Assembly: GCF_004010195.1 (NCBI RefSeq)
Contig: NC_057745.1
Location: 10,194,637 to 10,258,636 of the forward strand
DNA: 64,000 nucleotides
Direction of reading: 5' to 3'
Origin: Chiloscyllium plagiosum
Taxonomy: Eukaryota
Notes under the pieces: model-generated
Told to the model about the DNA's origin: nothing
Databases searched by the model: none
The model's input: the letters and a program-made list of their open reading frames with translations, nothing else
Translations under genes and position numbers: made by a program
Shown: positions 1 through 64,000 of the stretch, piece after piece
How positions within the stretch are numbered: the stretch's first letter is position 1
Layout: each line of letters starts with the position of its first letter

Positions 1-407
1 CTGGAGCCTCGGAGACTGAGGGGTGACCTTATAGAGGTTTACAAAATTATGAGGGGCATGGATAGGATAAATAGACAAAGTCTTTTCCCTGGGGTCGGGG
101 AGTCCAGAACTGGAGGGCATACATTTAAGTTGAGAGGGGAAAGATATAAAAGAGAACTAAGGGGCAACTTTTTCACGCAGAGGGTGGTACGTGTATGGAA
201 TGAGCTGCCAGAGGATATGGTGGAGGCTGGTACAATTGCAACATTGAAGAGGCATTTGGATGGGTATATGAATAGGAAGAGTTTGGAGGGATATGGGCCG
301 GGTGCTGGTAGGTGGGACTAGATTGGGTTGGGATATCTGGTTGGCATGGACAGGTTGGACTGAAGGGTCTGTTTCCATGCTGTACATCTCTATGACTCTA
401 TGACTCT
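1..407 (+). mobile_element. CR1/HER1-type LINE 3' end
   Basis: ORF2 C-terminus (GHTFKLRG...FFTQRVVRVWNELP) and (ctatgact)n tail. Confidence 0.9.
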
Positions 408-409
408 GA

Positions 410-1640
410 GTGCTCTCAGGACCCTACAAGTTTCAATAAGATCACTTCATTTTTTCCAAATTCTAAATGTACAGATGTCTGACCTGTCCAATCTTTTCCT
501 CATAAATAATCCCATCATCCCCCATATAAATTGAGTGAATCTTCTCTGAACTGCATGCAGGTCTCTACACCCTTATTTGAATAATTAGATGAAATATTGA
601 GATGTAAGCAGCACACAAGATGGGCCTCACCAACACACAGTACATTAAAAACCATCCGTATGTTTATATTCCATTCTGCTTGCAATAAATGACTAAATTC
701 CATTTGCCTTTCTCATCACTTGTCATTCTGTAAGCCAACTTTGAGATTCCCATAAAAGGAAACCCCCATCTTTTAGTTCCTCAGAGTTTTGCAATCTGTT
801 TTGATTTAAATAACATGCCATAAATCTAGTCTTGCTGCCAAAGTGGACAAGTTCCCATTTTCTCAGATTATACTCCATCTGCCAATTTTTGCCGACTCTC
901 TTGAACAGTTCTTAAAAGGGCTGTGGATAGATCATAACCCTTTCACTGCTTGCTTTTCTTCCTTTCTCTGTCTCATTCGTACATTTAGAAACCATACATT
1001 CAGTTTCCTCATTTAAACCATTGATATAAATTGTAAACAACTGAGGTCTCAACACAGATACCTGGCGCTCACCACTTGTCACACCCGGCATACCCAAAAC
1101 GGAACAACTTTATGTGCACCCTGTGCTTCCATTTAACCTACCAATCCTCTCTCTGTAGTTGGATATGATCGTCTACACCATGTTGTCTTATTTTGCACAA
1201 TAACCTTCGATATGGCACCTTGTCAAATGCCTTCTGGAAATCTAAGTGCAGTATTTACATGAAAAGGAAAGGTTTGGAGAGATTTGGGCCAGAAGCAGTT
1301 GGGTGGGACTAGTTTAGTTTGGGATTATGTTTGGCCTGGACTGGTTGGACTGAAGGATCTGTTTCCGTGCTGCATGACTCCATACCCACACGTTCTCCTT
1401 TATCTTTGTGGCTTGTTACTTCCATTTCACGAATATATTTTATGACTTTGCCTGATTGCATTAAGATTTTCAAAGTGACCTGCTATAATCTCCTTTATAA
1501 CAAATTCCAACATTTTCCATCTGACAGATATTAGGCTCAATGGTATGTGATTTCCTGTTGCTCTGTTCATGTTTTCTTTAGCAGAGGAGTCATGGTCACT
1601 ATTTCTCAATCTCGTTAGAACTTTCCAGAATCTATGGAAT
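410..1640 (-). mobile_element. Degraded CR1 RT fragment (minus), interrupted by a short plus-strand CR1 tail at ~1260-1380
   Basis: VTSG..SVLRPQLFTIYIN RT motif in ORF 912-1097; IPLSLISVRWKMLE motif in ORF 1427-1609. Confidence 0.7.
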
Positions 1641-4044
1641 TTTGGAAAATTTAAGCCAAAGTCCTAACTGTAAAATTATGTCGGCAGCCATTTCCTTGGC
1701 ATTCAATTAGAGCCAAGGTACTCTAATTTTTGTTCTAATATCCAAAGTACCCTTTTGCCTAGTGACTGTAATTCTTATAAGTTCCTTGTTCCCTTTCACA
1801 TGCTGATGTACAATTATTTCTGGAATGTTACTTGTATTCCTCTTCAATAAAGACAGGTCTAGAATATCTATTCAATTCACCTGTGTGTTCCTTATTTCCT
1901 ATTATTAATTCCCTGACTCACCTTCAAATGGACCATTACTTACTTTTTTCCTTTTTAAAGGCCTGTAGAAACTCTCACAATCTGTTTTTACACATCCAGC
2001 CAGCTTTTACTCATTTGTTCAAATTTCTCAGTCTTACTAATCTTCTTTATTGTTTTTATATTCATCCAAGCTTCAAACCTGTCATTCATCATCATGAATT
2101 ATTTTTTCTACCAATACAAAACGACATGTGAAAGTTGGAAATATGTACATGGTTCACAATCAGCACTCTTTACATTTGGGGCTATGAGCATACCTTGGCG
2201 TCATCTCCTTTTGGTGGCAGAAGAAGTTTACTAGACTTGAAAGAACAACTGGTTCAGAAACAAACCATTGCTGACCAACTAGTCAAGAAGGAACCAGTAG
2301 AAGGTTTAATTGAGCTTCCTAGATTAATGGCAGAACTCAAACAGCAAGAATAATCTAATGACACAACCTACTTTGGCATAAGAGAACCCGGTCCAAACTA
2401 TCAACAGGAAAAGGGTCAGATTTTAAATGAGTGTTGTAAATGTTCAATCCTCTATATTCTAAAATACAGCAATCTATGTGCGTGACAAAGACAATGCTGA
2501 GTGACCAGCAATCTTCCAGTGACATGATTGCAGATGTGGAAAAGTCAAGTTCATTGGTCAAACAATGTCAGCAGCTAACAGAAGACACCAACATGATCAG
2601 ATAGAGGAAAAAGCTGAGCTTCATATAATTTCATGAAAGCCTGGCTAAAGTCCACAGATTCTGGACATGATCATAAAGAATAAACTGTCTGGTGTAAAAC
2701 ATGCAAGAAAGAGAATGTCTATTCAAATTAAGAAGCAGGTGCCTGGTCATGGAAATCCAGGCTACATTGAAGAAGAATAGTATTGTTTGACAGAAAAACT
2801 AACCTTCATAACAAACATTCGTTAAATTAAATGTCCTCCAGATAAGACAATGCCTCTTCTGTTTAGATTCACCAGTGGTTTATCCTCCACCATGGATCAT
2901 TACATAGAACCCAGAGTCAGCATAGAAAAGGAGGGATTGGTGAAAGTGAATTATCTAAACCAGAATAACACATAGTGATGTAGTGGCTATGACTATAATA
3001 TCCATAAGTGGCTGTGGATAGAAACAGAGCCTATATGTTAGTTGATGATCTTTTGTCAGAACAGATTACAATACAGCTTTCTTATTCATTATAAATAACT
3101 TTCAATAAATATTAAACTAGTGCCAACTGGAAAGACCATCTCTTATAAACCTGTTACCAAATACAAATATATGAATGAAGAACAGGAGAAAGACATCAGA
3201 TCCTTTCAGAATTCATTGATGTGAATATGGCCTCAATTGTATGTCTCACACATCTCAAACTCAAACTGAAAGTGAAATTCGAACAAATTATGATCACTGT
3301 GGCTGATGGGACTTTTTGCCATGAAATCCTAACTAATCCTGTTTCATTGCACATTTCCTGGGGTAGAATGGTTTGCCGACTGGTTGACACTGGAACATAG
3401 TGCTCCAAGGAATTGCCCCAAGTGCACTCAAAGAACTTATTTCCAAGCCATTTTTGTCCATGTAGATTTATCTAATCAACCTGCAGATTAATGTAGCCCA
3501 TGTTTTTGTAGTACCTTTCCAACAAGCCCCGTTATTTAGGAACATAGGAACAGGAGAAGGCCATTGACACTACCTATGTTGACAGAAGAGAACTGGTCTA
3601 TATTATCAACAGGAAAAATCCATCAATTTGTTCTTCCATTCAAATTTGATCATCTACATAAATTCACTTTCAGAAAGCTATTGACTTCTGTCTTGAACAT
3701 CCTCAATGATTGAGCTTCCACAGCCCCCGGGGGTAGAGAATTCTGAAGATTCACCACCCTCTGAGTAAAGAAATGCTTCCTTATCTCAGTCTTAAATGGC
3801 CTACTCACTTTCCTGAGATAAAACAGAAAGTGCTTGAGATGCGTTCCCTGGTTTTTTTGATATACTTCATCCTATGGTGTGACTATTGTTAGGGATCTGT
3901 CAACCGCTGCAACTTACTTCCTCACTTTCCTGGACCTGATTCAGTGCCTGGATCTTTTGTACTGAGGTATTCTCCCACTGCTAAACTAATGTATTCAGGG
4001 ACAAAGTGTTTACTTTTTTAGAAACTTATTTTGCACAATCTGAT

Positions 4045-4430
4045 GTTGTAGAGTCATTGAATTATAGACATGTGCAGCACAGAAACAGACCCTTTGGTCC
4101 AACTTGTCCATGCCGACCAGATGCCCAAAGCTAACCTAGTCCCGTTTGCCAGCACTTGGTCCATATCTCTCTAAACCTTCCTATTCGGATACCCATCCAG
4201 ATGCCCTTTAAATGTTGTAATTGTACCAGCCTCCACCACTTCCTTTGGCTACGCACACACACGCACCACCCTCTGCGTGAAAACGTTGCCCCTTAAATCT
4301 CTTTTATATCTTTCCTCTCTCACCCCAAACCAGTTCTGGACTCCCTCACTCCAGGGAAAAGACCTTGACTATTTACTCTATCTATGCCCCTCATGATTTT
4401 ATAAACCTCTATGAGGTCACCCCTTAGCCT
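4045..4430 (-). mobile_element. CR1 3' end (same family as 1-407)
   Basis: Reverse-complement similarity to 1-400. Confidence 0.85.
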
Positions 4431-5334
4431 GTTGGTGCACTCTTTGGTTTGTACATTCTTTCCCCTCCTGCTACACTTACGTTATCATTGCTTGTGTTTT
4501 TACCCTATACGATGACATGCTCTTTTCTCTTAAATTTACCACATTGTCTTGTCTTGATTCCTCCCCTAAAATTTAGTTTGTTGCCCTTGCTGTAACTCTC
4601 ACCATAACATCGGTTTTGATATGAGGACAGTCCCATTGGTACATCTTCCAGTATTCGTGCAATTAAACTTACTTCTCCTAGTCTTTCGGTCATGCACTTA
4701 CATCTCCTATATTTACCCTTTGTAAATTTGGTTATGGTTCAGATAGTAATCCATAGATTATCACCATTTTCTTTCTGCATTTTAATTTAGCCCCTAGCTG
4801 TTCATAAACCCTATGTAAAATTGCCCCTCCTAGTCCTATCTCTGGTGATGTTGTCCACAAGAATCATGACTCCTAAATCCTCCCACTCCTGCTGCAAGTT
4901 CCTGTCCAACTGTGAGCTGATGTTTCAACAGTATGCAGAGTCCTCCGGACTCATGTTTTCAGTTGCAGACTGTTTGTCTATCCCCCTGACTATACATATT
5001 CCACATTCCTATTTGCTCCACTCACTTGGAAAACTTCCTTCATAATTCACACCACAGGAGCCTCGAGCATCGACAAATTTGCTTAAAATTGTTAGATAAT
5101 TACACCATCTGAGGCTCCTCCATTCATACTTTCTCGACCCCCTTACCTGCCTTACTCACGGTCTCATTTCATTGTTCTGACCACAGCTTAAATCAGGAGA
5201 ACTTAACTTCAGGATTGTGACCTCAGCCACAAAGTGGTCAGGTAATATTCCACTTTCCTATGCACTGCAGTCACCATCACCCTAATCCAGCTCATCAACT
5301 CTAATCTGAAGAGACGGAAGGTAAATAGTAAAGT

Positions 5335-5545
5335 TGCTGAAGTCTCACCAGGTCACAGGGCTGCTCTGTCATTGCAGATAGACAACAGGTGGTGGATTAA
5401 CCTGAGGGTTACCATGCCTTAGATGAGGGGAGTAAGTGAGGAGAAGAGTTCTTCATGGTCACCTCAGTCAGTGCAGCAATTAAACTCACGCTGTTGGTAT
5501 GACTCTGTGTTGCAAATCAGCTATCTCCAACTGAGCTAACCAACC
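5335..5545 (-). mobile_element. tRNA-derived SINE, second family (also ~37810-37945, ~47596-47720, ~62590-62765)
   Basis: Shared ctgctctctcattagagagag...tggtttaacctgagg body; tRNA-like head tagctcagttgg...ggttcaatt. Confidence 0.6.
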
Positions 5546-5569
5546 CCCACTCCCTTAAGTTGTAGATAC

Positions 5570-5945
5570 TTATTGCATATATATTCTAACCAACCTGTTC
5601 AGAAATATTATTACACATCTATGGAGTATATGGGACTTGAACTCAGGCAACCTGCTTCAGGGGTGGGACGCTAACAAATCACCACAAACCCATCACTTAC
5701 TGCACTGATATATTTAATCAACCTGTCCAGAGATATTATGATACACCTCTGAGCAGGTCGACTGGGACCCAGGCCTCCTGGCTCAGAGATGCAGACCTTG
5801 GCACTGCATCACAAGAACCCTCACATACAGCTTTCTGAAAAAAAAACTATTTTTCTAATTAATGTGTGCAGATATGCCATTACACATGCCTGAAGCATGT
5901 GAGACTTGAACCCAAGCTTTCTGAACCACTCTGCTACAGGACGGC
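5570..5945 (-). repeat. Three tandem degenerate ~125-bp tRNA-derived units
   Basis: Repeated aacctgt.caga.atatt...acac...gggacttgaacccagg (B-box on minus strand). Confidence 0.55.
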
Positions 5946-6128
5946 CAAGTTACTGCTCATGTGATTGCTCTGACACACAACAGCTGAAACATATTAGCTT
6001 AATTATTTTAATTTAATACTCTACAGACCACCCACGAATGCAATTAATTAAACTTCTGTAATAATAAACATTACGACTGACAAATAAACCAGAAAATTTA
6101 ACAGCGACAAACCAAAGAAGTGCATATG

Positions 6129-6530
6129 CAGAAGAACCTCAATTATCTGAGTGAGATGGACGTGCACTATTTCATTCGGATAATTGATTATTCGGTTAAT
6201 TGATTCAATGCCTCTCCTCTTGGGCTCAGAGTTTTCTGAAGTTTCCTTTTTCCTTGCTCTGCCTGCCTTGTTCCCTCGCTCTGTCTCAGGGTTTGTTTCT
6301 GAGCAGATTCACACTTGTGTGTAAGGGACCTGCAGCATTGCTGAAGCCTCCCATACCCCCAGTTCAATGGGATTGACACAGCGAGAAGCTCCACTCTCCG
6401 TTCAGGAGACTAGGCAGCAGCACACTGAGTGCGAGCCCCGCGCTCCTATCCGCCCCCACCCTCACCCTGCGCCCCTCCCCGCGCCACCACGTCTGCTTCC
6501 CATCGTCCACTCTGCCCCCAACCCCATCCA
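6129..6530. mobile_element. Tc1/mariner (Tigger-like) DNA transposon terminal fragment
   Basis: Begins cagaagaacctcaattatctga, resembling the CAGTAGAACCTC..TTATCCG termini, followed by the subterminal ttcggataat..attattcgg hairpin; no second TIR seen. Confidence 0.4.
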
Positions 6531-6569
6531 ACACCATGGGTGAATGTTAACACACGATTTACTGCAGTC

Positions 6570-6583
6570 CTTCATCAGTAAGT
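6570..6583 (+). promoter_or_regulatory. Putative splice donor of 5' non-coding exon, UGT copy 1 (CTTCATCA|GTAAGT, GT at 6578)
   Basis: Consensus donor; following ~130 nt homologous to 45011-45140. Confidence 0.7.
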
Positions 6584-6727
6584 AAAAGATTACAATTTCA
6601 TGGGAAGGAGTTTTGTAAATGAAATGTTAAAATTAATCTTTCAACTTTGATAGCTAATATTTTCTGGCCAGATATGTTGAGGTGCTTTGTTTCCATGGAA
6701 CCATCTTGCAGAACAACAGATGTAATA

Positions 6728-7282
6728 TGCAAGAGCTGCAGATGTTGGATACCTGAAACAATAAAAACAGAAATTGGTGTAGGGACTAGCAGGTCAGGCA
6801 ACATCTGTGGAGAGAAAACAGTTAACGCCAAAACTATTGAATGTTTTGAGTGGTCACTGGACTTGAAATGTTAACTCTGTTTCCCTCTTCACAGATGCTG
6901 CCAGACCTGCTGCTTCTCTGGCAATTTTTATTTGGCTTATTTCAGATTAGATTACTTTACAGTGTGGAAACAGGCCCTTCGGCCCAACAAGTCCACACCG
7001 ACCCGCCGAAGCGCAACCCACCCATACCCCTACATTTACCCCTTATCTAACACTAGGGACAATTTAGCATGGCCAATTCACCTGACCCTGCACATCTTTG
7101 GACTGTGGGAGGAAACCGGAGCACCCGGAGTAAACCCACGCAGACACGGGGAGAACGTGCAAACTCCACACAGTCAGTCGCCGGAGGCGGGAATTGAACC
7201 CGGGTCTCTGGCGCTGTGAGGCAGCAGTGCTAACCACTGTGCCACCGTGCCGCCCACTCCAGCATCTGCAATTCTTTGTTTT
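6728..7282. mobile_element. Penelope-derived fold-back mini-element with degenerate hammerhead, split by a SINE
   Basis: Inverted arms ctgcagatgttgga...aaacagaaattg / caatttt...ccagcatctgca. Confidence 0.6.
6944..7255 (-). mobile_element. HE1-like V-SINE
   Basis: tRNA head ggcggcacggtggcacagtggttagcactgctgcctcacagc, V domain gtgtggagtttgcacgttctccccgtgtctgcgtggg, (taatc)n tail. Confidence 0.9.
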
Positions 7283-8204
7283 AACTTGGTGTATGATCAC
7301 CCAAAGTTCTCTTCATTCAACACCATTCTTCAAGATGAGACAATTGCATGCCACTCTATTTTAAGAAAGATGTAATGAAAATCAGGCAGTTAAAGTGTTG
7401 ACCTAACATCAGTTATTGTGAAATTTGTTGAAGCTGCAATTCACTACAGAGTGGCTGAATATGACTTGTTGAACAGGTTACTCTGGATATATGTTGAAAC
7501 TTGCTTCTCTGTGTTTACCAGTTGCCGATCCAACAAATCTGCTTCTGTTGTATCCAAGTGTTAATTTCACACAGGAAGCCATTTAGCCTATAGTCTGATT
7601 TGTTCAATGCATTGCCAAATTAGATCACAACTGTCTGAAAATGCCCATAAGCTCAAGTAAAATTGTGGTGCAAAGAACAAAAATGCTGACTGATTTTCAA
7701 AGTTTGTGAAAGTTTGAAATCACAGGGATTTGTGTATGCTTTACAAAAAGCATTGTTAGCATGCAGGATCTACAAACAGTCAACAAGGAAATATATTGCC
7801 GTGCCTTCATGTCGCTGGGAATTACCTCCCGAACGGCATTGTGGGTCAACCGACAGCAGCTGGGTGACATAAGGCAGCTCACCACCGCCTTCTCAAGGAC
7901 AAATAGGGATGGGTAATAAATGCTGGCCAGCCAGCGATGTTCACATCCCACAAATGAATAAACCATTTTTCGGTATTTAACAGAGTAGCTGCTGAGAAAC
8001 TGTTTCCTTTGGGCCATGGGTTGTCCAGAGCTCATGTCATGATTTCTGGTTAAAGGTAGCTATTTAGGACAGAGATGCAGAAGAATTCCTTCATAGAGGC
8101 TGTGAATCTTTGGAATCCTCTAAATCAGAGAGGTACATGGGAATATTACCTCATTGATTTGGGGTTAAGGAAAATGGGGCCAGTGTGGAAGTTGAATCAT
8201 GAGG

Positions 8205-8578
8205 TACAATGGTGGAGTAGTGGTCATGTCATGGATTGTAACTTAGAGGCTCAGGCTAATGATCTGGGGCATGGGTTCAAATCCTGCCATGGCAGCTGCT
8301 GGAATTTTAAATCTGTTCATAAATTAAGAATATTCTCAGTAATGGTAAACATAACAAATATTGTTAATTGTTGCTAAAGCACTTCTAGTTCACTAACAGT
8401 CATCATGGAAGGAAACCTACTGTCCTCGCCTGGTCTGACTAATATATGACTCCGTATCCACAGCAATGATTTTAACTGCCACTCTGAAATGGTTGAATAA
8501 GTCACTCATTTCAAGGACAGAGTGATGGGCAATAATGGCAGTCTGCCATTGATGCCCACATCTCCTGGAAGAATAACG
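8205..8578 (+). mobile_element. tRNA-derived SINE, third family (also minus copy ~17225-17810 interrupted by a CR1 tail, and short copy ~23400-23500)
   Basis: A/B boxes tggtggagtagtgg / gggttcaaatcc; LINE-like 3' tail gatgggcaataa...gatgcccacatc..gaataa. Confidence 0.6.
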
Positions 8579-8654
8579 GAAAATAATGTAATCATGATGA
8601 AACTTATAGCTTCTTGCTAATATTTGTAAAATGTCCATTGACATGATATCATGA

Positions 8655-8685
8655 ACATTTCGATTCACTTCCTCAACAGGATCTG
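8655..8685 (+). promoter_or_regulatory. Splice acceptor of UGT copy 1 coding exon (CAG|GATCTG, exon starts 8680)
   Basis: Pyrimidine tract + AG|GATCTG shared by all three copies. Confidence 0.7.
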
Positions 8686-8705
8686 GATATCACTTATTTT
8701 GGACA

Positions 8706-10320
8706 ATGGAATGTCCTGGATGGAAATGCAGATAAAAAAATTGCATATATTGTTAGCATCATCATCAGCATATCTTACCCTGTAACACAGGGAGCTAATA
8801 TATTGGTTGTACCTGCTGAGGGAAGTCACTGGGTTAATATGAGAATTCTAATGGAGGAACTGAAACTTCATGGGCACAACAATACTGTGTTTTATTTCTC
8901 AACATTTCGGTATGCTGAAGAGATGCCTGACTTATATCAATCGATTGTCATTCAGCTGCAAGGAGATGTTGGGAAAACTACAAGTCAAGCGATTTCGCAA
9001 GATTTTATACAAAAATCTATGAATGTTTTACAGAATGGTTCCAAACCGTTGAGTTTCATCAAGCACCAATATAAACTAATGACAACAGTCCACATTGCTC
9101 ATACTTACCTTCAAAGTCTTATCCATGCTGTTTTTCAGAACAGGAGTTTGTTAAATGAACTTGGAAATGCGCACTTTGACATGATAATTGCTGATCCTGT
9201 TTTCCCTGTCGGTCCAATGCTTGCTTATTATTTGAAGCTGCCTTTGGTGTATAATGTTGGTTGGCTCACTAGTGGAGAAGCTGATTTTCTATCTGCCCCA
9301 TCACCACTGTCCTATGTCCCAGTCCTTGGTTCAAAATTGGCAGATAAAATGAGTTTCCTCCAAAGAACTAAAAATTTCATATTGTATTTTCTTCAAACTT
9401 CTGTTACAGGTTTTATTTTTCATCCAATGTACAATGAACTCTGCCATCACTATCTGGGCCCAGACACAGACATTGAGACTGTTCTCCTAAGGGCAGATGT
9501 GTGGCTGATGAGAGTAGACTTTACATTTGAATTCCCGAGACCCACCATGCCCAATATTGTTTATATTGGAGGATTCCAGTGTAAACCACCCAAACCTCTA
9601 GAGGCAGAGTTTGAAGAGTTTGTGCAGTCCTCAGGGGAACATGGGGTTATTGTCATGTCAATGGGGACTATTGTCAATTCTTTGCCAATGCATATTACAA
9701 TGCAAATAGCAGAGGCCTTTGCTCAATTACCTCAGAAGGTTATCTAGAGACACAATGGAGAGACCCCTCCCAACACTGGAAATAATACACTACTGGCAAA
9801 ATGGATCCCTCAGAGTGATCTACTTGGACACCCTAAGACAAGAGCCTTCGTTGCCCATGGTGGCACCAATGGGCTTTATGAAGCCATCTATAATGGAATG
9901 CCAGTAGTTGGCATACCTTTATTTTATGACCAGTTTGATAATTTACTCAGACTTGAAGTCCGAGGTGCAGCAAAAGTGATAAACATTGCAACCATGCAGT
10001 CAACAGATCTATTGCAGGCACTTAATGAGGTTATATATGACACATCTTATCGGGAGAACATGCAGAAACTCTCTGCTCTCCACAGAGACCAACCCGAGTC
10101 TCCAATGGATAGAGCTATTTTCTGGGTTGAGTATGTTGCCCGACACAAAGGGGCACCACATTTGCGCCCAGAATCTTACCGACTCCCCTGGTACGTTTAC
10201 TATTGTGTAGATGTGATGATCTTCCTGGTGTCTTTGTTCTTCATGGGTACAGTGGTGACAGTCCTACTACTGAGAAACCTTTGTTACATCTCTCGGAAGG
10301 AGAAGCAAAAAACCCAGTAA
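8706..10320 (+). pseudogene. UGT5-like pseudogene (copy 1)
   Basis: ATG 8706 (MECPGWKCR) aligns with copy 2 start; TAA at 8733-8735 plus a +1 shift in the A run; in-frame TAG at 9745-9747 replaces the conserved Trp (KVI*RHNGE); ORFs 8803-9747 and 9898-10320 are collinear with copy 2. Confidence 0.9.
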
Positions 10321-10594
10321 GATTAATGTGGTTGAATTGAAAAAGATGCTTCGATAATTTTCAATTTATCAATGGTCATTTCATCCAGTATCTAATTCAT
10401 TCCATCCAGTTGGCATTAATTTGAATTAATGCTTTGAGGAAAGTATCACAGGAGTGACATGCCAGTTAATACTAGACCTCGTGAATAGATGCAGACATGG
10501 ACATGGTGTACTTAAATTTTAAAGAAACAGTGCTTTGTCCAAAACAAATCATCATATTAGTTCACGCGCGATCATGAATTTAAAATAAAGACAC

Positions 10595-10772
10595 ATGACA
10601 ACAAGTTATAGTCAAACAGATTTATTTGAAATCACAAACTTTCAGAGTTCTGCTGCTTCATCAGATGAAGGAGCAGCACTTTATAAGCTTGTGATTTTAA
10701 ATAAACCTGTTGGACAATAACCTGGCATCATGTGACTTCTGTCCACCCCAGTTCAACACCGGCACCTTCACC
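10595..10772. mobile_element. Penelope-derived fold-back mini-element (hammerhead family B, degenerate)
   Basis: Inverted arms ttatagtc.aacag.tttatttg / aataaacctgttggac.ataacc around gatgaaggagcagcac. Confidence 0.65.
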
Positions 10773-11147
10773 TGTTGGTTAAAATAAAGACGATGAGGAA
10801 TTTGGAATTCATTGGCAGAGGAGACAATTTTTGTCACAATTTGCTGATCTATTGTCTCCAGTTGAATTTTCCCAATAAAATTCTATCCTTTTTGTTTTAT
10901 TTGGTCTTTTATTTGCTTCCTCTGTGCTGCCATACACTGGTAATGCTGATATGTGGACATGTTGAAAGTAAGTTTTCCTTTCATAAACTTCACTCTGCCA
11001 TGCAATTATTTCCTCAGCTGCCACAAGGATCATTTACTGCACAAATGACTTTCTTTTCCTCCATACAATATCTTGAGCAGCAACCTCAAAAAAAAATTAA
11101 CATTCCACATCTGTAAATCTTTTTCTTCTCATTTATCAAATTGCATT

Positions 11148-11488
11148 TTAGATTAGATTAGATTAGATTAGATTACTTACAGTGTGGAAACAGGCCCTTC
11201 GGCCCAACAAGTCCACACCGACCCGCCGAAGCGTATAGCACCCAGACCCATACTCCTACATTTACCTCTTCACCTAACACTACGGACAATTTAGCATGGT
11301 CAATTCACCTAACCTGCACATTTTTGGATTGTGGGAGGAAACCGGAGCACCGGAGGAAACCCACGCAGACACGGGGAGAATGTGCAAACTCCACACAGAG
11401 AGTCGCCTGAGGCGGGAATTGAACCCGGGTCTCTGGCGCTGTGAGGCAGCAGTGCTAACCACTGTGCCACTGTGCCACCGTGCCGCCC
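11148..11488 (-). mobile_element. HE1-like V-SINE
   Basis: As 6944-7255; long (attag)n tail. Confidence 0.9.
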
Positions 11489-11699
11489 ATTTTCTGATGC
11501 ATGTATTTGGATTCTGTGGTTCTCTCTGACTATTAGAGCTAACCTCAGCTGGGATCATCACAATTACTGGAAGTTAGAAATATTGCTGTTGAATAGCAAC
11601 TGCTGCAGTATTGAACAATAGGAAGGCAAATACGTCTGCAAACATTTTCTTGATATGGTAGTACTGAATGTAAGACAGGCATAAATAACAAACTATTGT

Positions 11700-11843
11700 G
11701 AATTTTTTTAATAGGTATTTATTGAAAAAAGAAAATTTAAGATTTTTTATAAAATTACAAAAGTAATACAAACAAGTATAAACATCAATATAACATTAAA
11801 TAAATAAGAAGAAAAAATAAATAATAAACAAGAAAGAAAAACC
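11700..11843 (-). mobile_element. Poly(A)-terminated retroelement 3' end (L1/Tx1-like)
   Basis: Minus strand reads T-rich UTR, AATAAA, then A tail. Confidence 0.4.
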
Positions 11844-11919
11844 CAAGCCTCTATCTATGGCTAACAGAACTGAAAAGACATGAGTATGCGGCACAAGACA
11901 TATTCTATGCACCATTGCA

Positions 11920-12566
11920 CCATTACAGTCACACTCTGATGTCCCTGATCACTAACTGGATGTGAATTACTTAATCTCCCAGGTGTGACTGCCTCCTGAA
12001 ACAAAGTGTCCAGGTAACTCTCCCCCTCCTGGATGCGCCGCAGTGTTTGAAGCTCAGATTCCAGATCATCAACTCTGATCCAGAGTTCTTCCAGCAACCA
12101 ACACTTGCTGCAGATGTGGTCACTGCTGTTCACAATGGGATCAGCCAGCTCCCACATCATACAGCTACAGCACACCACCTGACCAGCCATCTCTGCTTAG
12201 TTAATTACTTTATTACTTTGTAAAGGTTTGAGTTAAAATACTTTCTGATACCTCTCTGCTATAGTCATTTTCTAAAAACCAATTAATGGATAAACAGTAC
12301 TTAGTAAGGGGGTTAGAGGAGGAGGGCGGGTGGGAGACACTACGGTTGTAAAGTCTCGGGTTTAGCCACCTTCCTGATTTATATACTCACTGCTTTCCTT
12401 CCCGGCTGCCCCTCTGGTCATCGTCACTTCCCCCTGCTGCTCTCGCTCTTCCTGTGAAGAGAAAAAAAAACACCGCTGTCCGCTACCGGTAAGTAATTTT
12501 AAAACAAACTGTCTTACCTTAGTTGTAGCCTTCCAGGTCGTTTAAACTCAGCAGTTGCTCGCACTC
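11920..12566 (-). mobile_element. CR1 5' UTR and ORF1 N-terminus
   Basis: MAGQVVCCSCMMWE...HICSKCWLLEELWIRVDDLESEL zinc finger/coiled coil of CR1 ORF1. Confidence 0.85.
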
Positions 12567-13690
12567 AAAATCCAGTCAAATGGAGTTGTGTGGAATGTAC
12601 TAGCATGGATAGAGGACTGGTTAACCAATAGAAGGCAGAGAGTTGGAATAAATGTGTGTTTCTTTATTTGGAGATCAGTGGTGAGCAGGTTGCCACAGGG
12701 ATGGGTGTTGGTCCCGCAACTGTTCATGAGATATCTAAATGATTTGGAAGAGGAGGCCAAGTGTAATGTATCCATTACACTTGGTGACACTAAACTGAGT
12801 GGAAAGGCAAACTGTGCAGAGGATATGGCGAGTCTGCAGAGAGATTTAGATAGGTTAAGTGAGTGGGCAAGGGTCTGGCAGATGGAGTATAATGTTGGTA
12901 AATGTGAGGTTATCCACTTTGCAAGTAAAAATAGTAGGCCAGAGTACTTTTTAAATGGTGAGAGATTGCAGCATGCTGTTGTGCAGAGGGACTTAGGAGT
13001 GCTTGTACATGTATCGCCAAAAGTGGATTTTTGCGTGCAACAAGTAATCAGGAAGACAAATGGTATATTGGCTTTCACTGCTCGAGGGGGTTTGAATTTA
13101 AGAGCAGGAGGTTATATTGGAAATGTACAAGGTGTTGGTGAGACTGCACCTAGAGTATTGTGGACAGTTCTGGTCTCCTTATTTCGGAAAGGATACACTG
13201 GCTTTGAAGGCGATGCGGAGGAGGTTCGTCTGTTTGATTCCAGAGATGAGTTGTTACTCTATAAGGAGAGGTTGAGCCACCCGTGCTCGCTAGAATTTAG
13301 ACAAATGAGAGGGGATCTTATAGAATCATATAAAATTATGAAAGGGATAGATAAGATAGAAACAGGTAAGTTATTTCTGCTGGTGGGTGAGACAAGGGCT
13401 AGGGGACAAGGCCTCAAGACTAGGGGCAGTAGATTTAGGACAGAGATAAGGAGGAACTACTTTTCCCAGAGAGTAGTGAATCTATGGAATTCTATGCCCA
13501 AGAAAGCAATAGAGGCAGCTTCATTAAATATATACAAGACACAGTTGGATGGGTTTTTGCATGGTAGGGGAATTAAGGGTTGTTGGGATAGTGCAGGTAA
13601 GAGGATCTGAGATGATGGATATATCAGCCATGAATGGTGGAGCAGGCTCAATGGGCCAAATGGCCTACTCTTGCTTCTATTACTATGAAT
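12567..13690 (+). mobile_element. CR1 ORF2 RT/3' half
   Basis: WIEDWLTNRRQRV, LPQGWVLVPQLF, YFSQRVVNLWN, 3' tail. Confidence 0.9.
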
Positions 13691-13697
13691 GGCTATG

Positions 13698-14035
13698 AAA
13701 AAAAAACAGAAATTGCTGGGAAAACTCAGCAGGTTTGGCAGCATCCGAGGAGAGAAAGCAGAGTTAACATTTCAGGTGCATTGACCCTTCTTCAGAACTG
13801 GCTCTGAAGTTTGAACTATTGAACTGGCAAAGGCTCCTCTGAAGTTAAATGCCAGATCCTTAAACCTGCCTCAATCATTGTCACAAACAAAAACAGAAAT
13901 TGCTGGAAAAACTGAGGAAGGGTCACTCGACCCAAAACATTAATTCTGCTTTCTCTCCACAGACGTTGCCAGACCTGGGGAGCTTTTCCAGCAATTTCTG
14001 TTTTGTTTCTCATTTCCAGCCCTGCAGTTCTTTCT
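13698..14035. mobile_element. Two Penelope-derived hammerhead mini-element fragments
   Basis: Minus ctgaagaagggtcaatgcacctgaaatgtt; plus ctgaggaagggtcactcgacccaaaacatt. Confidence 0.6.
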
Positions 14036-14039
14036 GTCC

Positions 14040-14330
14040 TCATGCACTGTCACACCGTCTGAATTGATCTTGGACCAGTTTTTAATGTCTTCAATCTACG
14101 TGGTGTGACTGACCCTGAAACTCAGTGTCCAGATAGCTCTCCCCCTCCTTGATGTGATACAGTTCCTGCAGCTTGCACTCCAGCTCAACATCTTTAAGCT
14201 AGACATCCTTGAGCAGCTGATTCTTCCTCACTGTCTATCACACAGGCATCCATCCACCAGCTCCCATAAAATCCAGCTGTAACATATCACCTGCCCAACC
14301 ACCTCTATTCTATTTCATTAATCAATTTGG
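14040..14330 (-). mobile_element. Degraded CR1 ORF1 N-terminal fragment
   Basis: Similar to 11960-12190. Confidence 0.55.
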
Positions 14331-14949
14331 ATGTTAAATATTTTAAATATGGATTTCTTAGCCTTTACTCTTCACCTGCAGTAGTGTCTCCATATTTTAA
14401 TCACTTGGCCAACCAACAGAGATAGACAAAATATCCTCATAGCACCTACCTCTTTTCCTGTGATGTCACATTACACTTTGGTTTTGACAGGTAGAAAAAG
14501 GTTAAAGGGACTCTCTGTCACTGGTTTTTAATCTTCAACTGTTACTGCCCTTCTCATAGGTTCATCATGCTCGTTATGAAGCTGTTCATGCACTCTCCTG
14601 TTTATTGAGTCAGCGCTGAGCCTGTTCTCTCTCTCTCTCCCTCTCTCCTGCCCTTTATGAAGTTTCTATCCATGCTCTTTCTCACATTCTCGATGAACCC
14701 ATAGCCCCTGCTTTCTCTTGTAGACAATATGAAACAGCCATGCTGCACTCTTTGAAACATTTCTTTTATTGCAAAAATATTGTTTATTCTTAAAAAATCT
14801 TTATCTAGGGTCCTGTCTGAAACATTGACTTTTGTTCCTTGGATGCTGCCTGACCCCCCTTTGGTATCAAGAAAGACAAACATTGGAAATTGAAAATCCC
14901 TGCCGTTACAAAAACCAAAGGCATTTCTTACTCATGCAGAATGATGTCT

Positions 14950-16100
14950 ATATACATTGAGGCAATGAGAAGGTCTGATAACTGAACAACATTGTACTTT
15001 GGAAGACTGTCTCAGAGCCACAGAGTCCTCCTCTCTCTTGCTATTTTTGATGTCAGTGACTGTGTCTGTGTCCTCTCTTCCACTCATTTCAATACTTTCT
15101 TTGAAGAGTCAGAAGTTAAGGAAGTGCCTTCTGGCGGAGGAGCCTGTTTCTCTGGGGGGGACATGGACATCCCACTGGCACTTGTCAGACACAAAGAAGG
15201 GAAGGAGTCACAGCCAGTGGTTAAAAATACCAATGGTGCACTAACATTAAGAGCAGGGTTACTGTGAGAGTTGTGGTGGAATGAAGAATGGTACTTACTC
15301 AGTTGATGGGACATAGATTTTTGGCAGCCACACAAGAGAGGCTGTGGTCTTCTCCTTGCAGAGCCAGGACTCTGTCCTTGCTCCATCTGTCCAGACTTTT
15401 TCCACCCAATTGTGGGTTGCATTTCCCTGCCATAAGAGAAAGGGAAGGTTGAGTGTGATGGAAAAAAAGGTGGCACAGCAACAAATGATGCAGGTGGCTA
15501 AAATGCAGGAAATAGTCCCAGTCATGCGAGCAGTCCCAGTCATGTGTGCAGAGCCCTTGCACAGTTAGTGGTCTGTGGGTTGGGGGAAATGAAAGTGAGT
15601 GAGGGAAGGTGTTGCTGGCAATAGGTAAAGCTTGAGCCTTAGTGTGAGCTAGGTATAGTGGTAGTGAAGGATTGAATTGGAGGTAGCAAAAAGAAGAATG
15701 TGGCACTTATCCTGGTATCACAGAGGAATTTATTGACCATCTGGTGGTACATTCTAGCTATTCCTCTGCACTATGGGGATCAACCTGACCAGGTTGGTGA
15801 CCTTGCACTGGACTGCTAGGCCTCCACTACCGGTTATCGGGGAAGAGGATGCCATCCTCCAGACCAATCTGTCCACCAGGACTTCCGGGCCCCTTTTGAT
15901 GAAACATGGTACCATTTTCTCCTTCTCTGATGATTTTGACATGATTGTCCTTCGACCTGCGGGAGACCTCTGAAGTGCCAGTGGGTGAGTTAAAGACGTG
16001 GGTTTGGTAAGACATGGTGAGTAAACTCCCTGGGCCTCATGGAGACACACCTTCCATGAAAATCGATGAAGCTGACCCTTAGCCAAAAACAATGTAAGAT
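14950..16100 (-). mobile_element. PIF/Harbinger remnant with Myb/SANT (ORF2) gene fragments
   Basis: KMVPCFIKRGPEVLVDRL / GILFPDNR and ATHNWVEKVWTDGA resemble Harbinger Myb/SANT proteins (PRFS..LEVLV..V..R..ILFP; AHNRRE..KTGGG). Confidence 0.5.
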
Positions 16101-16211
16101 TCAGCTCAGTACCTTGCTCCCCACTGGAAAAATCACATAATGTGCCAAATTCTCTGCACAAAGTGCTTTATTGATTCTGTAGGTTTCGTCTAAGTGACCG
16201 ATGCATATGGA

Positions 16212-16400
16212 TTAGAGATGCCAGTGTTGGACTGGGGCTTACAAAGTTAAAGCCACACAACACCAGGTTATAGTCCAACAGGTTTATTTAGTAGCACTAG
16301 CTTTCGGAGCACTGCTCCTTCATCAGGAAGCTAGTGCTCCGAAAGCTATGCTTCCAAATAAACCTGTTGGACTATAACCTGGTGTTGTATGATTTTTAAT
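16212..16400. mobile_element. Penelope-derived fold-back mini-element with 12-bp TSD
   Basis: TSD gatgcatatgga at 16200-16211 and 16401-16412; inverted arms. Confidence 0.8.
16297..16327 (-). ncRNA. Minimal hammerhead ribozyme motif (family B)
   Basis: cCUGAUGA-aGGAGC-agu-GCUCC-GAAA-GCUA: intact core, stem II, palindromic AGCU stem III. Confidence 0.7.
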
Positions 16401-19400
16401 GATGCATATGGAAGTTTAATCCGATTTGAATTGGTTGTTAAATGTGTTCATATTTTGGGGGGATCTCATCCATTATCACTTCCTTTGTAACTGCATCTTT
16501 TAGATCTCTTAATCTCTTAACCCTGACTTCCACCGAGTACAGATCTTTCTTTTCTCTCCCCATTTTGTTTGCTTATGACCTATTACATTTGTAACACTTC
16601 CCAGTCCCAACTGACATGAAATTTGACTTTTCATTTCTCTGTCTTTTCAGATTTTCAATGCACCTGGTAGTTTTCTTATTGTTTGAATTGTGAATTGGTT
16701 CAACGTCGATGGGAAGTAAATGTTCTAAAAAGTGTAGGAAATTGCAAGAAAGTAGTATGCTTTATCAGCTTGTGACCTCTTAACAGGAATTGTGCATATT
16801 GAGGCTTTGGGAGCTGAACCTCTGGAGGAAATTCTGTGAACTGAGGCAGTAGAACAGAAGAATGTCCAGAAAACAGTGCTTAGGAGGTCAGGCAATGTCA
16901 TGGTGAGATCAACAAAGTTAACTCGTCAGGTGGTGCAACCAGTGGTTGCAAGCCTTCAGTCTGGATTAGAGATTTATTGACAGGAGTGGAAGTGTGCACT
17001 ACCTCTACTTGTGACAGGACAATGTTTCACATGAGATTGTGCAGTGACCAGATATATTCACGCACTAGGGTCTACAGCAAATCTTGAGGTAGCCAAGCCA
17101 GCAATTTGACAGCTGCATTATTACTTCATGGAGTTGATGGTCCAAGTATTATGTTTAACAAGAACCTGGTCTACTATTCCAAGGATCATGCCAAGTCTAT
17201 TTGACCAACTTGTGATTTTTAAATAAATGCTAGACCAGCATTTATTGCCTATCTATAATTTCCCACAGGGCAATTAAGAATCAATTACATTGCTGTGGGT
17301 CTGGTGTCATGTGTAGGCCCGATTAGGTAAGGATGGCAGTTTCTTCCCTAAAGAACATACTAGGGAATATATTTTAAAATGAGAGAAGAAAGTCTTAAGA
17401 AGGGCATGAGGGACAAATTTTTTAAAGAGTGGTTTATGTGTGGAATGAAGTGCCAGTGGTGGATGCAAGTCCAGTTACGACATTTAAAAGACATTTAGAT
17501 AAGTTCACGAATAGGAAAGGTGGAGGGATATGGGCCAAACACAGACAAGTGAGACTAATTTTGTTTGATAACATAGGATGGACTAGTTGGACTGAAGGTC
17601 TATTTCCATGCTGTATGATTCTATGACATTAATGAAGCAGATGGGTTTTTAAGGTAATCGACATTGGATTTAATGGTCGTCATTTCATTTTAATTCCAGA
17701 TAACCTTTTCCCAAATTCCACCATCTGCTGTGATGGGATTCGAACCCATGTCTCCAGAACATCACCTGTGTCTCTGGATTAAAAGTCCAACAATAATACC
17801 ACAAGGCTGTCACCTCTGCTTATATCCAGAATCAACTGCCTCTTTGGCTCACTCTTTGCTTATTTCAAACCACTCTGCCCTCCCTCTCCTAGAATGGCTG
17901 CAGTCATGGAACAACATTCCACACAGAGGCAAAGCAGCTCCTTCTCACTCCAACTCCAGCCAGTAACTACTTCCTTGCTTTTATTAGCCTCTAGATGATT
18001 TTGTATCCTTGGTATGTAACTTTTGTGTCCTCAGGATGGAGACAAGCACTTGTTCAAAGTCATCAATACTTTCTCACTATTCATAATAATTTCTCCTATC
18101 TCTGCTGCTCACGTGTTTGAAAAGGTCTCTAGGTAGACTAGTCAGAGAAGTAAAATGAATCTTAGGGAGTGGCAAGTTGGAGCCAAGACTGGCTCTGTGA
18201 CAAGATGCTGAAGTCAATAGTTCATGCCGTTTTATGTTTGAAAGGTTGTTTGCAGTATAATTATACAGGTTCAGTCCTAGGATACTTGCTTGTAGTGTTA
18301 TATTAGAATGATTTAGAAGGATTAGGATTCAGAGGTAAATTATCCCTCATTCCATTTAAAATGTTTGGAGCTGTATTAAAAAGAATTAAAACAAGATTGA
18401 GGAGGTCAAATTTGATTCTGCACTGATGATCAGTACTTTCTCTCACTTTGACACCCTAGTACCTATTGTATTTTGTTTGATAAGTTAGATATCAAGTGCT
18501 GGAAAGTCCTTTTCATATAACACTTTAATGTGTAAATTAAGCATATTCAAGAACAACCTGTTGGCTTGTTATGACATGTATTACTCTCGGATATCAGCTT
18601 TTCCAGCAGTTACCTTGTTTTGTTCTCCTACACGCAGCTTTTCATTCCTCTATCAGATGGCGGGTGCCCTTTCACAAATGGCCACTCTATTGCATTGAGT
18701 GCCAGGATTGCAAATGTAGGAAAATTAAAATGCATCAAAACAGAAGTGATCCATTTACTGCAGGCAAAAAAGTGGGGCAAGTTGTTTTTTTTCTCTAGTT
18801 CCTCACTACTCTGCATTATGAACAGAAGTAAAAGCTATTTCATCCAATGAGAGCTTATTGTGCTGCTTTGTTCTGGTCTTCATGTCAGCCCTCAAGAGCA
18901 GATGACATATCTGACAGAGTGATCGGGCCTGATCTCTTCTCAAAATTAATGTGGAACATGGTTAACACAGACATTGGTAATTTGCTGAGTTGCTGACTAT
19001 TTTCCTTACATATCATGTCCGTGGCAGTTAATGATGCAATCCAAAATGTGTGCACTACAAATTCACAAAGGCATTTAAAAACAACTTTTTTTACTCTTCA
19101 CTACAAAGAATTTTCTTTTCTCCTCAAGTTTTCCCACATTTTGTTCCCAGAGGAACAAAAGCACATAGCTCTGCAGAATGGAAGAATCCACTCAATTCTT
19201 TGTTCTGTAGATTTCCTGTTACCAGCAAAGTCATCTTGAGGTCATTGAGAACAAACCTGGCATTTCTCACTAAGTTCTGGTAGGTCGTTAATACACAGCT
19301 CTCAGACAGCCACAGCTGAGGGAGAAACCAAGCCAAAATGAACCGAAGGCAGTGTCCTTCACATAAAGTTTACCCTTGAAGCTAACTGTAAATATTGTGA

Positions 19401-19696
19401 TCCCTCAAGCCTCTATCTATGGCTAACAGAACTGAAAAGACATGAGTATGCGGCACAAGACATATTCTATGCACCATTGCGCATTTAGGAATTATTCTAC
19501 TACAATTAGTTTTGTGATTTGTCACAATTTTTTTGTATTACTGTCATATCAGCTCTTTCAGCAGTGCCGACCTTGTCTTACTTTATGTATTGGCAAAGTC
19601 ATGTTAATGTTATAGAGGCAAGAAATAACTGAGCCAGAGTCATTATCAAGCACTTTTAAATGAGGTGAAGCCTTGCATTCGATAATGGTCATGTCA

Positions 19697-19842
19697 GTAT
19701 TCCATTTCCCACAGCAGGAGAAAGTGAGGTCTGCAGATGCTGGAGATCAGAGCTGGAAATGTGTTGCTGGAAAAGCGCAGCAGGTCAGGCAGCATCCAGG
19801 GAACAGGAGAATCGACGTTTCGGGCATAAGCCCTTCTTCAGG
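19697..19842 (-). mobile_element. Penelope-derived mini-element (family A)
   Basis: gagaaagtgagg.ctgcagatgctgg...aaagcgcagcaggtcaggcagcatcc body with terminal hammerhead. Confidence 0.75.
19812..19842 (-). ncRNA. Minimal hammerhead ribozyme motif (family A)
   Basis: cCUGAAGA-aGGGC-uuau-GCCC-GAAA-CGUC: intact core with GUC site. Confidence 0.75.
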
Positions 19843-22800
19843 AACAGCCAAACTTGTATCTCTGTGAGGAAGATGGCAAATATCATATTAGTTTGTGGAC
19901 AATGTTGTGCTCTGTTTTCTGTCAGCTTCACTTACATCATTCTGGATTTCGAAAATCAATAGGTTGTAAAATGCATCACATTTCTCTGGACCAGATTCAA
20001 ACCTAAGTCTGAGTAATTAAAAAACATGGTTCTAACTCACTGCTCCACCTCGACGATTTTCCTGGCTTTCTGTTTGAGCAGTGTAAGTGACATTGTAATG
20101 AGAATGTAAAGGTCACTAACTGCCTGCAACTGATTAATTGATACATGGTTGTAAAATACTAGGTGTTTTCCTGAATGTTATGATGGCAACAATAGATATT
20201 AACCTGCAAGCATTTTTAGAAATAAACAACAGATTGCATCAAATGACAATCAATTTAATAAAACTTGGTTCCTTGCAGTGATCAGTTCTAGATGTTCTAA
20301 CAGGAATATGGGCGTCTAACTGTCCTGAAAGGTCTTTGGAGAGAACAAATTCCAATTTTCACATCATGCAACCATCGGTACCCTAAACTTTTAGCCTTCA
20401 ACTGTGGCATACAGACTTGTTTATTTTGCTAAATGTGGTGCAGGCCTGCTGTGTTTTTCCAGCACTACATTTTTCAACTCTGGTACTCCAGCATCTGCAG
20501 TCCTCACTTTCTCCTTGTTTATTTTGCTGCAACGTGTCAACCTTTATTGAGATACCATTTAGTATTGGTCCTCAATTGTCAAAAACACCTAAAATCTGTT
20601 CATGATATGTATACATAGCAGCATTAACCTCTATTTAGGATCCTAGTTGATGCTGATAAAGGCAGGACAGTGTAAAGCTGACAGCCTGACAGAGGCGACT
20701 CGACGATACACTAACTGCTGTAATCAGAGTATAGAGTAGGGAGAACATCTTACCTTCATCCAAGTCCTTGAACTTTATGGGAAGCCTCAGCCAAACTGTG
20801 CATTGGAGAAACTGGTGTCATTAATTCAACTGAAGCTGAACCACCTCTGAACTCACACAATAACTAGAAAAGAATTGAGTCATTTTGCTTCTATGTGCAG
20901 TCAGCAGATGTGTCAATGTTTTAAGAAGGCAAGGCATCAATGAAGAACCTGCTAAGTACAGAAAGGCCATCAAAGCTTTCAATTCATATTCTGGGTTTCA
21001 AAGGGAAGCTCTCAAAGTCCAGGAGAGATTTCATAGACACCAGGTGCTTGCAACAATTGTTTTATTGCTTTGGTCATTCTTTCTATGGAGTGCAGGTAAA
21101 GCATAGGAATGGGATGGATACCAGAATGCCAACAATAAATAGATCTGGAAGGCAGTGGGGGCAGTTACCAAATTAATTAAAATCTCTGTTGTGGCAGGAA
21201 AACATTACATCACAACCACACCTGTCTAGTTATTGATATAGAGTATTCATTCTTGCCATGGTATCACTTCGGCATATACCACAGCAACAGCTTTCACCTA
21301 CACCTCAAACTCAAACACTTACAAATGCCGACAATATAGGAGTCCCAAACACTGTTACGTACAAGGTCTCAGAATCTAAAATATAATATGATAAAATGAT
21401 CAATTGCCAGATGACACACTTAAATGGGACACAGGGATGGATATGTCCATTCTTTTGGATGTCACACTTTGCTTGACACCTGGGTTTATCCAGCTATCCA
21501 CTCTTCATCTCTGTGCCTAGAAGGTATTCCATTGATGCCTCAAGACTCCTTTTGTTAAGAAGGAAGAGTAACGACTGAAATCCTTTGTGGATGATTCAAT
21601 CAGTAGTCCACCTGACTAAGTCACAGGGTGTGCACAGACTTACTTCTTAACTGCAAGGTGATAAGCAAGACAGCCCAAAAATGTTCAAGACAAACTACTG
21701 GAACTATTCAAACCACAGGGAAGCTGCAAATGGCTTACCATATCATCCTAAAACTAACTGCCAAGCTGATCTGTTTATTCACCCAAGGGTAGGTTCCACA
21801 GCCTCTTTTATGTGTTCAGAAAGGACATTTGAAGCCATGCTGTACCAGTAGGTTAAATTGTCAGGCACCCTGCCGCCTTCTTGATGCTTTCAAATGGAGC
21901 CTATAACAATGCACATATAAAAGAAACATCCAACTCAAACTAATTGCTACTGGGTAAGGATGAAATCAAACCCTCCATTCCTCTTTGCTTGAAGTTGAAA
22001 GATTGTTTAGTTTCAGTATAACAGTAACTACAACAGGTATGTAAAAAGTCTATCACAATGAAAATAGATTCCTCACATTCACACAGAAGCCACCTGATTT
22101 TTGTAAACATATGTGTATCTTTACTTATCATATACATTTATTACATACAGGAATTTGAGGGCACTGGAGTTGTACGCTAGGAGGAAGTGTCCTGTTGTGG
22201 AGAAAACAGAATCAAGGAAATGAGTTTAAGAGTAATAGATCTGTTAAGACACATGCGGAGAATGTTCTCTCAAAGAGTTGCTAGATGGTGGATTTCTCTT
22301 CCCCCGAGGATGTGAAGGCTGGACCTTTAAATTTATTCAAGGTTCAGTTAGATTTTTGATAGATGAAGGAAGGTAAGGGTTATTGGGCACTGATGGAATA
22401 GTGAAGCTGAGACTACAATCAGATCAGCCATGGTCTGACTGAACAGCAGAACAGGCTCAAGGGCTGAATAGCGTACTCCTGTTCTAAATGTTCCTACCGT
22501 TCAGATTTCTTTAGGTAACTGGAATGATAACCAAAAACAGCATGAACACTTCTTTGGCATAACACTGAAATGGGGCTCAAATCTATACATTTCTGGTGCT
22601 GAAAGGGAATTGATGTGCTGCCAGCTGTGGTATTTTGACCTTATAGGCATTAAAAGCTGGCTAGATTTAACCATGCATGTTAAACTTCGGTGAAGTGGGG
22701 TAATGGCCCCTTTTTATAATCCTCTCTCAATTGCAAGTAATATCTCTTAACATTTCCCCTTTTAGCATGTAGCTAAAATGAAGGAGAGCCTTTGAGTTTT

Positions 22801-23659
22801 CATACCATATATGTTGATGAGAGAGTCAGAGTCTAGTCTAGTTTGGTATACTGTGATGTAGCATTGCTCACACGCTGGTCGTTATGATCAGTCACGTTCA
22901 TGACATCATCACAAATTTGCTCCAGGGTCCAAAGCCCTTACACGTCAGGAGGGATTTTCCATCATGCCTCCAACTAACTTTGAGAGACTTTCGTAAAGTC
23001 CACTGCTATTTTCATTGTAATATGCATTGACAATAACCTGCAAAGTCACCACAATAATCCCATGTTCTCCTGAGGATTGGACAAACTCTTTAAACTCTGC
23101 CTCTAGAGGTTTGGATTGTTTGACTGAAATGCTCTAAAGTAAACAATAGCAAGGTGGATCTTGAGAATTCAAATATAATATCTATTCTCACCAGCTACAC
23201 ATCTGCCCTTAGTTCAATAATCTCAATATTTGTGTCTGGGCTCATATAGAAATGGCAGAGTTCATTGTAATTTATGTTAACGATAAAGTCTAAAGTGGAT
23301 CATTGAATAAAATTTAGAATGTTCCTAAAGCAGCCAATGCTTGCTGTAGATGTAGTCATCATGAATCACATTGGCATCTGCCATCTCCCACAGCGGGATG
23401 CCAATGGCCTAATGGTATTATCGCTGGACTGCTAAAACCAGGGATCCCGGGTAATAGATGCTGGCCTAACCACCGATGTCCTCATCCTATGAATGAATAA
23501 GATAAAAAAACCACAGCTATAATACATCGCCTGCCCAGCCAAATCTGTTCTATTTACAGTTAAATAAGTAATTTGAATGTTAATTATTTTAAAAGTGATT
23601 TTTTAAACTATGGTCTTCTGATGTTAGAAGATTTCCTCTCGTTGCTGGTTTTTATGTCC

Positions 23660-24142
23660 GGCTGCTGTCTTTCTCACGCAGCCGGTTGGCTCTTCTCTTT
23701 ATGAAACTGCTTTCTTCTCTGTCTCTTGCACTGATCCAGAAACTGTTGTCCCTGCTCTTTCTGAAGTTGCTGACCCCACTCTCCTCTACTTTTTATGAAG
23801 CTGAAATCCCTACTTTCTTTCTTTTTCAGATGCTAATGTCCCCACTGTCCTGCTCTTTAAGAAACTTCTGTCCCTACATTCTTCCATTCTATACGAAACT
23901 CTTTGCTTTCTTGCAATATTTGAGAAAAAATATCTCAATTTTCAATTCATCTGGTCTCAACATGCTTTTGGCAGACGGTAGTTCCAGACTTCCAGTACAT
24001 GTTATGTAATTTCTATTAGTGCTCTCTCTCATGCCGTTTCAGAAGTTGCTGCTCCTGCACTCTCTCATGTTGTTTCAGGAACTTCTATCCCTGTTGACTC
24101 TTGCGCTGTTGCAGAAACTGCTGTCCCTGCTCTCTCTTGCGC
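23660..24142. repeat. Degenerate pyrimidine-rich tandem repeat (~30-36 nt unit, gaaactgctgtccctgctctctc), probably a CR1 5' region
   Basis: Recurrent unit; adjacent 23510-23545 matches the CR1 ORF1 start on the minus strand. Confidence 0.45.
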
Positions 24143-25739
24143 ATATGCCTGCACTAATGACTTGTACAATCGCTTTCTTCATTTGGTGGAGCTGAATGCA
24201 TGACTGGCATGAGCAGTAGGTCACAAACACGTTGCTGTACACTCTATTTGTGTCACAATGTTATGTATTAAAAAGATCATAAAAATATAGAAAGGAGTCT
24301 GTTAAATCAGAACTATCAACAATTCTGCGGAAGTCTGAGAAAACAGAAAGGGTTAATTATAAGAAACATTCATTCTGTCAAAAGAGGGCTGTAAGGACAA
24401 AAAAAAATCTTTTACAGTTTGCATCTGTTTCCCAACAATGGTCAAACCTAGAATCATTCAGGCTTATCAGGGTTAAAGAGATGTCAGTTTTATTGATCAT
24501 GATAAAAACATCAAGTTCTTATTGATTGATTTAAAAATGCTTAAAACTTTCTAATTTAGATTATATTATTATATAAGAAATGTTACCATAGAATTTGTCT
24601 ATCTTATCTTTTTCAGCTTACGCCTTAATTGGGAATTGAGAATGTAATTTTGACTGGGTGATATAAGCCACATGTAGACATCTGGTTCCTCTCTCCTCAC
24701 AGTCAATAACTTCTGCTTGGTTTTCCTGATGTTTCTTTCATTAAAATGTTCCATTATTTATATCTGTTGCAACTAATTTATAATGTTTCTGTTAAGCCTA
24801 CTGATCATTCCTAAATAATTCAATTACAGTGTGATGTGGTTATGTAGGGCAATATAGTTAGGGAGGTAGATACTGGATGTTCTAAGATAGTGTCAACTGT
24901 TCAGCAGTTCACTTTTGGAGACATCCCTGGAGTGGGAAGGGCAGGATCAAGTTAGCATGGTTCATTTTGGAACCAAAAGCCGAGGTAGAACTCCAACAAA
25001 GTCCTTCCAACAAAGCTTCATTTAATGTCCAAATTAAAACATAGAAAGTGATAATCGCTGGATTGTTGGCCAAATCAAATTAAATTGGCATAAAACCATG
25101 CAGATTAGAGTTAAATATGTGCCTGAAAGAGTTGCGTGGAAGGAGGGTTTTTGATTGGTAAAGCACTGAAACACATATTTGGAAGAATCAGCTGTTCTTT
25201 TACAATGGAATCCACTAAAGTTGAGCTGGGATCAGGTTCTAGGGCTTTAAAGTGAAACTGGTTTTATTAATTGGTTTATAGGTCATTCTTTCATTTGTTA
25301 TTCAGGTGTTGACACTTTAATCACCTTGTGGTTACCTGTTATTTAGGCTGTTGACACTCACTATTTGTATTTATCCATTGATATTCCTAATCACCTGGAA
25401 TTACCTTACCATTTTCTCTCTGCCTATATATTCAGCACCTGTGCGTCCCTTTGTACTTCTTCTAAAGAAGGAGCAGTACCCTGAAAGCTTGTGATTTTAA
25501 GGAAACCTGTTGGACTATAACCTGGTGTCATGTGACTTCTGATTTAAAGTAAGAGACAAGGTGCAAGTGATGTGTTTGGTGAGGTGGTCAGGTGAATAGA
25601 GTGTTAAAACTGTAAGAGGGAAAAAGTCAAACCTTTAAGGCAATATGATGATTTGGATAAAGGCAAACAGAATGGAATAGGAAGAGACAAAGATTTTTAA
25701 GGTAATAATGCATCAGTAAACAAGATCCTTACAAAGAAC

Positions 25740-27020
25740 CGTAGAGAAAATAAAATTAATGACTCGTTATCCAAATGCATGAAACATTTGTAGGAAGGTA
25801 AATGAACCAATGGATTAAAATTAGAACTGATCATCATTACAGGGACATCTTTATAAGATGATCAAGTTTACAAAATAAATATTTCAGTGTACGTAACATT
25901 TCAAACTGACAGGCAGAGTGGAACTGAATAAAGAGTAGCCCTGATGTTAAAGGATGGCATAGGACAATTATGAAAAAAGATAGGTTTTCAGAAGTTCAGG
26001 AATTTAGAATCAGTGTGGGCAGAGATTGGGAAGAGCAGTTGTCATAATGATTCAAACAAAGAGACCAAGAGTTATATATCTAAAGTTTCTAAGTTAAATG
26101 GAACTATAGCTCTGAGGAGGACAAAAAGAAGCTACAGACCGATTAAGTGAGTTGGTAACCAGATGTTAGACGGATGTACAGCAAGCAATAAGAGTTTAAA
26201 GGCAAGTTGATACTTTATTGCAAGGAGATTGGAATATGTGAGTAAAGCTTACTACAGTTGTAAATGGCTTTGGTGAGATCACATCTGGAATATTGTGCAA
26301 TGTCGTAGTCTTCATATCCAAGGAAGGATATTCTTGTCTAGGAGGTGATACAGTTAAGGTTTTACTAAGTTGGTTCCTAGGATAAGAGCATTGTCTTATG
26401 ATGACAGACTGAGACATTTGGACCTATGCTCTCTGATGCTTAGAAAAATGAGATGATCTCATTGAAACATAAGGATTTTGACAGTTTTAGACACTAAGGA
26501 GAAAATGCAGACTGCAGATGCTGGAAATCAGAGTCAAGAGTGTGGTGCTGGAGAAGCACAGCAGGTCAAGCAGCATCCAAGGAGCAGGAGAATTGACATT
26601 TTGGGAATAAGTCTTTCAGCCTGATGAAGGGCTTATGCCTGAAATGTTGATTTGCCTGGTCCTCAGATGCTGCCTGGCCTGTTGTGGTTTTCCAGCACTA
26701 CACTCTCGAGATTAGACACTACAATAGTTTCCCTTGACTAAAGAGTGTGGAATATGGGGACAATGGGTCAATCATGGAGACCTGAGATGAAGAGAAATAC
26801 CTTCATTTAAGATAATTGTGAATCTCTGCTGTTGTCTATTGTAGTTGCTTGTTTCTTGAGTATGCTCAAGACTGAGATTTGATAGGTTTTGCATTTCTCC
26901 AAGAATTAAAAGCTTTGGGAAGCACCAAGAAAGTGAACTTTAACTTGCAGTTCAGTCATAAATGGCAGAGCACACTCGTGGAGTAGGATGATATATTCAT
27001 GCTCCTACCTCTTATACTCT
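25740..27020 (+). mobile_element. Old, internally deleted CR1 ORF2
   Basis: APE start (ccaaatgcatgaaacatt), LVRSHLEYC motif, 3' end. Confidence 0.6.
26497..26711. mobile_element. Penelope-derived fold-back mini-element (family A) with 10-bp TSD
   Basis: TSD ttagacacta at 26487-26496 and 26712-26721; plus-strand ctgatgaagggcttatgcctgaaatgtt at 26621-26648. Confidence 0.8.
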
Positions 27021-27519
27021 TAAATGTGGAATATAGCAAGAGACACCAATTGCTCAGATCCTTGAGCCCGTTCTAGTACTAGATCACGTCTACAGTCTTT
27101 TGAATCTAACACCTACTTCCTGATCACATCCATAAATGTCACTTTTATGTCTGAACTGTTCCAGAGAAGGAACTATTTTCATTCTATTTACACTACCAGG
27201 CTTGTTACATTAGCTTAATCATATATATTATAATTCTTTTGATAATTTAGAAAATACAAGTCCAGTCTTTGAAGCATATCCTCATCATTTTAGCCTTTTA
27301 ATCCAGGTATCATTCTGATGGATTTGTACTCATCCTCCTCTTATCCCTAAGGTGTAGGGCTTAATATGCAGAACACTAAATGATGTCTATCAGGAGCTTT
27401 AGACAGCTGTAATGTCATTTTTGCTCCTTTATGCCGGGCCTGTTAAAATGCTTATTTAATTATTTTGTGTGACTGCCTTCTACAATACTTCGTTACCATT
27501 TTAATGTTGTAATTTGTTC

Positions 27520-28420
27520 CAAGACTTTTAACAAGAGCAGTCATGGAGCAAACATTGACATTGATTCACATTGAAGATCTTTGTGTCCTCAATCTTTTGC
27601 TTTGCCAAAGCTTTTATTTTCCTGTGCAGAGTTAGGCAAACAGAGGGAGGACATTTCACAGCCAATGGCACTGGTAACTGATGACATGACTGTCAATGGT
27701 TCAATGACGACAATCAAGGATGTATAGGAATAGAGAGCTGGAAGGTTAAAAAGTTATAGGGACAGTAGGGTATCAGAGATATCTTGGGCGAAAGTCAATG
27801 AATGGATTCAAAAACCACAAGAATTGTAAAACTGACGCATTGCCTGACTGGAGCTGATGTGAGTCACAGAGTAAAGAGATGATATGTAATCAAGGTCTGG
27901 GGAAGTTCAGGTTTTTAGATGGAACACCCGGTCACGGGAGCACTGAAGAAGCAAGCTTAGAAATAACGAAGACCTGGAAGAAAGCTTCTGTAGCTGAGGA
28001 AGAGGCTGAGATGGGAAACATTATAAAGTCAGTATATGTTCAGAAGCTCATCTTGAAATTAAGTGGGATGCTGAAGTGATTTTGCTTCAATTTCAGACAG
28101 TGTGAAGGGAGAGGGAAGAGGTTAGTGGCTAATGGGTGGAGTTTATATTTTCAGTTTTCCCAATATTTAGTTGGAGCTAATAGTTGGGCCTTCTACATAC
28201 AGCATGAAAACTCAGACACAAGGGAGGTTAAGAGAACTGCTGAAAAATTGCAATTGTCATCAGTGTAGATGTGGAACCTATTGGTTTGTTTTTAGACAAT
28301 GTTGCTGAGGGCTAGTGTAGAGATGAGGAATCAAGATGGACCAGGACAGCTCCTTGCAGATCCATGAGTAACACTTCAGGAATGGAGAAAGAAGCTGTTT
28401 CCAATGATTTTGAAATTGCT
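27520..28420 (-). mobile_element. Old L2-like LINE RT fragment
   Basis: Minus strand ~28255-28372 encodes degenerate QGAVLVHLDSSS...FHIYTDDNCN (QGSVLGP...YADD equivalents). Confidence 0.5.
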
Positions 28421-28435
28421 TAATTTTTTCAGTAG

Positions 28436-31400
28436 CAGCAGTAGTGGAAGAAGCGACCAGGGGCCTGCCGAGAAGGTAAATTTGAAAATTATATAAGCTT
28501 GCCTTGTGAATAGGTGGAGCGCATGCTGAGCAGGAGTGGACATGGGACTGCTGAGTAAGTGAAGTAACATATTTGGGTTGCGTCTCCCACCCATCCTCCT
28601 CCTCTAACTGGAAAAAAAGTTTCTGTGTGCTGAATTGGTAAGGTAACTAGCTTTTTTAAAATTCTTTATTTTTCTACAGTCTCTTTGGGAATTTAGAACA
28701 GCATCAATGGCAGTTAGGGCAGTTGAATGTTCATCCTACAGAATATGGGAGATAAGGGTCACCACCAGTGTCCCTGCTGACTTCATCTGAGGGATGTACA
28801 CCTAACTCCAGCTCCTCAAAAACCAAGTTAGGGAACTGGAGCTGCAGTTGGATGCAATTCGGATCATTCAGGAGGCAGAGGGTGTTACTGAGAGGAGTTA
28901 CAGGGAGGTAGTCACACCTCAGGTGCAAGAAAGAGGCAGATGGGTTACAGTCAGGGGACAGAAAGGGAACTATCAAGCAGTGCAGGGAACCCCTGTGGTC
29001 GCTTCCCTCAATAACAAGTATACCGTTTTGGATACTGTTGGGGGGATGACCTGCTGGGGTAAGCCATGGGGTACAGGTCTCTAGCACAGAATCTGTCCCC
29101 GTTGCTCAGAAGGGAAGGGGGGGGAGATTAGCAGAGCATTAGTCATTGGGGACTCTATATAGTTAGGGGGACAGATAGGATGTTCTGTGGGAAAGAGAGA
29201 CTCATAGTTAATGTGTTGCCTCCCAGGTGCCAGGGTTTGTGATGTCTCAGATCGTGTTTTAGGGATCCTTGAGGGGGAGGGAGAGCAGCCCCAGTCATGG
29301 TCCATATAAGTACTAAAGACATAGATAGGAAAAAGGATGGGGATGTAAAGCAGAAATTTGGAGAGCTAGGATGGATGCTTAGTGCAAGAGCAAACAATTG
29401 TTATCTCTGGTTTGTTGCCCGTGCTACTTGTTAGCAAGACGAGGAATAGGGAGAGAGCAGTTGAACACGTAGCTACAGGGATGGTGCAGGCGGGAGGGTT
29501 TTGGATAAATGGATAACTGGGGCTCATTCTGTGGGTAGGTGGGGCCACTACAAACAGGATGGTCTACACCTGAACCAGAGGGGTACTAATATCCTGGGGG
29601 AGAATTTTGCAAAGGCTATTTGGGAGGGTTTAAACTAATTTGGCAGGTGGCTGGGAGCCTAAATTGTAGTCCAGTGTCCAGAAGAGTAGTGAGGTCAGAA
29701 ATGAGATTTCAAGGTCACAATAATTCACCAGCAAGCAGGAAGGTGGTTTGAAGTGTATCTACTTCAATGCCAGGAGCATCTGGAATAAGATGGGTGAACT
29801 TGCAGCATGGGTTGGTACCTGGGACTTCGATGTTGTGGCCATTTCAGAGACATGGATAGAGCAGGGGCAGGAATGGATGTTGCAGGTTCCGGATTTTGAT
29901 GTTTCAGTAAGAACAGGAGATTGTAAAAGAGGGGGTGGTGTCAAAGACAGTATTACGGCTGCAGAAAGGGAGGACTCGTCTACTGAGGTAGTATGGGCTG
30001 AGGTTAGAAACAGGAGAGGAGAGGTCCCCCTTTTGGAAGTTTTCTATAGGCCTCCAAATTGTTCCAGAGATGTAGAGGAAATGAGAGCAAAAATAATTCT
30101 GGATAGGCGCAAGAGTAACAGGATAGTTATTATGGGGGCCTTTAACTTTTCAAATATTGACTGGAAATACCGTAGTTCGAGTACTTTTAGATGAGTCAGA
30201 TTTTGTCCAATGTGTGCAGGAGGGCTTCCTGACACAGTATGTAGACAAGCCAACAAGGGGCGAGGCCACATTGGATTTGGTACTGGGTAACAAACCTGGC
30301 CAGGTGTTAGGTTTGGAGGTAGGTGAGCACTTTGGTGATAGTGTCCACAATTCGATTATATTTACTTTATTGATGGAAAGGGATAGGTATATAATGCAGG
30401 GCAAGAGTTATTACTAGGGGAAAGGTAATTGTGATGTGATTAGGTAAGATTTAGCATGCACAGAATGGGGAAGGAAACTGCAGGGGATGGGCACAATTGA
30501 AATATGGAGCTTATTCAAGGAACAGCTACTGCATGCCCTTGATACGCATGTACCTGTCTAACAGGGAGGAAGTGGTTGAGCGAGGGAGCCATGGTTTACT
30601 AAACAAGTTGAATCTCTTGTCAAAAGGAAGAAGGAGTCTTATGTTAGGATGAGATGTGAAGGCTCACTTAGGGTGCTTGCGAGCACAAGTTAGCCAGGAA
30701 AGACCTAAAGAGAGCATGAGGAAAAGCCAGGAAAGAACATGAGAAGTTGTTGGCAGGTAAGATCAAGGAAACCCCGTCAGTATTCACACTGGAAAAAGAC
30801 AATATTGTCGAAGAATATTGAGATACAGGCTACTCGACTAGATTGGATTGAGGTTCACAAGGAGGAGGTGTTAGCAATTCTACAAAGTGTGAAAATAGGT
30901 AAGTGCCCTGGTCTGGATAGGATTTTTCCTAGGATCCTCTAGGAAGCCAGGGAGGAGATTGCAGAGCCTTTGGCTTTGATGTTTATGTCGCTATTGTCGA
31001 CAAGAAAAGTGCCAGAAAACTGGAGGTTAGCAAATATTGTCCCCTTGTTCAAGAAGGGGAGTAGAGGCAACCCTGGTAATTAAAGACCAGTGAGCCTTAC
31101 TTCGGTTATGGATAAAGTATTGGAAAAGGTTATAACAGATAGGATTTATAATTATCTAGAGAGGAATAAGTTGATTAGGGATAGTCAACCTGGTTTGTGA
31201 AGGGTAGGTTGTGCCTCGCAAACCTTATTGAGTTCTTTGAGATGGTGACCAAACAGTGGATGAGGGCAAAGTGGTTGATGTGGTGTATTTGGATTTCAGT
31301 AAGGCATTTGATAAGGTTCCCCATGGTAAGCTATTGCATGAAATACGGAAACATGGGATTGAGGGTGATTTAGCTGTTTGGTCAGAAATTGGTTAGCTGA

Positions 31401-32386
31401 AAGAAGACAGAGGGTGGTGGTTGATGAGAAATGTTCATCCTGGAGTTCAATTACTAGTGGTGTACCACAAGGATCTGTTTTGGGGCCACTGCTGGTTGTC
31501 ATTTTTATAAATGAGGGTGAGGGTGTAGAAATATGGGTTAGTAAATTTGCAGATGACATGAAGGTCAGTGGAGTTGTGGATAGTGATGAAGAACGTTACA
31601 GGTTACAGAGGGACAAGGTCAGCTGCAGAGCTGGACTGAGGTGGTAAATGGTATTTAATGTGGAAAGGTGTGAGGTGATTGGAGGAAAGAGTACTGGGTT
31701 AATGGTAAGATTCTTGATAGTGTTGATGACCAGAAAGATTTCGGTGTCCGTGTACAGAGATCCCTGAAAGTTGCCAACCAGGTTGATAAGGTTGTTAAGA
31801 AGGCACGTGGTGTGTTAGAGGGATTGAGTTTTGGTGCCATGAGATCATGCTGCAGCTGTACAAAATTCTGGTGCACCAACACTTGGAGTATTGCGTACAG
31901 TTCTGGTCACCACATTATAGGAAGGATGTGGAAGCTTTGGAAAAGGTTCAGAAGGGATTTCCTGGTGTGGAGGGAAGTTCTTACGAGGAAAGTTTGAGGA
32001 ACTTGAGGCTGTTTTTGTTGGAGAGAAGAAGGTTGGGAGGTGACTTAATTGAAACATATAGGTTAATCAGAAAGTTAGATAGGGTGGACAATGAGAGCCT
32101 TTTTCCTCCAATGGTGATGGCTAGCCCAAGGGGACATAGTTTTAAATTGAGGGGTGATGGAGATAGGACAGATGTCAGAGTTTCTTTACTCAGTAGTAGG
32201 GGCGTGGAATGCCCTGCTTGCAACAGTAGTAGACTCACCAACTTTAAGGGCATTAATCCGAATGGTTATTGGATAAACATATGGATGAAAATGGAATAGT
32301 GTAGGATAGATAGGCTTCAGATTGGTTCCTTGGTGCAACATCGAGGGCTGAAGGTCCTGTTCTGGGCTGTAATGTTCTATGTTCTA
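28436..32386 (+). mobile_element. Near full-length CR1 LINE (decayed ORF1 zinc finger + esterase, ORF2 APE-RT)
   Basis: ORF1 MAVRAVECSS, LVIGDSI, DGLHLNQRG; ORF2 YFNARSI..VAISETW, GVPQGSVLGPLL, KFADD; (tgttcta)n tail. Confidence 0.93.
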
Positions 32387-32494
32387 TTTTCTGCCTGTCG
32401 CTGGAGAGATGTTAATGAAATTAAATGCTATTAATCTCAGCCAGGAGTATATTGGAGAAACCTTGACAGAGGATGGGGAGAGATGTTGCCAGAA

Positions 32495-35400
32495 TACAAA
32501 GAACAAAGAAAATTTACAGCCCAGGAACAGGCCATTCGGCCCTCCAAGCCTGAGCCGATCCAAATGTAGTGTCTAAACCTGTCGGTCAATTCCTAAGCAT
32601 CTGTATCCCTCTGCTCCCCACCTACTCATGCATTTGTCGAGATGTATCTTAAATTAATCTACCGTGCCTGTCTCTACCAACTCTGCTGGCAACGCATTCC
32701 AGGCGCCCACCACCCTCTGTGAAGTACTTGTCAAGTGTATCCCCTTTAAACTTTCCACCTCTCACCTTGAAAGCGTGACCTCTCATTATTGAATCCTTCA
32801 CCCTAGGAAAAAGCTTCTCTCTAGCCACCCTGTCTATACCCTTCATGATTTTGTAAATCTCAATCAGGTCCCCTCTCAATCTTCTTTTTTCTAATGAAAA
32901 TTAACCTAACCTTCTCAACCTCTCTTCATAGCTAGCACCTTCCATACCAGCTTCTCAACCTCTCTTCATAGCTAGCACCTTCCATACCAGGCACCATCCT
33001 CGTAAACCTTCGCTGCACCCTCTCCAAAGCATTCACATCCTTTTGGTAACGTGGCAACCAGAACTGTACACAATATTCTAAATGTGGCCAAACCAATGTC
33101 TTGTACAATTTTTTAACATGACTTGCCAGCTCTTATACTCAATACCCCGTCCAATGAAGGCAAGCATACTATATGCCTTCTTGACCACTCTATCCACCTG
33201 TGCAGCAACCTTCACAGTACAATGGACCTGTACTCCCAGATCTCTCTGCCTATCAACTTTTCTCAAGGCTCTTCCATTCATTGTATAATTCGCTGTAGAA
33301 TTAGTCTTGCCTAAATGCATCACCTCACATTTGTCTGGATTGAAAACCATCTGCCACTTTTCCGCCCAACTCTCCAGTCTATCTATATCCTCCTGTATTC
33401 TCTGACAGTCCCTTATGCTTTCTGCTACTCCACCAGTCTTCGTGTCACCTGCAAACTTGCTGATCATACCAACAGTGCCCTCTTCCAGATCATTTATGTA
33501 TATTACAAACAACAGTGGCCCCAACACTGACCCCTGTGGAACACCACTGGTCACCTTTCTCCATTTCAAGAAACTCGCTTCAACTACTATTCTCTGTCTC
33601 CTGTTGCTCAACCAGCTCTTTATCCACCTAGCTAGAACACCCTGCACACCATGTGACTTCACTTTCTCCATTCGTCTACCATGGGGAACTTTATCAAATG
33701 CCTTACTGAAGTCCATGTATATGACATCAACAGCCCTTCCTTCATCTATCAACTTGGTCACTTCCTCAAAGAACTCTATTAAGTTGGTAAGGCATGATCT
33801 CACCCGCACAAAATCAAGTTGCCTATCACTGATAAGCCCATTCTTTTTTAAATATAAATAGATCCTATCCCTCAGTACCTTCTCCAGCAACTTTCCCACC
33901 ACTGACATCAGGCTCACTGGTCTGTAGTTACCCTGAATATCCCTACTACCCTTGCATAGGGGACAACATAAGCAACCCTCCAGTAATCCGGCACCTCACC
34001 TGTATTTAAGGACGCCACAAAGATATCTGTCAGGACCTCAGCTATTTCCTTTCTTGCCTCCCTCAGCAACATGGGATAGATCTCATCCAGTCCTGGGGAT
34101 TTATCCACCTTAATAACCGCTAGCCTACTCAACACATCTTCCCTACTTATGTCAATGTGATCCAGACTAATCAAACTTCTATCTCTAATCTCAACATTCA
34201 TCATGTTCCTCTCCTCAGTGAACACTGATGCAAAGTAATCATTCAGAATCTCACCCATTCTCTCAGGTTTGACACACAGCCTTCCTTCATTATCCTTTAG
34301 TGGATCAATCCTTTCTCTTGTTACCCGCTTGCTTCTTGTATAAGCATAAAATGCTTTGGGATTCTCCTTAATTCTGCTCGCTAAAGCTATTTCATGACCT
34401 CTTTTAGCCTGCTTGATTCCTCATTTAAGACTAATCCTACTCTTCCGATATTCTTCTAGGGCCTGTTCTGTTCTTAGCTGCCTAGACCTTATGTACGCTT
34501 CCCTTTTCCTCTTGGCTAGTCATACAATTTCTCCTGTCATCCACGGTTCATGAATCTTGCCCTTCCTATCCTTTGACTTCAGCAGGACATGCCTATCCTG
34601 CACTATCTTTAACTTATCTTTGAAAGCCTCCCACATCTCAAATGTGGACTTCCCTTCAAATAGCTGTGTCCAATCCACATTTCTGAGCTCCTGCCTAATT
34701 TTGATATAATTGGTCATGGCCCAGTTTAGGATCTCTTTTATCTATGAGTATTCTAAAACTTACAGAATTGTGGTCACTGTTCCCAAAGAAATCCCCCACC
34801 GCAACTTCAACCACCTGGCCTGGCTCGTTCCCCAGTACTAGGTCCAATATGGCCCCTTCCCTCATTGGACTATTGACATACTGCTCTAGAAAACTCTCCT
34901 GGACGCTTCTTACAAATTCAACCCCATTCAGACCTCAGACGTTAAGTGTATCCCAGTCAATGTTGGGAAAATTAAAATCTCCCATCACCACTACCCTATT
35001 GCCTCTACATCTTTCAATAATCTATTTACCTACTTGTTCTTCTATCTCACGCTCACTGTTGGGAAGCCTGTAATACAGCCCCAACAATGTAACTGAACCC
35101 TTCTTATTTCTCAGCTCTACCCATAATGCCTCACTGTTCAATCCCGCCATAGTATGCTCCTTTAGCACAGCCGTGATATCATCCTTGACCAATGCAACTC
35201 CACCTCTCCTTTTACTTCCCTCCCTGTCCTGTCTGAAGCGTCTATATCCTGAAACACTTAATTGCCAATCATCATGCCCTTCCTTCAACCAAGTCTCTGT
35301 GATTACAATAACGTCATACTCCCAGGCACCAATCCAAGCTCTAAGTTCACCTGCCTTACACACTATACTCCTTGCATTAAAGTAGATGTATTTCAGGCCA

Positions 35401-35692
35401 CCAGTTTTTTTTGCACTCCTCTGCTCTCTGCCTACTCTTCCCTTTAGTAATGCTATCTTCATAATTCTTACAGTCTCCAGTCTCCACCTTGCTGCCTACT
35501 CGTTTTCTCCTCTGGTTTCCAGCCCCCTGCCACATTAGTTTAAAACCACCCCAACAGCAGTAGCAAAAACTCCCCCAAGGACATTGGTTCCGGTCTGGTT
35601 CAGATGTAGACTGTCCTTTTTGTAATCGTCCCACCTTCCCTAGAACCTGTCCCAATGTCCAACAAATCTGAACCCCCTCCCTCCTACACCAT
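32495..35692 (-). mobile_element. Younger CR1 LINE, 5'-truncated in ORF1
   Basis: ORFs 33078-33917 (RT), 35022-35462 (APE); (ttctttg)n tail; exact 40-bp tandem duplication 32911-32990. Confidence 0.93.
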
Positions 35693-35894
35693 CCTACACC
35701 AATAGGCAGGGAAGAAATTGTGCTTGGGAGACAGGGCAGAATGGACACATGAATGGGGACAACACAAGGATATGTTCAGATATTGCTTTGCATTTGATGG
35801 CTCAATGGCAGTGTAGCGCCCAATAGAAATGATTGAGAATCTTACTGTCATGGGAAGGTGAGATTACATGTGCAATAAAAAGCAGTGAGCTAAT

Positions 35895-36125
35895 TAGCTC
35901 AGTGGTTAGCACTGCTGCCACACTGCCTGGGACCTGGCTCCGATTCCAGCCGTGGGTGACTGTGTAGAGTTTGCACATTCTCCCGTGTCTGCGTGGGTTT
36001 CCTCCGGGTGCTCCAGTTTCTTCCCACAATCCAAATATGTCCAAGTTAGGTGAATTGGCTGCGCTAAGTTGTCCACAGTGTTCAGAGATGTATAGGTTGG
36101 GTGCATTAGTCAGGGGTATGTATGG
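35895..36125 (+). mobile_element. HE1-like V-SINE (partial)
   Basis: tRNA head and V domain. Confidence 0.8.
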
Positions 36126-36940
36126 ATCTTGAAGGATTTTTAGTAGGTTTAAGCTCCAATGGGAGCATTGCACAGGAACAATAGTGAAAGAGGTGGGTGG
36201 GGCATGGTTGCTTCTTAGAAAGAGATGACAATGAGTACCTTGTTGGTTCTTCAGGAAATGCTAAGACATCCACAGAAGAAAGCTATTGTCTCATCTCAGA
36301 CTGTTTTAAGCTTGGAGTGATGGCATGATATTGGAAAGACTAAGGTATAACTGGTTGGGCTATGGATTTGCAAGGAAAACAGTACCGTAGGAGGAAGAAA
36401 TGAGAAGAGACAGGATGAAAGGAGAGACATGTCTAGGAAAGATAAAGAACAGTGAATAAGAAAAGGTTAATTAGAGATTACAGGCTCAAGTCTGAAATAT
36501 CAGTAGTGAATGCACACAGGAAAACTCAAGTTACATAAATTTGGTTAAGAAGGAGAAAAGGTACACCCATTTAGGACTGAGATTAGGGAGAAATTTCTTA
36601 ATCCAGAGAGTGGTGAGCCTGTGGAATACTCAACCACATAAAGCAGTCTGGATGCAGCAAGCCGGGCTCAAGGGAGAAATGGGAAGATGCTGTTGAGTCA
36701 GATGATCAGCCATAGTCCTAATGAGTGATGGAGCAGACTCAAATGTCTGAATGGATTGCTTCTGCCCTATTTTCTATGTTTCTATGACACAAAGCAACAT
36801 TAGAATGGATGTGACCTGATAATAAAGGAAATAGACAGCAGAGAATTGGAGGGATTCCAATGCTAATTAAAAAATGGAACATATTGTTAACATTCAGCAA
36901 GTCTGACATTTTCTGTACAGGCAGTAACAAAGTTGATGTT

Positions 36941-37218
36941 TTAGATTAGATTACTTACAGTGTGGAAACAGGCCCTTCGGCCCAACACCGACCCACCGAA
37001 GCGTAACCCACCCATTCCCCTACATTTACCTAACACTACGAGCAATTTAGCATGGCCAATTCACCTGATCTGCACATCTTTGGACTGTGGGAGGAAACCC
37101 ACACAGACATGGGGAGAATGTGCAAACTCCACACAGTCAGTCGCCTGAGTCGGGAATTGAACCCGGGTCTCTGGTACTGTGAGGCAGCAGTGCTAACCAT
37201 TGTGCCACCATGCTGCCC
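36941..37218 (-). mobile_element. HE1-like V-SINE
   Basis: As 6944-7255. Confidence 0.88.
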
Positions 37219-37619
37219 ACAAAACTCCCCCAATGTCCTTGGGGGAGTTTTGGTCAATGAATTTTTATGAGAATGTTATGGAGTGCAGCATACTGTTCTA
37301 AATGGCTTATTATGATGCTATTGTCAGTTGGAAAGTTCTTAAAAACCAGTTTCCACCAGCAAGTTAATGTGCCCTCCCCATCTCTTCCACAAAATATGCT
37401 AAATCACCTTTTCTCCTCTCATATTTATGCTGTGGCAATAAATTATCTGTAAAAAGTTTGACTACACACTAAATTACAGCAGTACTTCCTATGAAAGTAG
37501 AACAATTCAAAACTTGAGACACAAGCAGTTAATTCTCAAGGCAAATTAACAATAAGCCATCCACCACCAAAACAGGTTGGTGTGCATACCAGGCAAATGA
37601 TCATGCATGGTCAACCACA

Positions 37620-37765
37620 TAAGGATTAATATTGCACAATCACAAATTTAAGGATATATATATACCGGCTGTTTAACGTGACTGGAGTCTTTGCTTTATT
37701 TGCAGTCTCAGGTTCCTGGAGTAGAAGACTTGCGGCTTTGTTTGATTTCTGCCTTATCAGTAAGT
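37620..37765 (+). promoter_or_regulatory. Putative promoter and 5' non-coding exon of UGT copy 2 (TATA-like 37654-37664; donor CTTATCA|GTAAGT, GT at 37760)
   Basis: TATATATA run ~100 nt before a donor paralogous to those of copies 1 and 3; HNF1-like GATTAATATTG upstream. Confidence 0.6.
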
Positions 37766-39180
37766 AGAAGTTTGTAATGTCATGATAAAATGTTTGATAA
37801 TCCAGGTAAAATCATCATAGTCTTACCAGAGTGAAGAGCTGTTCTCCCATTAGAGAGAGCTGACTGGTGTTGGTTTAATCTGAGGTGCAGTACATCTCAG
37901 GCAAAGGGAAAGGTTGAGTAGGAGAGTCCCTCATGGTAACCCCAGCCTTAAGTCTACAAGATTAAAAAGTCTTTCAAACATGTAGAATAGACCCCCTTTG
38001 GTAAGACAAGTTGTTTTGTATTTAACTTATGTTCAACAATATTGCAGGCAGCCTAAATAGTTATACTATGTTCATACTGAGAGAATACAATAGAATGATT
38101 GAGAATCTCATGGAACTTGTTGTTCCTGTGGTTGGAACCTGCTGCTTCTTGCTCACCAGCTGAAAATCCAACACTTTCTGATTCTGTTTCCAAATGTTTA
38201 TTTCACACAAGAAGCTATTTAGCCTGCAGCTCAGATATCTTTAATATATTGGCAAGTCCAAACACAATTGAGACAAATGTCCTGGAGTAAGTATAATATG
38301 CATTTATAGGAAGAGTGAAAATTCAGAATATTTTTTAAAGGTCATGAAAGTTTGCATTCATAAGAACTAAGGTGTTCTTTCTCACAATTTATAGAAACTT
38401 AATCTGCAAACAGAACAAGCAATTATGAAGGCAAATTGAATGATTGCCTTTATTGCAAGGGGGTTGCTTATAAAAGGAGGGATGTCATATTGCAAGCACA
38501 GATGAAGCGGGTGAGGTTACACCTTGAATAATGTGTACAGTTTTGGTTGCCTTACCTAAAGGTAGAAAGATGTTTTTAATCAATCTATTAAATATGTCAT
38601 GACACAACTCCAAAGAAGCAGGACATGAACCTGGTAATTCTGGCTCAGCGATAGGGATACTGTGCAAGACTATTAGACACCCTTCCTAAGGGTGGATGGA
38701 CTGACTTTGGAGGGAACGCAAAGAATATTCACTAAATTAATCCAGCGAATACGAGGCTGGGTTGATTAGAATTAGGTTACATTCAGTGGAACTTAGAAAA
38801 TTGAGGTAATCAGTTTGTATTGTACAAAATTCTTCGGGAACTTGACAGCTGCAAGGACTATTCCTTTGGAGAGAGAGTCTAGATCTTGGTTCATGGTATC
38901 CGGAGTAGAGGGTATCCATTTCGGACTGAAATATGGCAAAATATCTTCATTTCAGGGCTGTAACTCTTTGGAAATCTCATCTCAGCAAGCTGCAAATACA
39001 TGCTACAAAATCATTGAGTCCATTCAAATTGGAAGTAAGGGAAATGAGATTAAGACTGGAGATTGGTATTGATACAGAAGTTCAACCATGGTCTTATTGA
39101 ATAGTTGAAGTAAATTCAAGGCCCCTATACTTTATTACTGATGCTTATTTATTTGTCTCCAGATATTCCAATTCATGTTA

Positions 39181-39214
39181 TCAATATTTCTATTCAATTC
39201 TCCAATAGGATCTG
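39181..39214 (+). promoter_or_regulatory. Splice acceptor of UGT copy 2 coding exon (TAG|GATCTG, exon starts 39209)
   Basis: tcaatatttctattcaattctccaatAG, matches copy 3 tcaatatttatcttcaattctccaaaAG. Confidence 0.75.
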
Positions 39215-39230
39215 ACTGTTTCATCCGAAT

Positions 39231-40841
39231 ATGAAGTGTCCTAAGTGGAAGAGTAGATTTGGAGTTGCGTCTGTTCTTAGTATCATAATCATCATGTCTT
39301 GTCCAGTAACCCAGGCAGCTAATATATTGGTTGTGCCTGCTGATGCAAGTCATTGGATCAATATGAAAATTCTGATGGAAGAACTGAAAAATCATGGGCA
39401 CAACCTCACTGTGCTTTATTTCTCAACATCTTGGTTTATCAATGCGAGGCCTGATTTATATCAATCCATTGTCTTGCAACTTCAGCAAAACCATAAAGCT
39501 ACAAGTGAAGATATTTTACAAACCTTTGTACAAAGGTCGTTAGATGTTTTGCAGAATAGTTCAACGCCATGGAGTTTTCTCAAGTCTCGGTACAAACTAA
39601 TGTCTTTTTTACACAGCTGTCATAGTTATTTTCAACAGCTTAGCAGCACAACATTTGAAAACAAAAGTTTGTTAGAACAGTTTGAAAATGAACACTTTAA
39701 TTTAGTACTTGCAGATCCTGTTTTTCCCTTAGGTTCAATGCTTGCTTATTATTTAAAACTCCCTTTGGTGCATAATGCACGTTGGCTCATCAGTGGAGAA
39801 GCTCATTTTCTCTTCGCCCCTTCTCCATTATCTTATATCCCAGTGCCAGATTCACGATTGACGGACAAAATGAATTTTTTCCAAAGAACAAAAAATGTCA
39901 TCTTAAGTCTTTTTCATCTATCTGTAACAAAATTCCTGACTCACCCCACATATAATGATCTCTGCCATCACTACCTAGGCCCAGACATAGACATTGACAC
40001 TGTTCTCCTAAGGGCAGATGTGTGGCTAATGAGAGTAGATTTTATATTTGATTTCCCGAGACCCACCATGCCAAATATTATTTATATTGGAGGATTCCAG
40101 TGTAAACCATCTAAATCTCTAGAGGCAGAGCTTGAAGAGTTTGTCCAGTCCTCAGGGGAACATGGGATTATTGTCATGTCTTTGGGGTCCATGGTCAGTT
40201 CTTTATCAATGCATATTACAATGCAAATAGCAGAAGCCCTTGCTCAAGTACCTCAGAAGGTTATCTGGAAACACAATGGAGAGACCCCTCCCAACATAGG
40301 AAATAATACACTACTGGCAAAATGGATCCCTCAGAATGATCTACTAGGGCACCCAAAGACACGAGCCTTCATTGCTCATGGTGGCACCAATGGGCTTTAT
40401 GAAGCCATCTATCATGGGGTGCCAGTAGTTGGCATACCTCTATTTTATGACCAGTTTGATAATTTACTCAGACTTGAAATTCGAGGTGCAGCAAGGGTGA
40501 TTGATATTTCCACCATGCAGTCAACAGATCTATTGCAGGCACTTAATGATATTATACATAACACATCTTATTGGGAGAACATGCAGAAACTCTCAGCTCT
40601 CCACAGAGGCCAGCCAGAGACTCCAATGGAGAGAGCTATTTTCTGGATTGAGTACGTAGCCCGACACAAAGGGGCGCCACATTTGCGCCCAGAGTCTTAT
40701 AGACTCCCTTGGTATGTTTACTATTGTGTAGATGTGGTGATCTTCCTATTGTTACTGTTCCTCATGCTTCCAACATTGGCAGTTGTACTGATAAAGAAAT
40801 TGTGTAACATTGCTTGGCAAGAGAAACAAAAAATTCTGTGA
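39231..40841 (+). CDS. UDP-glucuronosyltransferase, UGT5-like, intact single coding exon, 536 aa (copy 2)
   Basis: Signal peptide, catalytic His motif (VPADASHWINM), ADP Asp, ADVWLMRVDFIFDFPRPTMPNIIYIGGFQCKP (typical of UGT5), UGT signature WIPQNDLLGHPKTRAFIAHGGTNGLYEAIYHGVPVVGIPLFYDQ, C-terminal TM helix, KQKIL dilysine-type ER tail; no coding introns. Confidence 0.95.
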   Translation: MKCPKWKSRFGVASVLSIIIIMSCPVTQAANILVVPADASHWINMKILMEELKNHGHNLTVLYFSTSWFINARPDLYQSIVLQLQQNHKATSEDILQTFVQRSLDVLQNSSTPWSFLKSRYKLMSFLHSCHSYFQQLSSTTFENKSLLEQFENEHFNLVLADPVFPLGSMLAYYLKLPLVHNARWLISGEAHFLFAPSPLSYIPVPDSRLTDKMNFFQRTKNVILSLFHLSVTKFLTHPTYNDLCHHYLGPDIDIDTVLLRADVWLMRVDFIFDFPRPTMPNIIYIGGFQCKPSKSLEAELEEFVQSSGEHGIIVMSLGSMVSSLSMHITMQIAEALAQVPQKVIWKHNGETPPNIGNNTLLAKWIPQNDLLGHPKTRAFIAHGGTNGLYEAIYHGVPVVGIPLFYDQFDNLLRLEIRGAARVIDISTMQSTDLLQALNDIIHNTSYWENMQKLSALHRGQPETPMERAIFWIEYVARHKGAPHLRPESYRLPWYVYYCVDVVIFLLLLFLMLPTLAVVLIKKLCNIAWQEKQKIL

Positions 40842-42000
40842 TTATGCTTTTGAAGTGAGAGAGGAGGACTTAGACAGTTCACCCAACAGCATACTGCATA
40901 CACTGTCTGATATGATTTGTCAATCTTTGAAATTATATATGAGCATCACAATGGCATTGATGTACATACTCTACATGATTCATTTGTGTGTTGGGCAGAA
41001 TGTGTTTCTAGCTGGATTTGTTGCGAACACCACTCATGTTGTTCCTGCATAGTCTTATACCTATGCTAATGGAATGATGATGATTCACTCAGAGGTATTC
41101 ATTAACTTTGTGTGTTAGATTATTTAAAATAATGAAACCCTTTATAAGTTATGAAGCAGGCATTTCAGAAACCAATTGATTTCTGACTGTATAGTTTGCT
41201 GACAAATGGCAGGCAGAGACACAACATTATATGCACACAGCAACTGGAGTTCTTAAGGACAAACTTGCTTAATGGCAAGATTTGCATACAGTATACAGTA
41301 GCAGCTTCAAATATCTAGTTTCACATATTGCTCAAAGTATTGAGATGCTTTACTCTTCCAGGGTAACGAGTGATGCATGATCACAAGTGGCAGCCTTCGG
41401 CCTGGTTCACAGATTTGTGTGACACACATTGAGTCATGATCATATAATATTAAGTGTTCCTTCCCCTTACATTGTATCTCTTGCAAAAGTCTGGATAAGT
41501 GCAAGATGAAAATGTATTTTCTTTAACAAAACACAAATGAATTTGTCAAAGAAGAGCTGAAATTCAGCTGACACCTGAGAACAGTTCATTACTGTATAAA
41601 GTTCCAATCCGATCTATTCTAAATGTGGTGATTGGAACCTCGTTTATGGTGTATGCAGATAATTACATCAGGCTCCGAAAAAGAATCAAATCAAAATCGA
41701 AGCGTTAACTCAGTTTCTATCTTCATAAATGCAGCCAGACCTGCTGAATTTCTCTTGCACTTTGTGTTTTCGATTTAAAATTTCCAGCAGTTGCAGTATT
41801 TTGCTTCTACATCCGGGTTCTGGCTGATTGTAATGCAGGGGCATTCCAGAAAGTTATGATAAACATTTGATAACTGAGCTATGAAAGCAAGATAATCTAC
41901 TCTCTGCATCTGTTTTCCATCAGTGCCTGATGAAATGAAGGAGTCTGTTTGTTGAATGAGATAACCGTGTACTCGCACTGACTGAATGAGTTTTACAATG

Positions 42001-42218
42001 GGCAAAAGAGAGGACTGTAGATGCTGGAAATCAGAGACTGGATTAGAGTGATGCTGGAAAAGCACAGCAGGTCAGGCAGCATCTGAGGAGCAGGAAAATC
42101 GACATTTTGGGCAAAAGCCCTTCATCAGGAAATTGATGAAGGTCTTTTGCCTGAAACGTCAATTTCTGCCTGACCTGCTGCCTGACCTGCTGTGCTTTTC
42201 CAACACCACTCTAATCTA
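42001..42218. mobile_element. Penelope-derived fold-back mini-element (family A) with back-to-back hammerhead remnants
   Basis: gacattttgggcaaaagcccttcatcagg / ttgatgaaggtcttttgcctgaaacgtc; inverted arms. Confidence 0.75.
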
Positions 42219-44579
42219 TGTGTGTTACAGTCACAGGCCTAAACAAAGAAATGTTAATGTAAGACTTATCTGACATCCCATATGGTTTTGGTAAATGGAA
42301 GTTGAGAAGATGAAATGGGATGGACACCTACCAGAGCAACATGTGCCGTAGTGAGCTCTTTTTATACTCAGAGCCTTGCAATGGTACTTGGAGGTAATAA
42401 CTTGTGGTTTAGAGATAAACATGTTAGCAACTGCACCACAGCAAATCCTGCATGATGTATTTTCACTGTTGTTCCTGAATAGTCAGGCATGCCAGGCTTA
42501 AATGGAGGATCATGTTTTTTGCAAAAGAACAATGTACTCGTACAATCTGATTTTGAAATGCTGTAATAATATAATCATGTGTATTAATAAAAGAATGCTT
42601 CTGTTTGATTTGTTTCTTCTCTTTGATAATTTTGACAACTGGGAGTTAACTCTTTCAGACTGACTTCTAAAAGGATCTTGATCATTTTGTTTTTACCAGT
42701 GACTGTAAGATTGTTCAATTAAGCCAAATGTTGCCATCTGATGCTTCTACAATGTTGTCTTGTAATTCGCCAAATGCATTCCCCCTTGTTCCCTCGTTGA
42801 AAATATTCCATGGTTTATGTTTGTGTTAAAATGTTTATCATTTTGTGAGCCTATAGGTCAGCATCATTTAAGTCAATTATAGATTCTCCTTCAATGCAGC
42901 TACCGTGCTGGAAAAAAGGAACAATATTAGGGTTTTAACCACTTGACCTTGATCTGCCATTCAGCTGGATCCTACTGGTGTGTATCCTAACTCCACCTAC
43001 CTGTTTTTGTTCCATAATCTTCAGTACCTTCTACCGAAGGAAAGTTCTATTAATAACAGTTCTGAAACTTTCAATCTGTCCTGTTGTAGCAGTTCTTTGG
43101 CAATGAGAGTCCCTGACTTCACATCCTTTCATGTAAAACAACTTCCTGATGTTCTCCCAAAGGGCATAACACGAGCTGAGTATTGTTGCAACTGCACTCA
43201 TTAAAGCAAGTGGGGAGTATTCACACTTGTCGACTCCTGACTTGTGCTTAATGGAGAGATGAGAGATGAGAGATTGGCTTTGCAACAAAAGCTATATTGA
43301 TCACAGGAACCTGAGTGGGCATGGTTTTCAAGCTGGGGGACACTTGAGGTAGAACCAACATCTGGTCTGAACAGGACTACAAACATCAAATATGGTAGGG
43401 AGAGTATCACATTCACAGAATATATTAGTACTGACACTTTTTGTGACCGTGTGTCTGGATTGAGCCTGAATATAAGCATACAGAACAGTTGAGCTGAAGA
43501 CCATCTGGGATTCTAAGTCTGATCTTGGCTTGAGTTCCTCTTCAATCCCAAACAAAAGATTTCAGTAAAATCAGTTTTTAACAATTTATCTGAGTAGGAC
43601 CATCAGCTACAGGACCAGCTGCACCTTCATTGTCACGACTCTTCAAAGGGATTCAACTTCACTTTCATTGGCACCTGAAACCATCCTGATAATCATTTAA
43701 AACTGAAAATTTAATTCTGGATCAGTGGTGCTGGAAGAGCACAGCAATTCAGGCAGCATTAATGCCAACATGGCGATAGATAAGCACTATCGTTATTCTA
43801 GTACCTGACTTTTGCCATAAAACCTCACATTCATTGCAATACAATACAATGATAACTGTAATCCGGAACCCAGTTCAACCACTTCTCCATTGCATTTCCT
43901 GTCCCTGTCTCAAGGTCACCCAAAGCGTTTCAGTTCGGTGCTTTTAGTGTCTCCATGGGAAACAAAGTATTTCAGAAAGAATACAACACAAATGAGGAAA
44001 TGGAAAGCATGCATCTACAGACGTGGATTCAAAAAGAAAAAATTTGTACATTTGGCAAAGACCAATGTACGAGAGATCACTTAGCTTAACATGATTTGTT
44101 TCCTAATGCCCCTTCTGTGGATTATTGTTAATTCTAACAATACTTCTGGTACAAAGATACAATACAGCATGGTTATTAATTTAAGTGGCTTATCACCATC
44201 ATTAAACCATTGCTAAACTAATTGGAAAATTGTCATTCTCTTACCAAATACAACTAATGAATGTGCTCACCCATGAACATACTATTTTCAAAATTAATAA
44301 TCTTGGTCATTCCTATCATAACGCCACCAATCGCTTTTCGTATTAACAGAGCTATAGGAACAGAGAAGTCTATGGTGCAGAATAAGGCCCTTCGGTCCAT
44401 CGCATTCATACTAGTCAAAAGCAACGTCCTCACATTTCTGTTGTAATGTCCCTTGTAGAGTATATCTGCAATAATATATTTTGGTAATTTCCATGGAATT
44501 AGAACCACTCAGGAATCCAAAATCCATTGGTTAATTCAAAAGGTACTGATGCCTCAGATGAAAGACCCATTTCAAGTTT

Positions 44580-44843
44580 GAGATTAGATTACTTACAGTG
44601 TGGAAACAGGCCCTTCGGCCTAACAAGTCCACACCGGCCCTCCGAAGAGCAACCTGCCCAGACCCATTCCCCTACACCTAACACTATGGGAAATTTAGCA
44701 TAACCTATTCACCTAACCTGCACATTTTTGGACTGTGGGAGGAAATCGGAGCACCCGGAGAAAACCCACACAGACAGTTGCCTGAGGTGGGAATTGAACC
44801 TGAGTCTCTGGTGCTGTGAGGCAGCAGTGCTAACCACTGTGCT
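44580..44843 (-). mobile_element. HE1-like V-SINE
   Basis: As 6944-7255 with an internal deletion. Confidence 0.85.
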
Positions 44844-44884
44844 AATGTGAATAGCAGATCACATGAGGATTAGTATCAAACAAT

Positions 44885-45016
44885 CAGAGGTTCAATTAGA
44901 CTTTGAACTGACCAATTGCATTAACATAAACAAATATTGATTTGTCCTCAGTTGAAAGCTCAGCTACAAGAAATACGACAATTATAATGCACTTAATTTG
45001 TTCTTCATCAGTAAGT
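44885..45016 (+). promoter_or_regulatory. Putative promoter/5' non-coding exon of UGT copy 3 (donor CTTCATCA|GTAAGT, GT at 45011)
   Basis: Donor homologous to copy 1; upstream HNF4/DR1-like tagactttgaact and forkhead-like ataaacaaata. Confidence 0.6.
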
Positions 45017-45224
45017 AAAAGAACATAATTTCTTGATGAAATGATTTCATAAATCAAAAGCTAATTTTTTAAAATTTGTGCTAATTTGTTAGCCTGAGGT
45101 TTGAAATGCAGCAATTTAGTTTCTGTACACCAACATTGCATGAGCCTGAAATATAATCTTCCAAAGTTTACTCAGTTCAGAAACTGTTCCATGAAATTGG
45201 AAAAGCTGCCGATATCAATCCACA

Positions 45225-47593
45225 CTGAAGGGGAAGGGTGAGCAGTCAGAAATCGTGGTACATATTGACACCAATGATATAGCCAGGAAAGGGACTGAGG
45301 AGCTTAAAAGTGACTACAGAGAGCTAGGTTGGAAGCTGAAGAGCAGGGCAAGTAGAGACCGTTCTCAGGTTTGCTACCGGTGCCATGAGATAGTGAGGTG
45401 AGGAACAGGCATCGAGCGCAACTGGTGCAAGGAGGGAGGGCTTCAGATATTTAGACCATTAGGATGCCTTCTGGGAAAGGGGGGACCTGTACATGAAGGA
45501 CAGGTTGCATCTGAATTGGAGGGGCACAAAAGTCCTGGGTGGGAGATTTGCTCCTGTGGTTCGGGAGGGTTTACACTAGTTTAGGAGGGGAGTGGGGACC
45601 AGAGCTACGTATCTGAGAGGGGGTAGTTAGATATGGGGCAGTGACAGATGTAGTGAATCTATCAGTAAGGTTATTCGTGTGATGGAACAAAGAGATCAGT
45701 TAAAGTGTGTCTGCTTTAATGCAAGGAGTGTCAGAAATAAGAGTGATGACCTTAGAGCATGGATTGGCTCGTGGGACTGTGATGTTGTTGCCATAACAGA
45801 GACGTGGGTTTCACAGGGGCGGGAATGGTTGCTAGATGTTCCAGGATTTAGAATGTTTAAAAAGAACAGGGAGGGTGGAGAAAGAGGAGGGGGTGTAGCA
45901 TTGCTAATCAGAGAGTGCATCACGAAGAAAAGGGACCTTATTGTGAATGAAAACTTTGAGGAGTTGGGAAACAGGCTTGAACAGATCAAGATTGATGAAT
46001 CTGATGTGTTGGAAATTTTGGCAAACATTAAGATTGATAAGTCCCCAGGGCCAGACCAGATTTATCCTAGGTTGCTTTGGGAAGCGGGAAAGGAGGTTGC
46101 TAAGCCGCAGGCAAAGATCCTTGTTTCCTCACCCTCCATGGGAGTTGTATCAGAGGATTGGAGGGAAGCGAATGTTCTTCCTCTTTTTAAAAAGGGGAAT
46201 AGGGAAATCACTGGCAATTACAGACCAGTCAGTCTTACATCTGTGGTCAACAATGTTTTGGAAAGAATTCTGAGGGATAGGATTTATGACTAATGGAAAA
46301 GCATAGCGTGATTAAAGGCAGTCAGTGTGGCTTTGTGAGGGGCAGGTCATGCCTCACAAATCTTAGTGAGTTCTTTGAGGTGGTGATGAGACAGGTCGAC
46401 AAAGGTTGAAGAGTGGATGTGGTGTATATGGACTTCAACAAAGCATTTGATAAGGTTCCCCATGGTAGGCTCATGCATAAATTCAGGAGATGTGGGATAC
46501 AGGCAGGTTTGGTTGTCTGGATTCAGAATTGGTTGGCTGACAGAAGGCAGAGAGTGGTTGTAGATGGAAAGTATTCTGCCTGGAGGTCAGTGGTGAGTGG
46601 TGTCCCACAGGGCTCTGTTCTTGGGCCTCTGCTCTTTGTAGTTTTTATAAATGACTTGGATGAGGAGGTTGAGGGGTGTGTTAGTAAATTTGCCAATGAC
46701 ACGAAGGTTGGAGGTGCAGTTGATAGTATTGAGGACTATTGCAGGCTGCAGCATGACATGGACAGGATGCAGAGCTGGGCTGAGAAATGGCAGATGGAGT
46801 TCAACCTGGAAAAATGTGAAGTGATGTATTTTGGAAAGTCGAACATGAATGCTGAACATAGGGTTAATGACAGGATTCTTGGCAGAGTGGAGGAGCAGAG
46901 GGACCTTGGTGTTCAAGTGCATTGATCGCTTAAAATTGCTACCAGAGTGGATAGGGTTGTTACAAAAGCATATGGTGTTTTGGTTTTCATTAACAGGGGG
47001 ATCAAGTTTAAGAGCTGCGAGATTTTGCTGCAGCTCTACAAGTCCCTGGTGAGACCACACTTGGAATATTGTGTCCAGGTCTGATCGCCCTATTATAGGA
47101 AAGATATGGAGGTTTTGGAGAAGGTGCAAAGAAGGTTTACCAGAATACTACCTGGACTGAAGGGCTTATCTTACGAAGAAAGGTTGACTAAGCTCAGACT
47201 TTTCTCTTTGGAGAGAAGGAGGAAGAGAGGTGACCTGATTGAGGTATACAAGGTAATGAGAGGCGTGGATAGAGTCAATAGCCAGAGACTTTTCCCCAGG
47301 GCAAGATTGACTGGCACGAGGCGTCATAGTTTTAAGATTTTAAGAGGAAGATATAGAGGAGACATCATAGGTAGGTTCTTTACGCAGAGAGTTATGAATG
47401 CATTGCCAGCAGTGGTGGTGGAAGCAGAGTCATGAGGGACATTAAGAAATTGTTGGATATGCACATGGACAGCAGTGAATTAAGGGGTGTGTACATTAGG
47501 TTATTTTATTTTAGATTAGGAATAATCCTCAGCACAACATCTTGGGCCAAATGGCCTGTGCTGTGCTGTACTTTTCTATGTTCTATGTTCTAT
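45225..47593 (+). mobile_element. CR1 LINE, 5'-truncated, with internal deletion near 45922
   Basis: ORF1 esterase end, APE start fused in frame to pre-RT region (ALLIRECIT|KKRDL), RT, (tgttcta)n tail. Confidence 0.9.
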
Positions 47594-48949
47594 ATGGTAA
47601 GGTAGTCACAGACCCAGAAGCCCATGGAGCTGCTCTCTCATTAGTGAGAGATGACTGGTAGTGGTTTAACATGAGGATCACTATGCCTTAGGTAAGGGGA
47701 GGGGTTGAGAAGGTGGGACCTACCCCACAATGTGTCTTAACTCTTATATCTAGCAAAGAATCTACAAATTGATTCTTAGTGGTAATATCCGATAATATTT
47801 ATTTATTTAACGCAATAAGCATTGTAATAACAAAACACACTACAAACTAACAATTTACAGGATAAATCTAACCAACTATCGTGTGCTTTATCTTTCCTCT
47901 GGGTGATCATACACCACCACATTAGATCTTGGCTTTGATCCACACTGCGATGATTGTCTGGTTGTTTTCTTCTGCTGGTCCTGGGGTGTCTTCTCTTCTC
48001 AGTGGTTGGTCGCGAGTTACCCATCCTGAGGGTGGTGTTGAGACGGTTCTTATCCTTAGAAATCTTCACGCCCTTTTAGGAGTGTCTTCAAAGTCCACCA
48101 ATAGGTCAATCAGGGCTCAATCACCTCGATCGATCGGACCCAACCAGGTGTTGACATGTCTGGTGAACATCTTGATGGTTTCAGTTATCCTGGGGATGGC
48201 ATTGAGGTTGATCTATTCAATTCCAATTCAAGTATATATTGTATTGTCTGTAGCTGCTGAGTCAGTTGCATACTGTCTGTCTGTAGCTGCAGCCTGTCTG
48301 AATTCTGCAGCATATTTATTCCAGAATCTTTCAGCACAGTTACTTTTGGCCAAGGCTTGTCTCAATTTCCCAGCAAGCCTCATTTATTGTCCATTTTCAT
48401 AAATCCACCATTTTAAGCGGCCTCTCCAACCACAAAGTTAACCTCAATTGAAATGGGATTGGACCTGTGCTTTTGGTCTCTATTTCAAAGTGGCCATCCA
48501 GCCAACTGAGCTCAAAGCAGCAAGTCAAGCAGACTTGGGAGACTTTAGGCATGAAAATGTTACGAACAGCTACAAAAGTTAATCAAAAAGGGTCATGCAA
48601 TGATTTGGCCTTCATTTTGAGAAGTCTAAAATGCAAGAGAGCAAACGTCAGGCTTCAGCTGAAAGCTAAATAATTGAAGTTTTCAAGAAATTCAACATTT
48701 CTCCTAAACAACTGCTGATGTCTGCAATGGAAACAGAAAATGCTGGATATACACAGCAAGTGAACAGAGAGAAATAGCATTAACAATTCAAGTCAATGAT
48801 GGGTCATCACCCATGCTGGAATCCTGGCTGATTCAGTAGCTCAGTTGATTTTCTTAAATGATAAGGACAGCACTCACACCAAGGCATCTTGTGCCATTGT
48901 GATAGTGTTCCAACCTCTGCACCAATAATGTTCTTGGTTCAAGGTCTTG

Positions 48950-49275
48950 GGTTGGCACAGTGGCTCAGTGATTAGCACTGTTGCTTCACAGCAGCAGGGA
49001 CCTTAGTTTGATTTCTGCCTCAGGCACTGTCTGTGTGGAGTTTGCACATTCTCCCCGTGTCTGTGTGGATTTCCTCCGGATGCTCCGGTTTCCTCCCACA
49101 ATCCAAAAATGTGCAGGTTAGGTGACTTGGCCAAGCTAAATTGCCCGTGGTGTTAAGTGAAGGGGTAAGTGTAGGGGAATGGGTCTGGGTGGGTTGCGCT
49201 TTGGCCGGTTGGTGTGGACTTGTTGGGCCGAAGGGCCTGTTTCCACACTGTAAGTAAGTAGTCTAAAGTAATCTA
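48950..49275 (+). mobile_element. HE1-like V-SINE
   Basis: tRNA head, V domain, taatcta tail. Confidence 0.88.
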
Positions 49276-49279
49276 AAAA

Positions 49280-52200
49280 GACAAGTAGTAGTTAATAGGG
49301 AATTCTATAATTCGGGATCGTTTGTAAGCAGGATTGAGAATCCTGTATGGTATGTTGTCTGACAAGTCCTAGGATGCCAGACATCTCTGACTGGCTTGAA
49401 AGGATATTGAAGAGAGAGGGAGAGCATCTAGTTGCTGTGGTCCATGTTGGGAAAAACAACGTAGGCAAGACTAGGAAAGAGGACCTGTTTCGGGGTTATC
49501 AGGAATTAAGAATCAATTTAAAGAACAGATCGTCAAAGGTTATAATCTCCGGATTACTACCTGAGTCATGTGCTAATTGGCATAGGGATGTGAGAATAAG
49601 GGAAGTAAACGTTTGGCTAAAAGGGTGGTGCTGCAAAGAGGGGTTCCTTTTCATGGGGCACTGGTGTCAGTATTGGAACAGGAGGAATCCATGCTGCTGG
49701 GACAGTCTCCACCTGATCTGAGTTGGGAGCAGTGTTTTAGCGAAAAGAGTAAATAGGGTGTTCAACAGGACTTTAAACGAGGAAGGGAGGAGGGAGGGAA
49801 TGGTAAAACTCCACGAAGTGTAATGATCAATAGAAAGTAAGGCAGCATGTTTACATCTGTGGGGGTGGATTCAACTGCATGGAAAAATATCAAAAAAATG
49901 AAAACAAAGGAGAACTCAGGAGAAGTTATTAAAGTCTCCAGTACACAAAATAGGACAGAATCAAACTTCAAACACACTGGATAAACGAGTAACAATGAGA
50001 AGAGGGACGGTCAATATGGGACTGAAGGTGTTGAATCTGAATGCGCACAGTGCAGGAAATAAGGTAAATGTGGCGCAGATCATAATTGGTGGGTATGATG
50101 TGATGGGCATCACGGAGACATAGCTGCAAGTGGATCAGGACTGGGAGCTAAATATCCAAGTATATGCATTCTATCGAAAAGACAGGCAGGTGGGCAGAAC
50201 AGTTAAGGTTGCCTTGTTAGTAAAAAAGTGAAATTAAATCAATAGCAATCAACAAAGTAGGGGCAGATGATGTAGAATCTTTGTGGGTAGAGTTGAGGGA
50301 CTGCAAAGGTGAAAATAACTATAAAGGGAATTATGCACATGCCTCCAAACAGTAGTTAGGATTTGAGACATAAGATACACCAAGAGATAGAAAAGGCATG
50401 TAAGAAAGGTAAGATTATAGTGATCGTGGGGGATTTCAATATGCAGGTGGACTGGGAAAATCAGATTAGCAATAGATCACAAGAAAAGGAATTTGTGGAA
50501 TGTCTATGAGACGGCTCTTTGGAGCAGCTTGTGGTAGAACCCACTAGGGAGCAGGCAATACTGGATTTAGTGTTGTGCAATGAGGCGGACTTAATAAGGG
50601 AGCTTAAAGTGAAGGAACGCTTAGGAGGCAGTGACTATAATATGATAGAATTGACTCTGCAGTTTGAGAAGGATAAAGTGGAATCAAATGTAATGGTATC
50701 ATGGTTGAATAAAGGCAACTACAGAGGCATGGGGGAAGAGCTGACCAGAATTGACTGGGAGAGGGGCCTGGCAGGAAAGACAGTGAAACATCAATGGCAG
50801 GAGTTTCTGGGAGTAATTCAGGGGACACAGCAGAGATTCATCCTGAGGAAAATGAAGCATACTAAAGGGAAGATGAGGCAACCATGGCTGACCAGGGAAG
50901 TCAGGGATAGAATAACAGAAAAAGAGAAAGCATATAATGTGGCGAAGGGCATTTGAAGGCCAGAGGATCAGGATGCTTATAAAGACCAGCAGAGAACAAT
51001 GAAGAAAATATGAGTGTAAGCTAGCTGGTAATATTAGAACAGATTGCAAGAGTTTCTTTAGAGATATAAAGGGCAGAAAAGAGGCAAAAGTAGACACTAG
51101 ATGGCTGGAAACTGATGCTGGAGAAGTAGTAATGGAGAACAAAGAAATAGCAGGGGAACTGAATAAGTACTTTGTGTCAGTCTTCATGGTGGAAAACACG
51201 AGCCACATCCCAAAAGGCGGGGAGGAGGCAGACCATCACCCTGGGGAAGATGCTTGAAAAACTGAAAGGTTTGAGAGTAGATAAATCACCTGGACCAGAT
51301 AGGCTACACCCTAGAGTTCTGAAGGAGATAGCTGAAGAGATAGTGTAGACTTTAGTGGTGATCTTTCAGGTATCACCGGAGTCAGGGAAGGTCCCAGAGG
51401 ACTGGAAAATTGCTAATGTGACCCCCCCCCCCCACCTTAGTTAAAAAGGGAGCAAGGCAAAAGATGGGAAATTGTAGGCCAATTAGCCTGACCTCAGTTG
51501 TTGATAAAATTTTTGAGTCCATTGTGAAGGATGAGATTTCTGAATACTTGGAAGTGCATGGTAAAATAGGGCAAAGTCAGCATGGTTTCATCAAGGGGAG
51601 GTCATACCTCACACATGTTTGAGTAGATAATGAGCAGGTTAGACCAAGGAAAGGTAATGGTTGTTATTTACCTGGATTTCAGAAGGCCTTTGATAAGGTG
51701 GTGCACAGGAAGCTGCTGAGTAAGATATGAGGCTGTGGTGTTAGAGGCAAGGTACTAGCATGGATAGAGGATTGGCTGTCTGGCAAAAGACAGAGAATGG
51801 GGATAAAAGGGTCCTTCACAGGATGGAAGCTGGTGACTAGCTGATGGATAAATATATGGATGATATGGATGATAATGGAATGCTGCAGCTTAGATGGGCT
51901 TCAGATTGGTTTTACAGGTCGGCGTAACATCCAGAGCCAAAGGACCTGTGCTGCATTGTAATGGTCTATGTCCTAGTGCTGTTTCACGTGGGTCAGTGTT
52001 GGGACCACAGCTTTTTATTTTATGCATTCATGAGCTGGGTGAAGGAACTTGAGGCATTCTGGCTAACTTTGCAGAAGATACAAAGATAAGTGGAGGGACA
52101 GGCAGTATTGAAGAGTGGGAGAGAAAGGATTTACATATGTTAGGAAAGTGGTCAAAGAAGTGGCCGATGAACTTCATGGTGAGAAAGAATGAGGTCAAGC

Positions 52201-52915
52201 CCTTTGATGGGAAGAATAGAGGCATGGATAATTTTCTAAATTGCTAGAAAATTCAGAAATCTGGAGTCCTAGTCCAAGGTAACTTTGTAGGTTGAGTCAG
52301 TAGTTAAGAAGGCAAATACAATGATAGCATTTATTTCGAGAGAACAAGAATATAAAAACGGGGATATACTTTTGAGGCTTTATAAAACTCTGGTCAGACC
52401 ACATTTAGAATATTGGGAGCAATTTTGGGTCCTTTACTTCAGGAAGGATGTACTAGCCCTGGAGCAAGTCCAGAGGAGGTTCATGAGAATGATCCCAGGA
52501 ATGTAAGGCCTAACATATGAGGAAGGTTTGTGGACTCTGGGATTATACTTGATGGAGTTTAGAAGGATGAGGAGGGATCTGATTGAAACTTACAGAATAC
52601 TAAATAGCCTAGACAGAGTGGATATTGGGAAGATGTTTCCATTGGCAGGAGAGACTATGACCAAGGGCACAGCCTTAGAGTAAAGGGAAGGCCCTTTAGA
52701 ATGGAGATGAGGAGAAACTTCTTTAGTCAGAGAGTGGTGAATCTGTGGAATTCATTGCCACAGAAGGCTATGGAGGCCAGGTATACTAAAGACTGAGAGA
52801 GATAGGTTCTTGATTGCCAAGGGGATCGAAGGTTGCAGAAAGAAAGCCGTGGTTGAATGGCAGAGCAGCCTCGATAGGCAAAATGGCCTGATTTCTGCAC
52901 CTAAATCTTATGGTC
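49280..52915 (+). mobile_element. CR1 LINE (ORF1 esterase + ORF2), with a short nested CR1 3' tail at ~51841-51975
   Basis: VVHVGKNN..VIISGLLP..WDSLHL; EPTREQAILDLVL; LVRPHLEY; 3' end. Confidence 0.9.
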
Positions 52916-53337
52916 TCGATCATTGACAAGAAGAAGATACAGTTACATAAAGTCTTAGGAAAGCAAAAGGTAAATGCAGCAAAATAGTAAGGGTGTTTTG
53001 CTAACATTGTGTAGTACTTTGGAGAAATCACTCCTTGAGATTGTCCAAATTAAGGACTGATTTGTTTTAGAATGGAAGCAATAAATGTTTACAAAATAGA
53101 TTCCTGGGTTAAGAGGGTTGTCTGATGAGTAACAGATTAGCTGAGTAGGCCAAATTTTCAAGGGTTTGGAAGTCTGAAACATTAATCTAAAATGAAATTA
53201 TAAAATTGACAGAGGCTTTATTCTGAAGATATTGGAATACTATGTTTCATTACTCATATTATAATATGAGGTAATAGAACTAGAACTGGATCTAGAATTA
53301 GAACTCAGAATTACACCATTAGAATAAGGAAAAAATT

Positions 53338-54395
53338 TGCAAGGTTTGTGAAGGTTTGTAGCTCAGGTTGAGGTTTAGGGTGTAGGTTTGCTCGCTGAGC
53401 TGTAGGTTTGATATCCAGACGTTTAATTACCTGGCTAGGTAACATCATCAGTGGCGACCTCCAAGTGAAGCGAAGCTGTTGTCTCCTGCTTTCTATTTAT
53501 ATCTTTCTCCTGGATGGGGTTCCTGGGGTTTGTGGTGATGTCATTTCATGTTCGTTTTCTGAGGGGTTGATAGATGGCATCTAGATCTATGTGTTTGTTT
53601 ATGGCGGTGTGGTTGGAGTGCCAGACCTCTAGGAATTCTCTGGCATGTCTATGCTTAGCCTTTCCCAGGATAGATGTGTTGTCCCAGTTGAAATGCTGTT
53701 TTTTTTCATCCGTATGTAGGGCTATGAGGGAGAGGGGGTCGTGTCTTTTTGTGGCTAGCTGGTGTTTATGTATCCTGGTGGCTAACTTTCTTCCTGTCCA
53801 GAAATGACAGCCAGACTACTGAGACCCCTCGGAATCCTAGTAGCACACAAACCCACCAACACTCTCAAACAAAAACTAACAAACGTAAAAGACCCAGTAC
53901 AACCCATGGACAAAACCAACATCATCTATAAAATTCCATGCAAGGACTGCCACAAACACTATGTAGGACAAACAGGAAGAAAGTTAGCCACCAGGATGTA
54001 TGAACACCAGCTAGCCACAAAAAGACACGATCCCCTCTCCCTCATAGCCCTACACACGGATGGAAAAAACCAGCATTTCAACTGGGACAACACATCTATC
54101 CTGGGAAAGGCTAAGAAAAGACATGCCAGAGAATTCCGAGAGGCCTGGCACTCCAACCACAACGCCATAAACAAGCACATAGATCTAGATGCCATCTATC
54201 AACCCCTCAGAAAACGAACAGGAAATGACATCACCACAAACCCCAGGAACCCTATCCAGGAGAAAGATATAAATAGAAAGCAGGAGACAACAGCTTCGCT
54301 TCACTTGAAGGTCGCCACTGATGATGTTACCTAGCCAGGTAACGAAACGTCTGGATATCAAACCTACAGCTCAGCGAGCAAACCTACACCCTAAA
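53338..54395. mobile_element. Penelope-like element, inverted structure, GIY-YIG endonuclease, 12-bp TSD
   Basis: ORF 53804-54334 IIYKIPCKDCHKHYVGQTGRKLATRMYEH; arms 53373-53797 / 53972-54395; TSD aaggaaaaaatt at 53326-53337 and 54394-54405. Confidence 0.92.
54315..54354 (+). ncRNA. Minimal hammerhead ribozyme motif of the Penelope element
   Basis: CCA-CUGAUGA-u-GUUACC-uagcca-GGUAAC-GAAA-CGUC-UGG: stem I CCA/UGG, perfect 6-bp stem II, GUC site. Confidence 0.8.
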
Positions 54396-54544
54396 GGAAA
54401 AAATTCTTAAGAAGGTTATGAATTTTTACAATTGTCTACCCAGTGAGTTGTGGGTGCTCAATGCATTGAAGAATTATTTGAATAGATTTTTGGAAATTAA
54501 GGGGAAGTAAAGTTGAAATTGTTCAGCTACCTCCTTCTTGAAAG

Positions 54545-55237
54545 AAACAAAAAAAACCGCAGTTGCTAGAGTCCAAAGTAGTCAAGCAGGAGGCTGGATG
54601 AACACAGCAAGCCAGGCAGCATCAGGAGGTGGGGAAGTTGAAATTCCGTGTACACCCATTCTTCAGGAAGGGGGGGGGTGGGGTTAGTGGGAGCTGCAGA
54701 TAAGGAGAGGGGGGGGGGGGGAAGGGTTTTGGGTGGGGAGGGAGCAGAGCAGTGAGCTAGTGATAGGTAAACATAGGAGGTGGGTATGACCTGATTGGTC
54801 GATGGGAGGAATGAATCTGGTTGGTAGCTGGAAAGAAGGATTGGTAAGTGGAATGAAAGGGAGGGGGGGCTGGAAAGGGAGTCAGGGAATGGGAATGGAG
54901 GTTATTTGAAATTGGAAAACTCAATGTTGACTCCTCCCAGCTGTCGGCTACCCAGGTGGAAGATAAGGTGATGTTCCTTCAATTTGTGGTCTGATTCACT
55001 GTGGCAATGGAGGAGATTGAGGATGTACATTTTGGAGGAGTGGGAAGGGGAATTGAAGTAGGCAGTGACTGGGAGGTCAGGCTGGCCCTTACGGGCCCGG
55101 CTGAGACGCTCATTAAAATGTGCCCTTGGTTTGCGTTTGGTCTCCCCGATGTAGAGGAGACCTCATCAGGGGCACTGGATGCTGTAAACTAGGTTGGAGG
55201 AGAGGAGGATAAACCTCTGTTTCACCTGGAAGGACTC
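54545..55237 (-). mobile_element. Second Penelope-like element 3' part (different lineage), decayed GIY-YIG
   Basis: Minus strand SNLVYSIQC...LLYIGETKRK...PVTAYFNSPSHS...LIFHLGS...NIEFSNF*; 3' end resembles family A mini-elements. Confidence 0.8.
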
Positions 55238-55327
55238 CTTATTATAAGACAGGGAAGGTTCAGAGGGCCAATTGCCCTAGGTTTGCTTGTATGTTTTAAG
55301 TCATGTTTTTAAATTTATGCTGTATTG

Positions 55328-55361
55328 TCAATATTTATCTTCAATTCTCCAAAAGGATCTG
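55328..55361 (+). promoter_or_regulatory. Splice acceptor of UGT copy 3 coding exon (AAG|GATCTG, exon starts 55356)
   Basis: Same acceptor motif 25 nt before the ATG. Confidence 0.7.
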
Positions 55362-55380
55362 GAAATTCCTTGCTCTTGAA

Positions 55381-56989
55381 ATGGATCATTTTGCATGGAA
55401 AAGAGGGTTCCATGTTGCATGCTTTCTTAGTTTTTTCATTGCCCTGTCTTATCCAATTACCCAGGGAGCTGATATATTGGTTGTCCCTGTTGATGGAAGT
55501 CATTGGGTCAATATGAGAATTCTAATAGAAGAGCTAAAACGTAATGGGCGCAATATCACTGTGCTTTATTCTGCAGGATCATTGTACATCAAAGAGCAGC
55601 CTGATCTATATCAATCCATTGCAGTTGAATTGCAAGGATTCGTTGACAGAAATATGAGCAAAGACATTCTGCAAAATTTAGTTCAAAAGACACTAGAAGC
55701 CTTAAAGTTTGATTGGACACTATGGGGATCTGTTAAGTTCCAGTATGAAATGATGTCTTTTGTTCATGCCTTTCACTCTTGGGCACTACAGCTAAATTTT
55801 ACAATTTATGAAGGATTTGTTGAAACAATTTGAAAATGCACATTTTGACTTAATGTTGACTGATCCTGCTTTACCTACAGGTCCAATGCTTGCTTATTAT
55901 TTAAAACTTCCCTTGGTATATAACGTTCGATGGCTCAGCAATGGAGAAGCTCATTTTCTCTTTGCCCCATCACCACTATCCTATATCCCAACCCCTGGTT
56001 CCAGATTGACAGATGAAATGAGTTTACTCCAAAGGACAAAAAATGTCATCTTTAGTCTGTTTCAACTCTCCAATTTTAAATTTCTAACTGAGCCTATGTA
56101 CAAAGAACTCTGCCATCGCTATCTGGGCCCAGACACAGACATTGAGACTGTTCTCCTAAGGGCAGATGTGTGGCTGATGACAGTAGATTTTATATTTGAA
56201 TTCCCAAGACCCACCATGCCAAATATTGTTTATATTGGTGGATTCCAGTGTAAACCACCCTCATCTCTACAGGCAGAGTTTGAAGAACTTGTCCAGTCCT
56301 CAGGAGAACATGGGATTATTGTCATGTCAATGGGGACTGTTATCAACTCTTTGCCAATGCATATTGCAATGCAAATAGCAGAGGCCTTTGCTCAAGTGCC
56401 TCAGAAAGTTATCTGGAAACATAATGGAAAGATCCCTCCCAACATTGGAAATAATACACTATTGGCAAAGTGGATCCCTCAGAATGATCTACTAGGACAC
56501 TCCAAAACACGAGCCTTCGTTCCTCATGGTGGCACCAATGGAGTTTATGAAGCCATCTATCATGGGGTGCCAATAGTTGGCATACCTCTGCTTTTTGATC
56601 AGTTTGATAATTTACTCAGACTTGAAGTCCGAGGTGCAGCAAAAGTGATGAACATTGCAACCATGCAGTCAACAGATCTACTGCAGGCACTTAATGAGGT
56701 TATACATAACACATCTTATCGGGAGAACATGCAGAAACCCTCTGCTCTCCACAAAGACCAACCCGAGTCTCCAACGGAGAGAGATATTTTCTGGATTGAG
56801 TATGTGGCCCGACACAAAGGAGCAGCACGTTTACGCTCAGAATCTTACCGACTCCCCTGGCACATTTACTATTGTGTAGATGTGATGATCTTCCTGTTGG
56901 TTGTGCTACTAATGCTTACAATCCTGACAGTTGTACGGATGAAGAAATTTTGTAACATTGTCTCAAAAAGAAAGCTAAAAACTCAGTAA
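55381..56989 (+). pseudogene. UGT5-like pseudogene (copy 3)
   Basis: ATG 55381 (MDHFAWKRGF...VPVDGSHWVNM); frameshift near 55812 consistent with a 5-nt deletion (TATGAA-----GGATTTG); changes in conserved motifs (GHSK, FVPHGG, MQKPSA, ERDIFW, LMTVDF). Confidence 0.88.
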
Positions 56990-57489
56990 GAGATATATTT
57001 TTGCTCAGAAATATATTTTTATTTTCCAAGTGAAGTAAGTCAAAGCAGCTTTCTTGATAAACAAAGTAATAAATTACAAGCTAATCTTTTTGTTTTAGTT
57101 GTGGTGAATAGTCAGTATGAGATCTGCTGTGTAACATTGCATTCACTTTCTTAATAACATCACCACAAGCATCCAAAACGTAAAATTCCAAAGTTCTTTT
57201 GGGACCATTTCTTTAGATTGGAAAAACTACAAACGGCACTCCAAATTTTAGAATTGGATTTTATTGTCATTTGTACTCAAGTACAGCAATACAGTGTAAA
57301 GTGTACAAAATCACGATTCTCTGGCGCCATCTTAAAATACAAAATTTAAATTTAAAGAAAAGGAGAAATGAAAGAAACAGTTGAAGACTCTGGGTCTGTA
57401 CAGGACGGAGTGTAGAAGGATGAAGGGGGGCTCTCATTCAAACTTGAAGAATACTGAGAGGCACAGATAGAGTGGTAGTGGAGCAAACA

Positions 57490-57655
57490 TTCTGCCATAA
57501 AATCTGTGTCTTATGATCCTATTCTCCACAACCACTTGATGAAGGAGTAGCGCTCTGAAAACTAATGCTTCCAAATAAACCTATTGGACTATAACCTGGT
57601 GTTGCATGATTTTTGACTTTGTCCACCTTGGTCCAACACCTGCTCCTCCACATCA
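57490..57655 (+). mobile_element. Penelope-derived mini-element (family B) inside a CR1 3' fragment (57390-57920)
   Basis: ttgatgaaggagtagcgctctgaaaacta...aataaacctattggactataacctgg. Confidence 0.65.
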
Positions 57656-60020
57656 TGACAACTCTTTAGAACTGAGGTGAGGAGGTATTTCTTCAGCTGG
57701 AGGGTGGTGAATCTGTGTAACTCATTGTCACAGACGTTTGTGAAGGCAAAGTCATTGAGTGTATTTAAGAGAGAGATAGATAAGTTCTTGATTAGTAAAT
57801 GGATCAAAGGAAATGGGGAGCAGACAGGAGAATGGGGTTGATAAATATATTAGCCATGATCGAATAACAGGATAGACTTGATGGGCCAAATGGTTTAATT
57901 CTGCTCCAATATCTTATGCATTGTTTTTTAGTCTTAAAAGTGGGCAGAAAGCTGATGAATTTATTGAAAGGTGGGGATTTAAGGATAGTAGAATAAAATT
58001 GATCCAAGTAGGATGAGGAATATGACAGCAGTAAATTATGGATATAGACTAGGAAGGAAAAAGGAAAATCAAGAATAAACCTCCACTACCTGTTATTTTG
58101 CTCAACTGGTATTCTCATCTTTATTGAGAAGGAAATGGAGTTCAATCCAACAATTCGTTGCATACAAACCTGCCAAATTTGACATCTAAATGAGCATCAT
58201 ACTTCAACAGAGGTGTTGTCCCAGCTGAAGTGAACAGCCCCTGTTATTATTCAAATGGAATGAAACCCTTCAAGATTCTCCAACAATGTTCTTGCCTGAA
58301 CCAACACCATCAAAAATTGATTGACTAGTTATTCATCACACTGGTAGGATCTTGTTCATGGAAAACAAATTGTATTTGTCAACATCGAACAAATTCTAGA
58401 ATTGTTAGAACCTATTGCATGCATATGACTTTCCAGTTCTAAAAAGCTGCAAAATCTGAACTTGTAACTCTCCACAGAGTTTGCCTGATTTCAAGTATTT
58501 CCAATATCTTCAGCTTTTATTTCAGATTTCCATATCATCTGCAGTATGTTGTCTTCACAAAAATCTCAGTTCTGTTTAATAAGTAACTAATAATTTCATT
58601 GCTCAGAAAGCGACTTGTGGAATTGCTTGGCATGCGTATACTGAAATCCAACTTAGGCTGTGAGCTTTAATTGGGACAGCAAAATCAATAATGATGCCAA
58701 CATATTAGAAATACAGTTTAGAGATATATTTGTGTACATAATATGAAGAATTTTGACATTAATTTTGCGGTTTGGAGCAGCATTCATATCAAACATTGAG
58801 AAATTGGGGTAAGAGTCAAAAAATAAGTTGTCTTTGGGTTTGTGAGTGTTGGCCACAGAAAAAAACTTTTGACAAGATTTTAAGCTGAGCTATACCACTG
58901 GAACGGAAGCAATGAACAAGAATGTCAACTTTGATTCTTTTGAGGCACTTGAACTTTCTAGCTAGGGTTTTGGTAGTCAGGTGGGAAGCCAACTTTTGAC
59001 TAGACTTTTGTATTTTTATTTTGTATATTCTGCCTTTTTTTTGGCTTTTTGTTCCATTAAATCTGTCAAGCAGTATAGGGGAGAATCAGATAGTGGAAGC
59101 TTACTTTCAGTAGTGATGTTATTCTGAGGACTGTTGGAGCCTCCATTAATCTTTGGATTCTCATGTGCACATGGCTGTTTAGCCACTGAGATGATGGTAT
59201 TCTGATTCAGGACGCTCTGGAATCAAGCAACAAAAAGCTTTCTGAGGGAAAACGGAGATTTTCAGACCAGTTATCCCAAGATCTGATGCTGTGGGCTGAG
59301 TAGAGATTTTAATTAAGAATAAAGTGACAAAGTAGTTTGAAACATTTCAGAGCATCACATGAATTTTCCTATCTCACTGTCTGAAAGAGCCACATATTTG
59401 AGTTTACCAGTAACACAATGATAGTGCCAGCATACGTGGAAATATACAATTAAAAGGAAAATGCAGTTACATTAAGTGAATATGCAAAACTGTGACAAGA
59501 ATGCTTTTGATATAGACATATGTGAGGATATCCACTCTGCATTTAAAAAGGATAGAGCAATATGCTTTGTCAATGGTGAGAGGCATGAAATATTTGAGAC
59601 CCAAATAGATTTAGGTGATTATGAGCACACTGTTAAAATGTCATTGACAAGTCTAGGAAAAAAAAAAGGCTCAAGGAGTATTGGCCTTCATATCTGGAGA
59701 CTGGAATGCCAAGGAGCAAACACTATGCTGCAGTTACAAAGTTCAAGTTACAATACTCAAGACCATACGTAGTCATGTGTTCAGTTCAGGCCATCTTATC
59801 TTGGGCTTAATGTACTGCTTTTGGAAACAATTCAGCACTGATTTCACTAAACACATAGCTAGATTCTCAGGACTTAATAATAATAAGAATTAATGCAACC
59901 TGGGATTCTATTCCCTGGAATTTAGATGGTTAAAAGGTGATATGATCAAAATGTTCAACATATTATTGCATGATGATAGGATAGATAATAACAAACTATT
60001 TCTGTTGGTTAGGAGTCTAG

Positions 60021-60354
60021 AGGGTGGCACAGTGGCTCAGTGGTCACAGTTTTAGGGACCCAGGATCAATTCCATCCTCAGATGACAGTCTGTAAGCAGT
60101 TTGCACATTCTCACTGTGTCTACACGTGTTTTCTCCTGGTGCTCCAGTTTCCTCCCACAATCTAACGATGTGCAGGTTAGGTCGATTGGCTATGCTAGAT
60201 TGCCCATAGTATCCAGGGATATGTAGGCTTGATGGATTGGCCACGGGAAGCCTAGAGATGCAGGGATGGAGTGAATCTAGGTCGGATGCGTTTTAGAAGG
60301 TCAGTGTTGGCTCGATGGACGGAATGGCCTGCTTCCATATTGTAGGGATTCTAT
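60021..60354 (+). mobile_element. Older V-SINE inserted in a decayed CR1 (59450-60620)
   Basis: tRNA head, V domain, CR1-like tail. Confidence 0.75.
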
Positions 60355-61089
60355 AAAGTGCTGGGCAGAGTCTAATGGTTAGAATGAGTCAATTCATGGA
60401 CGAAACTTGGATGCTCTTCTGTATGCAAAAGGTAGTAGAGTTTTGGAAGTCTGTTCCACTTATGGTATTTTACCGTAGGATGGTTACAAACTTTAAATCT
60501 TGCATAATTTTGTTAACCAAAGACAATGAGGGATATGCGGCAATGGTGGCTAAATGGAAATAATTCACAGATCAGCCATGATATCATGGAATGGTAGTAC
60601 AGGTTTAAGTGGACTTCTGTTCCTGTAACAAATCAAAAATAATGTTATGTCTAACTGAGGTAGTTCACTGAAAATCCAGCCCTGTTCCTCTTGGAATCAT
60701 AACAACAATTAAAGATTATTTTATAAAACTTTGCAGAATTCCCAATTTCCATGTCCTTTAGATCCAAGGTTGATTGAAAGCATGGATCAGGTTTCTGTAT
60801 TTAACAAGCATTACTAATTTATACAAATCAATTGATTCTAGCTACAAATAAACAAATATGGACCATTGACAGATAATTAGTTAAATGTTTAACTCATTTA
60901 CAAAGCTCAGTTAATGCACACATACATATAGGCACAAGAAAAAGTTTTAAAGGAGGAGGGAGTGACTGGGAAGATAGTTCAACAATCCCTGTCCAAAGCA
61001 ATCACTGAGATAATCTTTTTGGTATGACAGGACTGGTTATTTCTCAAAATTCTTTCTTCTGCCACTGAATGTAGCTAGTAGAACTGATA

Positions 61090-62232
61090 AGGGGGAGCCA
61101 GTGGCTGTGGTTTATTTGGACTTTCAAGGCATTCGATAACGTGTCACATAAGAAATTAGCATTAAAATTAAAGCATATGGAGTTGGGAGGTAGTGTATTT
61201 AGATGGATAGGGTGTTAACTGGTGGACTGGAAACAAAGTGTAGGAACAAATGAGACATTTTCTGATTGGCAGTCAGTGACAAGTGGGTATATCAGGAATC
61301 AATGCTTGAACCTCAGCTATTCACAACATATGTTAATGATTTAGACGAGAGAATTAAATGTAATACTTCCAGGTTTGAAGACAACACAAGGCTGAGTGGG
61401 AGGCTAAATTGTGAGGAAGTTGCAGAGATGCTTCAGTGTGTTTTGAATAGGTTGAGTCAGTGGATGAATGCACAGCATATAGAGTATAATGTGGATAAAT
61501 GTGAGGTTATCTATTACGGGACAAAAAAAAACAGGAAGGTGGATCATTATCTGAATGGTGATAGATTGGGAAAGGGGGAGTCCAATGACACCTGTGTGTC
61601 CTTGTGTACCAGTCACTGAAATTAAGTATGCAGGAACAGCAAGTGGTGAAAAAGGCAAATGACACATTTTCCTTCACAGGGATAGAATTTGAGTTCAGGA
61701 GCAGGATGTCTTGCATTTATACAGGGCCTTAGTGAGATAACAGCTGAATATTGATGTGCAGTTTTGGTCTCATTATCCGAGGGTCCTGGGATGGCAGGAT
61801 TGGCAGATTGAAGACAGACTTCATCAGTTAAGATAATATTCATCGGATTTTAGAAGAATAAAGGGAAAATCTAATAGAAGCCTATAACATTCTAAAGGAC
61901 CTCAATGTAAGAAGGATATTCCTGATGACTGGGGAGTTCAAAACACAGGACACAGTCTAAGGATATAGGGCCGGCCATTTAAGGCTGCATTGAGATGAAG
62001 ATAAATTTCTTCATCCAGACAGTCAAGAACCTGTGGAATTCTCTGCCATATGAGGGTTTTGAGCCAATATGATTCAATATTTTCAAGAAGGGGGTAGATC
62101 TAGTTTTTAGGGCAAAAGGGATCAAAGGGTGTACATGGAAACAGGGTTTTGAGTTGAATGATCAGCCATGATCATAATGAATGGCGGAGCAGGTTCAAAG
62201 AGCCTATTCTTATTTCTATTTTCTGTGTTTCT
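61090..62232 (+). mobile_element. Decayed CR1 RT/3' end
   Basis: QESMLEPQLFTTYVNDL, NVDKCEVI. Confidence 0.8.
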
Positions 62233-62921
62233 GTTTCACTCACTTGCAGGAAGCACAATGTGACTGGTTCATATTAATAAAGTCGCTGATATATTGATTA
62301 AGTTCAAGCCTACAGGAACTGATGAGCGAAATAAACTGGGTGTCTTCAGGCTTGAGGTGTTTCGTTTTATGCAGAGAAAAGGGCAGCTCCTTTCTTTTTA
62401 GAGATCCTTTGGCTTCTCACCAACTATTCTCACCAACTATTCTTGCCAACTATTCACACCCACAAGCTGCTCAACAACCTGGGAGCCAATCACATAGTTG
62501 TTGGTAGGCAGAAGGCAATTGTCATCGATAATTAGTCATCACTTTTCAGATCAATTAACTAAGCATGCATGACCAATCTGTCATGGCACAGAGAGTTGGT
62601 TCACTCTGTTGCTTGCTTGGCTGGTTTGTGTTGCAGAGTAACACCAACAACACAGATTCAATTCCTGCACTGGCTGAGGTTACTGTGAGGGACTCTCCCC
62701 TCACCTGAAGTTAAACAACCATCAGCCATCTCTTTCAAATGAAAGAGCAACCGTATGGTCTGGTCTCATGGGGGCTTTACCGCTATCTTAGTATTCCTCT
62801 GCCCACTGCTTGAACAAAAAGCAGTATATACAGCATTTATAAAGAGTAGCTATTAAACTTGCTATTAAAAAGTGCAGTAATCTTGCCTGCGATCCTTTGT
62901 TTTGAAACCAATCCATTTCCT

Positions 62922-63318
62922 TTCTGATGAAGAGCTTTTGTCTGAAACGAGGACTCTCCTACTCCTTGGATGCTGCCTGACCTGCTGTGTGTTTCCAGCG
63001 CCACACTCTCAACTCTCACCTCCAGCAACTGCAGTCCTCACATTTCCTTTCTCAGTCCACATTGAAAGATAATGTTAATATAGGTATGGATTTGGGGAAG
63101 TAGTAAATCAATATTTGCCACAAAAACCAACTTGAAACACATACTGAATATCTGAGCTACTGAGGGAAAATTTTTAACAAGTGAAGTGAGGAAGATACAA
63201 ACATTTCCTTTTAAACTCCTGGCAGGAGGTTCCTTTCTGATTAAAGGCTTTTGCCCGAAATGTCAACTCCCCTGCTCCTTGGATACTGCCTGACCTGCTG
63301 TGCTTTTCCAGCACCACA
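62922..63318 (+). mobile_element. Two family A hammerhead mini-element fragments (62922-63048; 63236-63318)
   Basis: ctgatgaagagcttttgtctgaaacg; ctgattaaaggcttttgcccgaaatgtc. Confidence 0.65.
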
Positions 63319-63319
63319 T

Positions 63320-64000
63320 TAGAACATAGAACATAGAAGAATACAGCGCAGTACAGGCCCTTTGGCCCTCGATGTTGCGCCGATCCAAGCCCACCTAACC
63401 TATACTAACCCACTATCCTCCATATACCTATCCAATGCCCGCTTAAATGCCCATAAAGAGGGAGAGTCCACCACTGCTACTGGCAGGGCATTCCATGAAC
63501 TTACAACTCGCTGAGTGAAGAACCTACCCCTAACTTCAGTCCTATATCTACCACCCCTTAATTTAAAGCTATGCCCCCTTGTAATACCCGACTCCATACG
63601 CGGGAAAAGGTTCACACTGTCAACCCTATCTAACCCCCTAATCATCTTGTACACCTCAATCAAGACACCCCTAAACCTTCTTTTCTCTAATGAAAACAGC
63701 CCCAAGTGTCTCAGTCTATCCTCATACGATCTTCCTTCCATACCAGGCAACATCCTGGTAAACCTCCTCTGCACCCGTTCCAGTGCCTCCACATCCTTCC
63801 TATAGTATGGCAACCAAAACTGCACACAATATTCCAGATGCGGCCGCACCAGAGTCTTATACAACTGCATCATGACCTCAGGACTCCGGAACTCAATTCC
63901 TCTACCAATAAAAGCCAGTACGCCATATGCCTTCCTCACCACACTATTTACCTGGGTGGCAACTTTCAGAGATCTGTGTACATGGACACCAAGATCCCTC
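63320..64000 (-). mobile_element. Young CR1 LINE 3' end (runs out of window)
   Basis: Open ORF2 C-terminus 63400-63942 ([13 protein letters not shown]), (ttctatg)n tail. Confidence 0.92.

What the first reader, a model, noticed from the sequence alone, without database searches (positions are those of the whole stretch)
6728..63318. Dense population of hammerhead-ribozyme-bearing Penelope-derived mini-elements, often as fold-back pairs
Seen: at least a dozen 80-250 nt repeats contain CTGANGA-stem-GAAA cores in distinct families: A (GGGC-ttat/tttt-GCCC GAAA CGTC; 19812, 26621, 42100-42160, 62924, 63237), B (GGAGC-agt-GCTCC GAAA GCT; 10640-10690, 16297, 25462, 57536) and C (GGGTC-act/c-GACCC GAAA; ~6850, ~13770, ~13913). 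Several are inverted pairs with 10-12 bp TSDs (16200/16401; 26487/26712), so they moved as units. The 3' end of the GIY-YIG element at 54545-55237 resembles family A. Known: Penelope-like elements carry minimal hammerheads with palindromic stem III thought to act as dimers. Inference: non-autonomous, retrozyme-like ribozyme elements easily mislabelled as SINEs or MITEs.
Basis: partly seen in the sequence, partly recalled or inferred. Interest (0 to 1): 0.7.

Follow-up and report, generated by a model that had tools for sequence, protein, structure and literature searches.

The report
Penelope retrotransposon stumps carrying hammerhead ribozymes
These short repeats are cut-off ends of Penelope-type jumping genes with their known minimal hammerhead ribozyme motif, an estimated million copies in what is likely a shark genome, and their mirror-image pairs nearly always carry the short tail on one arm only, which likely means that both cut DNA ends were copied from two start points on the element's RNA.

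Summary
The repeats are real, but they are not a new retrozyme class. The window holds 24 copies of the terminal repeat (pLTR) of Penelope-like retrotransposons. Five have an intact minimal hammerhead core, which is the genome's ordinary density. Families A, B and C run upstream into Neptune-type endonuclease (A, C also RT) sequence; a Poseidon-type family D was missed. Exact cores number 52,878 (A) and 6,121 (B) genome-wide, and stems I–III covary between families. No tandem arrays and no re-amplified unit were found. Head-to-head pairs with a one-sided tail are published. Added here: the tail is on exactly one arm in 71 of 76 classifiable pairs, the tailless arm reaches further 5' in 42 of 52, and 5' ends pile up just before the hammerhead, not at its cut site. 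Best reading, inferred: both DNA nicks prime reverse transcription at two fixed RNA sites, copying stops near a likely RNA 5' end, and the two cDNAs are joined. Cleavage is untested. This scan noted the same on other DNA.

The parts
6731..6948 (.). Family C head-to-head pair (- arm 6731-6827 with tail, + arm 6852-6948 without); decayed, no intact core, no duplication found
10592..10770 (.). Family B head-to-head pair (- arm tailless, + arm tailed); cores decayed; candidate 13-nt duplication
13697..13800 (-). Family C tailless pLTR; core intact at 13795, stem II and stem III partly decayed
13881..14033 (.). Family C: short - fragment (13881-13916) plus tailed + copy (13912-14033, G12 lost); candidate 10-nt duplication with 1 mismatch. 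Which - copy is the true partner is unclear
16200..16412 (.). Family B fold-back with exact 12-nt duplication (16200-16211, 16401-16412); - arm tailed with intact hammerhead (C3 at 16326, predicted cut after 16298), + arm tailless
19716..19844 (-). Family A1 solo tailed pLTR, 99% to consensus, starting 3 nt before C3; intact core (C3 at 19841, predicted cut after 19814)
20445..20515 (+). Family A1 tailed fragment without hammerhead
25461..25538 (+). Family B tailless copy, core broken
26487..26721 (.). Family A fold-back with exact 10-nt duplication (26487-26496, 26712-26721); - arm tailed, + arm tailless with core at 26621 (stem III decayed at CpG)
41698..41797 (+). Family C tailed fragment
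42013..42210 (.). Family A2 head-to-head pair (- arm tailed, + arm tailless); each core has one change; no duplication found
43714..43759 (-). Family A2 fragment without hammerhead
53326..54405 (.). Family D (Penelope/Poseidon-type) fold-back, arms 96% alike, exact 12-nt duplication; + arm holds the GIY-YIG frame (53786-54334) and an intact hammerhead overlapping its stop (C3 at 54318, predicted cut after 54351); - arm is tailed, with a broken core at 53451
54547..55236 (-). 5'-truncated Neptune-type element (subfamily Ap): end of the GIY-YIG domain, C-rich 3' UTR, decayed hammerhead, pLTR and tail
57496..57657 (+). Family B tailed copy reaching 40 nt into the 3' UTR; C3 changed to T
62918..63048 (+). 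Family A tailed copy; core present at 62924, stem II weakened
63231..63320 (+). Family A tailless copy, core broken

Best explanation
The repeats are 5'-truncated insertions of endonuclease-bearing Penelope-like retrotransposons, each the 90-125-nt terminal repeat that begins with a minimal hammerhead motif, and the mirror-image pairs likely arise when both nicks of a staggered cut prime reverse transcription at two fixed sites on the element's RNA. Shown: continuity with element coding sequence; two fixed 3' ends about 35-40 nt apart; one tailed and one tailless arm per pair; 10-17-nt duplications; a pile-up of 5' ends 1-9 nt before the hammerhead core; covarying stems. Inferred: (1) the GIY-YIG enzyme nicks both strands 10-17 nt apart; (2) one nick primes at the tailless site and usually runs further, the other primes at the tail end; (3) both often stop at what is likely the RNA's 5' end, so priming would be on the leader copy of the repeat; (4) end-joining links the two cDNA ends; (5) the ribozyme is selected in source elements and the scattered copies are dead. 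Confidence by step: identity about 0.97, two-site priming about 0.65, RNA 5' end about 0.5.
For: Parents: L226 has two family-A2 hammerheads 3,463 nt apart around the reading frame; L215 and L218 hold RT and GIY-YIG; RVT_1 E = 1.2e-7 in L225. A consensus walk upstream of the motif reached 2,018 nt (A2), 1,436 nt (Ap) and 1,093 nt (D) of element sequence. B reaches the endonuclease end in L004 and L011. C has a ladder to -574 and RT/endonuclease likeness in L169. Pairs in 1.16 Mb plus the window (397 copies): 88 close head-to-head, 4 tail-to-tail, 6 direct; 71 tail/tailless, 5 tailless/tailless, 0 tail/tail, 12 unclassifiable; 37.8 mixed expected, P = 2e-16. Duplications of at least 10 nt in 50 of 88 pairs against 8 of 200 controls. 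The tailless arm reaches further 5' in 42 pairs, the tailed arm in 10, with 6 ties. Two tailless copies carry only a 6-7-nt inverted tail tip at their 5' junction (L333, L349). Family A arms are 94.5% alike within a pair and 85.9% between pairs (16 pairs). Family A 5' ends: 2.56 per nt at -9..-1 against 0.36 at -20..-10; an initiator-like YYANWYY has its A at -4 in A1, A2 and Ap and in the C consensus. In 6 internally deleted A2 copies a 3' piece restarts at -4 to -9, as expected if the enzyme ran off there and jumped. In vitro, an anole Poseidon protein nicks and extends both strands, starts at two sites flanking the tail, and is predicted to be a dimer (PMC11167929).
Against: The architecture is published, and other mechanisms were proposed for it (self-priming, PMC3846280; endonuclease resolution, PMC8557442). 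PMC11167929 found no difference in start site between top and bottom strands, so it does not itself predict one site per strand. No RNA start or end pile-up was seen in one poly(A) single-cell run. Family B lacks YYANWYY yet shows the pile-up. The same bases form the 5' strand of stem I, so a structural stop cannot be separated from an RNA start. For family B, arm identity within pairs (0.90) hardly exceeds that between pairs (0.88), and the own partner is the best match in only 1 of 14 pairs (7 of 16 for A). Gene conversion between arms is not excluded. Only 17 of 165 solo copies showed a duplication by the automatic test. The tail thresholds and family labels are mine.
Confidence: 0.7

Rival explanations
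1. Snap-back: one cDNA made from the tail end folds back on itself and is extended into a hairpin; the endonuclease then trims the tail from the first-made arm during integration.
For: Fits head-to-head geometry and alike arms. With trimming it also fits the longer reach of the tailless arm. Self-priming was proposed from palindromes at inverted junctions (PMC3846280) and tail formation by endonuclease resolution (PMC8557442). A few junctions overlap within hammerhead stems.
Against: Among 36 younger pairs, 22 junctions have inserted bases, 1 is blunt, 6 overlap by 1-2 nt and 7 by 5 nt or more; snap-back needs pairing. The 6-7-nt tail-tip arms in L333 and L349 would need a loop of over 100 nt. 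Without trimming, the model predicts that the tailed arm reaches further 5', the opposite of 42 to 10.
Confidence: 0.2
2. The 5' pile-up is a reverse-transcriptase stop at the folded hammerhead, or at the edge of the pyrimidine-rich 3' UTR, on ordinary long RNA primed at its 3' repeat; no RNA start lies there.
For: The peak coincides with the 5' strand of stem I in A, B and C. Longer copies must come from the 3' repeat anyway. No RNA start was seen.
Against: Family D has the longest stem II, but only 1 of 20 copies starts at -9..-1 (most D copies are old). The pile-up lies past the structure rather than at its 3' side.
Confidence: 0.35
3. One reading: non-autonomous retrozyme-like mini-elements that are transcribed, self-cleave and re-insert as units.
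For: 298 of 397 copies begin at or after -20 and carry no coding sequence; very high copy number; pairs have duplications. A preprint derives tandem retrozymes from pLTRs and found some in one cartilaginous fish (10.64898/2026.07.22.740005).
Against: No core in 121 tandem arrays; varied junctions; ladder of 5' ends; no pile-up at the cut site in A (1 of 84 within 2 nt); fold-back RNA is predicted to bury the motif. Only about 0.03% of the genome was screened for arrays, so rare true retrozymes elsewhere are not excluded.
Confidence: 0.05
4. The motif is kept for protein coding or promoter function and does not act as a ribozyme.
For: In A2 the frame is open through the motif; in D it overlaps the end of the frame; initiator-like bases overlap stem I; published minimal hammerheads cleave weakly.
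Against: Loop II length differs between families (3 or 4 nt), which shifts the frame, while pairing in stems I, II and III is kept by double changes. One compensated stem II pair occurs 265 times against 13 expected. The anole motif cleaves with protein help.
Confidence: 0.1

Closest known systems
Endonuclease-bearing Penelope-like elements, Neptune and Penelope/Poseidon clades (PMC3846280; PMC8557442 Fig. 2 legend; PMC2377424)
   Same: pLTR, frequent 5' truncation, adjacent inverted 5'-truncated copy, 30-40-nt tail often at one end only, target duplication, C-terminal GIY-YIG; Zn-linker motif in A2 and Ap, absent in D.
   Different: Here most copies are only the pLTR (298 of 397 start at or after -20), 44% of copies sit in close fold-backs, and duplications are 10-17 nt against 8-10 in Adineta. 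The one-tail rule, arm asymmetry and 5' pile-up are counted here; I did not find such counts in print (searches).
Minimal type I hammerheads of metazoan PLEs (Cervera and de la Pena 2014, PMC4209133)
   Same: Extra base between positions 9 and 10.1, G10.1-C11.1 pair, palindromic 15.2-16.2, short stem I, many single motifs, opposite-strand pairs nearby.
   Different: Stem II is 4-5 bp in the Neptune families (7-8 bp in Schistosoma). 59,111 exact cores were counted for four patterns, and about 250,000 are extrapolated, against about 4,000 (coelacanth) and 9,000 (Xenopus) reported with a different method. No shark term in the one supplement searched.
Anole Poseidon element PAc in vitro (Frangieh et al. 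2024, PMC11167929)
   Same: Two reverse-transcription start sites flanking the tail, nicking and extension of both strands, no sign that cleaved RNA is the template.
   Different: It did not address fold-back formation and saw no strand difference in start site; most families here are Neptune-type.
Metazoan non-LTR retrozymes (PMC7229834; preprint 10.64898/2026.07.22.740005)
   Same: Short, non-coding, type I hammerhead, related to pLTRs.
   Different: Retrozymes are tandem arrays with a ribozyme per unit and give circular RNA; these copies are solo or head-to-head.
Twin priming of L1 (recalled, from no call)
   Same: Two nicks prime on one RNA and give an inverted 5' part within one target duplication.
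   Different: In L1 the second primer lands at a variable internal site and the arms do not overlap; here both arms copy the same repeat from two fixed sites.

Membership tests
EN+ Penelope-like element (parent families) | Reverse transcriptase in the same element as the repeat | tested here: met
   RVT_1 E = 1.2e-7 in L225; RT motifs in L215, L218 and L213; walk from the motif into RT for A2, Ap and D. For B only the endonuclease end was reached, for A1 only 327 nt by the walk.
EN+ Penelope-like element (parent families) | C-terminal GIY-YIG endonuclease with two cysteines between GIY and YIG | tested here: met
   Motif visible in window 53786-54334, window 54905-55237 and L215. Pfam GIY-YIG E = 0.003 and 0.00027, both below the curated cut-off; none for the 86-aa piece.
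EN+ Penelope-like element (parent families) | pLTR on both sides of the reading frame, with hammerhead | tested here: met
   L226: 3,463 nt apart; frame starts after the tail. D: direct pair 2,130 nt apart in L211.
EN+ Penelope-like element (parent families) | Optional 30-40-nt tail; inverted 5'-truncated copy; target duplication | tested here: met
Neptune versus Penelope/Poseidon clade | CX2-5CxxC linker before the endonuclease (Neptune) or its absence (Poseidon) | tested here: met
   Present in A2 and in Ap copies, absent in D; criterion from PMC8557442. Not seen directly for B and C. Nematis shares the linker.
Neptune versus Penelope/Poseidon clade | Placement on an RT tree with named references | not tested
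   No reference PLE proteins were fetched.
Minimal type I hammerhead of PLEs | Core boxes, extra base at 9/10.1, G10.1-C11.1, palindromic stem III, short stem I | tested here: met
   Stem I was not in the search criteria yet pairs over 3-4 bp in most families; A1 and A2 have a U-U mismatch.
Minimal type I hammerhead of PLEs | Compensatory changes between families | tested here: met
   Stems I, II and III change in pairs between A, Ap, B, C and D. 265 double changes against 13.4 expected from 921 and 769 single changes in 52,878; these are mostly one subfamily, so one event.
Minimal type I hammerhead of PLEs | Self-cleavage | not testable with these tools
   No pile-up of 5' ends or read ends at the predicted cut; unconstrained cofolding did not give the active dimer.
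Non-LTR retrozyme | Tandem repeats with a hammerhead in each unit | tested here: not met
   0 of 121 arrays in 1.26 Mb; 6 close direct pairs against 88 head-to-head.
Non-LTR retrozyme | Abundant monomer or circular RNA | not testable with these tools
   Only a poly(A) single-cell run had usable raw reads.
MITE-like or other non-autonomous unit | Many copies with the same ends and the same internal junction | tested here: not met
   Junctions vary among 67 pairs. One junction recurs in L037 and L058, which differ in sequence elsewhere. Internal deletions differ.
SINE | Pol III promoter head from a tRNA, 7SL or 5S RNA | not tested
   No scan was run; the repeats align end to end with pLTR sequence.

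The most novel reading that the evidence does not exclude
Penelope-like elements insert by obligatory two-ended priming: an RT dimer assigns one of two fixed RNA start sites to each nicked strand, mostly on the 5' leader of the transcript, so about a million genomic stumps record both start sites and the RNA's first base. The hammerhead is then the first 30 nt of the mRNA, placed to cut off the cap, and this genome would hold one of the largest ribozyme-motif populations known (about 250,000 intact cores).
Probability: 0.4. Interest if true: 0.65.

Novelty: new member of a known kind. Interest (0 to 1): 0.4.

Why it matters
How Penelope-like elements make their inverted ends and one-sided tail is an acknowledged open question (PMC8557442 calls for an in vitro system; PMC11167929 now provides one). 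The counts here turn it into clear predictions for that assay: one start site per strand, a longer tailless arm, run-off just before the hammerhead. It also matters for annotation: about a million repeats that could be labelled SINEs, MITEs or retrozymes are dead ends of two Penelope clades. The element type, motif and architecture are all known, so this is useful rather than surprising.

Tried and rejected
Strict motif without the extra base: near chance. Rfam: no hammerhead hit. The hammerhead-like hit at 55169 (-) lies inside GIY-YIG coding sequence and was rejected as chance. Pile-up at the predicted cut site: A 1 of 84, B 3 of 44, C 3 of 29 within 2 nt, together no denser than the positions just upstream; an early hint in B did not hold up. 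Joining through long hammerhead-stem pairing: only 7 of 36 younger junctions overlap by 5 nt or more. Extra G from a cap: 489 G against 219 A at -5 with a background ratio of 0.60, but the 20 G loci inspected include fold-back arms, local duplications and target-derived G, with few clear extra G, so this is inconclusive; no control at another position was run. A spliced leader before the motif: no shared upstream sequence among copies starting near -4. RNA: no RNA holder listed among indexed runs. Run X19 laid 1,397 reads on L158 in both orientations, 97% running on into other sequence, with no start or end pile-up; X20 laid none. Fewer changes in the core than in the rest of the repeat (0.9-3.4% against 8.6-10.4% at non-CpG sites) is biased by requiring alignment through the core and by subfamily differences, so it was not used as evidence of selection on copies. 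One reference joined the wrong subfamily's upstream part and was replaced. A further 200 kb of sample could not be added. One supplement file of PMC4209133 could not be searched, and the preprint's supplements were closed; both may name shark elements.


Full report
Setting. The window is G000:C36:10194637-10258636 in a 3.56-Gb genome. It holds a cluster of UDP-glucuronosyltransferase frames among many repeats. That the host is a shark is my inference from recalled repeat types; earlier scan notes say the same and I did not test it. Positions written as -n or +n count from C3, the first base of the hammerhead core.

Checking the observation. The motif as written gives 3 hits against 0.88 in 50 shuffles. 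Allowing one extra base after A9 gives 6 against 0.17 in 12 shuffles. That extra base is a published trait of Penelope-type minimal hammerheads (PMC4209133; parts 1-2 of 4 of the text read). Rfam finds nothing relevant. Alignment to family references finds 24 repeat copies in the window, 5 with an intact core. A fourth family, D, forms a fold-back at 53340-54395.

Scale. Exact patterns match 52,878 (A), 6,121 (B), 37 (C) and 75 (D) times in the genome, with 0 for reversed controls. Twelve 100-kb stretches from large contigs (1,162,102 bases without N; chosen by round coordinates, not at random) hold 373 copies and 83 intact cores; at least one core hit is chance. The window is typical: P = 0.25 for 24 copies. 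Extrapolation gives about 1.1 million copies and about 250,000 cores. PMC4209133 reports about 4,000 and 9,000 motifs for coelacanth and Xenopus by another method; a section title in PMC7229834 (passages) gives up to 120,000 for axolotl.

What the repeats are. Family A continues upstream through a C-rich 3' UTR into a GIY-YIG domain, and B through a CA-rich UTR. A2 continues downstream through the tail into a reading frame. L226 has two A2 motifs 3,463 nt apart; L215, L218 and L225 hold RT and endonuclease. Consensus walks reach RT for A2, Ap and D. C stalled in the walk but shows a ladder to -574 and protein likeness in L169. The Zn-linker is present in A2 and Ap and absent in D, which by PMC8557442 (passages) points to Neptune (or Nematis) and to Penelope/Poseidon. 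No tree was built. So the repeats are pLTRs of at least six subfamilies, mostly cut short: 298 of 397 copies start at or after -20.

The hammerhead. All families keep the core, the extra base and G10.1-C11.1. Stem III is ACGU in A, C and D and AGCU in B, both palindromic. Stem I was not a search criterion, yet it pairs and changes in step between families; A1 and A2 carry a U-U mismatch that one subfamily closes. One stem II pair is doubly changed 265 times against 13.4 expected from the single changes (921 and 769), mostly within one subfamily. This indicates selection for structure in source elements. It does not show cleavage. Published minimal motifs cleave weakly as dimers, and the anole motif needs its protein (PMC11167929; parts 1-2 of 4 read). 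Fold-back RNAs are predicted to be single long hairpins.

The fold-backs. Each family has two fixed 3' ends about 35-40 nt apart. Among 397 copies, same-family neighbours within 150 nt are head-to-head 88 times, tail-to-tail 4 and direct 6. Of the 88, 71 have the tail on one arm, 5 on neither, 0 on both, and 12 have a short arm that could not be classed (P = 2e-16 on 76). A second, biased set from pattern-found loci gave 59 of 79 mixed, with 6 tail/tail pairs in family A that I did not inspect. Duplications of at least 10 nt flank 50 of 88 pairs (20 of 27 younger ones), 17 of 165 solo copies and 8 of 200 controls. Of the 71 mixed pairs, 69 were resolved (2 dropped for length or N), 2 duplicates were removed, and 9 with starts past +45 were set aside; the tailless arm then reaches further 5' in 42, the tailed arm in 10, with 6 ties. 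Most junctions have a few inserted bases or 1-2 shared bases. Two tailless copies carry only the inverted 6-7-nt tip of the tail. Arms within a family A pair are more alike than arms between pairs; in B the gap is small.

The 5' ends. In copies at least 85% alike to a reference, family A ends fall at 2.56 per nt in -9..-1, 0.36 in -20..-10 and 1.5 in 0..+9; B and C show the same peak; none peaks clearly at the cut site. An initiator-like sequence has its A at -4 in A1, A2, Ap and C, which are related, but not in B or D. D shows little pile-up. In 6 of 30 loci found with the frame start, a 3' piece restarts at -4 to -9 after an internal deletion. Penelope's promoter and start site lie in the pLTR (PMC2377424, passages). 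One RNA run showed no start or end there, and the extra-G test was confounded.

Mechanism. I commit to two-site priming: a staggered cut, one nick primed at the tailless site and one at the tail end, early stops near a likely RNA 5' end, then end-joining. The one-tail rule, the arm asymmetry, the lack of junction pairing and the tail-tip remnants favour it over snap-back with trimming, which stays possible (0.2). The RNA-end step is about even against a structural stop.

Comparison. Inverted 5'-truncated copies, a tail often at one end only and 8-10-nt duplications are described in PMC3846280 and PMC8557442 (passages) and in PMC8969392 (passages); opposite-strand motif pairs in PMC4209133. Retrozymes are tandem by definition (preprint 10.64898/2026.07.22.740005, parts 1-3 of 5 read), and no core lay in 121 arrays here. 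Six searches found no paper on shark Penelope hammerheads or on twin priming in these elements. Of the papers they listed, I also checked passages of PMC6155905 and PMC8455134 and saw the rest as listings only. The library lacks most subscription journals and Repbase. Earlier notes of this scan reach the same reading on other DNA; they are not independent support.

Verdict. Real, Penelope-derived, a new member of a known kind; not retrozymes. Interest 0.4 for the scale and for the testable insertion rule.

Noticed in passing
window 8647-10320, 39216-40841, 55300-56989 (+); fragment 23026-23313 (-): Three paralogous UDP-glucuronosyltransferase coding regions that each look like one long exon: 39216-40841 is an open 541-aa frame, the first has one in-frame stop at 9745-9747, the third is split over two frames near 55800-55830.
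   Followed up: partly
window 53300-54420 with run X19: Family D reads are strand-biased (about 5-15 to 1 over much of each arm, in the direction that suggests sense RNA), unlike family A; 13 reads have T-rich loose ends at 53351, near the tail end, which may be poly(A) junctions (agreement 0.6, one sample).
   Followed up: partly
L131, L135, L137, L138, L142, L144, L146, L150, L153, L157, L158, L159: Internally deleted A2 elements: repeat, tail and frame start joined to a 3' repeat. Junctions differ. In L135, L137, L142, L144 and L157 a G stands just before the restart at -4 to -8, a weak hint of a cap or of a tail-tip remnant.
   Followed up: partly
L037, L058 (also L059, and C3 stretch near 90370): The same or a nearly identical fold-back junction (tailed arm ending near +10, tailless arm starting near 0) recurs in copies that differ elsewhere: likely a short-homology hot spot.
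   Followed up: partly
L149 / L217 (G000:C33 near 4.68 Mb): A 34-nt piece of the A2 RT coding region is expanded into a tandem array of at least 20 copies inside an element.
   Followed up: no
C8 stretch near 29905, 78043, 78546: Three A2 copies start at -3 behind the same unrelated upstream sequence, so they were likely copied as part of another repeat or duplication.
   Followed up: no
window 23599-24137: Degenerate repeat with units about 72 nt apart and a 136-aa open frame.
   Followed up: no
window 12546-13610, 29724-35495, 45631-47147, 50510-52780: Many broken fragments of LINE-type endonuclease and RT frames; they look CR1/L2-like (label recalled, from no call).
   Followed up: no

Follow-up and report, generated by a model that had tools for sequence, protein, structure and literature searches.

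Gene conversion confined to one part of a coding sequence is known from the mammalian receptor genes TLR1 and TLR6. According to the accessible part of PMC2077338, their N-terminal parts are related orthologue-wise and a C-terminal region of ~300 residues paralogue-wise, following events that arose separately in each lineage but have almost the same limits. In the UGT1 and UGT2A clusters, diverse acceptor-binding N halves are combined with a common donor-binding half by exon sharing (sections of PMC1885805 and PMC2819257). The sections of PMC2819257 at hand describe Ugt5 genes from teleosts and amphibians only, with a single-exon open reading frame, a non-coding 5' exon, and an arrangement in tandem clusters; the word 'shark' is absent there, and the passage on gene conversion concerns protocadherins. 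Conversion has been described for the variable exons of clustered protocadherins (Noonan et al., 2004, as cited in the part of PMC1885805 consulted).

The window, a stretch of 64,000 nucleotides from the shark Chiloscyllium plagiosum, contains three single-exon UGT5-type genes (c1, c2, and c3; Table 1) belonging to a tandem array of eight or more. Like TLR1 and TLR6, these are tandem paralogues related orthologue-wise in their N halves and paralogue-wise in their C halves in several lineages, the limits in sharks and rays being drawn from pooled comparisons. In contrast to TLR1 and TLR6, they encode enzymes, the paralogues are as old as the shark-ray split, the TM segment and tail lie mostly outside the homogenised block, and turnover is too slow for species grouping among close relatives. 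The array resembles the UGT1 and UGT2A clusters in its variable N halves and near-common donor-binding half. However, each copy owns a contiguous C half in the same exon, as implied by the phrase 'without shared exons' in the initial annotation, and these halves are ~90% rather than 100% identical. The single-exon reading frame, the non-coding 5' exon, and the tandem clustering are as in teleost and amphibian Ugt5. As in clustered protocadherins, conversion would take place between large exons of tandem paralogues, although the protocadherin variable exons, unlike the shark genes, are spliced to constant exons. The protocadherin conversion of Noonan and colleagues is reportedly domain-restricted.

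Table 1. Features of the UGT5-type array located within the window.
Feature	Positions	Strand	Remarks
c1 (array gene C), UGT5-type copy with its CDS in one exon	8706-10320	+	
Homogenised block of c1	9433-10218	+	Breakpoint fit
Inverted frameshifted relic, start of C block	22948-23320	-	Fourth copy
Non-coding first exon of c2, 3' end (start unmapped)	37736-37759	+	GT at 37760
UGT5-type copy c2 (array gene D)	39231-40841	+	Intact 536-aa single-exon ORF, PF00201
Homogenised block of c2	39954-40739	+	Codons 242-503
UGT5-type copy c3 (array gene E)	55381-56989	+	Frameshifted
Homogenised block of c3	56102-56887	+	Breakpoint fit

Eight copies, all on the + strand, were located within ~150 kb on the contig of the window. 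The array runs past both window ends, the additional copies being designated A, B, F, G, and H. The coding sequence of c1 is broken in this assembly by one extra nucleotide near its start and by a TAG at positions 9745-9747; Hemiscyllium carries an intact c1 orthologue (P0124, 93.5%). In c3, which forms long branches, a 5-nt deletion at ~55810 shifts the frame in this assembly. No c3 orthologue was found among the sampled proteins, and c3 is likely to be a pseudogene. The inverted relic is 75-79% identical to the live copies and is not homogenised. The extension of the array, the breaks in c1 and c3, and the relic had been overlooked in the initial annotation.

Residues 31-525 of c2 matched the full-length UDPGT profile PF00201 (E 1.6e-152). 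The translation contains H41 in SHW and D162 in ADP, the putative catalytic histidine and aspartate, which were equated with H39 and D151 of UGT1A1 by motif position, not by alignment. It also displays what we take to be the signature motif, a signal peptide, a TM segment, and a dilysine tail. Judging from its sequence, c2 is a member of the UGT superfamily and a predicted enzyme, for which glucuronosyl transfer from UDP-GlcA is likewise a prediction. The reading frame is uninterrupted and covered by contigs without a joint, as for the one-exon Ugt5 genes. Loose contig ends in two runs matched the non-coding 5' exon, which is joined to an AG acceptor before position 39209 with GT/AG present; for c1 and c3, only a similar acceptor is present. 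The N half showed 42% identity to teleost UGT5D1 versus 28-30% to UGT1/UGT2-type exons in BLAST comparisons. The Ugt5-type family would extend to sharks and rays.

The mismatches between c1 and c3 previously reported, 49/132 (8917-9048 versus 55591-55722) and 7/156 (9436-9591 versus 56105-56260), were exactly reproduced, and these two intervals sit near the extremes of the identity range. Identity in 100-nt windows was 0.49-0.85 in the N part and 0.83-0.96 in the block, and fell again, as had been claimed, to 0.54-0.76 in the TM segment and tail. Synonymous divergence was 0.79-0.95 in the N part but 0.17-0.30 over codons ~242-503. For the 21 pairs of seven array genes, dS was 0.52-1.07 in the N part versus 0.16-0.33 in the C part. 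GC3 was higher in the block (~0.41) than in the N part (~0.32). Since a rise also occurs in an unlinked paralogue (0.48 to 0.64), no claim of GC-biased conversion is made.

When two breakpoints were fitted to the synonymous differences, the best solution placed the edges within a few bases of the limits initially proposed (~9436-10222, ~39960-40745, and ~56105-56895). The 2-lnL interval of the 5' edge spanned codons 224-261; that of the 3' edge, which is therefore soft, spanned codons 440-530. In c2, the block covers the end of the N-terminal Rossmann domain, the linker, and the UDP-sugar domain as far as the TM segment. Its start lies ~8 codons ahead of the position of the exon 1/2 junction in UGT2A-type genes of the same genome. 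The switch in protein similarity occurred after codon 241, coinciding with the DNA breakpoint, in comparisons pooled over A-type proteins across species.

Recurrent domain-restricted gene conversion is very probably the best explanation of the homogenised C blocks. Ectopic conversion between neighboring copies would repeatedly overwrite the C block of old tandem paralogues. If conversion reached the acceptor-binding N half, substrate specificity would be lost and the change removed by selection, and the diverged N half may then offer too little homology for further conversion. In the long, interchangeable UDP-sugar block, conversion would be tolerated, and the resulting similarity would keep conversion going. 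The outcome would be many variable acceptor domains attached to a near-common donor domain. This variable/constant design by regional conversion, put forward in the initial annotation, is supported by the non-uniform dS along the coding sequence and by opposed N and C trees (see below).

Repeated unequal crossing-over or domain shuffling, generating chimeric genes with old N halves and a recently spread C half, is a very unlikely substitute for conversion, although the two processes are not fully separable. The array gains and loses copies, as seen in the recent G/H pair (dS 0.09) and the relics, and none of the 21 pairs displayed a significant conversion tract in the block (run test; lowest raw p 0.008, or 0.17 after Bonferroni correction). 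The one tract that stayed significant after correction joins B and G at codons 210-224 (p 0.021), within the N part. However, similarity reverts to paralogue-wise in the TM segment and tail, an outcome that a single crossover would not yield. In this region, the zebra-shark orthologue was closer than the mean own paralogue in 6 of 6 genes, and the block is therefore flanked on both sides. The informative sites of the block form, in addition, a star-like patchwork with low bootstrap.

Purifying selection alone would combine a conserved UDP-sugar domain and a fast acceptor domain with no exchange of sequence. Amino-acid constraint does rise at about the same codon as the block edge, and the C halves of unlinked paralogues are also more conserved (p-distance 0.13-0.29 versus 0.17-0.49). 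This explanation, to which we assign an even smaller chance, is nonetheless refuted by silent sites. Fourfold-degenerate differences for the three window pairs were 57/140 in the N part and 41/297 in the C block (Fisher p per pair of 0.003, 3e-4, and 1e-4), indicating that third codon positions are homogenised too, as first noticed from the raw identity. Across the array genes, differences amounted to 421/996 in the N part, 314/2169 in the C part, and 51/132 in the TM segment and tail, the pooled pairs not being independent. The threefold drop is confined to the block and is absent from amino-acid-conserved N stretches (283/703). Against an unlinked paralogue from another contig, the proportion barely dropped (N 212/336, C 369/660), this control being near saturation and of different GC3.

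Purifying selection alone is also at odds with the trees. In the N tree, copies from zebra shark, catshark, skate, and stingray joined gene A (100/97), and each of the genes B, C, D, F, and G had one zebra-shark copy as its partner (99-100). In the C tree, which was a quick tree, batoid copies formed a single clade; clustering within the group was seen for skates, for sawfish, for mackerel sharks, and for carpet sharks; and four zebra-shark copies came together (0.955). In AU tests on 21 proteins, the N half rejected the C tree (dlnL 590, p 4e-51) and the C half rejected the N tree (dlnL 251, p 2e-5). All ten A-type proteins, from four orders, had an N half closest to A-type copies of other orders and a C half closest to non-A copies of their own order. 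Residues diagnostic of carpet sharks versus skates, common to all paralogues, were found in 0/213 columns of the N half and 12/259 columns of the C half. The N/C pattern recurs in eight species with at least four sampled copies, the cross-species evidence consisting of protein sequences only. The C-terminal block is far younger than the N halves and groups by animal lineage.

The separate trees thus disagree in the direction initially predicted, with N halves grouping by paralogue. The expected grouping of C halves by species was observed by order or family, and in zebra shark, catshark, and sawfish. It did not extend to Chiloscyllium plagiosum versus its closest relatives: own-species grouping was weak (83) and absent from the 21-row tree, and the C tree retained the pairing of c2 with the orthologue from zebra shark (SH-aLRT 98). 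The C blocks of five genes out of five differed from the Hemiscyllium (epaulette shark) orthologue by 10-18 of ~259 residues and from their own paralogues by 20-29, a paralogue being closer than the orthologue in 0/5 cases. Homogenisation of the C block therefore appears to be slow or episodic.

An assembly artefact, in which C halves were collapsed or swapped among copies, would resemble a B/A-like patchwork in a 169-nt duplication of gene H, but has a negligible probability since the c1, c2, and c3 blocks differ by ~10%, c2 was matched without difference by three long contigs that overlap and come from a separate run (one spanning its N/C edge), C blocks pair with Hemiscyllium orthologues, and the pattern is found in several species. 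The gene H duplication (L008), whose second copy matches gene B and then gene A with no mismatch, resembled a fresh conversion footprint. It was set aside, since four runs out of four gave no cover at positions 2780-2853 of L008 and the junction was unbridged among the contigs listed; an assembly error is suspected, although missing cover is no proof of one.

Diversifying selection on the N domain, initially raised as a possibility, was weakly indicated. Codon models (own script, one start) applied to codons 31-241 of seven genes gave an M0 omega of 0.38, and M8 was preferred to M8a (2dL 4.6, p 0.03) and to M7 (p 0.048), with ~2% of sites concerned. One site, codon 87, adjoins an alignment gap. 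The signal is too weak to conclude that the N half is under positive selection. In a control with orthologue DNA from another organism, 20 of the 21 differences in the N part comprised 13 non-synonymous and 7 synonymous changes; its C-part contigs were short and probably mixed with paralogues, leaving the N part alone usable.

A broader scenario, which we regard as rather doubtful, is that recombination has maintained a 'constant region' in the array since before the shark/ray split, with an edge fixed by selection at a seam (codon ~241-250) matching the UGT2A variable/constant splice junction, so that two independent routes would have led to one design. Conversion would then be actively favored, since donor-domain changes (affecting, for example, dimerisation or a shared partner) must reach all copies.

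The mechanism is already known from TLR1/TLR6. A literature search, covering mainly the main text of freely available papers, found no paper on domain-restricted conversion in elasmobranch UGT5 genes; the accessible part of PMC10620051 contained no usable value for a Ks calibration. Among vertebrate UGTs, the array is a clear example of concerted evolution restricted to one domain, in contrast to published work that attributes the evolution of vertebrate Ugt1/Ugt2 clusters mainly to birth and death. Whole-gene trees, automatic names (2A1/2A2/2C1-like labels), and read mapping will assign these genes wrongly, and their orthology is best read from the N half. The proximity of the conversion edge to the UGT2A splice junction makes acceptor/donor modularity testable by chimeric enzymes.

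The window holds three single-exon UDP-glycosyltransferase (UGT) genes, c1, c2 and c3, all on one strand and separated by DNA rich in retroelements. A search of the species' own genome placed them, as genes C, D and E, in a tandem array of about 150 kb on contig C36, comprising A, B, c1, c2, c3, F, a decayed copy, G and H, and detected single-exon paralogues outside the array, unlinked, on contigs C14 and C39. The intervening DNA contains many LINE-type reverse-transcriptase fragments, copies of a SINE-like repeat, and an inverted repeat flanking an ORF fragment that resembles a piece of a GIY-YIG/Penelope-type retroelement. Database proteins labelled bamboo shark matched genes A, B, F and G at ≥99.4%, residual gaps being a product of projection onto c2. 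For c2, run X1 (presumed RNA) yielded three long overlapping contigs that span window positions 39209-41000 with 0 differences, and loose contig ends in two runs matched the end of its non-coding exon. Two of the three window copies, c1 and c3, are broken in this assembly. Since the epaulette shark (Hemiscyllium) has an intact c1 orthologue, loss of c1 is either recent or an assembly error.

Array genes and associated features (window positions unless a locus, L, or contig is named)
Feature	Location	Remark
c1	8706-10320	+1 nt near start; TAG at 9745
c2	39231-40841	ORF intact
c2 non-coding exon	ends at 37759	GT/AG sites
c3	55381-56989	5-nt deletion
A; B; F; G; H	L005; L004; L006; L002; L008	C36
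Decayed copy	L012/L031 (L031 2407-7214)	C36; split by insertions
Decayed copy	22948-23320 (-)	inverted
Gene H duplication	L008 2770-2938	169 nt
LINE-type fragments	e.g. 12546-13607, 33081-33995, 45631-46922	
SINE-like repeat	6940-7257	~320 nt; at least 5 further copies
Inverted repeat	53374-53797 / 53972-54395	424 nt, 95.8% identical
UGT2A-type cluster	G000:C2 146.20-146.31 Mb (L016-L024, L032)	at least 6 variable first exons, shared downstream exons
UGT1-type exons	C7 (L013, L014)	

The initial annotation had reported that c1 and c3 differ at 49/132 positions in the N-terminal half and at 7/156 in a C-terminal block, counts that we reproduced. Nei-Gojobori dS for the window pairs was 0.90, 0.79 and 0.95 over codons 31-243 (c2 numbering) vs 0.23, 0.17 and 0.30 over codons 244-502; for seven array genes, compared in all 21 combinations, the ranges were 0.52-1.07 and 0.16-0.33, respectively. 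Fourfold sites differed at 57/140 (N) and 41/297 (C) in the window pairs, and at 421/996 (N), 314/2169 (C) and 51/132 (TM/tail, 3' of the block) in all pairs. Amino-acid-conserved N stretches (codons 31-60 and 152-225) still differed at 283/703 fourfold sites; low dS therefore does not simply track constraint on the protein. In the comparison with the unlinked C14 paralogue, which is near saturation, the counts were 212/336 (N) and 369/660 (C). The best fit put the 5' breakpoint after codon 241 and the 3' breakpoint after codon 503, the latter with poor bounds. The accompanying suggestion of diversifying selection on the N half fared less well, positive selection being weak at best.

Cross-species proteins came from one protein search (120 of 4154 matches listed) and the members of 20 clusters. 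Of the 87 aligned rows, 10 were genes of this species, with H represented by database model P0007, and 77 were chondrichthyan proteins. Teleosts were omitted, as were most isoforms and partial sequences and some surplus copies from skates and the catshark genus. In the N tree (33-row subset), gene A joined proteins of zebra shark, catshark, skate and stingray (100/97), indicating that at least the split of A from the other array genes is older than the shark-ray split. Genes B, C, D, F and G were each paired with a zebra-shark protein (99-100), an orthology itself taken from this tree, which makes the N side of that comparison circular; the TM/tail independently agreed in 6/6 genes. In the C tree, copies grouped by lineage: batoids (0.98), which in turn contained groups of skates (0.996), of sawfish (0.888) and of electric ray (0.993); carpet sharks (0.951); mackerel sharks (0.945); four zebra-shark copies (0.955); and, weakly, catsharks (0.727). 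The C14 paralogue stayed with its orthologues in both trees. Each half rejected the other's tree (21 rows). In a tree-free check, 10/10 proteins grouping with gene A changed allegiance between halves, the switch being located after codon 241. The C-block pattern is real and well supported.

Homogenisation is not current at the species level, because the C block was closer to the Hemiscyllium orthologue than to any own paralogue in 5/5 genes, c2 retained its zebra-shark partner in the C tree, no conversion tract inside the block was significant after correction among array gene pairs, and the two decayed copies have drifted to 73-85% identity to live blocks, dead copies therefore not being kept homogenised. 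An apparent fresh mosaic in gene H gained no support from four runs: it is a frameshifting duplication, whose second copy exactly equals gene B then A, with 0 contigs covering the junction, and is probably an assembly error.

The N half was 42% identical to teleost UGT5D1 vs 28-30% for UGT1/UGT2-type exons, and we therefore file the array genes as putatively Ugt5-type, a family that PMC2819257 reports solely from teleosts and amphibians. Automatic database names for these single-exon genes are UGT2A1/2A2/2C1-like or UGT1-2-like, yet UGT5 is nearer (A, B, F and G compared). None of the papers listed by our literature searches described this array.

The array is not of the exon-sharing kind. On contig C2, six UGT2A-type variable exons end in YYSE(V/A/I)LG- or YHSEVLG-, followed by GT donors, and the next shared exon starts G-KPTT. 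By motif, this junction corresponds to YLG-PD at c2 codon 250, about 8 codons past the 5' edge of the block; the UGT1-type counterpart sits close to codon 298. The correspondence may simply arise because both the block edge and the UGT2A-type junction come after the last hypervariable segment, as unlinked paralogues also show an increase in protein constraint at this point. The array behaves like mammalian TLR1/TLR6 (PMC2077338), a case of domain-restricted gene conversion, sharing the tested features except discrete tracts.

Ectopic conversion among neighbouring array copies is the most likely origin of the pattern. For vertebrate Ugt1/Ugt2, PMC1885805 reports no predominant conversion; it describes four hypervariable acceptor-pocket regions in UGT N domains. 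We infer that conversion would be tolerated in the long conserved C block and purged where these regions would be overwritten, and that N divergence would then shut off further exchange, including in the short conserved islands between hypervariable regions.
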